Source: a virus
Strand: one strand, 5' to 3'
Length of the DNA stretch: 64,000 nucleotides
IMG/VR virus record: IMGVR_UViG_3300042542_004852
In this document: one piece after another, positions 1 to 64,000 of the stretch
Position numbering within the stretch: the stretch's first letter is position 1
How the letters are laid out: each line of letters begins with the position of its first letter
Position numbers and translations under genes: made by a program
The notes under the pieces: model-generated
What the model was told of the DNA's origin: nothing
The model's input: the letters and a program-made list of their open reading frames with translations, nothing else
Databases searched by the model: none

Positions 1-441
1 TTGCCAGCTTGAGCCGCGCACAAAGTTTACTGGCATAGCGTTAATAACGCCATCTTTGCGCAAGGATACCATTGTTGGCGCTGTGATGATTTCGTCCATC
101 TTGTCCTCAAGAGGAAGCAAGAAAGGCAAGAACTTCTCATCCACTGTTCCTGGCAAGCTGCCCAAGCCTTTGTCGCCGCTCTCTGCAATGCTGCGGATGT
201 ATGTTAAGTCCCAATCTCTGTTTGATGCTAAAAGATTCAACGCAGAATACACGCTCATGTAAGTTTTCGCGCTTCCTGCTGGACCTGCTATAAATACTAT
301 TTTTGTTTCGGGGTTTAAACAAATTTCGAGCAGTTGCTTTTGCTTTTCGGAAAATTTAAATTTGCGCTGTTTGAACTCGACTTTACGTTCCATTGAACCG
401 ATTTCAATAGAACCCTCTGAAGACTTTTTAGATTTGGCCAT
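1..441 (-). CDS. phoH: PhoH-family ATPase (runs off window start)
   Basis: Not in the ORF track. Manual translation from ATG at 441 gives MAKSKK...IAGPAGSAKTY (Walker A)...LGSLPGTVDEKFLPF...VNFVRGSSW, which are PhoH motifs. Confidence 0.88.
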   Translation of the reverse strand, partial: MAKSKKSSEGSIEIGSMERKVEFKQRKFKFSEKQKQLLEICLNPETKIVFIAGPAGSAKTYMSVYSALNLLASNRDWDLTYIRSIAESGDKGLGSLPGTVDEKFLPFLLPLEDKMDEIITAPTMVSLRKDGVINAMPVNFVRGSSWQ

Positions 442-458
442 TCAGATTATATTACACT

Positions 459-1367
459 TTAATAAATATTTTCTCTGATTGTTACTGAACCATTTAAAGA
501 ATTTCCTTGCTGCTGAGTGAGTGATTGACCAACGATTTTGCCGCTCACATCAATGGCAAAAACATAATCACTGCGGGGATTAAAAGAAGTTCCAGTGATA
601 AAATGCCTGAAAGGAGAAAACCTAAAACTCACAAAAGAACCATCGCCGCTGCCATTAAAATCAATAATTTGTCCCACATTTTCGCCCTCAATGGTGACTG
701 TGCGCTCAACGCTGTTTAAAAGAACTCTCTCTGGTGTTTTATAGCCAATGGTGTAAACGGGCGTGCGAGAGCAGGAAACGCTGATTTGAGCGCTCTTCTT
801 GCTTTGAGGTAGTGGCTCTAGGTTGCCAGTGATGCCCACTGCTAAAGCATGCAAAGAATCAAAATAAGCTCCTGTTCCAGCTTGCTTCAGAAGATTTGGC
901 GCATCTGCCATGCCAGTAAATGTTGTGCCCTCAATTGTGTCAACATCGTAACTATTAAAATCGGCGCTAAAAATGATTGGCTGATAGGGAGTGATTTGAA
1001 TCGAGTAAGAATTAAGGTGACAGTCTTTAAACAAGAAATTGCCCACTCTAATCTGATGTCCTGTTTCAAATTCACCAGTGAGCGCCAAAACTCCTGTTTG
1101 AGAAACGCTGCGAGAATTCGCGTTCTCCCCAATCATGGGAAACCAAGAGAAAGAAACTTTGGCAGCTAATGGTGCTGTGGGTGCAAAATCGTTTCTGATG
1201 GGAGTCTTGCCCAAATATTTTCGCGGCTCTAGAGATGAGTCAAAATTTATGCTCACTTCATTTGCAGCCATCAAGTCGCTGTTTTCGTCTCCTGTTAGAG
1301 GAGCTTGATTGACTGTGCTGAAATTTGCGAAAACGGGAACGTTTGTGTATTTAATGAATTTTGACAT
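459..1367 (-). CDS. Probable virion structural protein (tail tube-like, beta-rich)
   Basis: About 300 aa, beta-rich, with two repeated halves ending in 'SYSIQI/SVTI'. Preceded by the GTGTAA motif. Start moved to MSKFIK. Confidence 0.4.
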   Translation of the reverse strand: MSKFIKYTNVPVFANFSTVNQAPLTGDENSDLMAANEVSINFDSSLEPRKYLGKTPIRNDFAPTAPLAAKVSFSWFPMIGENANSRSVSQTGVLALTGEFETGHQIRVGNFLFKDCHLNSYSIQITPYQPIIFSADFNSYDVDTIEGTTFTGMADAPNLLKQAGTGAYFDSLHALAVGITGNLEPLPQSKKSAQISVSCSRTPVYTIGYKTPERVLLNSVERTVTIEGENVGQIIDFNGSGDGSFVSFRFSPFRHFITGTSFNPRSDYVFAIDVSGKIVGQSLTQQQGNSLNGSVTIRENIY

Positions 1368-1401
1368 TGACCTTTTCTTTTTCTTATGATAAATTACACC
1401 A

Positions 1402-1809
1402 ATGAACAAGAGTTTAGAAAAGTGCGTGGAAATAACTAAAGGACTAAAGCCTCACAAACAGAATGGCCGCAGTTTTCATGCCACTTTTATTTTTGACAAG
1501 AAGAGACTGCTCAGCATTGGCTATAACGACTATAAAAAGCATCATCCCTATCACAAGCTGGGCAAGTACATTGGCTACAAAACCAACCCTGAAAAATACC
1601 AGCCCTGCTTGCATTCTGAGATTAGTGCCTTGTTGAAACTGGGTGAAGAAGATTTGAGTCGTTGTGTTTTTGTTAATGTGAGAATAGACCAGAGAGGCGA
1701 ACTAGCCCTAGCAAAGCCTTGCCAAAATTGCGAAAGAGTTTTGCGGCAGGTTGGTTTTAAAAAGCTTTTTTATTCTTCTGAAAAAGGGTTTGTGGAAATG
1801 ATGGGTTGA
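1402..1809 (+). CDS. Zn-dependent cytidine/dCMP deaminase-family protein
   Basis: HSE...PCQNC zinc-binding deaminase motif, with SIGYN upstream. Confidence 0.8.
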   Translation: MNKSLEKCVEITKGLKPHKQNGRSFHATFIFDKKRLLSIGYNDYKKHHPYHKLGKYIGYKTNPEKYQPCLHSEISALLKLGEEDLSRCVFVNVRIDQRGELALAKPCQNCERVLRQVGFKKLFYSSEKGFVEMMG

Positions 1810-2207
1810 TTTTTTTTCTTGTTTTAATAGCACTGGGTTTTTTTAGAGGGGGGTGTTTTTTTATTAATTAGGGGGGGTAGTGAGTGCAAGATGGTGAGGA
1901 GCATGGGGGGAGATGAATGGTTGTTTTTAAGAGTGGAGATTGAGAAAACCCACCCCTGGCGCGTTTAGGAGATTTCCTTAGGTCAAATTCTTAGGAAATG
2001 GGGGTGGGTGCTTTTCTTAGTCAACACTAGGGCAGTTACCTACGCCGCCCTAATGGGGGGCAAGCTGTCAAACGAAAAAAGAAAAAACAAATAGTGGCAC
2101 TTGGCACACTAATTACCATAAAAGAAAAACACTAAAAATAAATGCACGTTGCGCTTGCAGGTCTGCGGATTTGTGGCAATATATAAACAGTTAACCAAAC
2201 GAACAAC

Positions 2208-2411
2208 ATGCAAAACGAAATCAACCTGAACGCCCTCGAAACCAAAACTCTCACCGCTCTTCAGTGGGTTATCATCCGCAACGCCTTGCAAGATAAAATG
2301 GAGGAATTCGACAGCGCTGCCAGTTGGGCAGAATCCAAGGGCTACAACAGCGAAACCTACTACCGCAACGAATACGCGAAACGCTCTCAAATCTTGAAAG
2401 CTATCGCATAA
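2208..2411 (+). CDS. Small hypothetical early protein
   Basis: ORF with C-ending codon bias, downstream of a promoter-like element. Confidence 0.65.
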   Translation: MQNEINLNALETKTLTALQWVIIRNALQDKMEEFDSAASWAESKGYNSETYYRNEYAKRSQILKAIA

Positions 2412-2451
2412 AATCGCTTGCGCGTTTAACCTTTCTCTCTACATTCTAATT

Positions 2452-2700
2452 ATGGAAACAAAACAAATGCACAAGGTCTTAGTTCTGGAACAGCACAGCG
2501 ATGCTGAAAGATTCTCCATCGCGGGATGGGAACGCAGCGCTTCGGTGCGCCGTTCATGGAATGAAATGGTTGAAAAATTCCCCGAATGCGTGCGCGAAGT
2601 GTCTGTGAACGCTTGCCCTTGCTACGGTTCCTCTCACTGGAAACAAGGCAAAGACGGACGAATTGAAATCGTCTCTTTGAACTGTGATTCAAGCGATTAA
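2452..2700 (+). CDS. Small hypothetical early protein
   Basis: ATG 6 nt after the TTGCGC-N16-TACATT promoter at 2418. Confidence 0.65.
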   Translation: METKQMHKVLVLEQHSDAERFSIAGWERSASVRRSWNEMVEKFPECVREVSVNACPCYGSSHWKQGKDGRIEIVSLNCDSSD

Positions 2701-2741
2701 TCGCTTGCGCGTCCCTCTTTCCCCTCTACTATCCTCTTGCC

Positions 2742-2954
2742 ATGAACAACGTCTCCCTTGCCACCCTTCCAGAACTTGACCTCCGCTCCATTGAACTTGA
2801 CGGCGTGGACTTTCGCGACTATCCCGACTTCTGTGATGCTTTTATCAGCTATGCGGAAGCAAAGGACGGGACACCTCTGACAAGCGAGCAACTGGAAATC
2901 TTGAATGAAGATTCCGACTTGATTCACACGCTTGCGCATGATTCCTGCCACTAA
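2742..2954 (+). CDS. Small acidic phage protein (DYPDFCDAFI family)
   Basis: Contains 'RDYPDFCDAFISYAE', a motif I recall from small phage proteins. Has its own promoter at 2705. Confidence 0.7.
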   Translation: MNNVSLATLPELDLRSIELDGVDFRDYPDFCDAFISYAEAKDGTPLTSEQLEILNEDSDLIHTLAHDSCH

Positions 2955-3017
2955 TCGCGCAAAATCGCTTGCGTTCCCCTCTTTCCCCCCTATACTCTCA
3001 GCACCCCGCCCCCCACT

Positions 3018-3239
3018 ATGAAAAGCATTCAATTCAAAACCTTCACGCTCTACATTCAATTTTCAGGCTTTAGCCAATCAAAGAAACACATTCACCTTCC
3101 CTTCTATGTCAAGGCATGGCGCAAGCATCCAGCCTATGACAAGCATCTTCAAATTGCCATCTCTAACGCTGCGGTCAGCACTGGCCTTTCTCCCTCTACT
3201 AAGCCTGTCTGTTACTCGCTACTTGCGGGAATGTGCTAA
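3018..3239 (+). CDS. Small hypothetical early protein
   Basis: Follows the promoter TTGCGT-N16-TATACT at 2969. Confidence 0.6.
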   Translation: MKSIQFKTFTLYIQFSGFSQSKKHIHLPFYVKAWRKHPAYDKHLQIAISNAAVSTGLSPSTKPVCYSLLAGMC

Positions 3240-3283
3240 AAAGCACTTGCGCCCCTCTTTCCCCTTTCTACTCTACTCCTGCC

Positions 3284-3466
3284 ATGAACGCCCCCCTCTC
3301 CAAACGTGAAAGATTCGCCCTCCGAACATCCAAGGCCAGCGGCTTGCCAAACGGCTTTGGCCCGCGCCTAGTTAACCCTGCGCCCTACGTCTGCCAGTGT
3401 GCAAGTTGCAAGGTTGAACGTGAACTCGGCCTTTCCCTTCGCACTCCAAAGCAGTGCGAAGCATAA
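3284..3466 (+). CDS. Small basic Cys-containing protein
   Basis: Start MNAPLSK follows the promoter at 3247. Contains CQCASC. Confidence 0.55.
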   Translation: MNAPLSKRERFALRTSKASGLPNGFGPRLVNPAPYVCQCASCKVERELGLSLRTPKQCEA

Positions 3467-3497
3467 GCAAACAACCTAAGCAACAACACTACCCACT

Positions 3498-3662
3498 ATG
3501 CAATTCTCACCTACTGCCGAAGACATGCATGCGCTCGCTAGCGAGCACGACGCACGCTGTGATTCACCTAATCCCGAATGGGATGATTTCCTACGGGAGC
3601 AGGAGGATAAGTTCTTAGACGCCTTCTATGAGAGGGCAGTGGAAAAGTCCTACGAACTTTGA
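3498..3662 (+). CDS. Acidic 54-aa protein, MxFSxTAEDMHA family copy 1
   Basis: Manual translation: MQFSPTAEDMHALASEHDARCDSPNPEWDDFLREQEDKFLDAFYERAVEKSYEL. Confidence 0.75.
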   Translation: MQFSPTAEDMHALASEHDARCDSPNPEWDDFLREQEDKFLDAFYERAVEKSYEL

Positions 3663-3705
3663 CTAAGCCTAGGCTAGGAAACTCTTAAGCCCCTTAAGTG
3701 GGGAG

Positions 3706-3756
3706 CCTAAGAACTTTACCTAGGCCAGGGGCCTTGGGGTAGGTAAAATTCCTAAG
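3706..3756. repeat. 51-bp palindromic inter-cassette element, copy 1
   Basis: CCTAAG-AAC-TTTACCTA-N17-TAGGTAAA-ATT-CCTAAG. Confidence 0.95.
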
Positions 3757-3933
3757 ACTCTAAGCCTAGTTCACCTAAGACAATCCCTTGCCTTTCCCTA
3801 AGACGATTCTCTTGTCAAGAGAAACAAAAGAAATCTTTTCTGCAATCTTGGCATGATAATTTCCATAAATGAAAAAGATGAAAACAAAACAAAAAAGAAT
3901 TTGCGGTTCTCTTGCCATGTGGCATAATAAGTC

Positions 3934-4212
3934 ATGGAAACGAAAACACTGCTTACAAACGAACAAGTCCTCGCCCTTCTCAACAACGTCGCCCCCCGCG
4001 CCGTGACCATCACGAAAGATGAAACTCCGCTGGAAAACATTCTCGCTTCTCTCACTTCTTTCAACTACGAGAAAGAGGACGGCGTGACTCGCGTGGAAGG
4101 CGCAACTTTCCAGCACGTTGCAATCTCAAAGAACACTGGCAAGCAGTATGCCACGTTTAAAACGTCCGATGGAAAGTTCAAGTCTTTCTTCACTGCTCAA
4201 ATTCAATTCTAA
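3934..4212 (+). CDS. Hypothetical early protein
   Basis: Leaderless start after TTGCGG-N16-CATAAT at 3901. Confidence 0.75.
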   Translation: METKTLLTNEQVLALLNNVAPRAVTITKDETPLENILASLTSFNYEKEDGVTRVEGATFQHVAISKNTGKQYATFKTSDGKFKSFFTAQIQF

Positions 4213-4249
4213 TTTGCCAAGCCAGAAAAACCCTTCACCTTCTAACCCT

Positions 4250-4492
4250 ATGAAAAACAAAATCCCCATGCAAGAAAACATCACAATCTCCCGCGAAACT
4301 TTTTCCACTCTGCTTTCTTTCGCTAAGCGCGAGCAGACAATCTGCGACAACAACGCCAGAAACGCCCTTAAGAAAGTCGAGGAACTCCCGAACGACATTT
4401 TCTGGCAGGACTCGGTAAACTTCTGGAGGCAGGAAAGCCAGAACGCCCAGAACACCTACACAAAAGCCCTAGAAGAAGCGCAGACGCTCTAA
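4250..4492 (+). CDS. Hypothetical helical early protein
   Basis: Start moved to MKNKIP. Ends just before repeat copy 2. Confidence 0.65.
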   Translation: MKNKIPMQENITISRETFSTLLSFAKREQTICDNNARNALKKVEELPNDIFWQDSVNFWRQESQNAQNTYTKALEEAQTL

Positions 4493-4500
4493 TCGGGCCT

Positions 4501-4551
4501 CCTAGGTAATTTACCTAGGGGAAGGCCCCTGGCATAGGTAAAATCCCTAAG
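4501..4551. repeat. 51-bp palindromic element, copy 2
   Basis: CCTAGG-TAA-TTTACCTA-N17-TAGGTAAA-ATC-CCTAAG. Confidence 0.95.
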
Positions 4552-4732
4552 ACTCTTACCCTAGGAGTCTTACCTAAGAAGTCTATTTACTATTAGAGCA
4601 TTTAGTATTTACTATTAGGGCGTTTCGAATTTGCAGTTTGATGAATAAAAAACATGAAAAAAAGATTTGCGCGTTCTTTGTTTTCTGTTATTCTATGCGC
4701 GTAGTCAGTTAACCATTAATATATCCTCTGTT

Positions 4733-4930
4733 ATGCAATTCTCTATCACCGCTGAAGACATGCACGCCGCCCGCCCCGCTTATGACCTTGATGAGGTCAA
4801 CGGTTTTGAGGGCGAAGAACCCTCCGACAATCAAGAGTTTGACACTCATGATGATTATGTTGAGCCGATGGAGGACCAGTGGCTTGATAGCTACTACGAA
4901 AGCCAGACCGAATGCGACTTCGGTGAATGA
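4733..4930 (+). CDS. Very acidic 65-aa protein, MxFSxTAEDMHA family copy 2
   Basis: MQFSITAEDMHAARPAYDLDE..., D/E-rich. Confidence 0.8.
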   Translation: MQFSITAEDMHAARPAYDLDEVNGFEGEEPSDNQEFDTHDDYVEPMEDQWLDSYYESQTECDFGE

Positions 4931-4936
4931 CCTACG

Positions 4937-4961
4937 AGGGCGGCGAAAGCCGCCCTTTTTT
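4937..4961 (+). terminator. Intrinsic terminator (GAAA loop)
   Basis: AGGGCGGC-GAAA-GCCGCCCT followed by a T tract. Confidence 0.9.
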
Positions 4962-4971
4962 ATATACATTG

Positions 4972-5022
4972 CCTAGGAGGTTTACCTAGGCCGCGCCCCC
5001 TGGGATAGGTAAAATCCCTAAG
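4972..5022. repeat. 51-bp palindromic element, copy 3
   Basis: CCTAGG-AGG-TTTACCTA-N17-TAGGTAAA-ATC-CCTAAG. Confidence 0.95.
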
Positions 5023-5161
5023 ATTTTCGCCTTAGGTAAGAAGTCTATTTACTATTAGGCGCTTTAGTATTTACTATTAGGAGATTTCGAGTTTGCTATT
5101 TAGGGAATAAAAAATCATTTTTTTCTTGCGCGGACGAGGTAAACCGCTATTCTATAGCCCT

Positions 5162-5293
5162 ATGAACGAAATGAACTTCTCCACTACCGCCGAAGATATG
5201 CACGCCGCCGCCGCTGAGTTCAACGAGTTTTACGACTTGTTGCGCGAGGAGGCATGGGAGCATCAAGAAGCTTCTCTCACGCAAAACAACTAA
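5162..5293 (+). CDS. Acidic 43-aa protein, MxFSxTAEDMHA family copy 3
   Basis: Manual translation: MNEMNFSTTAEDMHAAAAEFNEFYDLLREEAWEHQEASLTQNN. Promoter at 5126. Confidence 0.75.
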   Translation: MNEMNFSTTAEDMHAAAAEFNEFYDLLREEAWEHQEASLTQNN

Positions 5294-5304
5294 ACTTAAA
5301 TCTT

Positions 5305-5502
5305 ATGATGACACCCGACGAATATGATCCCCCCTCTTATGGGGGCACTCCCACGCAGGAAGCCCATGCAGAAATGACTCTTTTGTTTGGCGCGGAAAAA
5401 CCAACTCGCGCTTGGATTCTTACGGACTTTGATGTGTGGGCACCGAATCCTTTTTACTGTGGGCCTCCACAGCCTCATCCAGAAGACGATGACCATTGGT
5501 GA
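5305..5502 (+). CDS. Small Pro/acidic phage protein
   Basis: Contains 'AWILTDFDVWAPNPFYCGPPQPHPED'. Start MMTPDE. Confidence 0.7.
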   Translation: MMTPDEYDPPSYGGTPTQEAHAEMTLLFGAEKPTRAWILTDFDVWAPNPFYCGPPQPHPEDDDHW

Positions 5503-5510
5503 GCATAAGC

Positions 5511-5561
5511 CCTAGGAGAAATACCTAGGGCACGCCCCTTGGCGTAGGTAAAATCCCTAAG
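5511..5561. repeat. 51-bp palindromic element, copy 4
   Basis: CCTAGG-AGA-AATACCTA-N17-TAGGTAAA-ATC-CCTAAG. Confidence 0.95.
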
Positions 5562-5665
5562 AGAAAACAAAAAAACTTTCCTGCAATCTTGGCATGCTAA
5601 TTACTAGAATAAAAACAAGTTAAAAAAGGCATTGCGCGAATCTCTTTTTCTGTTATCTTGTGGCC

Positions 5666-5794
5666 ATGAAGAAAATCACATTTCGCAAGCCAAAAATCCT
5701 CTCCTTCCGCCTCTCCACTCGCAAAGTCGGCGGCATTCGTTTCGTGCGCGTGGGAAAACTTGTCTTTTCTTTCTGCGTGTCAAAAAAGGCTTGA
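5666..5794 (+). CDS. 42-aa basic peptide
   Basis: MKKITFRKPK...VSKKA, leaderless after the promoter at 5632. Confidence 0.6.
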   Translation: MKKITFRKPKILSFRLSTRKVGGIRFVRVGKLVFSFCVSKKA

Positions 5795-6013
5795 CTTCTC
5801 TCCTTTCTCGCTTATCTTATCCCCATGAACGAAGAAATCTTCACCACAATCTTTATCTCACTTACGCAACGCTTTGACCTTGCCTGCAAAGAAGTTGCCG
5901 AGTCGAAAAATGAAAAACTCAAAGACTACTGGCGGGAAGAAGCGGACAAAGCTCTTCAAGCTCGTCGATATATTGTAGAAAAGATTTGACTTCTCTCCTT
6001 TCTCGCTTATCTT
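5791..6013 (+). promoter_or_regulatory. Two identical 28-bp promoters (5791-5818 and 5986-6013)
   Basis: TTGACTTCTCTCCTTTCTCGCTTATCTT occurs twice. Each -35 box overlaps the TGA stop of the preceding ORF. Confidence 0.85.
5825..5989 (+). CDS. 54-aa hypothetical protein
   Basis: MNEEIFTTIFISLTQRFDLACKEV..., leaderless. Confidence 0.65.
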   Translation: MNEEIFTTIFISLTQRFDLACKEVAESKNEKLKDYWREEADKALQARRYIVEKI

Positions 6014-6036
6014 TAACCCGTAACCAAAACAACACT

Positions 6037-6321
6037 ATGAAAGACCTCATCACCAAAGAAAACCTCGTCGCCCTTCTTCGTTCTAAGAAAGAAGCAGTCA
6101 TTGAAGCCCTGAACGGCAAAAATGTCGTTTACCTGAACGAAGGAGAAAGCAAAGTCAAATCCAACGGCGTGCGAAACTTCAAGATTCTGGACATCGAACA
6201 CGTTGGAACTGGCAAAGCTGGCCGAACATTCATCACGGCCAAAGTCGAGGACTTGAACGACAACAGCGAAATCAAGTATCGGAATCTTCACATCGCGGGC
6301 CTTGAACTGGCTTGGGAATAG
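6037..6321 (+). CDS. Hypothetical early protein
   Basis: Start MKDLIT, strong C-ending codon bias. Confidence 0.75.
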   Translation: MKDLITKENLVALLRSKKEAVIEALNGKNVVYLNEGESKVKSNGVRNFKILDIEHVGTGKAGRTFITAKVEDLNDNSEIKYRNLHIAGLELAWE

Positions 6322-6327
6322 TCTTTT

Positions 6328-6391
6328 GAAGAGAGACGGCAATTGGAAAATGCCCCTAATAGGCTAGTAGGTTCAAACCCTACCCTCTTCT
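6328..6391 (+). ncRNA. tRNA-like RNA with collapsed anticodon arm
   Basis: Acceptor GAAGAG/CTCTTC, D arm GGCA-ATTGGAAAA-TGCC, mini hairpin CCT-AAT-AGG, T arm GTAGG-TTCAAAC-CCTAC. Confidence 0.65.
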
Positions 6392-6399
6392 ATCAATTT

Positions 6400-6498
6400 G
6401 AGCGCGAGGCATGGTTGCCTAAGCTGGCAGGATTGTCACCCTACAGTGTAAACTCCAAATGACAATGGAAGCAGGTTCGACTCCTGCCGCGCTCATCA
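6400..6498 (+). ncRNA. tRNA-like RNA with aberrant, expanded anticodon region
   Basis: Acceptor GAGCGCG/CGCGCTC, arm AGGCA-TGGT-TGCCT, stem ATTGTCA/TGACAAT with a 21-nt loop, T arm GCAGG-TTCGACT-CCTGC. Confidence 0.7.
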
Positions 6499-6518
6499 CT
6501 TTTTAATCAATAAAAAAT

Positions 6519-6776
6519 ATGCTACGCCTAGAATCCTCCACTACTTCTGTAAATGCCGCTTGGCATTATCTCTTAGAAAACAAATGCAGCTTTAGCTCTC
6601 CTGTGCAAATGCTTTCTTCTCGCGCCTTGCAAAAGGCAAAGCTCAAACCCCTCGCGCCGATTGAAACTAAAGTAAAAATCCTCTCTAGGGCTAACGCTAA
6701 AAAGAAAGCAAAAACTTTCTTGCTTAAAGCAGAGGAAAAAATTTCAAACCTCGTAAAAAAAATCTCTAGGCGGTGA
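6519..6776 (+). CDS. Basic (Lys-rich) hypothetical protein
   Basis: ORF followed by a hairpin at 6785-6823 and repeat copy 5. Confidence 0.55.
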   Translation: MLRLESSTTSVNAAWHYLLENKCSFSSPVQMLSSRALQKAKLKPLAPIETKVKILSRANAKKKAKTFLLKAEEKISNLVKKISRR

Positions 6777-6830
6777 TAAGACAAAGGGGGTGGAGAGGTT
6801 AGTGTTGTTCCTCTCTGCCCCCTAAGTTTT

Positions 6831-6881
6831 CTTAGGTGATTTACCTAGGCCAAGCGGCCTGGGGTAGGTAAAACTCCTACG
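6831..6881. repeat. 51-bp palindromic element, copy 5
   Basis: CTTAGG-TGA-TTTACCTA-N17-TAGGTAAA-ACT-CCTACG. Confidence 0.95.
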
Positions 6882-6993
6882 CTCAAATGGCAAATTCCCT
6901 ACCGTTTCTTAAGAAAGATGCCTAAGAAGTCTATTTAAGACTTTCCTATTTAGTATTAGGGCGTTTCGAATTTGGATTTTTATCTTTTTCTAT

Positions 6994-7021
6994 TTGACAG
7001 AAGCGCTTTTGCCTCTATAGT
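6994..7021 (+). promoter_or_regulatory. Sigma70-like promoter with 16-bp spacer
   Basis: TTGACA-N16-TATAGT with ATG 6 nt downstream. Representative of about 18 plus-strand copies in 2.1-11.4 kb. Confidence 0.85.
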
Positions 7022-7027
7022 AGAAAC

Positions 7028-7243
7028 ATGAACCACACATTAGAAACCGCAGGCAACCTACTTCGTCAAATCAGTGAAGAAAGCAGAGGCGTGGCCTTGA
7101 CAAAGGAACAAGCGCACATTTTCAACGCAGTGTTCTACAGAGGCATGCTGGAAGACCTCATTGTCGGCAACGAAACAATTGCCAAACATTTTGAAGAACG
7201 CCTTGACCTTGTGCGAAAATACAATAAGCTCTCGCTTGCATGA
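7028..7243 (+). CDS. Hypothetical early protein
   Basis: Leaderless after the 6994 promoter. Confidence 0.7.
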   Translation: MNHTLETAGNLLRQISEESRGVALTKEQAHIFNAVFYRGMLEDLIVGNETIAKHFEERLDLVRKYNKLSLA

Positions 7244-7574
7244 AGAAGACCCATCACCTCGGCACAATCTCAGACCGCGAACTTAAAAAGCGCGTGCGCA
7301 AAGACCTTCCGCCGCCGCCGCAGAAACATAAAAGCGCCAAAGACTACCGCCGCAATCCCAAACACAAAAACAATGGATAGTTTCAGAGCAGAACAAAAGA
7401 AAGAATGCCTTGATAGCAGCAAAAACAAACGCGCCAAATATGGTTGCCGTTGCTGCTGCAAAATTCGAGACGTTAGCGAGCGCAAAAAATACTCTCGCGC
7501 CCTTGCGCGTGCGAGACTCAAAAATAAAGACAAAAAAGATTTGCCAGAAGAATAAAAACCAGTATCTTATCGCC

Positions 7575-7952
7575 ATGACACAATCACAATTCCACAACAA
7601 AGTTTTGACTCATTACTGGCAAGCTCGCAACAAAAAACGCTTTCATGCAATCTCTCAAACGATTGCGGAAATCGAAAGCAGAAAAAATGAAGCAGAACAA
7701 ACGATGCAAAAACTTTTGCCTAAAATGACAAAAGGAAAAGCTAAACCAATCGAATCAGTAGAATTTTATGATGCGCGTGGCGCTTCTGCTGCTCTTGTTG
7801 GCCTGCTCTCCACATTGCGAAAAGTTCGCGAAGAAATCTTTTACAGCATTGATGAAATCGCTCGCTTCACAGAACCAGAGTGGAACGGGCGCGAGCCTTT
7901 GCGCAAACCAGTGAACAGCGAAAAAATGTTTGAAATTCTAAGTGACCTATAA
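7575..7952 (+). CDS. Hypothetical coiled-coil early protein
   Basis: Start MTQSQF, 6 nt after TTGCCA-N16-TATCTT. Confidence 0.7.
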   Translation: MTQSQFHNKVLTHYWQARNKKRFHAISQTIAEIESRKNEAEQTMQKLLPKMTKGKAKPIESVEFYDARGASAALVGLLSTLRKVREEIFYSIDEIARFTEPEWNGREPLRKPVNSEKMFEILSDL

Positions 7953-8039
7953 ACTTTCTTGACTTTCTCTCGCCTAGGGGAAAAGAGGCTCCATGCCTCG
8001 ATCAACGGAGAAATCCCGCGACTTACCCTAGGTGGGGGG

Positions 8040-8090
8040 CTTAATACGTTTACCTATGCGATGCCCCCTGGGGTAGGTAAAATCCCTATG
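8040..8090. repeat. 51-bp palindromic element, copy 6 (degenerate left end)
   Basis: CTTAAT-ACG-TTTACCTA-N17-TAGGTAAA-ATC-CCTATG. Confidence 0.9.
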
Positions 8091-8230
8091 TTCTCTTAGG
8101 GAACACTCCTAGGGGATAACCTTGTCAAGCACTTTCTAAAAGCGTGCCAAGTTTACAAAAATAAAAAAGAATAAAAAACGCACAAAATGATTTGCGCTCT
8201 TTCTTTGCGTGTGCTAAGTTTACCTTGCCT

Positions 8231-8470
8231 ATGAAAAAACAAACACAAGCCATTGATGTGCTGGTCAACCTAGTTGACTGGATGATGACAAACAGCCGCG
8301 AAAACCTCGCGCCTGCTTTTGAAGCCCTGAAACTGGATGCTGACACAATCTTCTCTGCTTTCGACTTTGCTTATGGCGAAGAAGAGGAAGAAGATTCAAG
8401 CGAGCATCTTGTTCCTCGCTCGCAAGTTCGTCAAGAATTGCGTGCAATGGGAGTTGACATTGAAGACTAA
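8231..8470 (+). CDS. Acidic hypothetical early protein
   Basis: Start MKKQTQ, contains an EEEEED tract. Confidence 0.7.
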   Translation: MKKQTQAIDVLVNLVDWMMTNSRENLAPAFEALKLDADTIFSAFDFAYGEEEEEDSSEHLVPRSQVRQELRAMGVDIED

Positions 8471-8489
8471 TCCGCTAGCTTGCATTCCT

Positions 8490-9125
8490 ATGATGACACC
8501 AACACTTGCTAAAGAATTGACTGGCGGGCTTTCCAAGCCTTCTAAAATGCCAGGCTTTGCCTACTCCATCCCCGCGCAAGCGTGCGGGGTTGGTTCACGC
8601 CTTCGCACTGTGCAAGGCTCCATTTGCTCTAAGTGCTACGCTCTAAAGGGGCGTTACGTTTTCAGCAACGTGAAAAATGCCTTGTATCGTCGCCTTGCTT
8701 CCCTTGTGAATCAAGAGTGGGTTGAAGCGATGGCGTTTCAAATCAATCATGCCTCTGTGAATGTTTTCCGCTGGCATGATGCGGGCGATTTGCAATCTCT
8801 CGAACACTTGGAAAAAATCGCGGCAGTTTGCGAGGCTACGCCCGACGTGCGCCACTGGCTACCGACTAGGGAGTATGCTATCGTGACAGAATACAAGGAA
8901 AAGCATGGCGCTTTCCCCGCCAATCTTAACATTAGGCTTTCTGCCTACATGATGGATGGCCCCTTGCCTACTGGCGCTGCTGAACGCCTAGGCGTCACAG
9001 TGTCGGGCGTTACTAGCGACCCTAGTAAAGTTACCTGCCCCGCCTACAAACAAGGCGGCGTGTGCGGCAGTTGCCGCGCCTGCTGGAATAAGAATCAAGA
9101 CGTAGTAATGTATCCTAAACACTAA
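8490..9125 (+). CDS. Phage Gp88-like Cys-rich protein
   Basis: SKMPG...C...CSKCYA...FRWHDAGD...HWLPTRE...CPA...CGSCRACW pattern of the GP88 family. Confidence 0.75.
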   Translation: MMTPTLAKELTGGLSKPSKMPGFAYSIPAQACGVGSRLRTVQGSICSKCYALKGRYVFSNVKNALYRRLASLVNQEWVEAMAFQINHASVNVFRWHDAGDLQSLEHLEKIAAVCEATPDVRHWLPTREYAIVTEYKEKHGAFPANLNIRLSAYMMDGPLPTGAAERLGVTVSGVTSDPSKVTCPAYKQGGVCGSCRACWNKNQDVVMYPKH

Positions 9126-9192
9126 TGGAAATTCTAATTGTTTTTCTTATAGCGATGCTTGCCACGCTGGTCAGATCAAGGTAACTCCTACG

Positions 9193-9219
9193 AGGGGGCG
9201 GGAAACCGCCCTCTTTTTT
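9193..9219 (+). terminator. Intrinsic terminator (GGCGG-GAAA-CCGCC)
   Basis: Hairpin plus T tract, about 10 nt before repeat copy 7. Confidence 0.9.
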
Positions 9220-9229
9220 AGGCTCCATC

Positions 9230-9280
9230 CCTAGGGAATTTACCTAGGCCAGGCCGCCTGGGATAGGTAAAACTCCTATG
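9230..9280. repeat. 51-bp palindromic element, copy 7
   Basis: CCTAGG-GAA-TTTACCTA-N17-TAGGTAAA-ACT-CCTATG. Confidence 0.95.
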
Positions 9281-9457
9281 CCCACATAAGAACATACCCT
9301 AAGCATTCAATTACCGTGCCAACATCGCAAAAACTTTTGTGCAAAAAACTTTGGCCATAATGCAGAAACACGTTGTCTTTTGTTTTTGATGTGTTATCTT
9401 TATGCACGTTCAAAACAGAACGCTTCAACGAACCAAAACCAAAACACGAAAAATACT

Positions 9458-10228
9458 ATGTCACTCCTCATCGCCAAAAACAAAATCTCCTTCGAGCAAC
9501 TCGCCACTGTCGCCACTCCTGAGAAAACCGAATCTTTCCAGCCAATCGGCCACGCCTATCTGGTTGACCAGATGCGCGAGGCAATCGCCCGCGCTGGCTA
9601 CAACGTGAAAGAGGAGGAACACGCGCTCGCCCGCATGGGTCAGCGTTACTTCGGCGGCTTCGTCATTACTGGTAAAAATCTCGACGCAACTGATCGCCAG
9701 CTTGTTCTCGGCTTGCGCAACGCGCACGATAAGAGCTTCGCGGCTTCTGTGTGCATTGGCAACCGAATGATCGTTTGCGAAAACCTTTGTTTCGCCAGTG
9801 ACATTAAACTCGCCCGCAAGCATACCACGAACATCATGCGCGACATTCCCCGCGTTCTCGGCGAGGCTGTGGGTCGCCTTGTCTCTCACTTCACCGACAT
9901 GCAAAACCGCATTGAAAACTACAAGACCTTCGAGCTTGTCGAGGATGAGGCCGCTGGCTTGATCGTTAAACTTGCAGATGCCAAGGCGATTCCTGCCCGC
10001 GAGGTTTACCCCATCATGCAGCAATTCCGCACGCCTAACCATCCTGAGTTCAACGGCCATACGCTGTGGAGTCTCTACAATGGCGTGACAGAATGCCTTA
10101 AGGGCGGCGACTTGAGCAAGCTGCCCGCCCGCACCATGACCATGCAGAGTGTTTTCGATGCTCGCGTAGGTCATCGCCCCATCATCGAAGCGGAGATTGA
10201 CACCGCTGAGCTTGTGATGGAAGCGTAA
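9458..10228 (+). CDS. DUF932-family protein
   Basis: TESFQPIGH...LGLRNAHDKSF...RMIVCENLCF...KHT...TLWSLYNGVTE, a DUF932-like pattern. Confidence 0.75.
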   Translation: MSLLIAKNKISFEQLATVATPEKTESFQPIGHAYLVDQMREAIARAGYNVKEEEHALARMGQRYFGGFVITGKNLDATDRQLVLGLRNAHDKSFAASVCIGNRMIVCENLCFASDIKLARKHTTNIMRDIPRVLGEAVGRLVSHFTDMQNRIENYKTFELVEDEAAGLIVKLADAKAIPAREVYPIMQQFRTPNHPEFNGHTLWSLYNGVTECLKGGDLSKLPARTMTMQSVFDARVGHRPIIEAEIDTAELVMEA

Positions 10229-10241
10229 GCAAAACCTCTAC

Positions 10242-10265
10242 GGGGGGCGGGAAACCGCCCCCTTT
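10242..10265 (+). terminator. Intrinsic terminator (GGCGG-GAAA-CCGCC)
   Basis: Hairpin followed by a short T tract. Confidence 0.85.
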
Positions 10266-10278
10266 CTTATGCCCTACG

Positions 10279-10329
10279 CCTAGGAGTTTTACCTATGCCA
10301 GGCCGCCTGGGCTAGGTAAACTACCTAAG
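10279..10329. repeat. 51-bp palindromic element, copy 8
   Basis: CCTAGG-AGT-TTTACCTA-N17-TAGGTAAA-CTA-CCTAAG. Confidence 0.95.
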
Positions 10330-10525
10330 CAATAAAAAAGAATAAAAAAGATTTGCGGGCTTCTCTTTTTCTGCTATTCTATAGGCCATGAACCAATACG
10401 ACACACCCGCAGAAATAATCCTCATCACAGCAGCTTGGCTAGTGGGCATCATAGCCCTGTTGTCTGTATCAATCATTCTCTGGTATTGATTGACAAAAGA
10501 TAAAAAACACATTAAATTCACCACC

Positions 10526-10816
10526 ATGAACACACTGAAAGAAATCCTTCTGAACGGCGGCTACGTTACTGACGCGGCACACTCTGAACTGAAAAGCATT
10601 TTTCCAAACTTGAACGTCTGCGTCAAGTGGGGCGCTGCCCCTCGCCAATTGACCACGCTTGGCAGTCTGGAATCTGTGCTGGATGCTGGTAAACTTCGCG
10701 GCGACTATGTGCGGGAAGTTTTCGTTCCTGTCAGCGCATTCGACAAGTTGCGCGAGGCTTTCGGCATCACTGACGAAGATCAGCAGGAATACTACAAAAA
10801 CTTTTTGTCAGCTTAA
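10526..10816 (+). CDS. Hypothetical early protein
   Basis: Start MNTLKE after the TTGACA promoter at 10490. Confidence 0.7.
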   Translation: MNTLKEILLNGGYVTDAAHSELKSIFPNLNVCVKWGAAPRQLTTLGSLESVLDAGKLRGDYVREVFVPVSAFDKLREAFGITDEDQQEYYKNFLSA

Positions 10817-10828
10817 CATTGAACCACC

Positions 10829-11188
10829 ATGAAACGAGTAAAAATCTATCGCAATCTTCACAAGCAATGCCTCTCTGTGCTTCACCGCACTGAAAAAGGC
10901 TGGCGGCTTTGGAAACACGTTCCGCGCATTGAAGTTTTTAATGTAGTTTTTAAAGTGTCGCAAGCTGGGCGCGAGCGAGTGCTGAAAGAAAAGCGCAAAA
11001 ATGTTCATGCTTTCATTGAAGGTGACTACGCTGGCGTGACAAATGTGACAAGCTCTAACCTTCGCTTTATTAGATACAATCCCTATGTGGCTGGGCACTT
11101 CTTTGATCAGGATACGAAAAAAGCCGTAAAAGAATCTTCTTGGGCTTTTGTAAACGAAAAAGGCATCATGGCCATAAATGTTCTCTAG
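10829..11188 (+). CDS. Conserved phage hypothetical protein
   Basis: YRNLHK...FKVSQAGRERVLKEKRKNVHAF...YNPY, a pattern I recall from large phages. Confidence 0.75.
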   Translation: MKRVKIYRNLHKQCLSVLHRTEKGWRLWKHVPRIEVFNVVFKVSQAGRERVLKEKRKNVHAFIEGDYAGVTNVTSSNLRFIRYNPYVAGHFFDQDTKKAVKESSWAFVNEKGIMAINVL

Positions 11189-11190
11189 GC

Positions 11191-11219
11191 AAAGGGGGGC
11201 GGGAAACCGCCCCTTTTTT
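11191..11219 (+). terminator. Intrinsic terminator (GGCGG-GAAA-CCGCC)
   Basis: Hairpin plus T6. Confidence 0.9.
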
Positions 11220-11229
11220 ATGCCAATGT

Positions 11230-11280
11230 CCTAGGGAATTTACCTAGGCGAAGCCGCTTGGGATAGGTAAAACATGTAAG
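11230..11280. repeat. 51-bp palindromic element, copy 9
   Basis: CCTAGG-GAA-TTTACCTA-N17-TAGGTAAA-ACA-TGTAAG. Confidence 0.93.
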
Positions 11281-11337
11281 CAATAAAAACAGATAAAAAA
11301 AGAGTTGCGAGGTTCTCTTTTTCTGCTATCTTCTCAC

Positions 11338-11688
11338 ATGGACACGAAAAACATCACCGAACAAATCGAAACCTTCCGCGTTGCCTTGGAAAACATGCTG
11401 CTGGAATATCGCAACGCACGCTTCCCCACGCTGCCAGCGCCCACTGTGGAAATCTCCACTGGCAAACGCTTTGCGCGAATCATTAAAAAAGATGGCGGTC
11501 ATTGGGGCTGTCGGAGCACTGCCAGGACTCATTCCAGAGTTTTCGCTTATGGTTTCATTGATCTAAGCAATGGCGACTTGCTCAAAGCGGCATCATGGAA
11601 AGCGCCAGCCATGCATGCTCGCGGAAACATTTTCAATCAGGACATTCTTTCTGGTTGCGGCCCTTATGGAATGGCGTATCTTAAATAA
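11338..11688 (+). CDS. Conserved phage hypothetical protein
   Basis: GFID..GDLLKAASWKAPAMHARGNIF...YL motif, which I recall from large phages. Confidence 0.75.
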   Translation: MDTKNITEQIETFRVALENMLLEYRNARFPTLPAPTVEISTGKRFARIIKKDGGHWGCRSTARTHSRVFAYGFIDLSNGDLLKAASWKAPAMHARGNIFNQDILSGCGPYGMAYLK

Positions 11689-11693
11689 AAAAG

Positions 11694-11717
11694 AAGCGCG
11701 GGAAACCGCGCTTTTTT
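11694..11717 (+). terminator. Intrinsic terminator (GCGCGG-GAAA-CCGCGC)
   Basis: Hairpin plus T6. Confidence 0.9.
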
Positions 11718-11727
11718 ATGCCCTCTA

Positions 11728-11778
11728 CCTAGGGAATTTACCTATGGCAAGCGGCCTGGGCTAGGTAAAACCCCTACC
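11728..11778. repeat. 51-bp palindromic element, copy 10 (last)
   Basis: CCTAGG-GAA-TTTACCTA-N17-TAGGTAAA-ACC-CCTACC. Confidence 0.95.
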
Positions 11779-11814
11779 CTCACTAAGAAATTCCAGTATG
11801 TTTCCTAGGAGTCT

Positions 11815-11935
11815 TTATTACGCATTTTCTCGTTCACTTATTAGGAGTTTTCTCGTTCACTTATTACGCATTCTCTTATTTGCTATTAAGGCGTTTCGAA
11901 TTCATTATTAGGACGAATCGCATTCACTTATTAGG
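11815..11935. repeat. Degenerate 22-23 bp tandem repeat (YTATTA-anchored)
   Basis: Anchors at 11815, 11838, 11861, 11883, 11905 and 11928. The first two units are near identical. Confidence 0.8.
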
Positions 11936-11938
11936 TGG

Positions 11939-12015
11939 TGGCGCACTCGGTAGGGATCGAACCTACGACCTGAAAATTAGAAATTTCCTGCTCTTGTCCA
12001 CTGAGCTACGAGTGC
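11939..12015 (-). tRNA. tRNA-Arg(UCU)
   Basis: Canonical cloverleaf, anticodon loop TT-TCT-AA, encoded CCA. Confidence 0.93.
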
Positions 12016-12055
12016 ATTTGCCCCTCCTTTCGGAGGGGCGGCTAACGAACCACCA

Positions 12056-12964
12056 TTAACCAATTGTTTCCAAGAGACGCAAGCCTTGACTTGTGATCTG
12101 TCTTGTGCCTTCGATGCGCAGGAGATTCATCTTAAGCAAGTGAAGCTCTGCATCTTTGCGGAGAGCTTGAACGCTAAGGCCAGTGATGGCGCTGAGCATT
12201 GTGAGAGTCAAGGGGCCGCGCTCTTTGAGAGCAGAGAGAATCTGAATCTCTGTATTGGTAAGACCGCGCTTGTTGATGTTGGCTTTGTGGCATAGGCTAG
12301 TCCAATCTTCGGCGGAAAAGTCAGGGCTGTTCTTTCCTTCACAATGCCTTTCAATATCATCAGCACGCTTGACTGCGCTGCGAGCATTGCCGCGAATTGT
12401 CGTGGCGATGTCGTCAAGAACACCAGCGGCGAATTTCACAGCGGGAATGCGCTTCTTGATGATGTCCTTCACTTCGCTGTTGCTATAGGGGGTAAAATCA
12501 ATAACAGTAAGGCGATCTTTGAACGGCGCAAACAAACGATCCATTTCTGTTGTTGCGAACACGAAGTTGATCTTAGAGAAGTCGAAAACGTATTCGACAT
12601 CTTGGTGAGTGTAATGCACCACTGTTTTCTTTTCAGTGTTTAAGATGGAGAGAAAAGCGACGACAAGTTTCTTGGGCAGTTCATGAGCTTCATCCAAGAA
12701 TATCATGCACTCTGTATCTTGAATCTGCGGCATCATCTGCTCGAAGAATTGTTTTTCGTTCTTGATGCTGCTGCTATTGATTTCGTAGAAGCGTTTCTTT
12801 GATGCGGCACCGAGAGCGCGGGCGAATTCAGTTTTGCCAATGCCACGCTGACCGTTGAGCATGATGAATGGAAGAATTCCCGTGTTCTTATAAGCATCAA
12901 GATAAAAGCTGAGTTGACGCTTGATGTGTTCCTGTCCAATGATGTTTTTGAATGCTTGGTTCAT
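12056..12964 (-). CDS. ruvB: RuvB-like AAA+ Holliday junction helicase
   Basis: FKNIIGQEHIK, GQRGIGKT, FLDEAHEL, FATT, FKDR, C-terminal winged helix ending GTRQIT. Confidence 0.8.
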   Translation of the reverse strand: MNQAFKNIIGQEHIKRQLSFYLDAYKNTGILPFIMLNGQRGIGKTEFARALGAASKKRFYEINSSSIKNEKQFFEQMMPQIQDTECMIFLDEAHELPKKLVVAFLSILNTEKKTVVHYTHQDVEYVFDFSKINFVFATTEMDRLFAPFKDRLTVIDFTPYSNSEVKDIIKKRIPAVKFAAGVLDDIATTIRGNARSAVKRADDIERHCEGKNSPDFSAEDWTSLCHKANINKRGLTNTEIQILSALKERGPLTLTMLSAITGLSVQALRKDAELHLLKMNLLRIEGTRQITSQGLRLLETIG

Positions 12965-12993
12965 GGTAGTGGTGGTTCGTTGTTAAGGCTTAT

Positions 12994-13021
12994 ATTATAG
13001 CGGTTTTTTATTCCGCGTCAA
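12994..13021 (-). promoter_or_regulatory. Sigma70-like promoter with 16-bp spacer
   Basis: TTGACG-N16-TATAAT. The same geometry occurs at 13299-13326, 20492-20519, 28646-28673, 30626-30653 and others. Confidence 0.85.
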
Positions 13022-13289
13022 CAAAAATCTCTTCGGGAGGATCAGGAAGAAGTTCCTTGTCGAAGTGCGTCACAGTGAACTGGATCATGGGTTCAACCTC
13101 GCGTTCTTCTGGCGCTGCGGTGACCATGATTGGTGCTGGAGCTTGGATGCTCACGCCGTAATTGCGAAGCCAAATAGAACCAACTGGAACTGCTGTGTCA
13201 GGACCGAACAATTCGTTTAGTTGTTTAAGAGTGATGTTGACAAGGCTTTTTGCGCCTGCTGGACGACCGCGTTTAGGTTGTGTATTCAT
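13008..13289 (-). CDS. Small protein with AT-hook-like KRGRP
   Basis: PKRGRPAG at the N-terminus. Has its own promoter. Confidence 0.65.
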   Translation of the reverse strand: MNTQPKRGRPAGAKSLVNITLKQLNELFGPDTAVPVGSIWLRNYGVSIQAPAPIMVTAAPEEREVEPMIQFTVTHFDKELLPDPPEEIFVDAE

Positions 13290-13328
13290 AAGGTTATTAA
13301 TATAGGGATTTTTTATTCAGTGTCAAGG

Positions 13329-13922
13329 TTATTTTTGCTCCAGAATCCACTCGTCTTCAAGTCTATTGCTTTGCTTCATCCAAATCAACAAATCAATTTG
13401 TGCGATGCTCATGAGGGGGAATTCGCTCTGCGCCAAGTTAAGGAACACTCGCTCAAGAAACAAATACTTTTCTCCTGTTGGAGTAGCGGCTGGGGCATCA
13501 ATACCTTTGCTTCTCATCCATGCCAAGATGTGAATGTCCAGCACAGCACATTCACACTGAGGGCGAGAGTGAAGCAAAAAGAAACGTGCGGTCTTTGGCC
13601 CGCAACCAAACACATTCATCAAGTCTTCCAAAGAAGCAGTCGCGAGGTCAAGATCAAGAGACTGAACAATTGCTTTTGTTAGCCTAGAGTATTGACCAAC
13701 CTTGGCGGCGACCAGTGCGTTGTGAATGCCAGTCTCGCCAAGTTCGCGCAAGTAATCAAAAGGATTTTGTTCGTTAAGCCTTGCCTTGTGCAAGAGACGA
13801 GCCAAGCATCCAGCAGCATAGTCGCTATTCTTTCCTGCTACAAACAAAGAAAAAAGCCAAAACGATTGTAGTTCAGCATTAGTGCGGGAGAAGTTTGTGA
13901 TGTTTTTGGGATCAATGTTCAT
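13329..13922 (-). CDS. HhH-GPD DNA glycosylase-like (8-oxoG/EndoIII family)
   Basis: HhH motif FGCGPKTARFFL plus VLDIHIL with the catalytic Asp. Confidence 0.75.
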   Translation of the reverse strand: MNIDPKNITNFSRTNAELQSFWLFSLFVAGKNSDYAAGCLARLLHKARLNEQNPFDYLRELGETGIHNALVAAKVGQYSRLTKAIVQSLDLDLATASLEDLMNVFGCGPKTARFFLLHSRPQCECAVLDIHILAWMRSKGIDAPAATPTGEKYLFLERVFLNLAQSEFPLMSIAQIDLLIWMKQSNRLEDEWILEQK

Positions 13923-13942
13923 GGCAATAATATAAGGACTTT

Positions 13943-14140
13943 TTATTCAGCGTCAACGGCTTTCTCAAAGTTATTCGCGATAAAGTTGCCATGCTCGTCA
14001 GTGCTAGCAAGAAACAAATCAAAAGCTGCTTCTGCGATTTCATCAACAGTATCAGCGTTCCATTCCTTCTCGCGCTCAAGCAGGCGCAAAACATAAATAG
14101 TAAATAAGCGGCAGCGGTGTTCGTGGAGTTCTTTGTGCAT
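13943..14140 (-). CDS. Small hypothetical protein
   Basis: Leaderless after TTGACA-N16-TATATT. Confidence 0.6.
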   Translation of the reverse strand: MHKELHEHRCRLFTIYVLRLLEREKEWNADTVDEIAEAAFDLFLASTDEHGNFIANNFEKAVDAE

Positions 14141-14741
14141 GGTGATAATATATTGGTTATTTATTCGTTGTCAAGGATTAAGCTGGCTCCCATGAATCAA
14201 TGACATTAACAATAAGACAGTTAATCTCATCCTTGCTCATGCCTTTATCAAGAAGGGGCCAGATGATTTCAATAAGGTCGTTGGTGGTTTCTTCGTTCAT
14301 GGCATCCAATATAATGGAATTTAAACTACTGTCAACATGTTTCGCACTCTTTCTTAAACGCACGAAATATTTCATCTCGTTCTGAGTCAGTGCAGCCGAG
14401 GGATTTTAAATACTTTTTAATGCGCGAAACGGTGCCCAGGTCTTTTAAAACACGAAAAATACTCTTGTGGTAGTTGATCTTATTTGGCGCTGCATCGCTC
14501 ATTTTTTATTTGAACTTAAAGCGTTCATTATTACGAGAAATCGCGTTAGTAAATCTCTTCTGTATAAAACAAAAAAGGAATCAGTGTTGGATAATAAAAC
14601 TCTTCGCTGTATAAGAATTCGCAACTATGCGTGCGACAAAGAGGCTTGTTAGTAAAAAAAACTTTTATAGCTTTGGGGCGAAAAATCCAATGATATTTTG
14701 TTTTCATGTTTTGTTTATTACGAGAAATCGCGTTCATAAAT

Positions 14742-14816
14742 TGGCTCCCAAGTGTGGAGTCGAACCACATTCAACCGTTTATCAGTCGGCCCGCTCAATC
14801 GTGTGCGTTCATGGGA
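14742..14816 (-). tRNA. tRNA-Ile(GAU), atypical
   Basis: Loop CT-GAT-AA, T arm TGTGG-TTCGACT-CCACA, CCA end. Mismatches in the acceptor and anticodon stems, and no GG in the D loop. Confidence 0.7.
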
Positions 14817-14843
14817 TTATTAAGAAAAATCGCATTCGTAAAT

Positions 14844-14919
14844 TGGTTGCAGGGGAGGGATTCGAACCCTCGATCTTTTGATTATGAGCCAAACGACTTA
14901 ACCACTTGTCCACCCTGCT
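14844..14919 (-). tRNA. tRNA-Met(CAU), initiator-like
   Basis: Loop CT-CAT-AA, unpaired 1:72 position (A:A), CCA end. Confidence 0.88.
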
Positions 14920-14962
14920 ATTATTAAGAAAAATCCTGTTCGTAAATTAGATTCGGCGCGTT

Positions 14963-15367
14963 TTAATTGTTCTCTCTGTTTCCGCCGTCCCAAACTATAC
15001 CAAGCTTTCGCCGCTGGTCAACTGAAAAAGTACAGAAAGAATGCAATACACTAGCTGCCCCAAGTTTATATGCATTATTTAATGCGCTAGCCATTAGCAT
15101 TGCCTCGCTCTCAGAAGAAGCAAAAATGTTATGCTCCTCTTCTTTGTCGCTCACTATATATTTGCCGCCTTCTACTTCAAAAATTTTATACTGCTTTTCT
15201 GCAATGTAAGGTGTAAAGGTTTCTTTCTCCTCCTGTTCTTCGATTTTCTCCCACGCTAGGGACCATCCATCACCTCGCTGGTTTTTGCAGCGAGCGCATT
15301 TTTTTTCTTTTGTTACGCGGTGAGTGTATTCTGCGGGCGCTCCGCAGAGCAGTGTGTTGCATCTCAT
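14963..15367 (-). CDS. Hypothetical protein with Cys/Zn-finger-like N-terminus
   Basis: MRCNTLLCGAPA...CARC. Start uncertain. Confidence 0.5.
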   Translation of the reverse strand: MRCNTLLCGAPAEYTHRVTKEKKCARCKNQRGDGWSLAWEKIEEQEEKETFTPYIAEKQYKIFEVEGGKYIVSDKEEEHNIFASSESEAMLMASALNNAYKLGAASVLHSFCTFSVDQRRKLGIVWDGGNRENN

Positions 15368-15537
15368 ATTTGTTTCGTTTGGGTGGGAGTGTCTAGGAAT
15401 TGTTATATTTGCGCGAAAGCTGTTCAAATTTTGTGAAAGCCAAGTGTGTTATTATAAGCGAGAAAAGAAGATAGTCAAGAGGTTTTTTCATTTAACGCGC
15501 TTCATGTCATAAAAGTACCACTGTATTAGCGTTTTTT

Positions 15538-15631
15538 GTGTTTCGCCCTGTGCAAAAGCACACTTTTGGTGTTTCAGCCAGTAAAAAAGCACACTTTTTG
15601 GTGTTTTACCCTGTGCAAAAACACACTTTTG
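15538..15631. repeat. Three tandem 31-32 bp repeats
   Basis: GTGTTTcgCCcTGTgcAAAAgCACACTTTTG three times in a gene-poor T-rich stretch. Confidence 0.85.
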
Positions 15632-16433
15632 GTATTTTTGTGACTTTGCAGCGGGGTTTTAGGGGCATTTTTTAGGGGTTTTTTGGGTGAAAATTGGCAT
15701 TTTTAATACATTTAAATAGCCGCGACAGCTTTTTACCCCTATTTCTCACTATAAACACCCTTTTTCTTCTTGTTTCTTCTCTTATTATTACTATACTCTT
15801 TACTCTCTTTCTTTTGTTTGTTTTTCTCTATTGCTGGGGGTGGTTTGAGTGCCTTGCAATCCAGACGCTCACAATGCCACGTTTGTCATTGATAATCAAT
15901 GATAAAAGCGTTCTTTTTCGCCTCTAAAATCTTGTCCTTTTTCGCCTCTAAATTCAAAGTTTTTTAGCTGCAAATTTTGCGTTGTTTTTTCAACGTTTTT
16001 TGGCTCTAAAACCTCCAAACATTTTTGCAATTCTTGTTCTCTTTCTTGCTTACTAACAAACCAATAAGTTAAAAATTTACAAAGCAGCTTACCTAAGAGT
16101 TTCATTTGTGTTTAGAGTGGTTTAAAATGGCATTAAAATACTATACAATGCGGCGAAAATGTGACAATTCATTAAGAAATCATTACAAATTGCGCGAAAA
16201 TAAGTTTTTGCAGCAATCTGCCCCATTATAAATTGTTTTTTAGAGTAAAATGTTTGTGCTGTTATCTATTCTTTCCAAGATAAACTCTTCTTCTATAGGG
16301 AGTTTTTGAGGTTAGCTGCCCGCCGCCGCAAGAGTCCCCCGAAAATTTCCGAAGGCGTGTGCTCTCTTGCGCTTTTCCACCACTACTTTCTCGTCGGTCA
16401 TTACCAATCCGATTTGGCGAGGTACTTCGGCTA

Positions 16434-16704
16434 GCACAGGCACGGCGGGCGAATTTTTATTGATTATTGTTTATCGTAGCGTAGTCCTCAACAACAAGAA
16501 CTTGTCCAGGATAGAGCCACACCTCGATCTGGAGCTTTTGCCCATACGGTGATGTTCCAGAGTATTTCGCCCGCACATCCCTTCGTATCGGTGAATTGTC
16601 GATCAGTGTTGGCTGGGCGGTTGTGTTTGGTGTGCTCATGGTGGATCAAATATCTTCGGATATTGGCCTGCACAGGCAGGACGGGCGAATTTTTATTGAT
16701 TATT
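16434..16704. repeat. 35-bp direct repeats (16434-16468 and 16670-16704)
   Basis: GCACAGGCAsGrCGGGCGAATTTTTATTGATTATT with 2 mismatches. Confidence 0.85.
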
Positions 16705-18507
16705 TTTGCGGCTTTTCTTGCATGGTTTTCGCCACTTTAATCATTACTTCTGCCACAATAATTGCCATTTCTGGCGACAAATAAAGCGCTTCTGTGTTTG
16801 GGGCAAAAATTGCAACGCAGCCCATGTCATCAGGGTCTTCGCCAACAGTTAAAGAACTGTCAGTGTCATAATCAGAGATCATAAAGGATTGTTTGATTTG
16901 GTAGTTCATATTTTTTAAAGGGTTTTACCAGAGGTTGAGGGCTAGGCCGAGAGCTTCAAAACGTTGTGCTGCGGTTGCGTTGGCAAACGAAAACAAAACA
17001 ACCTCCCTATAGCTTGCTGGCGAACTTAACGGAACAAGCCCAAGAACATCGTTTAGGTGATAAACAAATTCAAACTGCTGATCATCCGTCAACTTATCTT
17101 GAAGTTCTTGCACCGCGTTGAGGTCGTTGAAGTAGTCTGGTGGATTGAGAGGGTCAGGCAAAATAAATCCGTTATTACTCCATTTGCCCGACGGCGACTC
17201 ATCCCACCCATCAGCCTTAGCCAGCTTGATTCGTTTTTGTTCTTGTGTCATTAGTTTCAAGCAGTTGGTTTATTAGTTCTTCTTTGGCGCTATGGCTTTG
17301 TATTGATGATATAAGTCCTCCATCTGAGGAGTTGCCAGAGTCGATGGCGCATGTAATGGCTGCATCAATATAATCTATTAGCGCATCAATTTGTTCTTGT
17401 GTCATATCTTTAATATAGCGAGTTTATTGATTTAGTCAAGGCTAATGTTTTCTTCCGTCATTCTTTGATAGATGAAGCCTCGCAAACTTTCGAGACTTTT
17501 GCCAGCTTCGGCGTGCAGATTATTATTGTATTTTAAATCTTGGCGAAGATTTCCAATGATTTCGTTCACAATCATGCGCCATTTCCAGCCGTCAATGGCT
17601 GTCTGGTGCTCAATGGCATCTTGGGGCAGTTCAAATTCAAGAGTCGCTTTCATCGTCAAAGGTTGTTGCGTTAAGTTGTTCGCCATTTTCACTGGAGCAA
17701 AGAATAACTTGATAAGGTGAATAATCGCTTTTTGTTTGAAAAAAACTAAGACAAAAGCGTTTTCCCGCCAAAACTGCTTGCATTTCATCTACTTGCTCTT
17801 TGTTTAGATGAAATTCGGTTCCGTCTTTGGTGAATTTGATGGTTTCGATGGTTGAATCAAATCCAACCTTGCGTTCTGCATATACTGAAAAATTCATATT
17901 TTTATTTGTTTTCTTTCCATTTAAATTCAAGTTCTTTTGTTCCAGTGATGATTTGCCACTCTGCGAAACCTTTGTCAACAATTTCTTGTCGCCAAAGATC
18001 ACAGGCTATTGCGAAACCAAAAGCAAAGCCAAAAAATACCCCAAATACAGATACAATTGCTAATAAAATATTTTCATCTTTCATTGTTTTCTTTCCATTT
18101 AAATTCGACTTCTCTTGTTCCAGCGATAATGCGCCACTCTGCGAAACCTTTATCAATAATTTCTTGATGAAAATGGTCAGCGGTTATTCCCCATCCAATA
18201 AAAGAGCCAAAAAATAACCCAAATCCAGCTCCCATTAGTAATAAAAAACTGTCGTCGTTCATTGTTTTTACTTGTTTTCTAGTTGTTTTTTAAGAGTTTT
18301 AGGCACCAAACACCAGCAACCCTGAGAGTCTTTAACAATTTTCCACTGGCAAGGCCCACCTGCGCCGAGGAAAATAGCTTTACCAGTGTATTCGCCAAAG
18401 TAACGAAGGCTAATCATGGAACCAAAAGGTGTAACTGCTGCATTAATTTCTCCCAATGAAGAACTCTCGTTCAGTTCTGCAAATGGATTGGATATTTGTT
18501 CTTTCAT
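16700..18507 (-). other. Run of small hypothetical genes (16700-16909, 16925-17260, 17217-17405, about 17432-17653, 17902-18084, 18074-18262, 18268-18507)
   Basis: Tightly packed co-oriented ORFs. The last two membrane-peptide genes before 18268 are paralogs. Confidence 0.65.
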
Positions 18508-18545
18508 GTTGTTAATATAGAGAGGTTTTTGCCCTTGTCAAATAC

Positions 18546-19187
18546 TTATGCATTAATAAGAACGCAGATTTCTCTGCCCCAAAGCGTTTTCATTTTGTCC
18601 AACACACCGCTGAGCCAATATTTATTGATGCCGCGAGGATCATTGCCTGCGCCAACTGGACAGTAGATTTGCTGGATTTTTTTAACAGTATAATTTCTGC
18701 CGCCGCAATACATTTTGCCGCCAAGAAGTTTGCCTGCATACTTCACGCACGCATCCACAGAATCAAAATAATGATATTTTCCCCGCAAATAAATACCAAA
18801 AACATTATTTCGTTCGCGAGAGAATTTACTGTTGCCGTTTGCTGATTCGTGCATGGCGATTGCTGCAAGAACAATTGGGCAAATGTCATTGTCTCGCGCC
18901 ACGTTAATGAATAAGTCTCCCTTGTCTCGCAAAACGCCTTTTAAAAACATATTTAATCGAGCACCAGTAACAACACTGTGCTGACGAGCATCGTAGCTTT
19001 CTGAAACTGCAACAAACTTGACTGGCTGAGCTTTATTCGTTGACTGCTTTATCTTTGAAACCATTCCTCTGAATGCTTCAAGCAAAGAAATCTTTTTGGG
19101 CGTTTCAGCGTCTTGTGCATGCGAAAATGAAACTGCTGCAACAATGATGCTCATGAGAGCAAAGAAGAGTATTGTGATTTTTTTCAT
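18546..19187 (-). CDS. Secreted glucosaminidase/lysozyme-like peptidoglycan hydrolase
   Basis: Signal peptide, AIAMHESANG...NNVFGI and YCP...W motifs (GH73-like). Confidence 0.7.
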   Translation of the reverse strand: MKKITILFFALMSIIVAAVSFSHAQDAETPKKISLLEAFRGMVSKIKQSTNKAQPVKFVAVSESYDARQHSVVTGARLNMFLKGVLRDKGDLFINVARDNDICPIVLAAIAMHESANGNSKFSRERNNVFGIYLRGKYHYFDSVDACVKYAGKLLGGKMYCGGRNYTVKKIQQIYCPVGAGNDPRGINKYWLSGVLDKMKTLWGREICVLINA

Positions 19188-19377
19188 GAGATGAGTTTGG
19201 TTAATGCTTTCGACGCACTAACCTAACCCAAGAAAGACCACTGTCAACTTTCTTTTCTCAACTTGCGGCGAAAATATTGAATGCTTGGATGAAACCAAGT
19301 GCAAGCATTTTTTAGGCACGCTCCGCCGTTTGAGTGATCTTTTAGCGTTGCACCGCAGTCACATTTGGTGTTTGATT

Positions 19378-19638
19378 TTAGTTTTCTGGCTTTTTTTTCC
19401 ACGACAAAAGTTTATTTAAATACTTTTTACGCTTTGAACATCCGCACTCTTTGAGATTAAACCAAGATTTAAATCTTTCTTCTGTGATTCCAAACTGTGT
19501 GAGCACAGTTTCTACCAAGTCGCCTAATCCAGCTTGATCATTTGTCTCTAAAGAAATATTTTGTTCTTCGAGGCGCTGAATAACCTCGTTCATTTCTTTT
19601 TGAATTTTTGAGTTTTCTTGTTGCTCTTCTGGAGTCAT
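19378..19638 (-). CDS. Small phage protein (GLGD...CGC..RK family)
   Basis: GLGDLVE...ECGCSKRKKYLN. Confidence 0.65.
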   Translation of the reverse strand: MTPEEQQENSKIQKEMNEVIQRLEEQNISLETNDQAGLGDLVETVLTQFGITEERFKSWFNLKECGCSKRKKYLNKLLSWKKKPEN

Positions 19639-19639
19639 A

Positions 19640-20113
19640 TTAAAGATTGTTGACGAAGAAATCGCGATAGTTTTTTATTTCGCGACTTATTAGTCTTTTG
19701 TTATCATTATAATCAGAATGCATAATAAAATCAACATCGTTTGAGTGTGGCAATGCAAAAACATGACCAAATTCATGCAGTGCAGATGATCGGAGGTCAT
19801 ATCCAACGCCAAGAAATTTGCGCCAACCACCAACATGCCACGGTTCGCGACTGTCGAAAGAGATTTCCCATTGGCGAGGATTTTTAAATGTGCGACATTC
19901 AGCGATTCTGTTGGGATGGAGTTTTTTATCAATTTTATTGTCAAAAGAGATGCGTATTTGAAGATTGCCGCTTCCTTCTTTTAACTCTACTAAGCCTTTC
20001 ATGCAAAGATTCCACTCATTCGCGGCGAGGCGAATAGCGGAAAGAATTTTTTCGTTAGAAAGGTTTTTGGGTTTCCAGATTGGTAAATAAGTCCAGTGAA
20101 CAATGTCGCTCAT
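19640..20113 (-). CDS. Matrixin-like (M10) zinc metallopeptidase
   Basis: HEFGHVFALPHS plus a Met-turn (IMH). Start MSDIVH is 8 nt after GTGTAA. Confidence 0.8.
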   Translation of the reverse strand: MSDIVHWTYLPIWKPKNLSNEKILSAIRLAANEWNLCMKGLVELKEGSGNLQIRISFDNKIDKKLHPNRIAECRTFKNPRQWEISFDSREPWHVGGWRKFLGVGYDLRSSALHEFGHVFALPHSNDVDFIMHSDYNDNKRLISREIKNYRDFFVNNL

Positions 20114-20133
20114 GAATTTATTTACACTAAAAA

Positions 20134-20222
20134 TGGTAGTTGGCGCTGGTAACGATCCAGATGGGATAAAATCCAACACGGATTATGAGTCCGCCGCTAC
20201 CGCCTGGCAGCCCCCGCCAACT
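20134..20222 (-). tRNA. Non-canonical 8/4-fold (Sec/allo-tRNA-like) tRNA with CAU anticodon
   Basis: 8-bp acceptor AGTTGGCG/CGCCAACT, 6-bp D stem with 4-nt loop, loop CT-CAT-AA, long variable arm, 4-bp T stem, ACCA end. Confidence 0.8.
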
Positions 20223-20340
20223 AAAAAATTATTAAAATTATGAAGGTTTCGGCGACTCCTACAAACGCGCTTTTATGTTTGAGCAATTTCCCTATTTGGC
20301 AGCGGGGACACAAAAGACTGAGCCAAAATTATCAAAAAGA

Positions 20341-20427
20341 TGGTACCGATAGCCAGGATCGAACTGGCAAGGAGTTTCCTCCAGCAGATTTTAAGTCTGC
20401 TGTGTTTACCTATTTCACCATATCGGC
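20341..20427 (-). tRNA. tRNA-Leu(UAA)
   Basis: Canonical class II cloverleaf, loop CT-TAA-AA, CCA end. Confidence 0.93.
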
Positions 20428-20569
20428 TTTGATTCTATTAAAGATCAAAAGTTTTCTAACTTCGGACGGCGAAGCGTCTTGGAACAACTCTATTATACTC
20501 TAGCTTTTTTGTTTGTCAAGGATTGATTATCTTTCATAATCATTGTGTATATTTAAAAAAGGAGTTTTT

Positions 20570-20992
20570 ATGATTATTCTCGTCACAGGAAAAAACGGAT
20601 CAGGAAAAAGTTATTTCTGCAAAAGGTTCTTGCAGCAATGTTATGCTGTTCATTTTAATAATGATTTTATTCGTAACCTGACCAATAATCAAGACTTTTC
20701 AATGGAAGGCCGCATTCTTGCGGCAAAAAACATGAGAAAAGCTGTTGATGAGAGCAGTGCAGTGGTCAAACTTGTTGACATGATTTGCCCAACAAAAGAA
20801 TTGCGCGAAATCATTGCTCCTGATGTTATTGTTTACATCAAGTCGGACGCTGCATCAAAACATAGTGACACTGACTCTCTTTATCAAGAGCCTACCCCTG
20901 ATGAAGCAAAATATTTCTTTAGTTGCTTCACTCGCAAAAGTGATCAGCTTGTTGATCGTGTTGTGTATTGGCTGTATAAGAATCCTCAGTAA
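20570..20992 (+). CDS. Adenylylsulfate kinase (CysC)-like P-loop kinase
   Basis: GKNGSGKS, NDFIR...DFSMEGR, ICPTKELRE, YQEP. Confidence 0.65.
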   Translation: MIILVTGKNGSGKSYFCKRFLQQCYAVHFNNDFIRNLTNNQDFSMEGRILAAKNMRKAVDESSAVVKLVDMICPTKELREIIAPDVIVYIKSDAASKHSDTDSLYQEPTPDEAKYFFSCFTRKSDQLVDRVVYWLYKNPQ

Positions 20993-21070
20993 ATTCTTCG
21001 CCGTAATCAATTTCCCATTCTCTCACAGAGAGAAGAGAGTATTCGTCGTTGGTATTTTTTTCGGTTTGAT

Positions 21071-21829
21071 TCATTGTTTTACTCTATTTTGAATTAAATT
21101 AGTTTCTGCGAGAGAAATAAGTGTGGCTTGTGCGCTTTTGTCATAATAGGCTGTTTCAAGCCATTTTTCGCGCCAAAAGATTTTGCCGCTGATTGATTTT
21201 AAATCTTTTTTAATCTCTTCGTCCGAATATCCTTTTTGTTTAAGAATTGGAGCAAGAGGCATGAAGCTTGGCGCTAGTGTTGGCGAGGGACCGCTCTCAT
21301 ATTTAAAGTTCTTGATTAAATCAAGAACCCAAGTCTTTTGAATCTTTCCGCCAGGACATGTTTTGGTTGTTTTAGGATCGTCGCGATGAAACAATACAGT
21401 TTTGTCATTCACTGGAAGCTTTAGCCAATCCAGCAACATTTTTGTTGCGGCTGCGGTTGTTTTCCAGCACTCAAAACCTCTGCCCTTTTTAGGGTCTTCA
21501 TTGTCATAGTCTCCAAGAACTTCAATCCCAATTGAGGAACGATTAAAACTAGAAGCATGAACGCCAGTTTCAGTTAGCGGAGTCATGCCCCAAACTTGAT
21601 CGTCGTCAATGAAAAGATGAGGCCCACTTTTCCATCCAAGTTGATTGGAATAAAAACTTTTTAAATTCTCAAGATGTTTGGCCAAAAAACCATCTGGTCT
21701 TTGGCTAAGTGATGGAGCAGCGCAGTGATGCAAGCACACAGCTTTTGCCCACGACGGAGCTTTAATTGAATTTAAATATTGGGAGAAACCTTCAACTGTC
21801 CAGACTTTACCAGTGTTATTAAATGACAT
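21071..21829 (-). CDS. N-acetylmuramoyl-L-alanine amidase (endolysin)
   Basis: LHH...PHLFID...GVHA...SIGIEVLG...FHRD...KTCPG zinc-amidase motifs. Confidence 0.85.
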   Translation of the reverse strand: MSFNNTGKVWTVEGFSQYLNSIKAPSWAKAVCLHHCAAPSLSQRPDGFLAKHLENLKSFYSNQLGWKSGPHLFIDDDQVWGMTPLTETGVHASSFNRSSIGIEVLGDYDNEDPKKGRGFECWKTTAAATKMLLDWLKLPVNDKTVLFHRDDPKTTKTCPGGKIQKTWVLDLIKNFKYESGPSPTLAPSFMPLAPILKQKGYSDEEIKKDLKSISGKIFWREKWLETAYYDKSAQATLISLAETNLIQNRVKQ

Positions 21830-22016
21830 ACATTAATAGTAACAAATTGGATGAAGTTTTAAACCCAAGCAATCCGTTTGCCGCACAATGCTCTCGCAGG
21901 GGCGACCTGCATCCACTTCTGTAAGAGCATTGTTAATTTCCGTCATTTGGGTAACACCCTCCCTTGCGGGAGGCAGCGCCATCGGGATTTTGCTTGTGGC
22001 AGCGCGGCAGTTCGGA

Positions 22017-22376
22017 TTACCTGCGTTCCGAATTGGAGGGTTCATCAGCAGGTGAGTCATTCCCCTCCAAAAGTTTTTTAAGATTTTCCAAGACTCGGTT
22101 TTCAGTTTTATTGCGTTGATCAAGTGTTTCAGTTTCACAAAATTCTTGAATTTTTTCGGCTAATAGATTTTGTAATCTTTTTTCTGCTTCTTGGTAAGTA
22201 TTAAAACACTGTGCTATCTCTCCCAAAAGATAACCATGATGGCTCAATCGCCACTCTGATTTTTTGTAGGTAGAGAAGTTTTTTTCAATATAAAAGTGAC
22301 AGTCACGATCTTTATGATGACTGCCGCCGATTAATTCATACCATAGTTCGAGCAGATTTTTGGTGAAGGCTTGCAT
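22017..22376 (-). CDS. Hypothetical protein
   Basis: ORF with its own N16 promoter. Contains HHKDRDCHF. Confidence 0.6.
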   Translation of the reverse strand: MQAFTKNLLELWYELIGGSHHKDRDCHFYIEKNFSTYKKSEWRLSHHGYLLGEIAQCFNTYQEAEKRLQNLLAEKIQEFCETETLDQRNKTENRVLENLKKLLEGNDSPADEPSNSERR

Positions 22377-22409
22377 GGGTGACTAATTATACCAGCAAAG
22401 CTCTTCTTG

Positions 22410-23645
22410 TCAAGCTAATAATGAAGATATTGGTTTCCCCTTGTCAGCAATCTTGAATGGTCGCCCTTCTGGAGAGATTAAAATCTGTTCAATTGGCAAA
22501 CCAGCAGCAGCCGCGATTGTAGCATTAAAATCTTGCGGCGAAACAATGCCGTCTAACACTCTCATGCCTTTCTCATCGCTCTTGCCATAGACTTGACCAC
22601 CTTTGATTCCTGCGCCAATCAAAGCACTAGAAAATGCGCCAGGATGATGATCGCGCCCATCATTAACATTAATAATTGGAGTGCGGCCAAAGTCTGTGGT
22701 GATCACAATAAGAGTTTTCTTCAACAAGCCAGAAGCTTGCAAGTCTTCAATTAGTGCAGTGAGAGCAGTGTCCAACACCATTAATTTATCTTCTAAAGCG
22801 TCAAAATTATTAACATGAGTGTCCCAGCCACCGTCTGAAACTTCGATAAACTTGCACCCACCTTGTTCAACAAGTCTCTTGGCAAGGCAAACGCCTTGAC
22901 CGAAACGATTGTTGCCATATTTTTCTCGCTTCTCTGCGGATTCTTTGGTGAGGTCAAAAACATCAAGTTCGGAAGAGTTGAGCAAACGAACAGTTTGATC
23001 GTAGAATTCTGCGTAGCTCTTCTCTGATGGATTTGCAGCCTTCATCGCATCACGTTCAATCTTCTTTAAGATTTCAATGCGCTTGCTGAATTCATCTTTG
23101 TTTTTGATTTTTGCGTTTTCCAAACCGCGAAGAGGGTCTTGGATTGGAATGGGAGAATATTTCTTAGCCATCCAACCTGCGCCAGGATGATCTGCGGGAC
23201 CACCAATTAAAACATTTTGTGGGATGTTGATTTTTTCTTCATTGTCTTGCATTCTGCACATCCAAGCTCCCATGTTTGGGTGAATGATTGTGCCAATCTT
23301 CTTGTAGCTTGTGCGCTGAAGGTATTGAGCTTGTTCATGCGCTCCTGTGTTTACCATCATGCTGCGAATTAGTGCCATTTTATCACCGTGTTTGGCGAGT
23401 TTTGGCAAGTGTTCGCTGATAGAATAGTCTGCGTTTGTATTAATAGAATTAAATTTGCCCTTCACTTCTGCATCTTTTTTAGGATCAAAAGTATCAAGAT
23501 GGCTCATTCCGCCATTCATAAACAAATAAATAATGTGTTCTGCTTTGTTGGCAGATTGCGCAGCATGGATTTCTGGTAGCACAGAAACGCCTAAACCTGC
23601 ACTGGCTAGACGAAGAACGAAGTCACGACGATGGATAGAGTTCAT
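22410..23645 (-). CDS. DUF1501 protein with Tat signal (PVC-type, alkaline phosphatase/sulfatase-like fold)
   Basis: RRDF Tat motif, IYLFMNGGMSHLDTFDPK, GWDTH, TDFGRTP, GRDHHP, GIKGGQVYGKSD. Confidence 0.92.
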   Translation of the reverse strand: MNSIHRRDFVLRLASAGLGVSVLPEIHAAQSANKAEHIIYLFMNGGMSHLDTFDPKKDAEVKGKFNSINTNADYSISEHLPKLAKHGDKMALIRSMMVNTGAHEQAQYLQRTSYKKIGTIIHPNMGAWMCRMQDNEEKINIPQNVLIGGPADHPGAGWMAKKYSPIPIQDPLRGLENAKIKNKDEFSKRIEILKKIERDAMKAANPSEKSYAEFYDQTVRLLNSSELDVFDLTKESAEKREKYGNNRFGQGVCLAKRLVEQGGCKFIEVSDGGWDTHVNNFDALEDKLMVLDTALTALIEDLQASGLLKKTLIVITTDFGRTPIINVNDGRDHHPGAFSSALIGAGIKGGQVYGKSDEKGMRVLDGIVSPQDFNATIAAAAGLPIEQILISPEGRPFKIADKGKPISSLLA

Positions 23646-23649
23646 GGGA

Positions 23650-25419
23650 TTAATTAGAGAATTTAAATTCAGTTGAATTGAGAAGTGCCCAAATAACGTC
23701 GTCGTCATTTGCGCCAAGGAATGTGGCTTTTTCAGATAGCGTTGGCTTGCGGCTCAAAATGCTTTTGTAAATAACTTCCATCTTTTCAGAGGGAGACTTG
23801 CCAACCAAAGACTTTATTAAAGTTGTTTCTTTGTTTGTGGCAACGCTGGCAAGCTGCCCATTCATGAAAGAGATGACTTGAGTCACTGAACCTTCCAAGG
23901 AAGATGTTTGAATGAGTTCTCGATCACTGCGGCCAAGCTGCGCAAGAATAGTATTTGTTTGATTGGCATCATTGATTTCAGAAGCTCTTGCAACAACAAT
24001 GTTAGTGATCTTTGGCGCAAGAGAGTATTTTTCGCGCATGATTTGATTGTATTTTTCCAGCTTCATTCTCATCTTCTCTAACGAAATGTCTTCAATGGTT
24101 GTTAGCATATTTTTTGAGTATTCAGTATGAAATTCTGTTTTATATTTTTCGGGACTCTCAACGCAAAGAGCCACAACAGAATCCCAAAGCTGTTCAGCAG
24201 AAAGCCTGCGCTTCACTGGACCAATAAAAATAAACTTTTCACTATCAGAGAAGGCTCCGCTGTATGTTTGCTGCTGAAAGAGTTTCGTGTTGCATAAAAC
24301 AAATAAAAACTTTTGGCTGTCATAGTTTAAATCAACAAAAATATTGGCTAACGTGTTCATTAGTTCGCTGTCTAAAGCGTCACTGTCATGAATGTTGTCA
24401 TACTCTGAAATGATGTATTTGCCAAAAATTAAGTTCCAGTAGCGATTCACAATGTTCTTTGTGAAGGTGGGATGGTTAGGGTTGCAGAGCCAAGCCACTG
24501 CATCTTGTCGCAAATCTTCTTTGTTTTTAATCTTTCCTTTGCCATCAAGAGTGCTTGGAGCAACAACATCGTTTGGTTTCGCGTCTTTGTATTGGTAATC
24601 GTGAGGAAGTTTTAATTCTTTTGCTGCGACAATTTCAAGATCAGATTGAGTTGCGCGAACAAAGTTATTGATTTGATTGTTTAAGCCGCGATTCTTTACA
24701 GGATCGCTCTTGATGAGAGCATCAATGGTTTCTCTCAAGGTTTTGATCTTTTCGCGTGTTTCTTTTGATTCTTTTGGACGAAGCTCAACTTGATTGAACA
24801 TTGCAGCCATTTTGTAGAACTGCATTTGCGTGAAGTCTTGGAAAGGATCATCGTGGCACTGTGCGCAGCTAATGTCTGTGCCTAAAAATACTTTGTTTGT
24901 GGCAATCAAATTATCAAGAGGCATTCCTACATCTCTGTAGTAGTAACCAGTGGCGGGACTAGAGTAGTAATTGCCAGAGCTTAAGAGTAAATCTTTAACA
25001 AATAAATCGTATGGTTTGTTTGCCGCGATGCAGTCTTTGACGTAATCAATGTAGGGACCACCATTAAAATTATTGATTGGCGAAAGCTTTTCGCGCATTC
25101 TAAGACTGTCTGCCCAAAAATTAAACATGTGCGAAACGTGGCCAGGATGTTTTAATAGGTGCTTGATTAATTGTGTCTTTTTATCACTGGCAGAAGCTTC
25201 AAAATACATTTTGTGCTCTTCAAAAGTTGGATTGCGGCCAATGATTGTCAAGTATGCTCGGCGTAAAAAAACCTCTTCGCTCACTGGGGGAAGAGGTTGG
25301 ATTTTAGAGTTTAAACATTGTTTTTCGAGCACAGCGTCAATCTTTAAAGAAGAGAGGTTCAAATCAGCGCAGAAACTCCATGACACTAGACAAAACAAGA
25401 TTAAAAGTATTTTTTTCAT
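23650..25419 (-). CDS. DUF1549/DUF1553 (PSCyt2/PSD1) protein
   Basis: FLRRAYLTIIGRNPT, FLGTDISCAQCHDDPF, IVNRYWN, RRLSAEQLWDS, WALLNSTEF. Has a signal peptide. Confidence 0.92.
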   Translation of the reverse strand: MKKILLILFCLVSWSFCADLNLSSLKIDAVLEKQCLNSKIQPLPPVSEEVFLRRAYLTIIGRNPTFEEHKMYFEASASDKKTQLIKHLLKHPGHVSHMFNFWADSLRMREKLSPINNFNGGPYIDYVKDCIAANKPYDLFVKDLLLSSGNYYSSPATGYYYRDVGMPLDNLIATNKVFLGTDISCAQCHDDPFQDFTQMQFYKMAAMFNQVELRPKESKETREKIKTLRETIDALIKSDPVKNRGLNNQINNFVRATQSDLEIVAAKELKLPHDYQYKDAKPNDVVAPSTLDGKGKIKNKEDLRQDAVAWLCNPNHPTFTKNIVNRYWNLIFGKYIISEYDNIHDSDALDSELMNTLANIFVDLNYDSQKFLFVLCNTKLFQQQTYSGAFSDSEKFIFIGPVKRRLSAEQLWDSVVALCVESPEKYKTEFHTEYSKNMLTTIEDISLEKMRMKLEKYNQIMREKYSLAPKITNIVVARASEINDANQTNTILAQLGRSDRELIQTSSLEGSVTQVISFMNGQLASVATNKETTLIKSLVGKSPSEKMEVIYKSILSRKPTLSEKATFLGANDDDVIWALLNSTEFKFSN

Positions 25420-25493
25420 AAGCCTTTAGTATTTTACACTTTTTAAAAAGGTTTTGAAGCGTGCAATCTTTCAACATAAGTGTAAAAATAATT

Positions 25494-26723
25494 ATGCCTC
25501 CAACGCCAACGCCAACGCCGCCACCTCCAACGCCACCTCCAACGCCGCCGCCGCCACCTCCAACGCCGCCGCCGCCACCTCCAACGCCGCCGCCGCCACC
25601 TCCAACGCCGCCGCCGCCACCTCCAACGCCGCCGCCGCCACCTCCAACGCCGCCAACGACATACGGTTATACTGGAACAGACTGCAATGGTGGTTCTATA
25701 ACGATTTATACTTATCAGCCTAGTTTTTCCGCTAATGATACGGCTTATTCTGATTCAGGCGGGGCATCTCCTTACAGTGGTTATTTCATTTACAACGGAA
25801 GCGTTTATTCATACACTGGTGGCACTAGCACACTAGTAACTTCTTACAGTAATAGCGTGTCAGAATGCGCTGGTGGTACAATAACGATTTATACTGCTGA
25901 AGGTCCAGCATTTAACGTTAGCTATACTGCTTACACTAATGCGTGTTTAACTACGCTTTTTAATGGAGCTATTTTTAACGGTGGAAATAATTACAAATAT
26001 TCGAGCGGCGTTGCTTCTCAGTCCTATAGTTATGTTGGAACGCTCTGCAATGGCTCTCCTGTTACGATCTATACTAGTCAATCTAGTTTTTCCACTATCA
26101 GCACTGCTTTTGCTGATGAGTGTTTAACTACGACTTACGCTGGATTTTTTATTTACGGTGGAGTTGCTTATTCTTATTCAAGCGGTAATGGTTCTCGATA
26201 TTCTTACGCTCATGTTGGAACAGATTGCAATGGCAATTCTGTGACGATTTATACAACTTCTGCTATTTGGTCCGATACTGATACTGCTTATTCTGATCAG
26301 TGTCGTACAACAACCTATAGTGGATATTTTATTGCTAGTGGAGCGGTAGCGGTTTATTCTTATTCTAGTGGCATCGCCTCTTTAAGCTCTTGCTCAACAC
26401 CGCCGCCACCACCAACGCCGCCGCCAACGCCGCCGCCGCCAACCCCAACGCCCCCTCCAAGTCCAGTACCATCTTACACCAATCCCAACATTCTAAAAGC
26501 AGACATCCATTCAAGCTACGAAACTGGCTCTGGAGCTTGGCAAACTTATAGAGCTAATGTGACTGGATTGTTTGTTTCAAATTCTGGCGCAAACAGAGCA
26601 GACTATCGCGATCACCTTATTAGAGAATTTAATCGTAAAATCAGCATTTTAAATCAGCCCACGGGATTGTTTATCAGGCCGTTTGACGATGGTTTTAGGT
26701 TTACGGGAACTTCAGTTTATTAA
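25494..26723 (+). CDS. Pro-rich repetitive probable virion protein
   Basis: (TPPPPPP)n N-terminus, four Tyr/Cys repeats of about 50 aa (GTDCNG..TIYT), a second Pro tract, and a C-terminal domain shared with the next gene. Confidence 0.7.
   Translation: MPPTPTPTPPPPTPPPTPPPPPPTPPPPPPTPPPPPPTPPPPPPTPPPPPPTPPTTYGYTGTDCNGGSITIYTYQPSFSANDTAYSDSGGASPYSGYFIYNGSVYSYTGGTSTLVTSYSNSVSECAGGTITIYTAEGPAFNVSYTAYTNACLTTLFNGAIFNGGNNYKYSSGVASQSYSYVGTLCNGSPVTIYTSQSSFSTISTAFADECLTTTYAGFFIYGGVAYSYSSGNGSRYSYAHVGTDCNGNSVTIYTTSAIWSDTDTAYSDQCRTTTYSGYFIASGAVAVYSYSSGIASLSSCSTPPPPPTPPPTPPPPTPTPPPSPVPSYTNPNILKADIHSSYETGSGAWQTYRANVTGLFVSNSGANRADYRDHLIREFNRKISILNQPTGLFIRPFDDGFRFTGTSVY
25539..25643 (+). repeat. Five perfect 21-bp tandem repeats (coding PTPPPPP)
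   Basis: CCAACGCCGCCGCCGCCACCT five times. Confidence 0.95.
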
Positions 26724-26732
26724 TTTTAAAAT

Positions 26733-27593
26733 ATGACACTTTACTATATAGATCAAGGTTCAGGGCTTTGGAATGATCCTGACAACTGGTTTCAAAACGA
26801 AGCTGGAACTATTCCTAATGGCCTTGTTCCAAGTCCACTTGATGATTGTGTAATTAATGCTGGTAATACTGCTGATGAGTTGATTGGCACACATAGTAGC
26901 GTTGTCAACAATGGCACAATCATTCAAAACTTCGATGCCATCACTATCAACAACGGCACCGTCAACTACAATGGCAGCACCGTTGAAGCCAACAATGGCA
27001 CTATTGATGCCAACGACGGAATCGTTGACACTAACGATGGCACTGTCACTGTCAATAACAACAGCGGCACCGTCATCTTCAACTACAACACTGTCGTCAA
27101 CAACAACGGTACGGTCACTTCCAACTACTACAACAGCATCCTCACCGTCAACAACAACAGCATCACCTACAACTACGGCACCGTCACGACCAACAACAGT
27201 GGCGGCACCATTGATACTAACGACGGCACTATTGACAACAACAACGGTACCGTCAATTACAACTCCAGCGAAGGCACAGTAACCAACAACTGTGGTACCA
27301 TCATTACTAATGAGGGTTTTGCTGGCCCATGTCCCACATCGTCTTATACTAATCCCAATATTTTAAAAGCTGACCTTCATGCGAGCTACGAGACTGGCCT
27401 TGGAACTTGGCAAAATTATCGCGCTAACGTGACTGGATTGTTCGCAGCGAATTCTGGAACTAATCGAAGTGATTACCGCGATCACCTTATTCGAGAATTT
27501 AATCGTAAAATTAGCGTTTTAAATCAACCAACAGGTTTGTTTATCAGACCGTTTGATGATGGTTTTAGATTTACGGGAGTTTCAATACAATAA
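26733..27593 (+). CDS. Beta-solenoid (NNGT-repeat) probable virion protein
   Basis: GLWNDPDNW...VPS..DD autotransporter-like start, NNGT(V/I) repeats, shared C-terminal domain. Confidence 0.7.
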   Translation: MTLYYIDQGSGLWNDPDNWFQNEAGTIPNGLVPSPLDDCVINAGNTADELIGTHSSVVNNGTIIQNFDAITINNGTVNYNGSTVEANNGTIDANDGIVDTNDGTVTVNNNSGTVIFNYNTVVNNNGTVTSNYYNSILTVNNNSITYNYGTVTTNNSGGTIDTNDGTIDNNNGTVNYNSSEGTVTNNCGTIITNEGFAGPCPTSSYTNPNILKADLHASYETGLGTWQNYRANVTGLFAANSGTNRSDYRDHLIREFNRKISVLNQPTGLFIRPFDDGFRFTGVSIQ

Positions 27594-27622
27594 AAAAGGG
27601 CGGGATTTCTCCCGCCCTTTTT
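27593..27622. terminator. Bidirectional terminator
   Basis: AAAAAGGGCGGGA-TTTC-TCCCGCCCTTTTT between convergent genes. Confidence 0.9.
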
Positions 27623-27637
27623 CTTAGTTCTTACTTC

Positions 27638-28636
27638 TTAGTCTTCCAAGTCAATCTCTAGTCCTTCATCTCCTTCGCTCCAGAAGTATCCAAGATCATC
27701 AAGCGCTTCCAGCACTCGATTCTTTGAAGGGTATTCAGGAGAGAAACTGTTCTGGACTTTGCGAACAGTCACAGAGGAGTAACCTTTCTTCTTTACGCCC
27801 TCAAGATACTTATCAACGCGATCCAAAAAATCACAGCGACTCTGAACAGTTTCGTTCTGCAAAGGTTCATTGCTTTCGTCAACAACAGGAGCTTTGATTT
27901 CCTGCTCAAACACAGAAACAACCTTGTAAGCTGAAACTCGGCACTTTTGGCAAGAGTAGTCCTTTGGAACGCTCACAACGTCCTTTGGATTCACCTTGAC
28001 CACCACAACAGAACCATGAGCAAAGTCGCGAGCATAGTCGAGACTGCCAACATGAAGACCAAATGAACAATGGTGATCGCGATTGTCGTCAACATCGCGA
28101 CGTTTCACTTCAATCTCTGCGCCAACAGTGTTGAGAATGCGGCCACGTTCATCTACAATGCCTTTAACAACCTTGGTTGCCTTGTTGCCACTGATGCTCC
28201 AGAAATCGTTTTCCAAGCCCTTATAAGCAAGGAAACAGCCATCCTCAGTGATGGGGAGTTCCTTGTAAGCAAGGAATTCATAGAGTTCATTCACAGAAGA
28301 GGCAGAAGGATTGTCTTGAAGGTTTTGCCAAAACTTCTCAAACAAATTGAGCGGCAAACCTTCACGATGAATGGATCGCACCTTGTCTGCAAGAGCTTTT
28401 GGAAGAGTTTCGCCCTTGTAGAGAACCTCTTCTGGAGAGATTTTAAATCCATTCTTTTCAACACGCTCAGCAGTCTTTTCGAGCGCTTTGCGAATTGCAG
28501 CTTCTTGCTGATTTTCGGGAAGGTCAAATGCCTCAATGATTTTGGCGTATTGATTGGAACCCTTCTCGAATTTGATGGGCTTGTTGTCGAGGAACAGGAC
28601 AATGCCTGCGTTGTTGATGATGTATGAGAAGTTCAT
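27638..28636 (-). CDS. rIIB: rIIB-like protein
   Basis: NPS...ELYEFL...PITEDGCFLAYK...CSFGLHVG...VKVNPKDVVSVP.DY...KCRV. Confidence 0.88.
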   Translation of the reverse strand: MNFSYIINNAGIVLFLDNKPIKFEKGSNQYAKIIEAFDLPENQQEAAIRKALEKTAERVEKNGFKISPEEVLYKGETLPKALADKVRSIHREGLPLNLFEKFWQNLQDNPSASSVNELYEFLAYKELPITEDGCFLAYKGLENDFWSISGNKATKVVKGIVDERGRILNTVGAEIEVKRRDVDDNRDHHCSFGLHVGSLDYARDFAHGSVVVVKVNPKDVVSVPKDYSCQKCRVSAYKVVSVFEQEIKAPVVDESNEPLQNETVQSRCDFLDRVDKYLEGVKKKGYSSVTVRKVQNSFSPEYPSKNRVLEALDDLGYFWSEGDEGLEIDLED

Positions 28637-28676
28637 AATTCTGTTATTATAGTTTGGGTTGTGGGTTTGTCAAGGA

Positions 28677-30617
28677 TTATTTAAGGCGAAGAATGGTGCG
28701 AAGTTCTTTGCGAGAAATGCGAGGGCTTTTCGAGTAGTAAAATGAGCCGCTATCATGCATGGTTCCCATAATTTTGCCGCGAATAGAAGTTTCTTTTCTG
28801 ATCTTATCAAATACACAGTTTGCTTTGACGCTGAATTTAGCATTGCGCTCTGCTTTTTTAGCCAAGGCATCAATGACATCAACGCTCAAAAATGGCTTTC
28901 TAAGATTGCTGATGTTTTGGGCAATGTTTCTTTTTTCATTCTCAAGTTGAGCCACTTGTTCATGCTTATTCTTATATTCTTCACTATCTGCATCAAGAAA
29001 ACCAAGGGAGATTAGGTTCTTGTACATGTTTGCACCGCGAACAACTGTAGTGGTGCAGCAAGAGTTTGAATTGGACTTTTTAACCGTAAACGCATTGAGT
29101 TTTCGCAAAGAATCAAAAGTCATTTCACTAATGTTTTGCTTAGCTTGTGCAATGTTGCTGACGGATGCCAAATTATCATGCATGCTGCAAATATTATTAT
29201 AAACGCCCAAAGCATCCAAGTGAAGGTTTCTATAGTTGCCTGATTTTTCTTTCAAGGAAACAGAGAAAGGAGTTTCCATAGATGGATTGGCTTTGGTTCT
29301 TTCAGTTTTTGGCAAACCAAAGATGCTGCTTTTCACATTGCGCGTTTCAAAGATTTCATTAATCTTTTTCGTATCGCATTCTTCCAAATCCTTTGAGCAG
29401 ATTAGGTAGTATTTTTTGCCATTTTTAATAGCGAAAGAGCTAAACTTCTCTCTCCAATATTCGAGAGTTCTGCGAGATTTGATGATGGCGCAGACTGGTT
29501 TGTTTTTGAACTTTTCAAAATCTGTTGCGCTGCCAATAACAGAAACACCTTGCACAAAAGGATAAATATCTTTATAAGCGTTCTTTTTATGAGATTGAAA
29601 ATGTTCGCTTTCAACATAAACATTGTCCCGATCTTTGATTAACTCTTCTAAAGACATTGGCTTGACAGCCTTGATTTCTTCTTGAGCAGCTTCGACAACT
29701 GCTGCTTCAATAGCGCCAATAACACGATTGTTGCTAGCAGTGTTTTCGAAATTCTCACGCGAGATTGGCAAACTCATAGTTCCAATCGGAACATCAACAC
29801 ACAACACAGTCTTTTCTTTAAGATAAGGTGTTTTCAAAATTGATGCAATGGAGCAATATTTATAAGTCACATTGCCCATCTTAATGTGAAGATTGTTTGG
29901 TTCGAAGACGTTTGCCGATATTTGGAAGAATCTGAAAGTGAAACCATTTTTTTCAATTTGCGACAGCGGCTTCATTGCTTCAATGCGCCCGTTCCAATCT
30001 TCAAAAACAATATTGGCCGAGCAGTATTCTACAAAACGAATGCCTTTTTGTTTAAAATTGTTGATGTCCGAAGAGGATTTAATTTCCAAATAAACTTCCA
30101 AGCCAGTCTCTTGAGTGGCATCTTCACTCACTTTCAAGATGTGACCAACAGGAACGCCACTGTTTCCGCCGCCCAATGCACAAGCATAGAGCGTGCAAAC
30201 GCCATTGTGGTAGCTTTTGATATAGAAAGTATCAGTGTAGCAGTGCGCTGCTTTGGAACCAATGCCAAAACCGCCGATTTGCTCATTATCGCCGCTCTTT
30301 GTGCTGCGAAAATACATGCCAAACACATTGCGAATATCATGCTCGCTCAAACCCTTGGCAAAGTCGCGAACAAAAAAGATGCTTGAGTCTCCTTCATTAC
30401 GAATACCAATCTCTACTGCTTTCTCAATCTTATGCTTTTTATGCTCGTCAAGAGCATTGCAAGCGTATTCGCGCACAACAGCTTGAACTTTGTCGCTGTA
30501 AATCTTGTCGCGAAGATAATAAGATGCCATTTCTGAACCTTTAGCGTCCATTCCCATGACGGAAGAAGACATGTTTTCAGAAGTGATGAGAGGGTTTGCA
30601 ATTGTTTGTGTTTTCAT
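28677..30617 (-). CDS. rIIA: rIIA-like protein (GHKL ATPase N-terminus)
   Basis: IYSDKVQAVVREYACNALD, DFAKGLS, STK, IGGFGIGSK, ISRE. Adjacent to rIIB. Confidence 0.88.
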   Translation of the reverse strand: MKTQTIANPLITSENMSSSVMGMDAKGSEMASYYLRDKIYSDKVQAVVREYACNALDEHKKHKIEKAVEIGIRNEGDSSIFFVRDFAKGLSEHDIRNVFGMYFRSTKSGDNEQIGGFGIGSKAAHCYTDTFYIKSYHNGVCTLYACALGGGNSGVPVGHILKVSEDATQETGLEVYLEIKSSSDINNFKQKGIRFVEYCSANIVFEDWNGRIEAMKPLSQIEKNGFTFRFFQISANVFEPNNLHIKMGNVTYKYCSIASILKTPYLKEKTVLCVDVPIGTMSLPISRENFENTASNNRVIGAIEAAVVEAAQEEIKAVKPMSLEELIKDRDNVYVESEHFQSHKKNAYKDIYPFVQGVSVIGSATDFEKFKNKPVCAIIKSRRTLEYWREKFSSFAIKNGKKYYLICSKDLEECDTKKINEIFETRNVKSSIFGLPKTERTKANPSMETPFSVSLKEKSGNYRNLHLDALGVYNNICSMHDNLASVSNIAQAKQNISEMTFDSLRKLNAFTVKKSNSNSCCTTTVVRGANMYKNLISLGFLDADSEEYKNKHEQVAQLENEKRNIAQNISNLRKPFLSVDVIDALAKKAERNAKFSVKANCVFDKIRKETSIRGKIMGTMHDSGSFYYSKSPRISRKELRTILRLK

Positions 30618-30661
30618 CGTGAGTTAATATACTGGCAAAATAGTGTTTGTCAATCAGAAAT

Positions 30662-30774
30662 TGGTAAGTGCGACAAGATTTGAACTTGCACTATACACGG
30701 TATCCTTACGGCTGGTTTGGTATAGGGAACTTGGCTCATGAAACCAAGGCGTCTTTGCATTTCGCCACGCACTT
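30662..30774 (-). tRNA. 113-nt tRNA with Leu-type body, CAU anticodon and oversized variable arm
   Basis: Acceptor AAGTGCG/CGCACTT-ACCA, D arm GCG-AAATGCAAAGA-CGC, loop TT-CAT-GA, about 40-nt variable region (CTATAC/GTATAG), T arm GCAAG-TTCAAAT-CTTGT. Confidence 0.8.
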
Positions 30775-30881
30775 TTTTATTAATTTTAATTTGGGCGGTC
30801 TGCTTTATCTCCTATCACAGTCGAGAATCACTGTATAGAATCGGAGGCTGACTCGCAATCTCGAAAATTAACTAAAGAGTT

Positions 30882-32154
30882 TTATACTACTTTAATAAGT
30901 TCGTGAATATCGTCATTGATATTCTTGACAAACTTGTAGCTGTCTTCATTCAAGAAATTAAGCATAGTGTCAAAATCAACAGGACCACCAAAATCAGAGT
31001 AAACTGTCAAACCATTAAGACCAGCAATTTGATACAGCTTGTCTGAGTAATTGCATTCAATGATTAGAACTGAATTAAATTCAGTCTGGAACACATCTCC
31101 AGTGTTAAAATGCTCGATCTTCTCATCGAAGTCTGGCTCGCTGTCAACGTTAGCATCAGTGTCTTCAATAAGGCCAAGTTGGATGAGCTTGTTGAGATTG
31201 ACTTTGTATTCTTTATTGTCTAGTGTGAGGGTTGCTTTCATGTGTTTATTGTATCAGGGTTTTAGGGATTGTCAAGGACAAAGTTGAATTTGAGTTGGTT
31301 TTTGTTTTCGGGTTCAGGTTCTTGAAGTTCTGCCGCGATTTCTGGAAAAGCGTCTGTGAGGAAACTCTCAACCAAAAGCTCTGCCATTGTTGGACCTGCG
31401 ACAACTTCTTGAAGAGTTTTAATTGAGTTTTTAATTGCCAGTTTTTGTGTTTTATTCATGATTTGATAGTATGATTTTAATTCCAAAGAAAACACCAACA
31501 ATTGCCAAAAACAACAACCAAAACAATTGAAAATCAGTTAATTGATGGGTCATCGGGTTTCTGCGCTTGCAGGATTCTTTGATTGAATAATTGGAGCAAT
31601 AATGCAAGCTGCTCGTCAGTGCAGTTGCAAATTATATCATCGCCTCTCTCAGCATGAAAACCAATCACTAAATACTTGTCAAAAATAGACTCCAAGTGAG
31701 CCTCTGCAAGAGTTTTTGCGATTTCAATTTTACTCTTGTCCATAAAGAATTTGAAAAATATCTCGATTGAGTTGGTGAGCGTCTTCTAGCCGTTGTGACA
31801 ATTCTTGCAAGCGATCTGCTGCTTCAATCAAGCAAGCATTAACAATGCCGTCTTCTGTTTCTATATCTCGCGCTAAAACTTGCAAAGCAGAGATTATGGT
31901 TGGCGTGGATGAGTTCATGGAATTTGTTTCAAGAAATTAATCATACTATTGATTGATTGTTTGTCAAGCAAAACTTGATCGCCATAGGGGATTCCTGTTT
32001 TGAGAATTTTCCAGCAGTGGCGCAAACGATGCCAAAAACTAAACCTATGTGTACCATAAGGTTCCCATATTGAAATATTTAGTTGTTCAAACTCTTCGTC
32101 CCATTCGAGATGAAGTTCTTCGCTGTGGCAGGCGCATGGTAGAGTTTTATTCAT
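30882..32154 (-). other. Small hypothetical genes
   Basis: Packed co-oriented ORFs (30882-31241, 31262-about 31459, 31534-31743, 31730-31918, 31915-about 32154). Confidence 0.6.
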
Positions 32155-32659
32155 GTTTGCAAATATAGACGTTTTTATGATTGTTTTCAAAGATTTGATG
32201 GAGAATGTCTTGCACCGTTTCCCAATCAGCACCACCTAAGCCACAGCCAATTTTATATGGAATATAAATATCTTTTAAAGTGATTGGTACGTCTTCAACG
32301 CCGAGAACACCAAAACTTACTGTCTCCATATCATTACCTAAAAAGATTCTATCTGCAATACTTGCAAACCCCCTAATTAATGCCGCATATTCTGTTTGTT
32401 GTTTTCCTGTTCCAACGCCATATTGGCCAAATAGATTAGCAACAACGACATTATGCGCAACATTCACTTCAAACACACTACCCAACAGCATAATAGGTGA
32501 CTTTTGACTTCGGACATGAGAGCGATATTCTCCTGCATTAACAGGCCATTTGCGCCCAATTGCACCAGCCAATCCACCAACTGCACCAATGCAATTAACA
32601 GAGTGAACGATAACACCTTTATCTACTGTAAGGATGTCTTTATTGATTGTTGTAATCAT
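32147..32659 (-). CDS. Macro domain (ADP-ribose binding/hydrolase) protein
   Basis: KDIL...IVHSVNCIGAVGGLAGAI...NLFGQ...PYKIGCGLGGADW. Confidence 0.88.
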   Translation of the reverse strand: MITTINKDILTVDKGVIVHSVNCIGAVGGLAGAIGRKWPVNAGEYRSHVRSQKSPIMLLGSVFEVNVAHNVVVANLFGQYGVGTGKQQTEYAALIRGFASIADRIFLGNDMETVSFGVLGVEDVPITLKDIYIPYKIGCGLGGADWETVQDILHQIFENNHKNVYICKHE

Positions 32660-33397
32660 AATTCAATTAATTTTGGAAATGGATGTTTTTCGTTGAACTC
32701 TTTTATTTTTAATACGATGTAGTTTGATGAGCCATATCGTTCTTTAATTTCTGGCAAATGCCAAGGAGTGAGACTCATGTGTTCCTCAAGTTTTTCTTGC
32801 CAAACTTTTATTTTAGCATGATACATTTGTAATTCGTTATCTGTTAATTCGAATTTCATTCTTTACTATAGAGTTTATCCCACAATTTGTCAACTTCATT
32901 TAGTGCATTTTTAGCAATGTCTGGCCACCCTGCCGCTCCATAATCCATATCAGCAATTTCTTTCAAAGCATTAAACATCACCGCCCATTGATCTTGGAAG
33001 CAATTATAATCTTTTAAATTAATTTCGCCGTATTTACAAACCACTGCTTCGCAGTTGATTGGTGGGCAGCAACCTGTTTCACCGCAGCTATTGCATTTGG
33101 CGCAGTATGGGGATTCTTCGCTATCAATTTGAGATTGAAGAGCGTCTTCTGGATAATTTTTTGGGTCGCAGATTAGCGGTTTAATTTCTTTACTATCGCT
33201 AAATTCCCCAATGATTTCACTTTCAAGAAAATAACAAATTTCAGTTGTGCTAGGAATTCTGAAACCATAAGCTAGTTCATCCACCACTTCTGTTTGACCT
33301 GTGCAAATACCTTCACCTGCATATCTGTTATAGTCGTATGGACCTTGACAGTTGAGCATGTATTTTTTGTCTTTAATTGGAATCATATTATTTTATC

Positions 33398-33754
33398 TTA
33401 AGCTTGCTCTTTTTCTTGATTTTCAAATACATTTCCGATTATTTTAACAAATCTCATATCAAGATCAGCAAATGATTCATTGCCGCATAACCAGCTACAA
33501 AATCCCCATCTTACAATCTCTTTGTCTTCATCATTGAAAATAATGTCACCTTCGTAAATGTAATTTCCGTTTTTATCCTTCAATCCAGTGTATTGCTGGA
33601 TAACATAATCATTTTCTGGCAAAACATCATCATAACCGCCATGATAAACTAGACCCACCAAAGAGATTGCTAAGCGTTTATGTGAAGCATCCCATTCATA
33701 AATCCACTTTTTATTCTGTTTATCCCAGATTCGGAATTTTAGTTGTCTATTCAT
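33398..33754 (-). CDS. YopX-family protein
   Basis: LKFRIWD...QYTGLKDKNG..IYEGDI...IIGNVFEN. Confidence 0.9.
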   Translation of the reverse strand: MNRQLKFRIWDKQNKKWIYEWDASHKRLAISLVGLVYHGGYDDVLPENDYVIQQYTGLKDKNGNYIYEGDIIFNDEDKEIVRWGFCSWLCGNESFADLDMRFVKIIGNVFENQEKEQA

Positions 33755-34128
33755 TTGTTTTTAATTAGTTCAGGGTTTTGCATGATGTTACCAATAACTT
33801 CTACATCAATCCATGATGGATCATAATCAGGTGAAAATATACAAGCGTCTTTAGGTAGAAACTCTATAAGAGGATTTGATGCTAAAGAAAAACCCCCAAT
33901 AATAAAGTCAATAGGTCCAGTCACCATTCCAGCGTTACAAATATCACCTTCGTAGATTTCTTTTCCGTTTTTATCCTTCAATCCAGTGTATTGTTGAATA
34001 GTGTATGGCTGATCTTGATACAAGTATTCAAGTTTTCCTGTTGAGTTAAAAACTTCTATACACGAAACATTGCCCCATTCTTTCGTATCGTGAAGCCAGA
34101 CTCGGAATTTTAGTTCTCTATTATTCAT
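33751..34128 (-). CDS. YopX-family protein (tandem paralog)
   Basis: LKFRVW...QYTGLKDKNGKEIYEGDI...VIGNIMQNPEL. Confidence 0.9.
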   Translation of the reverse strand: MNNRELKFRVWLHDTKEWGNVSCIEVFNSTGKLEYLYQDQPYTIQQYTGLKDKNGKEIYEGDICNAGMVTGPIDFIIGGFSLASNPLIEFLPKDACIFSPDYDPSWIDVEVIGNIMQNPELIKNK

Positions 34129-37100
34129 TTATTTCCTCCTTTATTGGCCGTTCAAACATTGAGAGGTGAAAGAAATGATCACCTTCAATTTCCTCTAACC
34201 ATACAGCACACCATGAACTGTAAACTTCGCAATTACGAACAGTATAAGTTTCGCCAACCTTTAAGTTGTCTTTGGCGAATTGAATGATGTTGATGTAGTG
34301 CGGGTAGAATATTCCTTCGGCGTTTTCAAAACGAACTTTATCGCCGACGCTAGGCCATTCCCAGCTTCGGTATTTATATCGTTTTTTAAATTCTTCTTCA
34401 TTCATCTTCCGAACGGATCAAAGTTTGACATTACATGTAGGAACAATGCTACTCCAAGTACAGTTGCTGTAAAAAAACCACCCCAATATGGACCACAAAA
34501 GAGCCAATCAGGGATTTCAATAGCTAATGCTAGTAGATTACTCATAATATTCATTTCTTTTTGGGTTTAGAGACAGTATATCCGAGGTTGCGAAGTTTTG
34601 CAACAAGAATATTTGCATCAAGACCCAGCTTTTCAACCAAAGTATCAATAGAGGTACTGTCATCTTCTCCGCTTGTATAATAGACATAATATTCAATATC
34701 CATGTCTAAAAAGTCTTGAATTTGTTCAGAAGATTCAACTTTTTCAATTTCTAATGCACCATCATCATCAAATTCATTAGAATGCACCTCATTTTTAAGC
34801 CAATCTAACACATCGTTCTGTGTATATTGTTCTTTGTCAGTATAAACAAGATATTTTAAATTGAGGTCAACTCTAAAAAGATTTTTTGTTTTTTTACTCA
34901 TAGTGTTCGTCAAGCTGATGTTCTAGTTTAGAGATTTTGCTATCCAAGAATGTAATGTATCCTCTCAGATTGTCAATAGCGTTTTTGTATTGATGTAGTT
35001 CTTCTTTGAGATGATCTATTTCACGGTCTTTTCTTTGAAGAGTCGTTTGGTGCAGGGGTTTTACCCTCAACTCTGCAAAAGCTTCTTTAGTGATTGTTTC
35101 AATGTTCGCATCCCATTTGTCTTGCTTGCTTGAGTATTCTTCAAGAGCTTTAACAACAATATCTTCTACATCTTTGTTTTTCATAAATTATTCTCTCCAA
35201 TGTTTGTTTGGAACTCCTCTTTTATCTGCTACATATTGAAGAACACCATCATATCCACTTTCCCTGTACATGTCAAATAGTTTCGCAACATCACAGCTTG
35301 GTAAACTTTCTGCATCAGAAGCAGGTGCAAAATAATCGTTGACGTTGATGTAAAGGTTTATGGTGCCATCTCCATAATCATTGCCAGAAAACAAGACGCC
35401 CTTGTCTAAGAGAAAGGCAAGCATGTCTTCTTCGTTTGGCACTTTTTCACCATTTATATCAAAATAGTAATTGCGTTCGATTGTGACTATTTCTGAATAT
35501 TCCATAATTATAGACTTTTAATTTCTGTGGAGAATGTTTCGGCCATTTTCTTGTATAGCTTTTCTTCTTCTGTTTCTAGCATGTTTGTTAGATAGCGAAG
35601 AATGTGGTATTTTTGTTCGCAGCTAAAAGGAACTGGCTCTTCGTACATAGAATGTGTTGGATAATCCAAGCGTTCCATGACTTGATTAAATAAGTATTGA
35701 GCTTCTGGAACGAGTTTCATTTATTTTTTATTTAGTTAAAAGAGCTTCAACAATCTTTTCAGCGTTTTCATGAAAAGATGGGTAATAAATTGTATTAAAT
35801 TCTTTGCCGTGTTTGTCAATAAACCACTGCCAATCCTTGCGAGCTTGTTCACTCATTGGAACTCCTTCTTTAGGCTTAGCTTCACTAGCTTCACGAATAA
35901 TATCCATAACCTCATCTTGTTTATCTTTTGCAGCAGCAAGAATTTCAGCTTTGTGGGGATAAACAATAGAACGAATTGTTTTAGAACCAGGAGCTACTTT
36001 TATAAGCCACCAGCCATCTTGCAATCCATCCAATGCCCAAGGATCGTTGTGCTCGATGTATTTTTTGCCGACTTTTTTATAGAGTTGAGTTTTGTGAGAA
36101 ATTCGTGCGAGAGCGTTCATGTGGCAAGTAATTGTTTGAGTTCTTTTATGATGTCTTCTAACTTGCTCATTTTACCCTTTTGCATGTAAAAGTCAACCTC
36201 ATTTTCAACAAATGTATAACCATCTTCCCACTCTGCCAAGTCGCCTTCGTAAGATGAAATTAGTTCTTTTAGTTTTGTTTTTAAATCCATATTTAAATCT
36301 TCCAAGTGGTTGTTGATACATAGTCTCCACATTGATTGCATGGATATTCGTCGCTTTCAAATTCATCGTATGGAAACACTTCAACCAAATCAGTAAGCGA
36401 GCGACAACCATTTTTGATTTGTTCGTTGAGCCTAAGGCATAGAAAGACAAAAATCTGTTCCTGCCCTTCTGGGGAGATTTCTTGCAAGTCTTTGCCATCA
36501 AAAGTCCAGCCATGAGATGTACAACCATCTGTTTTAATGATTTTCATAGGAGAGGTAATTGTTTTTTTTGTTTTAGAAAAAATTTTATCGTAGTTTTCCC
36601 AATAAGACGGAAGATTTGCGCCTTTGCGTAGTGTTGATCCTTTACCTGCTGACATTTTTTTTATTTATTTAACTGTTTTATAACCTTGATAGGGCTGCTG
36701 CCCAAGAACGTTGGGTGATAAGGTTTTATACCAAGAACCTCTCACGCAAACCTCGCCTTCTTCGCCAGAAACTTCGCAAGTTCTTTTGCAAAGATATTCG
36801 GCGAAACTAATCATCCCTTGGATTTCTCTGTCTCCGCCAGAAACATAGAAACGAAGTTCTGCAAATTTTTCTTTGATTTGGTCGATTTTTACTTGTGGCG
36901 GATAGATTTTTTTCCATTTTGTATATTTATTCGCTCTGCCAAAAACATTACGAAGAAGTTTACAAAATGATTTATTTAGTTCGATGTCTTTTAGCTTTGG
37001 AAAACGCTTCATGAGCCAAGGATGAATTCTACTAAGGAACAAATACAAGTAATGCCAAGTGTAGTATTTTTTAGAAATGATCTCTTTTTCTGTGCGATAT

Positions 37101-38190
37101 GTGAGGGTTAAGTAATCCTTAATTGCGCCACAAAGATCATCAACGATTTTCTCCCAGCCTTGAGGAACCCAAATTCCGCATGGGCACTCTGTTTCTCCAA
37201 GTTCGTTCTTGTAAAACAAGCTTGGGTATTTGTTCATTAAACGTGTTGAGAAATCTTCCATATTAAAGTTTGTATGAAATTAGCCGAATATAATCGCCGA
37301 GATTAATAATCTTGCGTGAGACTAGACCTAAAAAATTGCCAAAAGCTCTCTGCATTTTACCCCTAAAGGTTTTTCCAAATTTAATGGATTCTGATAATTC
37401 TTTTTGAAATTTTGCTAAGCGCTCTAATCTTTCTGCTGAATTCGTCTCTTCATATTTTACTAGAGAGGTTTTTTGCAAAACTCCATCAATAAATACAAAA
37501 TCCATTTCAATCCAAATATCAACTGTTTCGGACTGTAAAGAGTCGTAAGCATTAATTGTGCAGGTTTTATTGTATGGAATTTTTTCTTTTGAAATCGGTT
37601 CCAAGAAGCCTCCAAAAGGGCCGTTTTCCTCAACCCATCTTTTTTCGACTTTCTCCTCAAAAAGCTTACCTTCTTCAATAAAGAAATTTGACAATAAACA
37701 GTCAAAATCTTTGGTTTGCCAACCAAGTTCGTTTTCACCCAAAAGGGTTAAATATTTGTCAACTTTGGGGTCCGTTCCTTGAATAACGGATTTGTTAAAA
37801 ATGATAGTGTCAAAAAGGCCCATTTTTTTTATTAGTTAAAGTTTGGTTCACGCAGAAGATTTTCGATCTTTTTAATGTTGTCAATGATAGCATCGTCACT
37901 CATTGCAATGCGACCATAATAAATTCCTAAACAAGGAGAGTAAAATTGCTCATAGTATTCCTTTTTCTTTCTCATGATTTCGAGATCGGTTTGTAATTGA
38001 CTGATTTGGTCTTTGAGTATTTGTTCGTCCATATTAATCTATAAAATAGAAATTAGAAATTGTGACTGGAATGCTATAGCGGTCTTTTGTTCCGTCTGGA
38101 ATGAAGATTTCGTTTGTTTCATCTAGCCAACCAGTTTGGCCGTAATTAATGTCTCTTTCGTTTTTGCCAGTGTAAACAGCGCGTCTCATT
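34121..38190 (-). other. Dense run of small hypothetical genes
   Basis: About 13 abutting minus-strand ORFs, including a QIKEKFAELRFY-family gene (36665-37261) and an MGLFD-family gene (37263-37823). Confidence 0.65.
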
Positions 38191-38306
38191 TTATCGTTTA
38201 AAAATAGTTGTAAAAAATGGTTCTTTAACAGAAAGAGCAGCAATTAACATAATGATAAAACAGATGATGGTGTCCATTCTTTAATGTAGCTCTCTTTTGG
38301 AGAGAG

Positions 38307-39125
38307 TCAAATGTTTTGATAAGGTTTTTCGCGAAACCATTTTGTCAAAATAAACTTTTCGCCCTCTTCGACTGGCATGCCCCAATGCTTTGATTCGGGA
38401 ATGTTAGAACCGTCTTTGGTGTTTTGCCACAAAATCATTGTGCCAGTTTCGGGTTTTGTTTCTAAATCTATTTCTGTGAATTTAGTGTGTCCACCCTTGG
38501 GAGTGTCATTCAAGTAGATCATAGCAGTCCAAGTGCGGTTTCCATGTAGTTCCAACTCTCGTCTTTGTTGTTCTGTCAAAGGAAAGAAAGAATCAAAATG
38601 AGGTTTGAATTGCTCACCAACTTTATAATATTGGCCCTGAATTTGCTCACCGTATTTTTCTGGGATATTAATAATTTTTAAAATCTCATCTTCGATTTCA
38701 TCAATCACAGGATCAGACTTGCGAAACAAATGAGCAGTCGAGCTTGTGCGAAAGTCAGAAATTTTGTTACCACCATTGTCATAATCAATGACAGAAGATT
38801 TTTGACAGCGATTCCTGATGACTTGAATCATGCGAACGCACTGGTCTTCTGTTAGGGCGTTTTTGATTTTAAAGATATTTAATTTATCAGACAGCTTTTC
38901 TGCGCCAAATTTAGTTGTTAAATTCTCGATTTCAAGAGCAGGGGGCGCGTCTTTAATTTTTTCAAGAATGTCTGGCATGGAGAATTCTGTGATAATCAAG
39001 CTTTCATCAAAGCCTTTTTCAAGTAAAATCTGTGCTAATTCTCGTTTTTGAGAACCTCTACGAACATTATCCCAAATCCAAAACTTCCAAGAATCGTCAA
39101 AGCTAGTCTTTTTCATATTAAACAT
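38307..39125 (-). CDS. Prolyl 4-hydroxylase-like 2OG-Fe(II) oxygenase
   Basis: RTSS, QYYKVGEQFKPHFD, GNRTWTAMIYLND..KGG.TKF, H.GMPV..GEKFILTKW. Confidence 0.85.
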   Translation of the reverse strand: MFNMKKTSFDDSWKFWIWDNVRRGSQKRELAQILLEKGFDESLIITEFSMPDILEKIKDAPPALEIENLTTKFGAEKLSDKLNIFKIKNALTEDQCVRMIQVIRNRCQKSSVIDYDNGGNKISDFRTSSTAHLFRKSDPVIDEIEDEILKIINIPEKYGEQIQGQYYKVGEQFKPHFDSFFPLTEQQRRELELHGNRTWTAMIYLNDTPKGGHTKFTEIDLETKPETGTMILWQNTKDGSNIPESKHWGMPVEEGEKFILTKWFREKPYQNI

Positions 39126-39151
39126 ACGATGCTAAAGGTGTAAGTATTACT

Positions 39152-39850
39152 GTGAAAATAGATAAGAAAGCTCGCTCTATTTTAAACTCTTTTCCAAAAG
39201 ATGTTCAAGACTATTTTCAAGAAATCAGCGAAAAATGTAAAAAACACCAAGTCAAATTTCGCGTGTCAAGTGGATGCAAAGTGTATTCTGGTAGTGGAAG
39301 TTGCGGCGGTTTCTTTTCCGACTCTCATAAAGAACTTGCAATTGCAATCAACAGCCCTTTAAAATGGGTGATTGCTATTCTTGTTCATGAGGATTCTCAT
39401 TTTGACCAGTGGCTCAATCACCAATCAGATTGGCACGATCCAAAAGTTTCCCGCAATATAACTTATTTTTTTGATTGGCTATCGAAAACAAAAAATATTA
39501 AAGACCCAACAGAGAGCGTCAAATCTGTGATCTCTCTTGAGTCTGACTGCGAAAGACGGTCCATTAAAAAAATAAAAAAGAGATGGTCGCACATTATTTC
39601 GCCAGAAAATTACGCTCAGTCTGCTAATGCTTACATGTTTTCCTACTTGTATATGGCTTATTCGCGCAAGTGGATTTCTAAAAGCGTAAATATTTATAGC
39701 AAATGTTTTTACAGGAATTTCCCGCAAAAAATCCTTGGTAAGTTTGAAGGGTTATCGGAAAAATATTTCGAACTCTTTAGCAAAAATGATAAAAATGCAA
39801 GGGCGGCTCCAAATAGAGCCGCCCTGCGTCCTACAAACCGAAGTCTATAA
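39152..39850 (+). CDS. HExxH metallopeptidase-like protein
   Basis: ILVHEDSHFDQW...LESDCE. Start is 8 nt after GTGTAA. Confidence 0.55.
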   Translation: MKIDKKARSILNSFPKDVQDYFQEISEKCKKHQVKFRVSSGCKVYSGSGSCGGFFSDSHKELAIAINSPLKWVIAILVHEDSHFDQWLNHQSDWHDPKVSRNITYFFDWLSKTKNIKDPTESVKSVISLESDCERRSIKKIKKRWSHIISPENYAQSANAYMFSYLYMAYSRKWISKSVNIYSKCFYRNFPQKILGKFEGLSEKYFELFSKNDKNARAAPNRAALRPTNRSL

Positions 39851-39858
39851 GAGGGGTA

Positions 39859-40038
39859 TTATTTATCTTTGGCCTTGCCAACATTGAGAGCTAGCCAATC
39901 CACAATCTTGTAGAGTTTGCCAACCCAATTGTTGTCTTTGGGAGTAGGTGTGAGTGCAGCAATAGCGGAAGCTGCTGCGACAACAGCAGTAACAGCGTGA
40001 ACAAGATCAAGTTGATGAGTGAGAATCCAAGTAATCAT
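39859..40038 (-). CDS. Small membrane protein, holin-like (TPTPKD family)
   Basis: Manual translation: MITWILTHQLDLVHAVTAVVAAASAIAALTPTPKDNNWVGKLYKIVDWLALNVGKAKDK. Confidence 0.65.
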   Translation of the reverse strand: MITWILTHQLDLVHAVTAVVAAASAIAALTPTPKDNNWVGKLYKIVDWLALNVGKAKDK

Positions 40039-40532
40039 ACTACTCTTTACACTTTTGATCGAGCCAAAAATTTACTATTTTTAGGAATGATTTATCTGAT
40101 CTTTTTTCGCATAATTCTTTGATCTTTTTTAAGTGATCGCGTGAGCAATCTTTGAGCATCACAAAAGAAATGGGTTCATCGCCATTAATTCCAAGCGTTC
40201 CCCAGATAGAGTTTTCAGCTTGCCACTCAAAACTTTGAGTGTTTGGGAATTCTTCGGGGCTTAGAATTTTTACTTCATTATAATTCCAAACTCCGTATTT
40301 TCTTTTTTCGCCGAAATTTTCCCTCCAATCATTGTAGAGTTCTGCAAAAGTTTGTGGAACCTCAAACCAAATTTTTGCTCCCCAAAATCTACCATAAGGT
40401 TCTGAATCTCCAATATTAGGCTGACCACCATCAGCCATGATATAGTCTTCTCCCTCTCCTACTGTAATGTAGTCATAGCGAGCGACAGATGCGACAATCT
40501 GTTTGTAGTTCGTGAAGCCTTTTAGTTTCATA

Positions 40533-41177
40533 TTAATATCCAAAAGCGTCAAGTGTGTATTTGAAGGGATTGCCTTCAATGTTTTTAACGAGGTCGAGCA
40601 TATTAGCGACTAACTCTCTAGTTTCTTGTTGAGCATCTTTTTTTAGGCGAAGACTGCACAGGTGAATAAAAGCTTGTAAGCTGCCAGTCCAGATAAATTT
40701 GGTTTCTAGTGCAAGAGGAAGATGAATTCTGCATTGTTCTTTAGCGATGCCAAATTCACTCATTTCATTGTAAACTTTCTGAGCTTGTTCAATTACAGAA
40801 CGCATCTTAGAAAGAAAATATTCATTTTTATCTTCGGGAATGTCGCCAGCACTTCCTTGTTTACTGTCTTGAGATTGAAAACGAAGTTTTTCAGGAAGCC
40901 AGTAAGAGTCAGAAAAATCTACATATCTGCCGCTAATGCTATTACGCGCCCATCCAATTTGATGAGTAAATAATTGACGTTCTACAAAAATAGGACACTC
41001 AATTCTAAATTGAAGTTGTGGGTGTCTAAAAGGAGAAGTGTGCCCATGTTTGGCAAGAAAATTAATAAGCTTTGCATCTTTTTCTCCAAGCTCTGCGCTC
41101 TCTTTGTTATAGGAAACTCTAGCGATATTTGCGATCATTAGATCGCTGCCGAAATGATTAAGTAATTCTGCTTTCAT
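40533..41177 (-). CDS. thyX: FAD-dependent thymidylate synthase
   Basis: ARVSY, HTSPFRH, PIFVERQLFTH...NSISGRY, LRL...AQ.E. Confidence 0.92.
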   Translation of the reverse strand: MKAELLNHFGSDLMIANIARVSYNKESAELGEKDAKLINFLAKHGHTSPFRHPQLQFRIECPIFVERQLFTHQIGWARNSISGRYVDFSDSYWLPEKLRFQSQDSKQGSAGDIPEDKNEYFLSKMRSVIEQAQKVYNEMSEFGIAKEQCRIHLPLALETKFIWTGSLQAFIHLCSLRLKKDAQQETRELVANMLDLVKNIEGNPFKYTLDAFGY

Positions 41178-41350
41178 TTATTTTGATTTCTACAATTATT
41201 CATAATTTATTAATTCGGGATTTTGTTCCAATACTCTCGATACAAGATATACGCATTCTTGTGCGGTAAAATGTGTTTTCCAATCGCATTCATCAAGAAT
41301 TTTATCTATTTCTTGAACATAGAGTCTGTGTAGTTCTTCTTTATTGATTT

Positions 41351-41935
41351 TCATGTCCACATGTATTCGCGATAGTCAATCATTTGCTTGAGAATATTAG
41401 AGTCAGTTTCGCTAATGAGTTTCTCCATTTTATTAAGCTCTCCATAGAGTTCTTCATAGGATTTGCTTTTTTGAAGGTCTGTAAGAGGATGCGAAGGATG
41501 AAGAGTATTTGCTTGCGATTCACAGTTTGGTTTACCAACAGTAATCCAATGAGCGGAAGAATCAAGCCAGTTCTTGAATTGGCGATGTTGTGGCGTTCCA
41601 TCCCAATTAACAAAAGACTCATCAGCCTCTTTTTTAAAACTAAGAATCATCGCAAAATTAACATCAACAACAAGACTACTAATGTCAGCCCAAGTGCGGG
41701 GAATTGCTTTACGAATTTCTTGATGCTTAGGAAAGAAGAAGCATTGAATCTTATATTTGAAATCTTCGATTCTGCGCCACATGATGCTAAAATACAGGCG
41801 AACATCCTCTCGAAAGAAGTATTGGATTGGATAATCTTTCTTTGTTTGCTTTTCCCAAGCGATCCAGCCTACAGTGTCATCGCGTGGATTCCATTCGAGG
41901 CTGCGGGGCTTTTTATACCAGAGGTCTTTATTCAT
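41351..41935 (-). CDS. Conserved phage hypothetical protein
   Basis: Intact ORF ending ...YREYMWT. Confidence 0.6.
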   Translation of the reverse strand: MNKDLWYKKPRSLEWNPRDDTVGWIAWEKQTKKDYPIQYFFREDVRLYFSIMWRRIEDFKYKIQCFFFPKHQEIRKAIPRTWADISSLVVDVNFAMILSFKKEADESFVNWDGTPQHRQFKNWLDSSAHWITVGKPNCESQANTLHPSHPLTDLQKSKSYEELYGELNKMEKLISETDSNILKQMIDYREYMWT

Positions 41936-41942
41936 ATTTGAA

Positions 41943-42857
41943 TTATGCAGAGATTTTTTCCTTTGTCAACTCGCGAATGCGAAAAATAGCTTGGCATTTA
42001 TGTTTAAGCTCTACATCAAAATAAACATTTCGGCCATAGTTGTTAGGAATTGAAACTGGCATGTCAGCATGCTTGCGAGTGCCGTCAATGCCCTCGCTGT
42101 AATGGAAGATGGGTGCAACAGGCCAAGTGTCATAAGCAAGATTGAAGGCTTCTTCGGCACTCAAGTCGTCATGCAAAATACTATGATGCAATGAATCATA
42201 AGTGACAGGAATCTTGCGCGAATTATAAAAGTACTTGATAAGATTCTTGATGCCCCAAACACCTTTGGCATTGTCATTGTTTTCTAGCACAAGACGTTGA
42301 CGGATATTGTCGGGAAGAGAATCATAAACACTCAAAACTTTATCAGCGAGTTTTTGAGGCTCTGATGTTTCCTGTCTTACATGTATGTTAAGAGGTGAAC
42401 GATAGTCTTGCGGCAAATCAAGCAGGTCAAAAATCTCTGCATGCTGCTGTAGGTCAAGAATGCTGTTGTTGATGCAGTCTTGATTGCTGGAAGATAGCGT
42501 AATGTATTCGCTTGGGTGCGCTGACAAACGAATCGGATGAGAAGAGAGCAACTGCTTGATTGAATTGCATACAGCAACAATGCCTGCATAATTGGGCAAG
42601 TCTGCAATGCGAAGCAGCACATCTTTGTGCGTTAGAACTGGAGCAAGAGAAGACGAGAGACGATAGCCTTGAATATTATTCAGTTGGCAAAAACGAATAG
42701 TATTGAGTGTCATCTTGAAATTATGCAAGATTCGCTCGGAAAGCTCTTGTATAGCAACATTACGAGGCAGCTTGGCAAACTGCGTGTAAGTCATGGAGCG
42801 AAAATTCTGCCCGTTGTCAGACAGTGTTTTTGAGATGCAGCAAAGTGATAGGTTCAT
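41943..42857 (-). CDS. uvsE: UV damage endonuclease UvsE/UvdE
   Basis: LCCI, YRLSS, RLSAHP, NIHV, LENND, YDSLHH, FHYSE, KHAD, DVELKHK. Confidence 0.92.
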   Translation of the reverse strand: MNLSLCCISKTLSDNGQNFRSMTYTQFAKLPRNVAIQELSERILHNFKMTLNTIRFCQLNNIQGYRLSSSLAPVLTHKDVLLRIADLPNYAGIVAVCNSIKQLLSSHPIRLSAHPSEYITLSSSNQDCINNSILDLQQHAEIFDLLDLPQDYRSPLNIHVRQETSEPQKLADKVLSVYDSLPDNIRQRLVLENNDNAKGVWGIKNLIKYFYNSRKIPVTYDSLHHSILHDDLSAEEAFNLAYDTWPVAPIFHYSEGIDGTRKHADMPVSIPNNYGRNVYFDVELKHKCQAIFRIRELTKEKISA

Positions 42858-42898
42858 GGTTTACAATACCACTCTGCTGCTCCTTGTCAAGACAAGAT

Positions 42899-43486
42899 TT
42901 AATAATTGGGCTGCGAGCAAAGAATATGATTAATTTCTTCTTTGATTTTTTTAATAATTCTATGTTTGGCAATATAAATAGCGCTAGAATTGATCTTGTA
43001 TTTAAGCATTAGATTTTCATTTTTTAAATCATTAAAGTACAAATCATTAAAAATCATATAGTCTTTGCTTTTATGATCTCTGCCTAGATTTTCAAAAGCT
43101 TGCATGAGAAGCTCTCTCTGATAAGATTTTTCTTGCGAAGCAAGAAAATCTTGTTTTTCATCAGGATGCATTTCCATCAAAAGATCATCGCCGCTGGTGA
43201 TTCGCTTGTTTTTCCTTTGATTGCGACGAATAATATCCACCATGCGCCACTTGGCGAATGTTGTTACCCAAGAATGAATCTTGCCTTTGGCAGAGTCGAA
43301 CTTGTTTTCTTTGAAGTAGCTTGCCATTGAAACAAACACTTCTTGCACAACGTCATCAACGTCCTGTGAAGGCAGCTTATAGGAGTAAGCTAATGATCTT
43401 AGATACTCATTAAATTGAGTAAAAAAATCATTCCAACCTTGGCTGTTCCCCCAATCGGAAAGCTCTTGTTCTTTGAATTCGCTCAT
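42899..43486 (-). CDS. ECF-type sigma-70 factor (PVC-like)
   Basis: GWNDF...DVDDVVQEVF...FDSAKGKIHSW...WRMVDIIRR region 2 and IYIAKHRI region 4. Confidence 0.85.
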   Translation of the reverse strand: MSEFKEQELSDWGNSQGWNDFFTQFNEYLRSLAYSYKLPSQDVDDVVQEVFVSMASYFKENKFDSAKGKIHSWVTTFAKWRMVDIIRRNQRKNKRITSGDDLLMEMHPDEKQDFLASQEKSYQRELLMQAFENLGRDHKSKDYMIFNDLYFNDLKNENLMLKYKINSSAIYIAKHRIIKKIKEEINHILCSQPNY

Positions 43487-43964
43487 TGATTGGAATTGTG
43501 TGGTCTAAATTTAGAAATCTCGTCTTGAAGAACAGAGTATTTTTTGTGAGAATGCCAGATTTCTGTGACATCTCCACTGATGTATTTGCCTTCTGTTGTA
43601 ATCACAACAGACTTTGGGGGCAAAAATAATTCTGGAGGTTGCTGATTAAATTCCCTATCGGGAATGGGTTTTGTCTGGCAACAGCCACAAGCAAGTAGAA
43701 TAATAGTTAACTTTTTCATTTTTTGAAATCTGTTAAGAAAGAGTGCATTTTTTGCTGCTCTTCAATAATTTCTTCGTTTAGGTTGTCAGCTTTCTTTTGA
43801 GCTTGCGAGTTTGGAATATTTCTTACCTTGTCTCTCTCGCTTGAGAGCTTATCAATTCTAGAGTCAAACTTCTCTAGAACATCAAAAAGAAAAGATTTAT
43901 TACGCAGCTTGAGGTATTCGACCCCAAGCTGCAATAACAAAGGAATTGCATCCAGTATTTTCAC
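43483..43964 (-). other. Possible spanin pair (43716-43964 and lipoprotein 43483-43719)
   Basis: Overlapping genes: an N-hydrophobic coiled-coil protein followed by a lipobox-like LLACGC protein. Confidence 0.45.
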
Positions 43965-44470
43965 AAGTGCTTTTTAAGCGCGTTAAAAATAGTCTTTTCC
44001 TCTTGACCAGCCTCACACTCACAGATGTAGCCGCCAATGTGCTTAGCGCAATCCATAGCCCAAACATACGCATCAGTGAAATACTGATCGTAGGAAGCTT
44101 GATGCTCGCCTTTTTGATTATAAACTGAATACCACTTAATACCTGATTTCTTTTGCATGTTATTGTTCGTTATTGCTTGTTGCTTGTGCTCATTTTGATA
44201 AGGGAATCGTGAATCATGTGACGAGTTTCCCAGTCAATGATGCGTTCATTCTCGTCTTTTGGTAGCTCGGAAGTTACCTGCTCCAAGTTCAAGCCAAATG
44301 CTGAACAGAGAGCTTTGATCTTTCGAAGAACGCCGATTTCCTTATACTTTAAGACTGCCCAACAGAGGTCAATCTGTTCTGGCTTGCTTTTTTCAATTGC
44401 CTTGGCAAGAGTATTGCTCATAGGGATTTTTTTATTTATTTGTTTTTGTTTGTGTTTACTGTGGTGCTTA

Positions 44471-45394
44471 TTATTCTACAATAGTAAGGATTTTTGTCAA
44501 GGCTTCTTTTGATTCTTCTAGCGCTTTTTCTTTCCAACTGTTTAGACAATAGCTTTTAATTTCAGAAAGAAGGAACTGGGTTTTCCCAACTAATTCTTTT
44601 TCATTATCAATGATGCAATAAGAAGGTATGTCATAACCAGACATGGAAATGGTATTTTTACAGCTATAGTCGAATAGAGTAAGAACATTATAATTGAGAG
44701 CTTCGTAGAATCGGTTAGCCAAACCATTATAGTTGTGGTGGTTAATTTCATCCTCAATGTAGAGGCTAGTCTGGAAATTAGAGAGTCCTTCTTTTGACCA
44801 GTTGATGCGGTCAATAAATGGCCCGCTGACTCCAATTGTGTTAAATTTTTCACGATTTTTTTGATGTGTTGAAACGGTTACTTTGCCCTTTAAGTATTTA
44901 CGAAAGGACGGTTCACGATTTTTACGAAAAGAACCGTAATAAATGCAACCTTGCTTTTCGGCAATTGTTTCTTTTGGATTGAAAATCAAAGAGTTAAGAT
45001 TGACAAAATTCCAACCATTCAAGTATTTTTCAACGATTTTTGAAATACTTGGCCCATGATTAGAGATAACCTCATAGCGGCGACCTTCTTTAATTCCAAT
45101 CCAGAGTGCTCTTGGTTCTCCTAAATTATATTCGTTAGAAATATAAAAGATTTTTGCTTCTGGGCTAGCCTTTAGCCAAGCATAGTCAACATAAGAGTAG
45201 TGACTTGCATGATTGAAGATGATTCGATCATAGCCACTTTTAATGCTGTCATTAACTGTTGGGTAGCTCCAGATGAGGTCTGCCTCATGACCACTTTGAA
45301 TCAAGAAGTCTTTGATCTTTTTGGCGTTTAACCAGTGCAAGTTTTGAGGTTCTTTTATTGAACCCTTGTGAGAATCAATGATTAAGTATTTCAT
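44471..45394 (-). CDS. GT-B glycosyltransferase resembling T4 beta-glucosyltransferase
   Basis: IYYGSFRKNRE resembles T4 BGT IYGGSFR, and LANRFYEAL..VLTLFD matches the C-terminal motif pattern. Confidence 0.55.
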   Translation of the reverse strand: MKYLIIDSHKGSIKEPQNLHWLNAKKIKDFLIQSGHEADLIWSYPTVNDSIKSGYDRIIFNHASHYSYVDYAWLKASPEAKIFYISNEYNLGEPRALWIGIKEGRRYEVISNHGPSISKIVEKYLNGWNFVNLNSLIFNPKETIAEKQGCIYYGSFRKNREPSFRKYLKGKVTVSTHQKNREKFNTIGVSGPFIDRINWSKEGLSNFQTSLYIEDEINHHNYNGLANRFYEALNYNVLTLFDYSCKNTISMSGYDIPSYCIIDNEKELVGKTQFLLSEIKSYCLNSWKEKALEESKEALTKILTIVE

Positions 45395-45647
45395 TGAGGA
45401 AAGAATTCAATTGCCAAACGGCCCAAAGAATCATCAATGTGAGCATAGCCTTCAATGATAAAGCGATCCTCAATCAAGAGCGTCTTGTAAATTTCAAATG
45501 GAAATTCTCCGCGATCAGGAACTTTCACATAATGCAGGGTGTTTCCATCAAAAGAGATGCTGCAATTTTCGAATTCTTTTTCCATCCAATCCAAGTGGGA
45601 TTTGTTGTTTGCCCCAATTATTTTAATTTTTCCAGTCATTTATTATT

Positions 45648-46313
45648 TTAATATAGATATTTGAAAGTGTCAATGTCTTTTTCAAAAATTTTTTCAATTA
45701 TCTTTTTCGTGTTCGAATTGTAATAATCTTTATAATTTGATCTTTTGCTTGAGTTTTCGTGAGGAATATCTGAACTAATATGCCCGATTTCACAAGCATC
45801 TAGCATTTCTTTAAAATCATTTTTAAGATTTTCAAAACGCAAAATAAAGTTTGGCTGAAATACTCCGTTGAGCCATTCAACTTGTTGATGAATGCCAATA
45901 AAGTCTTTTGTGTTATTCGCATGATTTTCTTCCATAATTTCGCAAAAATCTTCAAAAGAAATATCGCTAGAATGATTGTATAAATCTCCAAGCTCATTTT
46001 CTTTGGCAAATTGAAACATGGACACTGCTCGATCAAAAGGATTTCTCACAACAGCAAATGACATATAATTTTTAACTAAATTGCCAAAAATACCATAAAT
46101 TTCATTTGGTTTGGCATGCGTTGGAGAAAAGCGTTTTTTATAAAGTTTATTTCTAAATAGAGCGTCATTAAAAAATTTTTCATGCTTCTTGATTAAGTTA
46201 AAATCACCAAGATGAGAATAAATGGAAGTGCTTGCGTTTTTAGGAATACGAATAAAAATTACGCTCCAAATCCATTTATGACTACATGGAGTAAACTCTA
46301 GCATTTTGGCCAA
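45648..46313 (-). CDS. Sulfotransferase family 2 protein
   Basis: 5'PSB IRIPKNASTS, 3'PB VRNPFDRAVS, FILRFENL. Confidence 0.85.
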   Translation of the reverse strand: MAKMLEFTPCSHKWIWSVIFIRIPKNASTSIYSHLGDFNLIKKHEKFFNDALFRNKLYKKRFSPTHAKPNEIYGIFGNLVKNYMSFAVVRNPFDRAVSMFQFAKENELGDLYNHSSDISFEDFCEIMEENHANNTKDFIGIHQQVEWLNGVFQPNFILRFENLKNDFKEMLDACEIGHISSDIPHENSSKRSNYKDYYNSNTKKIIEKIFEKDIDTFKYLY

Positions 46314-46816
46314 ACTTTAAATTTTAAGTTATCAAAAATATCAGAGAACTTGATGATTGAAATCTCGTCTTTGCGATCCTTGCGTTGATATATCTTATAG
46401 AGAGCGTTTTTTGACGAATCTACACGGTTATTTTGGTCAACTAACTTGAGGCAAAGCTTCCATAGGGCAGAGCGATTAACCATGATAAAATCATTCTCTC
46501 TTTCAAAAGCAATGAATTCTGCGGCCCCAATTAACCATCCAGCATTGCCTGCGACATTTAAAAACTCAACCCAAATTAAATCATCGCTTGTCTCAGAATC
46601 ACTTCTTTTGATTTTTTTTCTAGCTTTGATGTCTATTGAGTAAATTGGATAGCCCTCTTTTGAGAGGAAGACATCAATGTGAGAGAGTTGCTGCTTACGA
46701 TCTGCTTTGACAGCTTTCCAACCTTGTTTTTCCGCGATTGAAATAAATAGAGTTTCTGCATCATGCCCTTTCTCAGAACACTCTCCTGTTCTGTCAAAGC
46801 GATTACGATATTTCAT
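46298..46816 (-). CDS. PD-(D/E)xK nuclease-like protein
   Basis: AE..F...HIDVFL...IDIKA...WVE. Confidence 0.6.
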   Translation of the reverse strand: MKYRNRFDRTGECSEKGHDAETLFISIAEKQGWKAVKADRKQQLSHIDVFLSKEGYPIYSIDIKARKKIKRSDSETSDDLIWVEFLNVAGNAGWLIGAAEFIAFERENDFIMVNRSALWKLCLKLVDQNNRVDSSKNALYKIYQRKDRKDEISIIKFSDIFDNLKFKVWPKC

Positions 46817-47279
46817 GAAATGTAAAATTATTAATTACGCTGAATTTAAATATGCGCTTTATTGCTAGCATAAATTTATCTTTCTTTTTTTCTCTTACAA
46901 CAGTTCCTATTATATAATTAATATTATATTCCTTTTTGATAAATTGAATTGAATCTCTAACAATTTTTTGAGCTAAAAAGATTTTATTTGGCAATGAAGC
47001 GCCAAAAGAAAGTTCGCGAATCTGTTCTTTTTTTTCTTCGATTAGGTTTTTAAAATTTTCTGGAATGTCGATATGCGAAAAATCAGAGCCAAACGCGACA
47101 AAGCCAGAAATTTCATTATTAACTACTGCATACATAATGATAGTATTTTTAGCTAGAAAGTCAAAATGTTTTTTCATTTCCTCAAACCTTCCAGAAAAAG
47201 TTATTTCTTTTGTTGGGAGAGGAACTGAACGCAATGAAAAGTCAACATATAGTTCATATAGCTGTTCGTAAATATGGCT
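46803..47279 (-). CDS. Hypothetical protein (GNAT-like?)
   Basis: ISGFVAF strand. Start uncertain, so the end coordinate is approximate. Confidence 0.35.
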   Translation of the reverse strand, partial: SHIYEQLYELYVDFSLRSVPLPTKEITFSGRFEEMKKHFDFLAKNTIIMYAVVNNEISGFVAFGSDFSHIDIPENFKNLIEEKKEQIRELSFGASLPNKIFLAQKIVRDSIQFIKKEYNINYIIGTVVREKKKDKFMLAIKRIFKFSVINNFTFHEIS

Positions 47280-47331
47280 TTCTCCTAAAAATTTGTGTAA
47301 TTTATAGTTTAAAGTATTATTATTTTTAACC

Positions 47332-48351
47332 ATGCCAATTAACAATAAAGTTTCGAAAGATTTAATTGATTTGGAACCAACAGCAATCTTGGAGTTTTAT
47401 AGACTCTATTATGATACGTTAAATGAACCAGATTCATACTTGCCTTTTCATCCTTGTTCAAACGGATTGACTGCAAACATTATTCTTAATGGAATAGGAT
47501 ATTTGCCAATTGCTGTTGAAGTTGAAGATTTTGAGACAAACATTTTTAATAGGTTATCTCGTCCAAAAATAAGAATCAGTAATAATAATTTAGTAGTAAG
47601 TAGTGTTTTGCGTAGAAAAAATGATTTTAGAAATGCAAAAATAGAGAGAATCAAAATTTTCATTAAATATATTGATGATATTAATTTTGAAGGAGCCGTT
47701 AATCCATTTGGCGTTGCCGATCCAACTGCTGAAATTTCACGCGATTTATATATTATCTCTCAAAAACTACAAGAGAATAAGTCTTTGGTAGAGTTTGAGT
47801 TAACAGCGCCATTTGATTTAGAAAATTTCTTCATCCCTGGAAGGTTAGTTTTGGGCAGATATTGTTATTGGCAATACAGAGGAATAGGATGTAATTATTT
47901 TGGGCCTCCCGTCTCTCAAGAAAATGACGCTCAATTTACTTACATACCAACTGGCGAGTTTGATTTTCAAAGCTCATTAAATGAATGGCAATACGGAAAA
48001 TACTATTTCCCTGGTGCAATTGTTTTTATTAATACTGATAAAGACCCGTTTAGAACATGGTATATTTGTACAAGTCCTCATTTAGCGTCAGAAAATAATG
48101 CGCCAAATTTAGATGACGCTCCTTGGCAAAAAGATGGATGTGCAAAAACAATAGGAGCTTGTCGTAAAAGATTTGCTAATTCTTCCATTAATTATAGTGG
48201 AATTAGAGGCTCTTTTTTAAACCAAACCAGTCAAGTTCAAAATATTGTCCCAAGCACCATTAATGGTGACCCAGCTTCTTACTACTTACCATTTGGAGGA
48301 TTTCCAGCAACAGATAAATACGATTATGGACAAACATTCTTTAAAAAGTAA
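47332..48351 (+). CDS. Minor tail protein L (lambda gpL-like)
   Basis: RPKIRISN, VEFEL, CYWQYRG.GC.Y, DGCAK...C.KRF, LPFGGFP. Confidence 0.88.
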   Translation: MPINNKVSKDLIDLEPTAILEFYRLYYDTLNEPDSYLPFHPCSNGLTANIILNGIGYLPIAVEVEDFETNIFNRLSRPKIRISNNNLVVSSVLRRKNDFRNAKIERIKIFIKYIDDINFEGAVNPFGVADPTAEISRDLYIISQKLQENKSLVEFELTAPFDLENFFIPGRLVLGRYCYWQYRGIGCNYFGPPVSQENDAQFTYIPTGEFDFQSSLNEWQYGKYYFPGAIVFINTDKDPFRTWYICTSPHLASENNAPNLDDAPWQKDGCAKTIGACRKRFANSSINYSGIRGSFLNQTSQVQNIVPSTINGDPASYYLPFGGFPATDKYDYGQTFFKK

Positions 48352-48730
48352 AGACTTAAATGAAATTTTAAATTTCTTAAAGCAAATTTGCCAAAGATAT
48401 TTTCATATTGAGTGCTGTGCAATTATTGGAAAAAATAAAAATTATTTTGTAGCTGAGTTTATGCAAAATAGATCGCCAGAACCAAATAGTTTTTTTTGTG
48501 TCGATCCAATAGATTTTTTGAGATTTCAAAATCAAAATGAATTGATATGTATTTTTCATTCGCATCAAGAAGGAGATGAAAGCTTTTCTGATTTGGATAT
48601 TGCTAATGCAGAAGCTCTTTGTGTGCCCTCAATGGTTTATTCTTTAAAAACTGATAAATTCGCTTTTTACGAGCCAAAAGAGTGCGAAGTAAATGTAAAG
48701 ATACTAAAGAAGGTTAAAAAATATTTATGA
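48326..48730 (+). CDS. Tail assembly protein K-like (JAB/MPN domain only)
   Basis: ECCAII...FHSHQ...FSDLD JAB motif, between L and I. Confidence 0.8.
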   Translation: MDKHSLKSKDLNEILNFLKQICQRYFHIECCAIIGKNKNYFVAEFMQNRSPEPNSFFCVDPIDFLRFQNQNELICIFHSHQEGDESFSDLDIANAEALCVPSMVYSLKTDKFAFYEPKECEVNVKILKKVKKYL

Positions 48731-49350
48731 CAGAAGTGCATTTACATGGAATCTTAGGCAAGAAATATGGAAAGTTCCATAAATTTGTAATTAAAGAACC
48801 GAAAGATTTATTGCGTGCATTTGAAGCTAATTATGAAAACTTTGGTAAAGATGTTAAAGATTTATTAAATAAAAAAATTGTTTATACTATTGTAGCTGAC
48901 AATTGTTGGCTAAAAAACCAAAATATTTTTTTCGAAAAGAAAATCAAGAAGATAGATTTTATGCCAGTAATTATTGGAAGTGGCTTGGGGACAGCTATAG
49001 CTATAGTTAGCTTGGTTGTTTCAATTGCTTTTGCAGTTTATTCATATATTCAAGCTTCCAAACAGCAATATCCATCCATACCTGGAGCAGAAGCAACTTC
49101 ATCAGCTTCTAATAAATCTTTAGCATTTAGTAATCGAGAAAACATCACTGAACAAGGAAACCCAGTTCCTCTTGCTTATGGAAGACTGAGGGTAGGATCG
49201 TATGTTATTCAAAATACTGTTAAAAGTTTCCCTCTTTCGCTCACTCTTACAGACGAATTTATTAATTCAACAAATAAAAAATCCAACAATCAAACCGCAG
49301 TTATTGATGCCACAGAATCTAATTTGGCATCTGTCACTACAACTAGCTAA
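48727..49350 (+). CDS. Tail assembly protein I-like
   Basis: VHLHGILGKKYG...PVIIGSG...QGNPVPLAYGRLRVGS. Confidence 0.85.
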   Translation: MTEVHLHGILGKKYGKFHKFVIKEPKDLLRAFEANYENFGKDVKDLLNKKIVYTIVADNCWLKNQNIFFEKKIKKIDFMPVIIGSGLGTAIAIVSLVVSIAFAVYSYIQASKQQYPSIPGAEATSSASNKSLAFSNRENITEQGNPVPLAYGRLRVGSYVIQNTVKSFPLSLTLTDEFINSTNKKSNNQTAVIDATESNLASVTTTS

Positions 49351-49356
49351 TATTGC

Positions 49357-52300
49357 ATGAATCATTATATTAAAAAATATTTTCACAAGATTGCTGGTGC
49401 TGGAGGTGGTGGTGGTGGTGGTGGTTCGCCTCCACCTCCTCCGCCGCCAACATTAAAGCCGCCGAAGCTTGGAGATTTACAAGCTATATCTTCATACGAA
49501 TATATTGAAAATATTGACTTGATTTCAGACGGAGAAATTGATGGTTTTGTTAGCGAAAGAGGGGATTATGTTGAAGATACAAGGCTCTTCGAAAGTGTTT
49601 ATGTCAACGATGTTGCAGTCAGGCAACCTGTTGATATTGATGCTTCTACTGTGGCAGAAATTGATTTGAACTTTATCAAAGATGCTTTTAAACAAAAATT
49701 TTATTTAAAAGGTTATTTTTCAAAAGAATATTTTATCGAAACCTCAATTTCATCGTTAAATGGGTGGCAAATTTCAAAATCTGTTGATGGAGGAAGTTTA
49801 ACTGCCACAGTTATAAAAGGCAAAACTGAAATCGCTAATTCAATATTTAATGATATTATCTCTGTCAAATCTGCTTATAATACTTCTTCTTTTGATACAA
49901 GTAGTGCATTTTTTAAACAGTTAAGATTATTGAATTCTAAATTTAATTATTCGAATTCTAAAGAAGTTGAAGCATATCTGCTTCCATTTAGCCCAGAATT
50001 AAGAGCTGATCAGTATCCGTTTATAGCTTTAAAGCTTTCGTTAAATATAATAAGATCAGACTATCCATATTACAGTATGGATGATTTTATTTATTTAGAT
50101 TCTGATTTGAGAAATCAAATATATAACCCTCTTGAAGGAACCGAATTACAAGGAAGAGCTTGGAAAAGCCCTCCTCAAAAAATTAATTTGGCTTATTTTT
50201 ATAATTCAAATGCAGGATTCGGAATTAATGGAGTCGGAATTAATGGAAGCGTTTATATTTTCTTGTACCAAAAAGATGATTATATTCTTCAGAATGGAGT
50301 TGAAGCGGTTATTGAACATTTAAATAAAATTAAACTTATCAAGCCATTTTCTAAATATAATTATGCTAATGCCACAATCGAATTGAGAAATGGAGAAGAG
50401 CTACAAAAACCATTAAGTTTATTTAATAAAACTTACCTCGATCAGAGATACAGTTCAAAACTAAGGGGAGCCTTTATCAGGGGTAGGCCAGTATTAACTC
50501 TATTTAACAGTGATACGAGTGTATTATACACGCAATATTCTCCAAACTCTGCTTATGCTTCTTCTGGAATTCTAACTAATGAAGTTGACGAATTAATTAA
50601 TAAAAGAGAGTATAATCAATACATCGTTTACCATAACGGCCTATATAATGGTGGATCAGGTTTCGATAATTTTGTATCCGAAATTTTAAATTCTACTGGT
50701 AGTGTCAGATTGAAGTCGATTACTAAATCTTCTAACCCATCTTCAGTTAACTATCAAGCTTGGTCAAATTCAACATCTGAAACTCAAAATATTTTAACCT
50801 ATATTTTTACTGACTCTAATGGCGGACCAAATGCTGAATATTTAATTATTTTTGACCGAGCAACATCTTGTTTTAAAAGAACAATTTCAATTACTAATAC
50901 AACAAACCGCCGAAATAATAAAGCAACTACCTCTCAATCAGCTACTACTACAATAGATATTTTATCTTCTGATACTGTTTTTATTAAAGACATTGATACA
51001 GATATTATCGTTGCTTCTGCGCCGCAGCCAACACAGCCAACGACAAATACAAAAACAATTTACATCTATAATCAACAATTTCAAGTAACAAATATTAATT
51101 TAGATAAGTATTTTTGGGGAGGAATTTTAAGAGCTTGTTTAGATTTGTCATATAAAATTGATGGTAGTGATGATGTAAGATTTTTGCCAAGTGTTGAAAG
51201 TTATACTGCTTGGAACGATCAATATGTTAAATATTCGGCTGAACCAGCTTCTTCAATTACTCATGCTGTTTTAAATCCAAATGTTTCTCAAGTTTATATT
51301 ACGCTTAATGTTACTGTGTTAAGAGACATGGCTCATAGGGATATTACTTTGATTAAGAATGATGGAGCAAATCAATCAGTAGAAGCTGGCACTTTATTGC
51401 CTTCTTTAATTAGAGTAAGAATCGAAACAGGGTTTCAAAATAAAGATGGTTCGGAAGAATTAATCTCTTCTAGAGAGTATCAGATCAAAGGTTTAATTGA
51501 TTCGGCTGTAAAAATAGATATTGGTAGAGAAGAAAATAATAACGCTATAAGAGAGTATAGTAGATTCATCTTGGGTACTGAAAATGTAGCAAAACCAATT
51601 GAATTGCCTCAAGCACAATCTGATCGCGTAAGATTTGTTAGAGTTTGGAGATCAACGGCTGAAACTTATTCCTCTCTAATCAAGAGAGAAATATACTTGG
51701 AAAAAATTACTGAAATTATCAATATTCCGTTTTCATATCCTTTTTCAACGATTTGTGGTTTAAAATTGGATTCAAGAAGCTTGAATGAAATTCCTCCAAG
51801 GAGTTATGATGCAAGATTTAAAAAGGTTTTCGTACCAAGCAACTATTTCCCATTAAATTCAAATGGCACAGATAAAAGATATATTTTAGGAAAAAATCTT
51901 GGCTATTTTAATTCTCTACCATCGACTGACAATAAAAAAATAATTTACAAAGGAAATTGGGATGGTACCTTTAAATTATCTTGGACAGACAATCCAGCTT
52001 GGATCACTTTTGATCTGTTAATTAACAGAAGATATGGTTTGGGTAATTTCATCGAACCAAATCAAATAAATTATTGGGAACTATATAAAATCGGAAGATT
52101 TTGCGATGCTGTTGACGAAAATGGACTTTTCCAAGGGGTTATCGCTAACGATGGTGGATTAGAGCCTAGATATGCATTTAATGGAGTGATAGCTGACAAA
52201 ACAAATGTCTTTGACATGGTAAAGTCTATTATCTCTTCTTTTAGAGGAAACCTTTTCTATTCTAATTCAGAAATTAACTTTACGAACGATAGGTTAAAGC

Positions 52301-53589
52301 CAGTCATGTCATTTTTTAACAACTCAAATGTTAAAGATGGTGTGTTTTCTTATTCCAATGACAGAAGAGATTTGCAATACAATGTTATTGAAGTATCGTT
52401 TTTGGATAGAGAAGACTTGTTCAAGAAAAAAATTGAATATGTAGAAGACCCTGACGATATTAAAAATAGGGGAATTTTAAGAACAACAGCCGACACTTTT
52501 GGAGTTTCTAGTCGCGCACATGCAAAAAGAATTGGAGAGCACATTATTTATTCTTCTATCAATGAAGATCAAAGCGTTGTATTTATATCTTCGCTTGAAA
52601 CTTTGCTATGTAGGCCAGGAGATTTAATTGCAATCAACGATGAAGTAAAAACTTTAAAGAATCATGTCGGAAGAGTTTTGTATACTGATTTAGTATCCAA
52701 TTCTATTTATACAAACATTTCATTGTCTTCGCAAGACTTTAATCCATCTGGGTTAACTGGAGAAATATCTGTTTTAATTCCTACTGGCAAGCCTCAATCT
52801 GAAGATTTTTATGATTTAGCTAAAAGCACATCAAAAATTAATATAAGAGAAATCTATAAAACAGATGCTCCGATGAGAGTCACTTTGCAAGCTACAGGAT
52901 TAATGCTTGCAAATACTTCTCCATCTCTTGAATATGGTTCAGCTTTTTTCATTAATACTGGTTGTAGCGGGTTCCCTTTGATGTCTCAAATTTCAAACGG
53001 TGTTCCGTGTTCTATAACTCTAGCTAATACAAAACAAGAAATTTATAAAATAAATTCGATTAAAGAATTAAATTTAAACGAATACGAAGTGACCGCAGTA
53101 AAATTTGATACAGGTAAATTTGCTGAAATCGAAAAAGGAGAAACTGGATTATTACAAGACTTTTATAATTCATTTCCAAGCTCAAGAAATACCCAAGTCT
53201 CCGAAGGAAACAGTGATTTGTTGCAAAATAAATACAGATATGACCTATCATATCCAAGCATTTTGGAATTCACTACGGGTAATTATGATAGAGAAAATGA
53301 CTTTATAGATATTTCTGGACGATGGACATCTGTTGATGGGGCTAATTTATATAATGTAGAATTAATTTCTCCAACTTATAAAAGTAAAAAAACGACAACT
53401 CAAAACAACTATATTGTATTCGAAGATGAAGCTGAAATCGGAAGATACACTATAAAAGTTACTGCTAAAACAACTGGTATTTATCCAAATCCAATTTCTC
53501 CAACAGCAGTTGGTGGTTTTAAAGTTTATTCTTATGATGCTCCCGTAAGAACAAATTTAATTGTTGACTCAGTAACGATAAACAATTAA
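49357..53589 (+). CDS. Tail tip/host-specificity protein J-like
   Basis: DLISDGEIDG, YKGNWDGTFK..WTDNPAW, RYGLG, LEPRYAFN, CRPGDLI. Confidence 0.9.
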   Translation: MNHYIKKYFHKIAGAGGGGGGGGSPPPPPPPTLKPPKLGDLQAISSYEYIENIDLISDGEIDGFVSERGDYVEDTRLFESVYVNDVAVRQPVDIDASTVAEIDLNFIKDAFKQKFYLKGYFSKEYFIETSISSLNGWQISKSVDGGSLTATVIKGKTEIANSIFNDIISVKSAYNTSSFDTSSAFFKQLRLLNSKFNYSNSKEVEAYLLPFSPELRADQYPFIALKLSLNIIRSDYPYYSMDDFIYLDSDLRNQIYNPLEGTELQGRAWKSPPQKINLAYFYNSNAGFGINGVGINGSVYIFLYQKDDYILQNGVEAVIEHLNKIKLIKPFSKYNYANATIELRNGEELQKPLSLFNKTYLDQRYSSKLRGAFIRGRPVLTLFNSDTSVLYTQYSPNSAYASSGILTNEVDELINKREYNQYIVYHNGLYNGGSGFDNFVSEILNSTGSVRLKSITKSSNPSSVNYQAWSNSTSETQNILTYIFTDSNGGPNAEYLIIFDRATSCFKRTISITNTTNRRNNKATTSQSATTTIDILSSDTVFIKDIDTDIIVASAPQPTQPTTNTKTIYIYNQQFQVTNINLDKYFWGGILRACLDLSYKIDGSDDVRFLPSVESYTAWNDQYVKYSAEPASSITHAVLNPNVSQVYITLNVTVLRDMAHRDITLIKNDGANQSVEAGTLLPSLIRVRIETGFQNKDGSEELISSREYQIKGLIDSAVKIDIGREENNNAIREYSRFILGTENVAKPIELPQAQSDRVRFVRVWRSTAETYSSLIKREIYLEKITEIINIPFSYPFSTICGLKLDSRSLNEIPPRSYDARFKKVFVPSNYFPLNSNGTDKRYILGKNLGYFNSLPSTDNKKIIYKGNWDGTFKLSWTDNPAWITFDLLINRRYGLGNFIEPNQINYWELYKIGRFCDAVDENGLFQGVIANDGGLEPRYAFNGVIADKTNVFDMVKSIISSFRGNLFYSNSEINFTNDRLKPVMSFFNNSNVKDGVFSYSNDRRDLQYNVIEVSFLDREDLFKKKIEYVEDPDDIKNRGILRTTADTFGVSSRAHAKRIGEHIIYSSINEDQSVVFISSLETLLCRPGDLIAINDEVKTLKNHVGRVLYTDLVSNSIYTNISLSSQDFNPSGLTGEISVLIPTGKPQSEDFYDLAKSTSKINIREIYKTDAPMRVTLQATGLMLANTSPSLEYGSAFFINTGCSGFPLMSQISNGVPCSITLANTKQEIYKINSIKELNLNEYEVTAVKFDTGKFAEIEKGETGLLQDFYNSFPSSRNTQVSEGNSDLLQNKYRYDLSYPSILEFTTGNYDRENDFIDISGRWTSVDGANLYNVELISPTYKSKKTTTQNNYIVFEDEAEIGRYTIKVTAKTTGIYPNPISPTAVGGFKVYSYDAPVRTNLIVDSVTINN

Positions 53590-53600
53590 TAATTAATTAT

Positions 53601-56492
53601 ATGCCAGAAGAAACGACGACAACGACAACAACGTGGTACCCAACGACTACTACTACTACGACAACAACTACGACAACTACTACTACCACAACTGCATGCC
53701 CATGCTACAGCGAAAGTTGGAAATACGATTGTGAAGGTGCTGGTTCTCTTGAATTATGGCAGAGTAATGGAGTTTTTTATATTGCTTCTGGTGATTGTTG
53801 TGCAGAAATTACTGAAGGTTTAGTTAATGCGAGTTATTACACAGACCATTCGCCAAGAATACGGGTAGAATTTACAAATGGAATTCCTGACCCTCAAGAA
53901 GAATGCACAACAACTTGCGCACCATGTCAAAGCGAAACTTGGAGATTAGGTTGTACTGGTGATGCTTCCATTAATTTATGGCAGAACAGCGTTGATGGGC
54001 GCTATTATACTAATGCTGTTGGTTGTACTGGAGGTTCAAATTGCCAAGGAGAACCTTTTGACCGTGTAGGCGCAAATGGAACTGTGACTTATTATACAAA
54101 CATTGCACCACCAAGGGAACGTGTAGAATTTGTAAATGGCTCTCCTGCATTTATAGGAGATTTTTGTACAACGACAACAACGACAACAACAACTTGCACA
54201 CCATGTCAAAGCGAAACTTGGAGAGTAGATTGTACTGGTCTTTCTTACGTTAATTTATGGCAGAATAATGGACGTTATTATACTAATCCTGTTGATTGTA
54301 CTGGAGGCGCATATTGCCAAGGAAATCCTTTTGGTGAAGTTGGTGCCAATGGGCCTGTATATTATTATACAGATGGCACGCCAAGACAACTTGTGCAATT
54401 TAGCTATGGAATACCTGATCCTCAAGAATATTGCCCACTCCCTGAGTGGACATGCGATGAAGTTGGTCTATGTAGAGTAAATTTAGGTTATGGGCGACCT
54501 AAAAGATTTACTGTGCCAGAAGGTTTTAGTAATGCAGGAGAAAGAGAAACATGCTATTGTTGCGATGATGGTTCATCGAACGATGATTATCCTGACTGTG
54601 AGCAGACAACAGGATTTACACCAGCCCCATTTTCAGCAGGAACTGGACAAGCATCGTTAATATCAAATTGTATTGATTTGCCGATTAATTTTACCTATGA
54701 AGATGTTTATGGTTTTAAACTACAATCAGAAAAAGACATTGAAAACTTAAATAATCAAGAGTTCTTTACAACTATTTCAGCCTATGATAGGGATTCTGTT
54801 TTAGTTAGAGAAGATTTCTTTAGTGGAAATTTAAATCTATCATATACTTTTACGAAGGAACAAAATAAGCAAATTTTTGTCGGACCAAAATATGATCCAA
54901 ATGGAGAAAGAGAGTACATGCTGCTTTTTTCTTTTTTTAATAAAAGCCCATTTGGATTTGCAAAAAACTCTGTTGAGACGCAGCTTTGGCATCCGCCATC
55001 TAGAATTGAATCTGTAACGGTTCAAGATTATTTTACTACGCAAATAACTGGCTTAATTGATTTTCCTATTACTGAATGGACGTATAGTGGATTTAATAGA
55101 ACTTATTTTAGCGGTCTGTATAGATTAAGTGATGTTTCTGGAGCAAGTGGTATTAGTGGCTATACTGGCATTAGTGGCGGCAATTTTAGCGGACAATTTT
55201 TTAATTTAACTGGAATTGAGTATTCTGGTTTTGAAGGATTGTTTAGCGGTTTGAATGGAACAACTGGGATTAATAAATTTGAAATTACTGGCAGAGATCA
55301 ATCATTCACAACTGGTTTTATTTCTGGATTATCAACAATAAATTCTTGGTCTTATAATTCTACTGGCGACGTTTCTGGCTTTAGTATTACTGGATTTATA
55401 GATAGCGGAAATTATTATTCAGTATTTACTGGAGGTGCAAATTTAGGATTAGTTAATACTGGAAATTATGTAATTAATTTTTCAAATTCACCTCCGTTAG
55501 TCAATTTCATTTCAATTCCAAGTGGACAACAAATTGGATTAGCCACTGGTGATATTACAATAAATATCATAGAAGAAACTGGAGCAACTGGTGTTTTAAC
55601 TAATAAATATATTGCATATATTGATGGATTAGAGCAACCCACAGGTTATCCAACCTTATTTGTTGCATCTACTGGCTCAAATGAGATTGTTTTTGGAACA
55701 ACTCCACCAGATAACTCTACTGTTTTAATTAAAGAATTGTCTGGAGTTAATTCAATTTTAAATAATCCTTTAAAAAATGAAGCTATTTTTACAATTAATT
55801 TTGATCAGAATTTTGGCTCTTATTATCAAACAAGAGGAGTAGATATTTATACTGGAAGCCTTTCTGGACAAAGGCCAGACTCATTAAGTGGATTCTCCTT
55901 TCTTAAAAGGACTACATTTTTAGAAAATAAAGCAACACAGGATGTAAAAGTATTCTTTTACGAAGTTCCATCAAATACTGGTATTATTTATAAGTTTGTG
56001 CCATTTGATTGTTTTGACACTGGCTTAACTTATTATAACAATGGGTTATTTGCCTATATTTTTACAGAACCACAAATTTTTACTTTCGAAAATGGCATAC
56101 CTCCAGCTTTGTCTTTTGAACAAAGAACTGGAAATGTATTTAGTGGTAGAAATCCAGAGTTAACTCCAATCAATGTGCCTGGAAGAGATGGAAATTTAAT
56201 TTTCCAAACTGGTAATTCTGGACAGAATCTGTATTTGTTGAAATCTGGTTTGTGGAAAACTATTCTTCCTTATGAAGAATTAAGTGGTATTTTTGATCTA
56301 CGATATGTAAAAAATAGTCAAACAGGACAATTTGTATCTACGGGTTCAACTGGTAGTTTTATAAAACTTGTTCAAACTCCTCAAGTTGCAACTGCAAGCG
56401 GAAAAATTGGAGAAATAGCTTTTTCTGGAACTTATTTATATGCTGCCACTGGAACAAATCAGTGGGGAAGGGTTCAATTATCTTCTTGGTGA
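53601..56492 (+). CDS. Thr-rich/Cys-rich tail fibre-like virion protein
   Basis: Poly-Thr tracts, repeated CQSETW..CTG modules, SG/TG-rich body, C-terminal YLYAATGTNQWGRV. Confidence 0.65.
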   Translation: MPEETTTTTTTWYPTTTTTTTTTTTTTTTTTACPCYSESWKYDCEGAGSLELWQSNGVFYIASGDCCAEITEGLVNASYYTDHSPRIRVEFTNGIPDPQEECTTTCAPCQSETWRLGCTGDASINLWQNSVDGRYYTNAVGCTGGSNCQGEPFDRVGANGTVTYYTNIAPPRERVEFVNGSPAFIGDFCTTTTTTTTTCTPCQSETWRVDCTGLSYVNLWQNNGRYYTNPVDCTGGAYCQGNPFGEVGANGPVYYYTDGTPRQLVQFSYGIPDPQEYCPLPEWTCDEVGLCRVNLGYGRPKRFTVPEGFSNAGERETCYCCDDGSSNDDYPDCEQTTGFTPAPFSAGTGQASLISNCIDLPINFTYEDVYGFKLQSEKDIENLNNQEFFTTISAYDRDSVLVREDFFSGNLNLSYTFTKEQNKQIFVGPKYDPNGEREYMLLFSFFNKSPFGFAKNSVETQLWHPPSRIESVTVQDYFTTQITGLIDFPITEWTYSGFNRTYFSGLYRLSDVSGASGISGYTGISGGNFSGQFFNLTGIEYSGFEGLFSGLNGTTGINKFEITGRDQSFTTGFISGLSTINSWSYNSTGDVSGFSITGFIDSGNYYSVFTGGANLGLVNTGNYVINFSNSPPLVNFISIPSGQQIGLATGDITINIIEETGATGVLTNKYIAYIDGLEQPTGYPTLFVASTGSNEIVFGTTPPDNSTVLIKELSGVNSILNNPLKNEAIFTINFDQNFGSYYQTRGVDIYTGSLSGQRPDSLSGFSFLKRTTFLENKATQDVKVFFYEVPSNTGIIYKFVPFDCFDTGLTYYNNGLFAYIFTEPQIFTFENGIPPALSFEQRTGNVFSGRNPELTPINVPGRDGNLIFQTGNSGQNLYLLKSGLWKTILPYEELSGIFDLRYVKNSQTGQFVSTGSTGSFIKLVQTPQVATASGKIGEIAFSGTYLYAATGTNQWGRVQLSSW

Positions 56493-56645
56493 TTGAACGG
56501 CTTAAAGATCAAATAATCTGGCTGATTCTCTTTCTCTTTGTATTTATTTTTAAATACAATGACGTTTTGAGTAATAATTTCCCCATTCGGTCCCTGTAGC
56601 GTTACCTTCCCAGAAAGGTATTTATTGCCCTTGCCCTGCTTGAGC
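56474..56645 (-). CDS. DUF736-like small protein
   Basis: LGSLW...KYLSG...FKN.....QPDY. Start uncertain (somewhere upstream, up to 56719). Confidence 0.5.
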
Positions 56646-56827
56646 CATAGGCTTCCCAGATTGTTTTTCGACCAATTCGTAGAATTGTTTGGTTGCTTCG
56701 ATGAAGTCTCTTCGTGCATGATGCGGAACTTTATTATACTGCTTCTTTAAGCGCTTGTAAACTCTTTTGTTGATCGAGTTGTCTTTTGGATTGGTGATTG
56801 CTCTTAGTTGTTTTGCGATTGTTTTTC

Positions 56828-57283
56828 TCATATTTTTTTAATATACGATTCAGTATCTTTTTTAAATCCCATTTTTTGATAAATTTTCTTTAATCTTTCA
56901 GACGTTGGGTAGTTTTCAACGCAGTTCATATTAACGTATTTTATTCCTTTGCTTTTTGCAAATTTGATGGCCTGATTATATAATGCAAATGTTTTTTTAG
57001 GATTTTTACTAATCCAAAAATATTCCGTAAATATTCTTTGATTCAAGAATGGATGAATGCTATTTATAAACATAATCATGCCGTCTGCTAATCCATTTTC
57101 AAAATTTGCCCAGCAACAAATACTACTATTTAATAATGTTGAATGAGCAAAAGAATCAATAACAGACTGAGCATTGATGGGCAGATATGCATGACCATAT
57201 TTAGTATTCTCTTCTTTAAAGAGAGCTTCTAAATCTCTAAAAGCTTTTTCAAACTCTTGGCCAGATGTGACCTTTTTAATCAT
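56828..57283 (-). CDS. GNAT-fold acetyltransferase-like protein
   Basis: EYFW...AIKFAKSKG...IYQKMGF. Confidence 0.6.
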   Translation of the reverse strand: MIKKVTSGQEFEKAFRDLEALFKEENTKYGHAYLPINAQSVIDSFAHSTLLNSSICCWANFENGLADGMIMFINSIHPFLNQRIFTEYFWISKNPKKTFALYNQAIKFAKSKGIKYVNMNCVENYPTSERLKKIYQKMGFKKDTESYIKKI

Positions 57284-58014
57284 TTAGATACAATAGAAAG
57301 AAGTTTGCGGCTTTCTTTGATTGGAATATCTTCAAAAGAATTCCAATTTGCAGCTTCTTCATTTTTGTATGTTTCGTCTTTCCATAGTTTTCTCAAATGC
57401 TTTTTGAAAGCTTCGAAATCATCGCAGCCAAGGTTTTGTTTGGCAGAGTTTTTAAGAGCGCTCTGTGGTGTCAGGGATTGAACGATTGACTCGCTCTCTT
57501 CGTAAGCGACTTTATTTTTAGACTTATCAATTTCATCATCACCAACAATATGAATATTAAGATAATTGCGAACAGAGCGAACAAAAGCACGATTTTCAGC
57601 AATAGGTTCCAAAAACTTAACGCCAAATCCAGAACAATTTTCAGAAGTTGCGTTTGCTGTGCTAGTAAATGTTTGAGCATTGCCGTCGCTTTCATAATTT
57701 GGCATCCAACTAATAGAGCAAACTGCTGTGGCATAATGGGAAGAGATTGTTTCAATTTTAAATTGAACGTCAAGGAAGCCCCTGAGTCTTGCTAGTTCTT
57801 TGATGCCAGCTAGCTTAACAAGAAGCTGATGATCACCAAGACCTTCAATAGAGTCTGGCACTTGAAGTTTGCGAGTTTCAAACCAATCCTTGTTAGGGTA
57901 CAAATGCTCTGGCTTAATCATTGCTCGCCAGTTAATTGAGCCATCTTCGTTGAATTTATATTCAACCCCGTCAATGAGGCCGAGTTCGTTACGCTTATAT
58001 TTGTTAGGATTCAT
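57280..58014 (-). CDS. Rad52/Sak-like single-strand annealing protein
   Basis: ATAVCSI...STANA...IAENRAFVRSVRNYLNI...DEID pattern. Confidence 0.5.
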   Translation of the reverse strand: MNPNKYKRNELGLIDGVEYKFNEDGSINWRAMIKPEHLYPNKDWFETRKLQVPDSIEGLGDHQLLVKLAGIKELARLRGFLDVQFKIETISSHYATAVCSISWMPNYESDGNAQTFTSTANATSENCSGFGVKFLEPIAENRAFVRSVRNYLNIHIVGDDEIDKSKNKVAYEESESIVQSLTPQSALKNSAKQNLGCDDFEAFKKHLRKLWKDETYKNEEAANWNSFEDIPIKESRKLLSIVSK

Positions 58015-59167
58015 AAATAAAATAGTGATCTAGGTCTGTCCAGAAAGACTCATTATAGATCACATCAGAAGCTCTGTCAACAAAAACTTTGTCTAAATCA
58101 GCATGAGCTTTAGAAGCATAACGTTTACCGTTTGAAAAAATATCTTTTTTGGTCAAAAATTTTAAGTTCGAAATCTCGGAAAGATTTTTAATCTTTTCTT
58201 GATTTGAGGGTTCATCAAGTTCAACTCTAAAATCAAAGTAAAAATTTCTAATTTCAGAAATCTGATCTTTGTTTTTTGTGCTGCATAAAATTTCTAGCCC
58301 AAGATTTTTAATAGACTCAAGATATTCGTTACTAAAATCAGTTGTGTTTTCTAGATGAAAAGTAATTTTTTTAATATTCTTTTTACATTTAGATAAAAGT
58401 TGTATGCTAATTGGTTTTGCAGAAATAATATGGCAATCGTAATTTGAGCACCAAGCCATTAAATTATTTTCGTTATGAAAATAATCCATTCTAATATTAA
58501 TGAGCCTATTTTTTAGTTCTTCTGCAAAACCATAAAAGTTAGGAACGACTTCTATAACTCCCTGAGAGTAAGACTCTCCAATGAATTTAGTATTAATGCT
58601 TTTGGTGTATGGAATCTTTAGCAATTCACAAATATTTTTAACAATATCTTCTGGCTTAATTGTATTGATTGATTTCGGCTTTTCGTGATAGCTGTAACTT
58701 GGTTTGCGACCATTTCGATCTGCTTCTAAAATCCGAACCTTACTTGGAGTGCTCCAGTATGGATAAGCATGACTTGGATAAATGTGAGAATAAAGAACAA
58801 CAATTGGAATATCAAAAGCACTCGCTTGATGAATCGGGAAGCTGTCAATGCCCAAGTGAAGACTTGAATTTTTAACAATGTATGATGTCTGTTTCCTTGA
58901 AAAACCAAGGAAAGATTTGTCAACAAGTGGCAATTGCGGGTCTTCTCCGCCACCAATTTGATAAATTTTATATCCCAATGGGTGCAAGAGATTTTTTAAA
59001 AGCTCTATGGCTTCTGGAAAGAATTCATAAAATTTAGAATCAATTTTGTTATCAATGTGAACAGTAATATATTTGTCATCAATAACGGGAATATAATGGG
59101 TTGGAAAAATAGGTTTACCAATTTTAACGCCCAAGTTTTTAGCGTATTCTTCGACTAGATGCGACAT
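58004..59167 (-). CDS. GT9 (heptosyltransferase-like) glycosyltransferase
   Basis: YQIGG...LHLGIDSFPIHQASAFDIPIVVLY...IKPEDIV. Confidence 0.75.
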   Translation of the reverse strand: MSHLVEEYAKNLGVKIGKPIFPTHYIPVIDDKYITVHIDNKIDSKFYEFFPEAIELLKNLLHPLGYKIYQIGGGEDPQLPLVDKSFLGFSRKQTSYIVKNSSLHLGIDSFPIHQASAFDIPIVVLYSHIYPSHAYPYWSTPSKVRILEADRNGRKPSYSYHEKPKSINTIKPEDIVKNICELLKIPYTKSINTKFIGESYSQGVIEVVPNFYGFAEELKNRLINIRMDYFHNENNLMAWCSNYDCHIISAKPISIQLLSKCKKNIKKITFHLENTTDFSNEYLESIKNLGLEILCSTKNKDQISEIRNFYFDFRVELDEPSNQEKIKNLSEISNLKFLTKKDIFSNGKRYASKAHADLDKVFVDRASDVIYNESFWTDLDHYFIYES

Positions 59168-59168
59168 A

Positions 59169-61058
59169 TTATGTTAGTTGTAATTGAGACTTATCTTTGC
59201 CATTGTGTTGATAAGTGAAGTGTTTTTGAGTTGTAACGAATGGCAAAAATGCTAGTTCAAAATATCCTTTATGCTCTCCTTGTCCCTCTAGGAAAAGCAG
59301 ATTATCAAAAATTGGAGAATATGGCAGCACCCTATGAACACATGGATGTTCATCAACGATTTCAAAGAATTGCGGCAAAGTGATAAAATAGATATTATAT
59401 TCTGGATAGAGTTCTTTTAAATTTTGAAGCAGCGAATTCACCATTAAAACATCTCCTGCTGATTGAGGCATCACCACAGCAATTCTTTTGCCTTCGTCAT
59501 CTTTATCTAGAACATCTGCAATATCAATTGTCTTTGGTTCGATTGTGGCTGCTGTATTTTTAAAATGATTTAATACTTGTTCTCTATTGAGGTCTGACTT
59601 GAGCCGATCAATCCAATGCAGGCATCCTTGGTGGTTACAGTCAACCGTTTCGCCAAGAATGTTTTTATACAAGTCAATAAGCCATTCTGTATTGTCTGCA
59701 ATATTTGGAGGCTGATAGTTTGGATTTTTGACTCTTTTTTGAATGTTCCAATCCTCTACGAAAGGTGCGTTGTCAAACATTTCTTCTAGCTGCTTGCAGA
59801 CAACCTCAATTGAGCAATGATTGATTGTAAAATTCCTGGCTTTCTTGCCAATTTCTGCGCGTTTTTCAAGCTTCATGTTGTAAACTTTATCTAATTGTTT
59901 ACAAATACTGAACGCTTTAGTGGACGCTTTGATGAATTGAGTTCCTGGCTCGCGATATTCTGACCAATCAAGCGGCAAACCTCCGCTTTCATCTGTGCAA
60001 TAGTCTTCTCCGCAAGAGTAGTTTGTTACAAGAGTAATGAGTTCAGCAAGTTTGGCTTCTTGAATTGGAATTTCTTGACCACCGCTTGTGAATGGATGAC
60101 AATAAACATCCATGATGTTGTAAATCTCGTTTAATTGAGCCTCATTTACGCCATGCACAATATTTGCTGTCGAAACACTTCTTTGAGCTTTGCAATGTGA
60201 GCAGTTTAGGTCTTGACCTTGATACGATTTGATTTCATACTGGCGACAATTCTTACAAAAGTATGTTGTGAGAATGTCGGAGTTATCAATATTCTTTTCT
60301 CTGAGAAGTCTTGGGATGTCCCATCCTTCTACCCAATGAGTGTGTAGCAAGAGCTTTGGTTTTGCTTGCGGATTTTTTGCCTTGAATTCGCAGAAGCCGT
60401 CCAAAAGATTTGGAACACTCTTTCTAAGCTGATTGCGAAATACAAAACCAATAACAAATTCGTCTTTGAGATTGAATTTTTTTCTCAAATCGTTTTTGGT
60501 TTTTGAACCAAGATTATAGAACTGATTGACATCAAGAGTTCCAGGCAGGGTTTTAACATGATCGTATCCAATCTCTTTTAGAGCCTTTTCTGCGAACGAT
60601 GCCCACACAAGGTAGTTCTTGACCTTTGGCGCTGCATCAACAGCGTCAGGAAGGATTGGAAGCGAATCTAGAGTGGTCCAGATTGCAGAAGTGATGTGGT
60701 TCCACCAAGGCTTGTCCCAAAACCCATTAAAGGCCCAAATATCCTCAATGCCAAGATACACATCTGGTTTGAGTTTTTCAATGGCGCTATCAATGCCATA
60801 AGCACCATAATTGGCGGCTCTTTCTTTGTGACCGTCTCCTCTGATTTGCGCCATGACATTTGGATTTGGCATGGAGCCATAACATTGCCAAGGTTGGAAT
60901 TTGCAATCTGGCGCGTCCCAAGGCAAGCCGTTAGCGAATTCTATAAGTTCATATTTGCCAGTTTCATGAAGCTTGCGCAAAATGTTTTTATTATTTTTCC
61001 CAAATCCAGTAAATAGACGGGAAAAATTTGTATGAATTAAGATTCGCTTTTTTCTCAT
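59169..61058 (-). CDS. GT4-like glycosyltransferase fused to a GT9-like N-terminal domain
   Basis: TGFG, RNQLRK, IYNIMDVYCHP..GGQEIPIQEAK, C-terminal SAGDVLM...LKELYP. Confidence 0.8.
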   Translation of the reverse strand: MRKKRILIHTNFSRLFTGFGKNNKNILRKLHETGKYELIEFANGLPWDAPDCKFQPWQCYGSMPNPNVMAQIRGDGHKERAANYGAYGIDSAIEKLKPDVYLGIEDIWAFNGFWDKPWWNHITSAIWTTLDSLPILPDAVDAAPKVKNYLVWASFAEKALKEIGYDHVKTLPGTLDVNQFYNLGSKTKNDLRKKFNLKDEFVIGFVFRNQLRKSVPNLLDGFCEFKAKNPQAKPKLLLHTHWVEGWDIPRLLREKNIDNSDILTTYFCKNCRQYEIKSYQGQDLNCSHCKAQRSVSTANIVHGVNEAQLNEIYNIMDVYCHPFTSGGQEIPIQEAKLAELITLVTNYSCGEDYCTDESGGLPLDWSEYREPGTQFIKASTKAFSICKQLDKVYNMKLEKRAEIGKKARNFTINHCSIEVVCKQLEEMFDNAPFVEDWNIQKRVKNPNYQPPNIADNTEWLIDLYKNILGETVDCNHQGCLHWIDRLKSDLNREQVLNHFKNTAATIEPKTIDIADVLDKDDEGKRIAVVMPQSAGDVLMVNSLLQNLKELYPEYNIYFITLPQFFEIVDEHPCVHRVLPYSPIFDNLLFLEGQGEHKGYFELAFLPFVTTQKHFTYQHNGKDKSQLQLT

Positions 61059-61059
61059 G

Positions 61060-61518
61060 TTATTCTGTGGCTTGAGCTTTTGATTCAAAAATCTTGACTA
61101 AACAGGTTTCGAGAAACACTCTGAGAGTTTCAGCTTCTGCGAGTTCAACACCCATGCCAAACTTCTGATTGCCATTACGGGAAACAGAAAAAGAAAAAGC
61201 ATCAGCGCCGTCTTTTTTCTTGTATCGAGTCCAAGAGATTTGAGTCTTGTTTTCTTCAAATGAATGGAACGCTTTCCATTCGCTATAAGTGCGAATAGCA
61301 TGGATGAGTCCACCAATTTCATTTTCGTTGATCTTGATGGCAATGGTCTTCTCTGGGTTCTCGCGATTACCAGAGAATGATCCATTCTTGGTTTGTTCAT
61401 TCCAAGAGAATTGCTGAATGCCGTTGACGTAAACTGTTGGTTGTCCCTTATTAGAAAGCTGGAAAGAGAAAGCGCATCCAGTGTTTTTACTGTTTGGTTT
61501 ATAGAAGGCTAAATTCAT
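61060..61518 (-). CDS. Probable ssDNA-binding protein (Whirly/PC4-like)
   Basis: FYKPN...FSF beta-rich repeat with a C-terminal helix. Fold guess only. Confidence 0.4.
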   Translation of the reverse strand: MNLAFYKPNSKNTGCAFSFQLSNKGQPTVYVNGIQQFSWNEQTKNGSFSGNRENPEKTIAIKINENEIGGLIHAIRTYSEWKAFHSFEENKTQISWTRYKKKDGADAFSFSVSRNGNQKFGMGVELAEAETLRVFLETCLVKIFESKAQATE

Positions 61519-61599
61519 ATAGGATAGTAAAATAACACCAATTAAAGTCCATAATTTAACTTAAAAAGTTAATTCATTAATTTTTAAATATTTTTATGC

Positions 61600-62262
61600 T
61601 TATTGCAAAATAATTTTAGGAAATTTATTAATTTTGCTTTCTTTTTTAGAAGCGTTATAGACATTAATTCCTAATTTTTTAGAAATTTCTAATGCTAAAT
61701 TGAACTTTTCAATTAAATAATCTTCTCCTAGTCTAAGTGGGTCTGGCGTACCGTGGCCGTAGAAAAAATCTTCATCAAAATCTTGAAAAAATCTTTTTGA
61801 CCACTCTTCTATTGTTTCATTTTGATCTTTTAAAAAATTATTTTGAGGACTGGGCTTGTTATTTTCAAGCCATTTTTTTGTTTTATCCTTATTATAATCA
61901 TGATCGAATCCAAGTAAATATACATTAGATGGTTTTAATGCTCCAAAAATCCAATACAAACCTTGAAAAAATGTTGTATATCCAACGTAATGAAATGGAG
62001 ATTTTTGATTTAAATCAAGCTTATTATTAATTAAATCTTTAATTGTTGATTCGTATTCTAAATACGAAATTTCATTTTTAAAATTTATTTTTGATGGAAA
62101 ATTTTCTCTTGGAAAGTCCACAGGATGAATCCAATAATCAAATAATTCATTCCCATCAAAAAGTCTCCAAGCGTTATTGGCGCAAATAATTGTATATTTT
62201 TTTTTATCAATAGAATGAATTAATTTAGCAGATTGACCGCTTCCAATATAAATAATATCCAT
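61600..62262 (-). CDS. DUF115/MAF-like glycosyltransferase-associated protein
   Basis: IGSGQS...ICANNAW...VYLLGFDH...VYNAS. Confidence 0.6.
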   Translation of the reverse strand: MDIIYIGSGQSAKLIHSIDKKKYTIICANNAWRLFDGNELFDYWIHPVDFPRENFPSKINFKNEISYLEYESTIKDLINNKLDLNQKSPFHYVGYTTFFQGLYWIFGALKPSNVYLLGFDHDYNKDKTKKWLENNKPSPQNNFLKDQNETIEEWSKRFFQDFDEDFFYGHGTPDPLRLGEDYLIEKFNLALEISKKLGINVYNASKKESKINKFPKIILQ

Positions 62263-62263
62263 T

Positions 62264-63112
62264 TTAAAATAAAGATTTAATTTTTTGTTTAATAGAGTCT
62301 GTATCAATTTTTGGATATTCCTTATTAAAATATTCAATCATTGAAACAATGAATGGGTGATTTTCATCTCTATAAATTTCATACCATCCTAAAAAATAAT
62401 TCCAAACTCTATCTTCAATAATATTTTTATATGGAACGCCATTCGGTCTATCGAATCTATGCGCCCATTTTAATTGTGGTAAGCATATATTTTTGCCACC
62501 ATTAATTTTAAATTTTTCTGATATATAGCCTTCTTCGCCACCAAAACCCCTAAAATTTTGATTAATTTTTGGCCAATTTTTTCTTTCAAATGCTAAAAGA
62601 CCCATTCCTTGCATTTCTATTTCAAATGGTTCGTTTAGTTTTAATTTTTCTTCATTAGTAGCCCAAGTGCCATACATCGCTCCGCTCCATTTTGGAGCAA
62701 AATGCGTCGAAACATAATTCAATGAGTCATAAAGCAATGGCCCCTGAATTAAATCTTTACAGTCTTGATGTTCTTTAAAATAGTAAAGCAAATTATTTAT
62801 CGCATTTGGCTGCAAAATTATATGGCAATCAAGAATGAGTACATATTTGCCAGTTGCATGTTCTACAATTTTATATTTATTAAAAGATGATGTGTTCTCT
62901 GAATACTCTATGTATTTGCCTTTTACAGAATTATTAATAAATTTTTTAACGCTTTCTGCGTGTTTACCGTTTGGATTATTGTCTAATACTATAAATTCAA
63001 TATTATTTTCTAATCCAAGTAAGTGATATAATCTAAGAGCTTGTATGGTAAAATATACACCATCATAATCGTCGTATGTGGCCATTCCAATTGTTAATAA
63101 TTTTTCGCTCAT
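62264..63112 (-). CDS. GT2 glycosyltransferase
   Basis: LTIGMATY...VLDN...LILDCH...GFGGEE. Confidence 0.82.
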   Translation of the reverse strand: MSEKLLTIGMATYDDYDGVYFTIQALRLYHLLGLENNIEFIVLDNNPNGKHAESVKKFINNSVKGKYIEYSENTSSFNKYKIVEHATGKYVLILDCHIILQPNAINNLLYYFKEHQDCKDLIQGPLLYDSLNYVSTHFAPKWSGAMYGTWATNEEKLKLNEPFEIEMQGMGLLAFERKNWPKINQNFRGFGGEEGYISEKFKINGGKNICLPQLKWAHRFDRPNGVPYKNIIEDRVWNYFLGWYEIYRDENHPFIVSMIEYFNKEYPKIDTDSIKQKIKSLF

Positions 63113-63128
63113 TGTTATATTATAAACG

Positions 63129-63746
63129 CTAAAAGTTTAAGAATCTATTGTACAATTCTATAGATTTATAATGAACAGAAGCGAATTTGTCCTTCATTTC
63201 TTTAGACCAAACCTCTCCAGTATATTTTGTTGCCCAAAGTTTTTTATGTCTGTCAATTTTTAAATCGAATTGTTTTTCTACAAAATCTTGCGCCTCATGA
63301 TAACGATCATAAACAAACACTTTATCAATTGCTAGTTCGCCATTAAAGTGAGTGTATTCATATTGATTGATATAATGGTTTAAATTCTTAAATGAGTTTT
63401 TTTCATCTGATAAGATAAAATGCTCTAACGAAGGAATCTTCATGAGTATTTTCATTTGATTATATAAGCTTGTAACTTGATCAAATGGATTTCTTAATAC
63501 AGTAAATTTTAAATATGAATTAGCCTGCAAAAACTTGTAATACTCTGAAATGTAGCTGTGAGAGTGTCCGCGAGCAGTGTGTTTTTGTATTCCATCCATT
63601 GCTCCTCTAATCGTAAATAACTTATAAGAGTCTATGTCGAGATTAGAGCTTTCTGAAAGATGTTTTTTACAAATAGCGAATTCTAAACTAGAGCCTCCAG
63701 TTTTAGGAATATGCACAAAAATAGTTCTATAAACTGAAAAAAACAT
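63129..63746 (-). CDS. Sulfotransferase family 2 protein
   Basis: FVHIPKTGGSS and LRNPFDQVTSLY. Confidence 0.85.
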   Translation of the reverse strand: MFFSVYRTIFVHIPKTGGSSLEFAICKKHLSESSNLDIDSYKLFTIRGAMDGIQKHTARGHSHSYISEYYKFLQANSYLKFTVLRNPFDQVTSLYNQMKILMKIPSLEHFILSDEKNSFKNLNHYINQYEYTHFNGELAIDKVFVYDRYHEAQDFVEKQFDLKIDRHKKLWATKYTGEVWSKEMKDKFASVHYKSIELYNRFLNF

Positions 63747-64000
63747 TACTCTAAAGTAAAATGACAATACATATTTGCATAATAATTTCCGTTAAATGGT
63801 GTCTTTCGACCATGAAGACAAAGAGCAGATTCATAATAAACACATTCGCCAGCTTCGATTAGGACTTGGTGTTCGTTGCCTTCGTGATCTACAATGTCAA
63901 ACAGCCAAGGCTCACCATCCAAAGCAACGCTCATGTTAACGCTGATGTGGTGAGTATCATTTCTGTCAGTGTGCATCTTTAATGAGGCTCCATTCTTGTA
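63746..64000 (-). CDS. 2OG-Fe(II) oxygenase (truncated at window end)
   Basis: LKMHTDR...ISV...GECVYY...HGR...HF. Confidence 0.75.
   Translation of the reverse strand, partial: YKNGASLKMHTDRNDTHHISVNMSVALDGEPWLFDIVDHEGNEHQVLIEAGECVYYESALCLHGRKTPFNGNYYANMYCHFTLE

Follow-up and report, generated by a model that had tools for sequence, protein, structure and literature searches.

Here we show that a gene module which, phages apart, is known from Planctomycetes and Verrucomicrobia alone is carried, intact and strongly conserved, by a large uncultured freshwater phage. The module lies in a 64,000-nucleotide stretch of viral DNA (the window; IMG/VR record IMGVR_UViG_3300042542_004852), where a gene for a PSCyt2-PSD1 protein is followed by one for a DUF1501 protein. 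The two genes are a genuine, functional cassette encoded by the phage and fall in a distinct clade of the 'DUF1501 + PSCyt/PSD1' module described from PVC bacteria (Kamneva et al. 2012, PMC3542564; He et al. 2017, PMC5615132). They share with that module the same three Pfam domains, the gene order of the closest cellular loci, a signal peptide on the first protein, a twin-arginine signal on the second and an invariant CxxCH motif, but differ in being phage-carried and AT-rich. Taken as a whole, our best explanation, a phage cassette encoding a periplasmic hydrolase pair with an auxiliary metabolic role, seems to us to lie slightly on the probable side.

Organisation and control regions of the gene pair

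Gene 1 (23650..25419, minus strand) encodes a 589-residue predicted exported protein in which PSCyt2 (DUF1549, PF07583; E 1.7e-35, 123.3 bits against a gathering threshold of 29.8, residues 26-212) precedes PSD1 (DUF1553, PF07587; E 4.3e-24, 85.7 bits against a threshold of 28.5, residues 304-567). The protein begins with MKKILLILFCLVSWSFCA, which we judge by inspection to be a Sec-type signal (approximately residues 1-20; 25360..25419, minus strand); because the AF2 model gives residues 2-37 as a single helix, both a signal peptide and a signal anchor are retained as readings. A CxxCH heme-c-type motif occurs once, as CAQCH at residues 185-189 (24853..24867, minus strand), and C185, A186, Q187, C188 and H189 are each invariant among 52 aligned homologs.

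Gene 2 (22410..23645, minus strand) lies downstream and encodes a 411-residue DUF1501 protein. Its longest open reading frame spans 22410-23717(-), although the true start is likely the ATG at 23645, 4 nucleotides beyond the stop of gene 1, which would give a protein beginning MNSIHRRDFVL. The match to DUF1501 (PF07394; E 3.5e-97, 326.4 bits against a cut-off of 27) covers profile positions 1-389 of 390. The twin-arginine motif HRRDFV (residues 5-10; 23616..23633, minus strand) is a predicted export signal, and across 86 homologs R6 is kept in 93% and R7 in 91%. An earlier reading of this DNA, made from the sequence only, had described an intact two-gene operon with a signal peptide and CxxCH in the first gene and a Tat signal with full DUF1501 motifs in the second, and had proposed a Pfam check; each of these elements stands, with the open reading frames at exactly the positions given above and all three domains over their gathering thresholds.

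The sequence-only reading was equally correct that the pair is AT-rich like the phage (GC 0.406 against 0.407 for window positions 14-31 kb) and flanked by phage genes. Upstream on the minus strand lie rIIB (27638-28636) and rIIA (28677-30617), with PHROG matches of 2.6e-50 and 1e-59 and a Pfam Phage_T4_rIIB match; the downstream flank (18546..22376, minus strand), whose synteny is kept in relatives, comprises a 119-residue open reading frame, Amidase_2, tRNA genes, a matrixin-like protease and a glucosaminidase, the protein domains being assigned by Pfam. Elsewhere the window encodes a clamp loader, thymidylate synthase, a sigma factor and tail proteins L, I and J, as well as a sulfotransferase-like protein and several glycosyltransferases, and a GC gradient runs along it. 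The ORF-poor first 17 kb (1-17 kb) is an area of early-gene cassettes with small open reading frames; alternative genetic codes (TAG as Gln, table 4) tried there brought no gain. The nearest record, G001, overlaps only window positions 1-11870 and ends there, so that the pair is outside the overlap.

Next to the start of gene 1 is a divergent control region (25420..25500) with three elements: a AAAAAGTGTAAAATACTAAAGG box 15 nucleotides upstream of the gene, a mirrored GTGTAA box at 25480-25485 of the plus strand and, at 25458-25431, a weak site of sigma-70 type. L009-L011 keep the two boxes without any change, while the spacer between them varies. It had been suggested that a phage GTGTAA motif precedes the pair. 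As stated this does not hold, since the bare hexamer shows no enrichment in the window (20 observed against 22.5 expected); a longer A-rich box containing GTGTAAAAT upstream of gene 1 is nonetheless perfectly conserved in relatives of 90% identity. A perfect sigma-70-type promoter (TTGACA-16-TATAAT with TG; 22386..22413, minus strand) overlaps the stop of gene 2 and probably starts the downstream unit; the gene pair is therefore likely to be its own transcription unit. In many T4-like carriers of the pair a TAAATAAT-like box precedes it, yet no such box was found upstream of their gp23 genes, and the idea of a late promoter was set aside.

Distribution and evolution of the pair

Finding a PVC hallmark in a phage is unexpected in itself, and this and the window's GC gradient are the only grounds for suspecting an artefact, either host DNA misassembled onto phage DNA or the host flank of a prophage. 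However, 18 contigs of the ENA, JGI and Logan collections encode an identical protein, and as independent assemblies they are colinear with the window across both junctions at 98.7-100%, so that the pair is not a chimera. Phage genes on both sides, a GC equal to that of local phage DNA, the presence of the pair within complete genomes with terminal repeats and the want of any cellular copy above 51% identity in the 802 PVC genomes searched all argue in the same direction, and we consider this explanation extremely improbable and effectively refuted.

Three relatives at approximately 80% DNA identity are syntenic with the window, and their conservation is highest over the pair. A survey of viral databases, as the sequence-only reading had recommended, found the pair on at least 41 IMG/VR contigs (27 + 14), a wider spread than had been supposed. 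The PSCyt2-PSD1 gene lies directly upstream of DUF1501 in every viral carrier where the sequence permits a judgement, the two genes are always adjacent, and their order and co-orientation are the same in 40 viral and 42 cellular loci. Across 44 viral loci this pair is all that is held in common, and no third gene co-occurs with it. The carriers comprise a lineage of approximately 140-kb lambda-tailed phages, from which the window derives, and deep-branching T4-like phages of 170-225 kb. Among the latter are complete genomes of 185 and 225 kb with terminal repeats, and T4 Gp23 is encoded by two complete terminal-repeat genomes and by seven further carrier contigs. A marine branch is present among the carriers, and the copy designated P0008 is on a contig of 142.6 kb. 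Each phage has a single pair and at most one additional DUF1501 gene, whereas PVC genomes contain from 48 to more than 100 DUF1501 copies.

Neither DNA nor tblastn comparison of the pair with the GenBank phages of INPHARED gave a match, and thus no cultured or deposited phage in that collection carries it. The earlier reading knew of no description of the pair in phages; nor did we find one in the searchable literature, and that dozens of further phage genomes from lakes and oceans contain it has apparently gone unreported so far.

Phylogenetic comparison with cellular copies, another check proposed at the outset, placed the phage-associated copies in one clade of 22 rows with support of 100/99 and no named cellular sequence inside it (IQ-TREE, LG+G4, 67 rows, omitting near-duplicates above 72-88% identity and two fragments); FastTree on 134 rows agrees on this clade. 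The closest named cellular homologs all belong to Planctomycetota or Verrucomicrobiota, and the IQ-TREE analysis leaves the sister group of the phage clade divided between these two phyla. In searches of 802 PVC genomes, with four candidates scored per genome, the nearest cellular copies reached 50-51% identity, which speaks against a near-identical host copy or a recent capture. The basal lineage P0093 has no relative in IMG/VR, and the base of the phage-associated clade may therefore include an unsampled cellular lineage.

The GC content of the pair (0.33-0.46) matches that of each carrier phage (carriers 0.30-0.46), whereas PVC DUF1501 genes have a median of 0.58; its GC and codon usage are ameliorated to the phage, and its dN/dS is 0.04-0.09. 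Together with the monophyly of the phage-associated copies, these features bear out the proposal of long domestication. Since one monophyletic clade spans unrelated types of phage, transfer from phage to phage is implied. The pair is thus a long-standing resident of large, as yet uncultured tailed phages in both lake and ocean waters, among which it has moved.

Predicted activities of the two proteins

Neither family has a member with an assigned biochemical function (PMC3542564, PMC5615132), so that any substrate and reaction are extrapolated from the fold alone. The AF2 model of the gene 2 protein (pLDDT 94.6) places DUF1501 in the alkaline-phosphatase/sulfatase superfamily of enzyme folds. 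Its best structural matches are PafA and ENPP6 (Z 20.6, VIA-align), and the PafA/NPP-type alkaline phosphatases and phosphodiesterases, which are periplasmic or secreted metallo-hydrolases, match at Z 19.6-20.6 with an rmsd of 3.0-3.8 over 243-275 residues (5too, 5ege, 7mw8); identity is 11-15% with no sequence-level match, the likeness being one of predicted fold. Sulfatases follow at Z 17-18.6 (VIA-align), those of family S1 having a Foldseek probability of 1.0. These type I (formylglycine) sulfatases, which by the model share the superfamily fold with DUF1501, show a weak profile similarity to it (E = 0.002) that aligns on the C-terminal metal-ligand strand, and are likewise periplasmic by export, as is predicted for DUF1501 from its twin-arginine motif. 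In contrast to the S1 enzymes, to which it is 10-17% identical, the DUF1501 protein has no formylglycine motif (C/S-x-P-x-R) at a conserved position; the sole formylglycine-like match, CLAKR at 253, falls where 89% of family members have Leu. Conserved residues of DUF1501 are S48, D51, D54, K56, H103, D275, H277, R321, R331 and H333; of these, S48, D51, D54, H103, D275, H277 and H333 may be candidates for a Ser/Thr nucleophile and bimetal ligand set of the alkaline phosphatase/NPP kind, which in PafA-type enzymes means a Thr and two zinc ions. Searched singly against PDB sequences, neither protein of the pair found a match, and an NCBIfam search returned nothing.

The gene 1 protein is a minimal form of the partner. 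Its phage homologs have 587-619 residues against 635-1110 for cellular partners, and it lacks the PSCyt1 (Pfam, E <= 0.01), Laminin_G and carbohydrate-binding F5/8-type-C domains; its alignment to the cellular proteins starts at approximately residue 23, right behind the signal peptide. The AF2 model is all-helical (pLDDT 91.1) and gave no fold match among solved structures (best Z 5.7, Foldseek E > 0.4), while comparison with a protein atlas recovered other planctomycete-specific domains only, at scores below 0.8. These results bear on the possibility of a periplasmic oxidoreductase in which the CxxCH protein, as a genuine cytochrome of the c type, would exchange electrons with DUF1501 and so aid host energy metabolism during infection. 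Electron transport was proposed for the cellular module by Kamneva et al. (PMC3542564), the CAQCH motif is invariant, and a Sec route for gene 1 with a Tat route for gene 2 is the usual biogenesis of apocytochromes and cofactor-loaded enzymes. However, no cytochrome fold was found among the structural matches of the confident gene 1 model, the PSCyt1 cytochrome domain is missing from the phage form, and the matches to the DUF1501 fold, which is that of a hydrolase superfamily, include no protein known for redox activity. A redox module is accordingly improbable in our judgement.

We favour instead a model in which both proteins would be exported to the host periplasm during infection. The gene 1 protein would pass Sec unfolded, like c-type apocytochromes, retaining its invariant CxxCH, and the gene 2 protein would pass Tat folded and probably metal-loaded. 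Gene 2 would supply the catalytic subunit, a metallo-hydrolase of the alkaline-phosphatase superfamily that has a phospho- or sulfo-ester as substrate but is distinct from the formylglycine sulfatases, and gene 1 a dedicated helical partner serving as scaffold, substrate-binding subunit or redox/metal helper. The phage pair would thus act as a constitutive minimal copy of a system that the host has as 50-100 paralogs. The benefit may, tentatively, be the release of phosphate or sulfate, or the processing of esterified polymers, in the periplasm in support of phage replication, in the manner of an auxiliary metabolic gene. Nutrient-scavenging genes of this kind, for example phoA and pstS, are carried by T4-like cyanophages. 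Like the pair they represent a host-derived exported or periplasmic function in large T4-like aquatic phages, under purifying selection and with composition ameliorated to the phage; unlike them, the pair belongs to a different protein family and is an obligate two-gene cassette. The neighbours of the pair included no genes of pho type, and nothing linked it to nutrient limitation.

The rII and cell-wall hydrolase neighbours in the window fit a role at the envelope equally well. Remodelling of the envelope or of receptors, with an exported enzyme stripping or modifying phospho- or sulfo-groups on surface polysaccharide, LPS or periplasmic polymers, is in our view unlikely, and so are the outcomes envisaged for it: blocked superinfection, progeny kept from re-adsorbing to debris, or assisted lysis. 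In the lineage of the window the pair sits between rIIA/rIIB and the amidase, matrixin-like protease and glucosaminidase cluster, the sulfotransferase-like protein and glycosyltransferases are encoded in the same window, and the envelope-modifying enzymes of LtaS, EptA and PbgA type have the same fold (Z 15.6-16.4). However, this neighbourhood is lineage-specific; three distant carriers have the pair among genes for replication and nucleotide metabolism (gp32, DnaB, ligases, NAMPT). The absence of a third co-occurring gene, and the lower scores of these membrane-anchored enzymes relative to soluble phosphatases and sulfatases, also count against it. Envelope remodelling and superinfection exclusion, which the sequence-only reading had put forward, are therefore not established.

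Hosts and significance of the phage module

The earlier suggestion that the pair points to the host holds in part. A PVC host is the most economical reading and agrees with the phage tRNAs, but the sister group does not decide between the two phyla and there is no direct link to a host. The phage encodes tRNA-Leu(UAA) and tRNA-Arg(UCU). Of its Leu codons 25% are TTA and of its Arg codons 36% are AGA, the corresponding shares in PVC DUF1501 genes being 4% and 6%, which suggests a host poorer in those codons than the phage itself. The host is, we believe, probably a member of Planctomycetota or Verrucomicrobiota. The GC content of the phages (0.30-0.46) is far below that of typical PVC genomes and counts against such a host.

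Alternatively, the pair may be no marker of the host: after a single capture from a PVC bacterium, it would today be at work in phages of low-GC hosts outside the PVC group, for example Bacteroidota or other heterotrophs of fresh or marine waters. The GC difference from PVC DUF1501 genes and the single clade over unrelated phage types, with the transfer it implies, would accord with this; DUF1501 is also found in some Bacteroidota, Acidobacteriota and Proteobacteria (PMC3542564), and a Caulobacter control confirmed its presence outside PVC. Yet the nearest named cellular homologs are exclusively Planctomycetota or Verrucomicrobiota, the TTA and AGA tRNAs suggest a host in which these codons are scarcer than in the phage, and a partner-dependent exported module is easiest to use where it is native, and we regard a capture of this kind as rather doubtful. 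Our preferred reading, that the phage-specific minimal clade is an auxiliary cassette widespread in large uncultured lake and ocean phages infecting Planctomycetota or Verrucomicrobiota, we hold with modest confidence.

The DUF1501 + PSCyt/PSD module is among the largest unexplained gene expansions of Planctomycetes and Verrucomicrobia. That one stripped-down pair is held under strong purifying selection in many phage lineages and two biomes suggests that one pair suffices by itself as a functional unit, and its retention by phages carries the consequence that the activity of the module is limiting during infection. At 589 + 411 residues and without accessory domains, the phage version offers a compact two-protein target for biochemistry and structure determination. 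To our knowledge almost no phages are known for PVC hosts, and the pair is a plausible handle tying uncultured aquatic phages of 140-225 kb to them. If its carriers do infect PVC bacteria, the cassette would be the first gene-level host marker for such phages, as well as the simplest natural form of a system that has awaited a function since 2004-2012.

The module and its phage surroundings

A two-gene module with a signal peptide, a CxxCH motif and a Tat motif had been read from the sequence alone, and the ORFs, domain matches and conserved motifs bear this out. Both ORFs lie co-oriented on the minus strand at the positions originally read. Gene 1 (25419-23650, minus strand) encodes a protein of 589 amino acids that matches PSCyt2/DUF1549 (1.7e-35) and PSD1/DUF1553 (4.3e-24), with an N-terminal Lys-Lys followed by a hydrophobic stretch, a Sec-type signal. 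Its single CxxCH, CAQCH at residues 185-189, is unchanged in an alignment of all 52 homologs, phage and cellular. Gene 2 matches DUF1501 (3.5e-97) with near-complete profile coverage. The TTG start given for it is probably wrong; an alternative ATG at 23645, 4 nt past the stop of gene 1, gives MNSIHRRDFVL, containing a twin-arginine motif that is kept in more than 90% of 86 DUF1501 family members.

The pair is flanked by phage genes, as the sequence-only reading had stated. Directly upstream are rIIB and rIIA (PHROG 2.6e-50 and 1e-59), and downstream are Amidase_2, tRNAs, a matrixin-like protease and a glucosaminidase; elsewhere the window encodes a clamp loader, thymidylate synthase, a sigma factor, UvdE and the lambda-type tail genes L, I and J. 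ENA, JGI and Logan assemblies together yield 18 contigs that encode an identical DUF1501 protein. The six compared follow the window colinearly through both junctions, at 98.7-100% identity, one of them spanning window positions 33158 to 17098, and the same gene order recurs in a relative of about 80% DNA identity from three further metagenomes, where conservation is highest in the pair (86% versus 70-82% for the flanks). A chimeric join or host contamination is thereby ruled out.

Positions 1-17000 of the window hold few ORFs of at least 100 amino acids under any genetic code, alternative codes failing to open the region, and their GC content (0.44-0.50) exceeds that of the rest (0.30-0.41). 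The ORF-poor region shares about 95% identity with an IMG/VR fragment whose end corresponds to window position 11870, and we therefore reject the ORF-poor, GC-richer 1-12 kb as a sign of chimerism.

Transcription signals around the pair

The hexamer GTGTAA, previously taken for a phage motif upstream of the pair, did not hold up: the bare hexamer is not enriched in the window. Gene 1 is preceded, at a distance of 15 nt, by an A-rich box containing GTGTAAAAT, and a mirrored box serves the divergent gene. Both boxes are perfectly kept in relatives while the intervening spacer diverges, and similar boxes precede several other starts. Many T4-like carriers have a TAAATAAT-like box shortly before gene 1, at a distance of about 10-25 nt; none was seen before their gp23 genes.

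The pair's own sigma-70-type site is only weak. A perfect sigma-70-type promoter (22386-22413, minus strand) overlaps the gene 2 stop and precedes the unit of a 119-aa ORF and the amidase, so that the two genes of the pair probably form a separate transcription unit. Further minus-strand sites precede rIIB (28646-28673), the tRNA cluster (20492-20519) and rIIA (30626-30653). Three of these four promoter-like sites are perfect (12/12) for TTGACA-16-TATAAT and one scores 11/12; by sequence they look like phage promoters read by host sigma-70. A strong, bidirectional terminator-like hairpin (27592-27623; 13-14 bp stem, T-runs on either side) separates rIIB from a convergent plus-strand gene ending at 27593. 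Two unannotated genes, divergent from the pair, occupy 25461-27593 on the plus strand; the first starts with a Pro/Thr-rich tract, neither has a Pfam or PHROG match, and both are conserved (52% and 86%) in the relatives L009-L011.

Spread, ancestry and host

The survey of viral databases found a DUF1501 protein 53-94% identical to that of the window on 27 IMG/VR contigs, with 14 more in a marine branch. The PSCyt2-PSD1 gene stands immediately before DUF1501 wherever upstream sequence is present, and these are the only two genes common to 44 viral loci; the pair is thus a self-contained cassette in varied genomic settings. Among the carriers, two genomes of 184.5 and 224.7 kb are complete and have direct terminal repeats; both, together with seven other contigs tested, encode a T4-type Gp23 (E ~1e-90). 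In other carriers the pair lies amid gp32, DnaB, ligase, NAMPT and NUDIX genes. Gp23 of the carriers is only about 34% identical to that of the closest cultured phage, a cyanophage, rIIA of the window shares no more than 33% identity with that of any cultured phage, and GenBank phages contain no homolog of the pair; judged by sequence, the carriers are lineages without cultured relatives. Some T4-like carriers have a second, divergent DUF1501 without a PSCyt partner. An extra 440-aa copy lies about 7 kb upstream of the pair, on the opposite strand, in a 186,690-bp JGI/NCBI contig, and another, 28% identical, lies directly downstream of the pair at L136:9353-10531, a T4-like carrier locus.

In an IQ-TREE analysis with 67 rows, a single clade (support 100/99) unites the window copy, every IMG/VR copy, two contigs of phage context and 13 proteins from metagenomes, and includes no named cellular genome; a FastTree of 134 rows agrees. 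Its sister is not settled among Verrucomicrobiota and Planctomycetota lineages. The nearest named cellular copies are 43-50% identical, and the search for a near-identical host chromosome copy gave best matches of 50% in 401 Verrucomicrobiota and 51% in 401 Planctomycetota genomes. Compared with a 90%-identical relative, gene 1 has a dN/dS of 0.09 and gene 2 one of 0.04, and values among T4-like carriers are similar. In every carrier the pair and the phage DNA around it have the same GC content (0.33-0.46, against a cellular gene median of 0.58), and codon usage is likewise ameliorated. The phage gene 1 protein is uniformly 587-619 aa, versus 635-1110 aa in cells, and aligns with cellular partners from right after its signal peptide, making it a minimal core that lacks PSCyt1 and carbohydrate-binding domains. 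Together these features make the proposed long domestication in phages well supported. DUF1501 matches that pass the Pfam cut-off number from 48 to over 100 in five single Planctomycetota or Verrucomicrobiota genomes and score about 500 bits, versus 326 bits for the phage copy, which places the phage clade at the divergent edge of the family.

The nearest cellular homologs of the pair are all from the PVC group. The phage tRNA genes, tRNA-Leu(UAA) and tRNA-Arg(UCU), read codons used heavily by the phage and rarely in PVC genes, as expected of an AT-rich phage inside a host of higher GC content. These findings are suggestive rather than conclusive, and a PVC bacterium is the likely host.

The cellular DUF1501 and PSCyt/PSD1 module is known and uncharacterised (PMC3542564, PMC5615132). 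Full-text literature searches on DUF1501, DUF1549/1553 and PSCyt2 found no phage-borne report, in agreement with the earlier impression; 'phage' and the family occur together only in a weak CDD annotation of a 61-aa ORF from a Pseudomonas phage. Within the scope of those searches, the phage-borne, minimal, monophyletic form of the module is new.

Predicted structures and possible role

The high-quality DUF1501 model (pLDDT 94.6) has the fold of the alkaline-phosphatase superfamily. In VIA-align comparisons it reaches Z 20.6 with PafA and ENPP6 and 17-18.6 with many sulfatases; S1 sulfatases head the Foldseek ranking (probability 1.0), and the family profile matches them (E = 0.002) over the strand bearing their Asp-His/Asn metal ligands. 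The formylglycine motif was not found in DUF1501, and a classical sulfatase is therefore rejected. The conserved polar residues S48, D51, D54, K56, H103, D275, H277, R321, R331 and H333 fit a predicted metallo-hydrolase active site. The gene 1 model is confident and all-helical (pLDDT 91.1). No solved fold matches it convincingly (best Z 5.7; Foldseek E > 0.4), no cytochrome fold is among those matches, and a protein atlas search added nothing further.

Periplasmic apocytochromes usually take the Sec route, and enzymes loaded with cofactors or metals the Tat route. The pair may form a two-subunit periplasmic system, a reading suggested by the match to these standard routes: the CxxCH protein would be exported by Sec and the folded enzyme by Tat. 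DUF1501 would then hydrolyse a phospho- or sulfo-ester, with the helical partner providing a scaffold, substrate binding, or a redox or metal function. A redox role for the pair as a whole seems improbable.

Modification of the envelope or receptor would suit the rII and cell-wall-hydrolase surroundings, specifically in the lineage of the window, and the LtaS/EptA-type fold matches of DUF1501; we consider this unlikely, though less so than a redox role. A galactose-3-O-sulfotransferase-like gene (PHROG 6.9e-20; 45648-46313, minus strand) lies by the tail genes, and the window also has a glycosyltransferase cluster (57280-63112, minus strand). These genes suggest that the phage modifies glycans or sulfo-glycans, which may be relevant to a DUF1501 resembling sulfo- or phospho-esterases. 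Because the cassette is independent of context and lies mostly amid replication and nucleotide-metabolism genes, our tentative first choice is that the pair benefits the phage in an auxiliary role, through nutrient release or polymer processing.

What the first reader, a model, noticed from the sequence alone, without database searches (positions are those of the whole stretch)
25494..64000. Possible extensin/mucin-like virion modification pathway: Pro/Thr tracts, prolyl hydroxylase, glycosyltransferases, sulfotransferases and APS kinase
Seen: candidate substrates are the (TPPPPPP)n protein at 25494, the SPPPPPPPT tract at the N-terminus of tail tip J, and poly-Thr tracts at 53601. Candidate enzymes are a P4H-like oxygenase (38307), a second 2OG oxygenase (63746), GT2, GT4/GT9, GT9 and DUF115-like genes (58-63 kb), two sulfotransferases (45648, 63129) and a CysC-like kinase (20570) that could supply PAPS. 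Known: plant and algal extensins are hydroxylated then O-glycosylated on Ser-Pro4-type tracts, chloroviruses encode a P4H, and PVC bacteria specialise in sulfated glycans. Inference: the phage may coat its virion in sulfated glycans as a lure or shield. The genes are dispersed, so the link is hypothetical.
Basis: inference. Interest (0 to 1): 0.7.

Follow-up and report, generated by a model that had tools for sequence, protein, structure and literature searches.

The report
Phage Pro/Thr fibre tails with hydroxylase
An uncultured lake phage has proline/threonine-rich tails on three tail proteins, and it encodes a collagen-type proline hydroxylase, sulfotransferases and sugar-transferases, so its fibres may be chemically decorated, though no chemistry has tested this.

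Summary
In detail: every named tract and enzyme is at its coordinates.

**Substrates.** The tracts sit on likely tail proteins:
- the N-terminus of J;
- the fibre after J;
- an accessory fibre at 25494, whose C-terminal ~80-aa domain is elsewhere an N-terminal tail-fibre anchor.

**Proline hydroxylase (P4H).** 38307-39125 is a genuine collagen-type P4H, except that one conserved catalytic-loop Tyr is Phe.

**Co-occurrence.** Long Pro/Thr tracts, P4H, the sulfotransferases and an APS-kinase-like kinase occur only in this phage's close clade; the BGT-like GT has one outside homologue (G008). Nine relatives outside the clade (1.07 Mb, two of them complete) lack all of the former. This is probably one evolutionary event, so it supports the link only weakly. 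In other P4H lineages, PT/PA-repeat proteins lie within 10 kb of P4H in 4 of 32 clusters, against 0 of 54 control windows.

**Against the full pathway.**
- The core sugar genes (Gmd, GT4, split GT9, GT357) are clade-wide and independent of the tracts.
- No Hyp-specific GT was found.
- The GT beside ST1 most resembles T4 DNA beta-glucosyltransferase.
- Hydroxyproline was never detected in PBCV-1 virions.

**Verdict.** Partly supported. P4H acting on the fibre tracts is plausible (~0.4); sulfated virion glycans are speculative (~0.12). Earlier notes of this scan describe similar P4H/Pro-rich-fibre pairings in other genomes.

The parts
20543..20992 (+). Small P-loop kinase, APS-kinase-like (probable start at 20570)
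   Evidence: Every hit is below its cut-off, but APS-kinase models are the commonest specific hits in the family. A family profile found no PDB match.
25494..26723 (+). Accessory fibre. It runs: N-terminal (TPPPPPP)n tail, four ~60-aa two-Cys beta modules, a second PT linker, then a C-terminal ~80-aa adaptor domain.
   Evidence: In 102 of 112 hits the adaptor domain sits at the N-terminus of the other protein, and some of those proteins carry tail-protein C-termini.
26733..27593 (+). Asn-rich repeat protein with the same C-terminal adaptor domain (a second accessory fibre)
38307..39125 (-). Collagen-type prolyl 4-hydroxylase with an extra ~80-aa N-terminal domain
   Evidence: H176, D178, H247, K257, Y167 and T200 are conserved. 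The loop Tyr is Phe173.
44471..45394 (-). GT-B glycosyltransferase, closest in fold to T4 beta-glucosyltransferase. Found in the close clade, with one 35% homologue in G008.
45648..46313 (-). Sulfotransferase ST1 (Sulfotransfer_2), same strand as 44471, beside the tail genes
47332..49350 (+). Tail-tip genes L, K and I
   Evidence: PF05100 E 1.7e-31, Prok-JAB E 9.9e-10, phrog_32 E 6e-27
49357..53589 (+). Central tail fibre J. It has a Gly run followed by SPPPPPPPT at residues 15-32 (nt 49399-49452).
53601..56492 (+). Fibre after J. It has N-terminal poly-Thr runs between three Cys-rich modules, and a conserved C-terminal part.
56828..57283 (-). Acetyltransferase-like gene
   Evidence: phrog_1249, E 4e-9
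57280..58014 (-). Core-block gene of unknown function, with weak single-strand-annealing-protein leads
58004..59167 (-). GT9 C-terminal (sugar-nucleotide) domain plus an unknown C-terminal half
59169..61088 (-). GT4-like glycosyltransferase with a Cys4 insert and a GT9 N-domain at its C-terminus
61060..61518 (-). Core-block gene with a very weak Whirly-like lead
61600..62337 (-). MptE/DUF115-like protein (weak match). This cassette was seen only in this phage.
62264..63112 (-). GT2 glycosyltransferase. Cassette gene with a 50% homologue only in L055.
63129..63767 (-). Sulfotransferase ST2. It overlaps the next gene by 22 nt.
63746..64000 (-). C-terminal part of a 186-aa 2OG-oxygenase-like protein, cut by the window end

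Best explanation
The window is about half of a ~130-kb uncultured siphophage that is probably lytic.

SHOWN
In its close clade, the free ends or linkers of three tail proteins have become Pro/Thr-rich tracts. These proteins are the J N-terminus, the fibre after J, and an accessory fibre at 25494 that is held on by a common tail-fibre adaptor domain. The same clade alone carries a collagen-type prolyl 4-hydroxylase, two or three carbohydrate-type sulfotransferases and an APS-kinase-like kinase; its T4-BGT-like GT has one homologue outside the clade (G008).

INFERRED
- The P4H most likely hydroxylates prolines of these tracts in the cytoplasm before tail assembly. That would stiffen the polyproline rods, create O-glycan sites, or both.
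- The clade-specific GT, sulfotransferases and kinase may then add sulfated sugars to Hyp or Thr. This step is weakly supported.
- The clade-wide sugar toolkit (Gmd, GT357, GT4, split GT9) is older than the tracts and must have a more general acceptor.
For: 1. P4H identity.
- All 8 PDB hits are P4Hs, best E 1.4e-22.
- The iron triad and the 2OG-binding Tyr/Thr/Lys are invariant in 9 of 9 aligned sequences. The residue roles come from passages of PMC9676403.

2. The tracts are on tail proteins.
- J is identified by phrog_31, E 7e-92.
- In 13 of the 18 J-relative loci the gene after J is present, and in all 13 it carries a [PTS] tract of 8 or more residues starting within its first 45 residues. 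The other 5 loci end at J.
- The C-terminal domain of the 25494 protein is N-terminal in 102 of 112 representative hits. Of 18 such proteins scanned, 6 carry phrog_5939 'tail protein' C-termini.

3. Clade-level co-occurrence.
- Around the conserved GT4 block, PT-tract ORFs occur in 8 of 11 close-clade loci. The 3 without them lack the fibre gene. Only 1 of 36 distant loci has such an ORF.
- Nine P4H-negative relatives have no P4H, sulfotransferase or kinase by profile search.
- J has a 4-8-Pro run in all 17 close-clade N-termini listed. Far-clade J sequences have no such run (e.g. 'SPSYLMPP' in six).

4. Other P4H lineages.
- A strict PT/PA/PS-tract ORF lies within 10 kb of P4H in 4 of 32 lineage clusters, against 0 of 54 control 20-kb windows (Fisher one-sided p = 0.017).
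- In L239 and L240 a 440-aa (PTPSPTPA)n ORF ends 20 nt before P4H.

5. Sulfation branch.
- Both sulfotransferases pass the Pfam cut-off.
- APS-kinase models are the top specific hits for the kinase family.
- Further Sulfotransfer_2 cassettes occur in relatives.

6. The poly-Thr runs use mixed codons, which points to selection at the protein level.
Against: - The co-occurrence is confined to one clade, so it may be a single event without functional linkage.
- The genes are dispersed: P4H lies 10 kb from J and 12 kb from 25494.
- Only 4 of 32 other P4H lineages show a tract nearby. The controls for that test come from one phage group and are not independent windows.
- G005 has a P4H but only two modest Pro-rich ORFs with no PHROG family.
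- The catalytic-loop Tyr, which PMC9676403 describes as highly conserved and substrate-contacting, is Phe173 here.
- (TPPPPPP)5 is an exact 21-nt DNA tandem repeat, so it can arise by slippage alone.
- No Hyp-specific GT family was found.
- The 44471 GT is closest in fold to a DNA glucosyltransferase.
- The core GT block and Gmd occur in all 9 relatives that lack tracts.
- In PBCV-1 the role of the P4H is still unknown, and hydroxyproline was not detected in virions (PMC7019647, passage).
Confidence: 0.4

Rival explanations
1. The sugar and sulfate genes (Gmd, GT357, GT4, split GT9, GT2, MptE-like, BGT-like GT, sulfotransferases, kinase) remodel host envelope glycans during infection. The purpose could be, for example, to block superinfection or to stop progeny sticking to debris. 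On this reading the Pro/Thr tracts are plain spacers.
For: - GT9, GT4 and GT2 families and Gmd are classic LPS/capsule enzymes. The NCBIfam near-hits are heptosyltransferases and polysaccharide GTs.
- The core genes are present in all 9 relatives without tracts.
- The cassettes differ between close relatives, as O-antigen loci do.
- The phage also carries an exported PVC-type DUF1549/DUF1553 + DUF1501 pair.
Against: - The phage appears lytic (rIIA/rIIB present, no integrase seen in the window), so the benefit of changing the host surface would be short-lived.
- No flippase, polymerase or Und-P-linked initiating transferase was seen in the window or in G002 positions 1-64 kb.
- The sulfotransferases and kinase appear exactly where the tracts appear.
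Confidence: 0.3
2. The tracts are unmodified, slippage-generated rigid or flexible linkers, and the P4H has another target such as a host protein or another phage protein.
For: - The tracts are hypervariable in length and composition among relatives: poly-T, (PT)n, (TPP)n, (PPPTT)n, (PSPTP)n.
- (TPPPPPP)5 is an exact DNA repeat.
- The P4H lies among early/nucleotide-metabolism genes, not beside the fibres.
- The role of the PBCV-1 P4H is unknown (PMC7019647). The role of phage P4H 'remains cryptic' (PMC9301287, passage).
Against: - Three separate tail proteins gained Pro runs in the one clade that has the P4H.
- There is a modest enrichment of PT/PA-repeat proteins next to P4H in other lineages.
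- The best solved relatives act on Pro-rich repeats, not on HIF-type or ribosomal targets.
Confidence: 0.2
3. One or more of the GTs (above all 44471-45394) glycosylates phage DNA, as T4 beta-glucosyltransferase does.
For: - The model of 44471 matches T4 BGT at PDB ranks 1-6 (E 3.6e-9, TM 0.62). T4 alpha-GT is at ranks 16-18.
- The Atlas search also gave T4-Gluco-transf leads.
- The GT4 block sits among replication genes, between weak Whirly-like and SSAP-like leads, with SSB, dUTPase and RNR beyond.
Against: - No dCMP/dUMP hydroxymethylase (thymidylate-synthase family), DNA C5-methyltransferase or TET-like enzyme was hit. The scans covered 46 + 29 window ORFs and 64 ORFs of relative G002.
- dCMP deaminase, dUTPase and ThyX point to ordinary thymidine.
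- SRR-adhesin protein GTs (Gtf3/GtfC) are also among the top fold matches.
- A GT paired with a sulfotransferase and Gmd fits a glycan better than DNA.
Confidence: 0.08

Closest known systems
Chlorovirus PBCV-1: virus-encoded prolyl 4-hydroxylase (A085R, PDB 5c5t), own Pro-rich repeat ORFs, GMD and capsid glycosyltransferases
   Same: - A virus encodes a small soluble P4H. The phage enzyme hits 5c5t at E 1.4e-7.
- Both viruses have Pro-rich repeats in their own proteins.
- Both have a GDP-mannose dehydratase, found here in relative G002.
- Both have several GTs.
   Different: - The host here is a bacterium and the virion is tailed.
- The tracts are T/P runs at fibre ends, not PAPK-type repeats. 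The repeat type in PBCV-1 is recalled from Eriksson 1999, which I did not read.
- Sulfotransferases and an APS-kinase-like gene are added here.
- PBCV-1's own P4H has no proven in-vivo substrate (PMC7019647, passage).
Mycobacteriophage virion O-glycosylation (Che8, Rita; Freeman et al. 2023, seen only as cited in PMC11256854)
   Same: Phage-encoded GTs and covalent glycans on virion proteins. This is the only proven case of phage virion glycosylation that I found cited.
   Different: There the capsid is the target, and no P4H, sulfotransferase or Pro-rich fibre tails are mentioned in the passage read. Here nothing has been shown chemically.
Plant/green-algal hydroxyproline-rich glycoproteins (extensins): P4H followed by Hyp-O-glycosyltransferases
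   Same: Both have Ser/Thr-Pro(n) motifs and a P4H. The phage enzyme is about as close to Chlamydomonas P4H (2jig, E 1.3e-21) as to the bacterial one.
   Different: - The phage enzymes are cytoplasmic, with no N-terminal hydrophobic segment in the sequences.
- None of the GTs matched a family other than GT2, GT4, GT9-like or BGT-like.
- Sulfation is not part of the extensin pathway (own knowledge).
Serine-rich-repeat adhesin glycosylation (Gtf3/GtfC) and BAHT/TibC-type protein heptosyltransferases
   Same: Cytoplasmic GT-B enzymes decorate Ser/Thr-rich repeats of surface fibres. Gtf3/GtfC structures are among the top fold matches of 44471. GT9-like domains are present here.
   Different: The similarity is at the level of fold or family only, and no acceptor specificity can be read from it. 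The BAHT link is recalled, not tested.

Membership tests
Collagen-type prolyl 4-hydroxylase (2OG-Fe(II) oxygenase, PF13640) | His-x-Asp...His iron triad | tested here: met
   H176, D178 and H247 are invariant in 9 of 9 aligned sequences. They align with B. anthracis P4H.
Collagen-type prolyl 4-hydroxylase (2OG-Fe(II) oxygenase, PF13640) | 2-oxoglutarate-binding Tyr, Thr and Lys (Tyr421/Thr467/Lys511 of human C-P4H-II; PMC9676403, passage) | tested here: met
   Y167 (9 residues before the first His), T200 and K257 (10 residues after the distal His) are all invariant.
Collagen-type prolyl 4-hydroxylase (2OG-Fe(II) oxygenase, PF13640) | [quoted passage not shown] | tested here: not met
   The residue is Phe173 in the window and its close clade, and also in L024. 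It is Tyr in the distant lineages L019, L021 and L023.
Collagen-type prolyl 4-hydroxylase (2OG-Fe(II) oxygenase, PF13640) | Closest solved relatives are peptidyl-prolyl 4-hydroxylases | tested here: met
   All 8 PDB hits are P4Hs, with E from 1.4e-22 to 1.4e-7.
Collagen-type prolyl 4-hydroxylase (2OG-Fe(II) oxygenase, PF13640) | Hydroxylates peptidyl proline | not testable with these tools
   This needs an enzyme assay or mass spectrometry.
Extensin-type Hyp-O-glycosylation pathway | Ser/Thr-Pro(3 or more) acceptor motifs | tested here: met
   (TPPPPPP)5 and SPPPPPPPT are present.
Extensin-type Hyp-O-glycosylation pathway | A hydroxyproline-specific glycosyltransferase family | tested here: not met
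   Pfam, NCBIfam and PHROGs gave only GT2, GT4, GT9-like, MptE-like and BGT-like assignments.
Adenylyl-sulfate (APS) kinase, CysC | Score above the family cut-off | tested here: not met
   PF01583 scored 15.1 bits against a cut-off of 21.1, and NF004041 scored 15.7-16.8 against 127. The APS-kinase models are nonetheless the most frequent specific hits (10-11 of 14 members). A PDB profile search found none.
Sulfotransfer_2 carbohydrate sulfotransferases | Pfam score above the cut-off | tested here: met
   ST1 scored 70.9 bits and ST2 scored 22.4 bits, against a cut-off of 22. PKxxxS and RNPxD motifs are visible in both; their role as PAPS-binding motifs is recalled.
T4 beta-glucosyltransferase (DNA hmC glucosylation) | Fold closest to BGT | tested here: met
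   PDB ranks 1-6, E 3.6e-9, TM 0.62, 17% identity.
T4 beta-glucosyltransferase (DNA hmC glucosylation) | A pathway that makes hydroxymethylated bases in the same genome | tested here: inconclusive
   There was no thymidylate-synthase-family hit in the window ORFs or in 64 ORFs of relative G002. Small ORFs and the unseen half of this genome remain unscanned.
Phage virion O-glycosylation (mycobacteriophage type) | Covalent glycan on virion proteins | not testable with these tools
   Only gene adjacency is shown: the GT block converges on the fibre gene, and ST1 with its GT lies beside tail gene L.

The most novel reading that the evidence does not exclude
The tail fibres of this phage clade end in a mucin- or extensin-like brush. 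Prolines of the T/P tails would be hydroxylated by the phage P4H, Hyp and Thr would be O-glycosylated by phage GTs using phage-made deoxyhexose, and the glycans would be sulfated by phage sulfotransferases fed with PAPS from a phage APS-kinase-like enzyme. That would make this the first sulfated glycoprotein virion known for a bacterial virus.
Probability: 0.12. Interest if true: 0.85.

Novelty: new variant of a known kind. Interest (0 to 1): 0.55.

Why it matters
P4H-like genes are among the commoner 'auxiliary' genes of aquatic phages, and their use is openly described as cryptic (PMC9301287, passage). Even the PBCV-1 enzyme has no known in-vivo target (PMC7019647, passage).

This phage gives three concrete candidate substrates on its own tail proteins. 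It also gives a defined enzyme set that can be co-expressed and tested by mass spectrometry without culturing the host.

If the sulfation branch were real, it would add a new kind of virion chemistry to phages. That would bear on adsorption, on sticking to mucus or exopolymers, and on evasion of host recognition.

My literature searches found no paper that links a phage P4H to Pro-rich tail proteins, or phage sulfotransferases to virions. Those searches cover only open-access full text.

Tried and rejected
- Alternative genetic codes for the ORF-poor region at 2-18 kb: reading any one stop codon through gave no coherent long frames.
- Megablast of 40000-64000 against cultured phages: no match. 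tblastn with the P4H found only 8 records in 3 cultured-phage lineages plus one unannotated 6-kb phage fragment, and I did not follow these up.
- No whole genome is held for this window.
- PDB profile searches gave nothing for orf57280. They gave only E 0.89 Whirly for orf61060, and nothing relevant for the kinase family.
- The 25494 protein model:
  - Foldseek's best rows were beta-hairpin-repeat binding domains (CROP, choline-binding and glucan-binding repeats) at E 1e-3 and TM 0.22-0.27. I treat this as a lead only.
  - VIA-align wide gave no row with Z of 5 or more.
  - The C-terminal adaptor domain was modelled at low confidence.
- PHROG scans of Pro-rich ORFs near P4H in other lineages, and in two controls, gave no structural annotation.
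- The full-length second oxygenase has no Pfam family and only E ~0.9 matches to AlkB.
- A look-up of earlier scan notes by the P4H sequence found nothing.
- I looked at the upstream DNA of 25494 and of tail gene L for a shared late promoter. Two sequences are too few, so I dropped it.
- I did not run a complex prediction of P4H with a tract, because enzyme-substrate pairs are poorly served by that test.

Full report
**What the window is.**
- Pfam and PHROG scans of 46 ORFs between 18 and 64 kb show a large tailed phage. They find rIIA/rIIB, ThyX, UvdE, a sigma factor, two YopX genes, endolysin-type enzymes, and a lambda-like tail tip L-K-I-J followed by a fibre gene.
- Earlier notes of this scan on the same genome call it an uncultured freshwater phage of about 133 kb. 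I did not verify the size.
- The left end of the window (PhoH, dCMP deaminase) matches the start of a 91.6-kb relative, G002. The remainder of G002 holds terminase, tape measure, Pol III alpha, DnaB, RNR, dUTPase and SSB. Window plus G002 1-64 kb therefore approximate the whole gene set.
- No close cultured relative exists.

The 25494 gene:
- It starts MPPTPTP, as 15 of the 16 family members fetched do.
- It has a 55-aa T/P tail containing (TPPPPPP)5, four ~60-aa two-Cys modules, a second PT linker, and a conserved ~80-aa C-terminal domain that the next gene (26733) shares.

The other tracts:
- J has a Gly run and SPPPPPPPT at residues 15-32.
- The gene after J has T7, T17 and T9 runs between Cys-rich modules.
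- (TPPPPPP)5 is an exact 21-nt DNA repeat, whereas the Thr runs use mixed codons.

The enzymes:
- P4H, two Sulfotransfer_2 genes (the second only just above cut-off), GT2, a GT4-like gene with a GT9 N-domain at its C-terminus, and a following gene with the GT9 C-domain all hold up.
- The DUF115-like and second-oxygenase calls are weak.

**The P4H.**
- All eight PDB sequence hits are prolyl 4-hydroxylases: B. anthracis, Chlamydomonas, human alpha-2 and PBCV-1.
- The iron triad and the 2OG-binding Tyr/Thr/Lys named in PMC9676403 (passages read) are invariant in my alignment of nine phage sequences.
- The 'highly conserved' substrate-contacting loop Tyr is Phe173 in this clade.
- The enzyme has an extra ~80-aa N-terminal domain. 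Full-length matches in many other large viral contigs share it.

**Are the tract proteins virion proteins?**
- J certainly is.
- The gene after J keeps a conserved C-terminal part (residues 338-963, or 724-963 in more distant relatives), while its N-terminus is hypervariable.
- For the 25494 protein, the key result is a search of 1.84 billion representatives with its last 96 residues. It gave 112 hits. In 102 of them the domain is the first ~78 residues of proteins of 69-1373 aa.
- Of 18 such proteins scanned, 6 have phrog_5939 'tail protein' C-termini. The domain is thus a common tail-fibre anchor, placed here at the C-terminus, which would leave the T/P tail as the free distal end.
- The AF2 model gives four confident beta modules (pLDDT above 90). 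Its only weak fold matches are sugar- or choline-binding hairpin repeats.

**Co-occurrence within the phage group.**
- P4H relatives of 65-98% identity occur in 18 IMG/VR contigs.
- In all 13 J-relative loci that retain the gene after J, that gene carries a P/T tract starting within its first 45 residues. The tracts are highly variable: poly-T, (PT)n, (TPP)n, (PPPTT)n and (PSPTP)n, reaching more than 100 residues.
- GT4, the GT9-like gene and orf57280 lie together in 41 of 44 loci with GT4 identity of 39% or more; the other three end at a contig edge.
- Around this block, PT-tract ORFs occur in 8 of 11 close-clade loci, against 1 of 36 distant loci. That one is G011, which has Thr-rich giant proteins.
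- I fetched nine P4H-negative relatives whole (1.07 Mb; G007 and G013 are rated complete). Local profile searches find no P4H, no sulfotransferase and no kinase homologue in them. The 44471-type GT occurs only in G008.
- Their J proteins have no Pro run at the same place; six read 'SPSYLMPP' there.
- Gmd and a 357-aa GT are present in all nine.

The group therefore has an old sugar toolkit. The close clade added tracts, P4H, sulfotransferases, kinase and the BGT-like GT together. This is probably one evolutionary event, so it is consistent with a functional link but only weak evidence for one.

**Other P4H lineages.**
- A profile scan found 372 P4H-encoding stretches in IMG/VR, of which 80 were kept.
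- I set aside the 18 close-clade loci, which left 62 loci in 32 lineage clusters. Of these clusters, 4 have an ORF with a strict PT/PA/PS tract within 10 kb of P4H, against 0 of 54 control windows cut from the nine negative genomes (Fisher one-sided p = 0.017).
- The clearest case is L239/L240, where a (PTPSPTPA)n protein ends 20 nt before P4H.
- With a looser measure, 23 of 62 loci have a Pro-rich ORF. Five of the nine control genomes also have one (7 ORFs), so only the repeat-type tracts stand out.
- The controls are not independent, and most P4H lineages show nothing nearby.
- Earlier notes of this scan describe eight similar P4H/Pro-rich-fibre pairings in other genomes. I treat these as leads, not evidence.

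**The sulfate branch.**
- The kinase family (19 homologues) never reaches a curated cut-off.
- Across 14 members, however, the three commonest NCBIfam hits are all adenylyl-sulfate kinase models (11, 10 and 9 of 14). Pfam APS_kinase hits 10 of 14 over about 80 residues, whereas the generic P-loop models match only the P-loop.
- A PDB profile search found no APS kinase.
- Sulfotransferase cassettes differ among close relatives: there is a third one in G002 and another in L055.
- MptE-like plus GT2 is unique to this phage. ST2 plus the overlapping oxygenase is in a subset of the clade.

**Evidence against the full pathway.**
- No Hyp-specific GT was found.
- The model of the 44471 GT, which shares its strand with ST1 two genes away, matches T4 DNA beta-glucosyltransferase best (ranks 1-6, E 3.6e-9, TM 0.62). 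Protein-glycan GTs (Gtf3/GtfC) and T4 alpha-GT come further down.
- The GT4 block lies among replication genes.
- The DNA rival is weakened in turn: no hydroxymethylase, C5-methyltransferase or TET-like hit appears in the scanned ORFs of the window and G002, and Gmd is present.
- For PBCV-1, the Chloroviruses review states that the P4H's role is unknown and that hydroxyproline was not detected in virion proteins (PMC7019647, passage).

**Verdict.**
P4H acting on the phage's own fibre tracts is the best single reading (about 0.4).
- Virion glycosylation by the clade-specific enzymes is possible.
- A sulfated Hyp/Thr-glycan coat is a bold but unexcluded reading (about 0.12).
- Virion glycosylation itself is proven only for mycobacteriophages (Freeman 2023, seen as cited in PMC11256854).

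Noticed in passing
window 26433-26720; proteins P0047-P0149: An ~80-aa domain that forms the N-terminal anchor of about 100 families of phage (tail-fibre-like) proteins sits at the C-terminus in this clade's two accessory fibres. This looks like a domain-order swap that would invert the fibre's polarity.
   Followed up: partly
window 58004-61088: A GT9 glycosyltransferase seems to be split across two genes. Its N-domain is fused to the C-terminus of the GT4-like gene (residues ~527-590), and its C-domain opens the next gene. The stop and start codons are 1 nt apart and in different frames. The GT4 part also carries a Cys4 insert (C278 invariant; C281, C296, C299 conserved in 90% or more).
   Followed up: partly
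window 22410-25419: An exported PVC-type DUF1549/DUF1553 + DUF1501 pair lies directly beside the Pro-rich fibre gene. That DUF1501 belongs to the sulfatase/alkaline-phosphatase superfamily is recalled, not tested.
   Followed up: no
window 2000-18500: This stretch has higher G+C (0.44-0.50 against about 0.35 elsewhere) and few long ORFs under any single stop-codon reassignment. It carries tRNA-Arg, tRNA-Met and tRNA-Leu genes, and ARAGORN calls a 99-nt tRNA-like element at 6399-6497 with a four-base anticodon.
   Followed up: partly
G011 (L145-L149), 48660-74019: A distant relative without P4H has four giant proteins (255-3706 aa) with Thr-rich runs directly beside the conserved GT4 block.
   Followed up: no
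L239 8659-9981 and P4H at 10001-10543 (also L240): In an unrelated viral lineage, a 440-aa protein with three (PTPSPTPA)n tracts ends 20 nt before a P4H gene.
   Followed up: partly
L050 6798-7712; G002 (L112 3981-4766): LAGLIDADG-type homing-endonuclease-like ORFs are inserted in the replication/glycosyltransferase region of close relatives.
   Followed up: no
window 39152-39850: A conserved 232-aa protein with an HExxH motif (weak DUF6782 metallopeptidase hit) is divergently paired with the P4H in all close-clade contigs. A 34% homologue exists in P4H-negative G013.
   Followed up: no
G002 (L112 12716-13753, 14094-15841): Next to the GDP-mannose 4,6-dehydratase of the relative lie a GT9-motif-like ORF, another GT-like ORF and a PQ-loop protein. 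The matching part of this phage is outside the window.
   Followed up: partly
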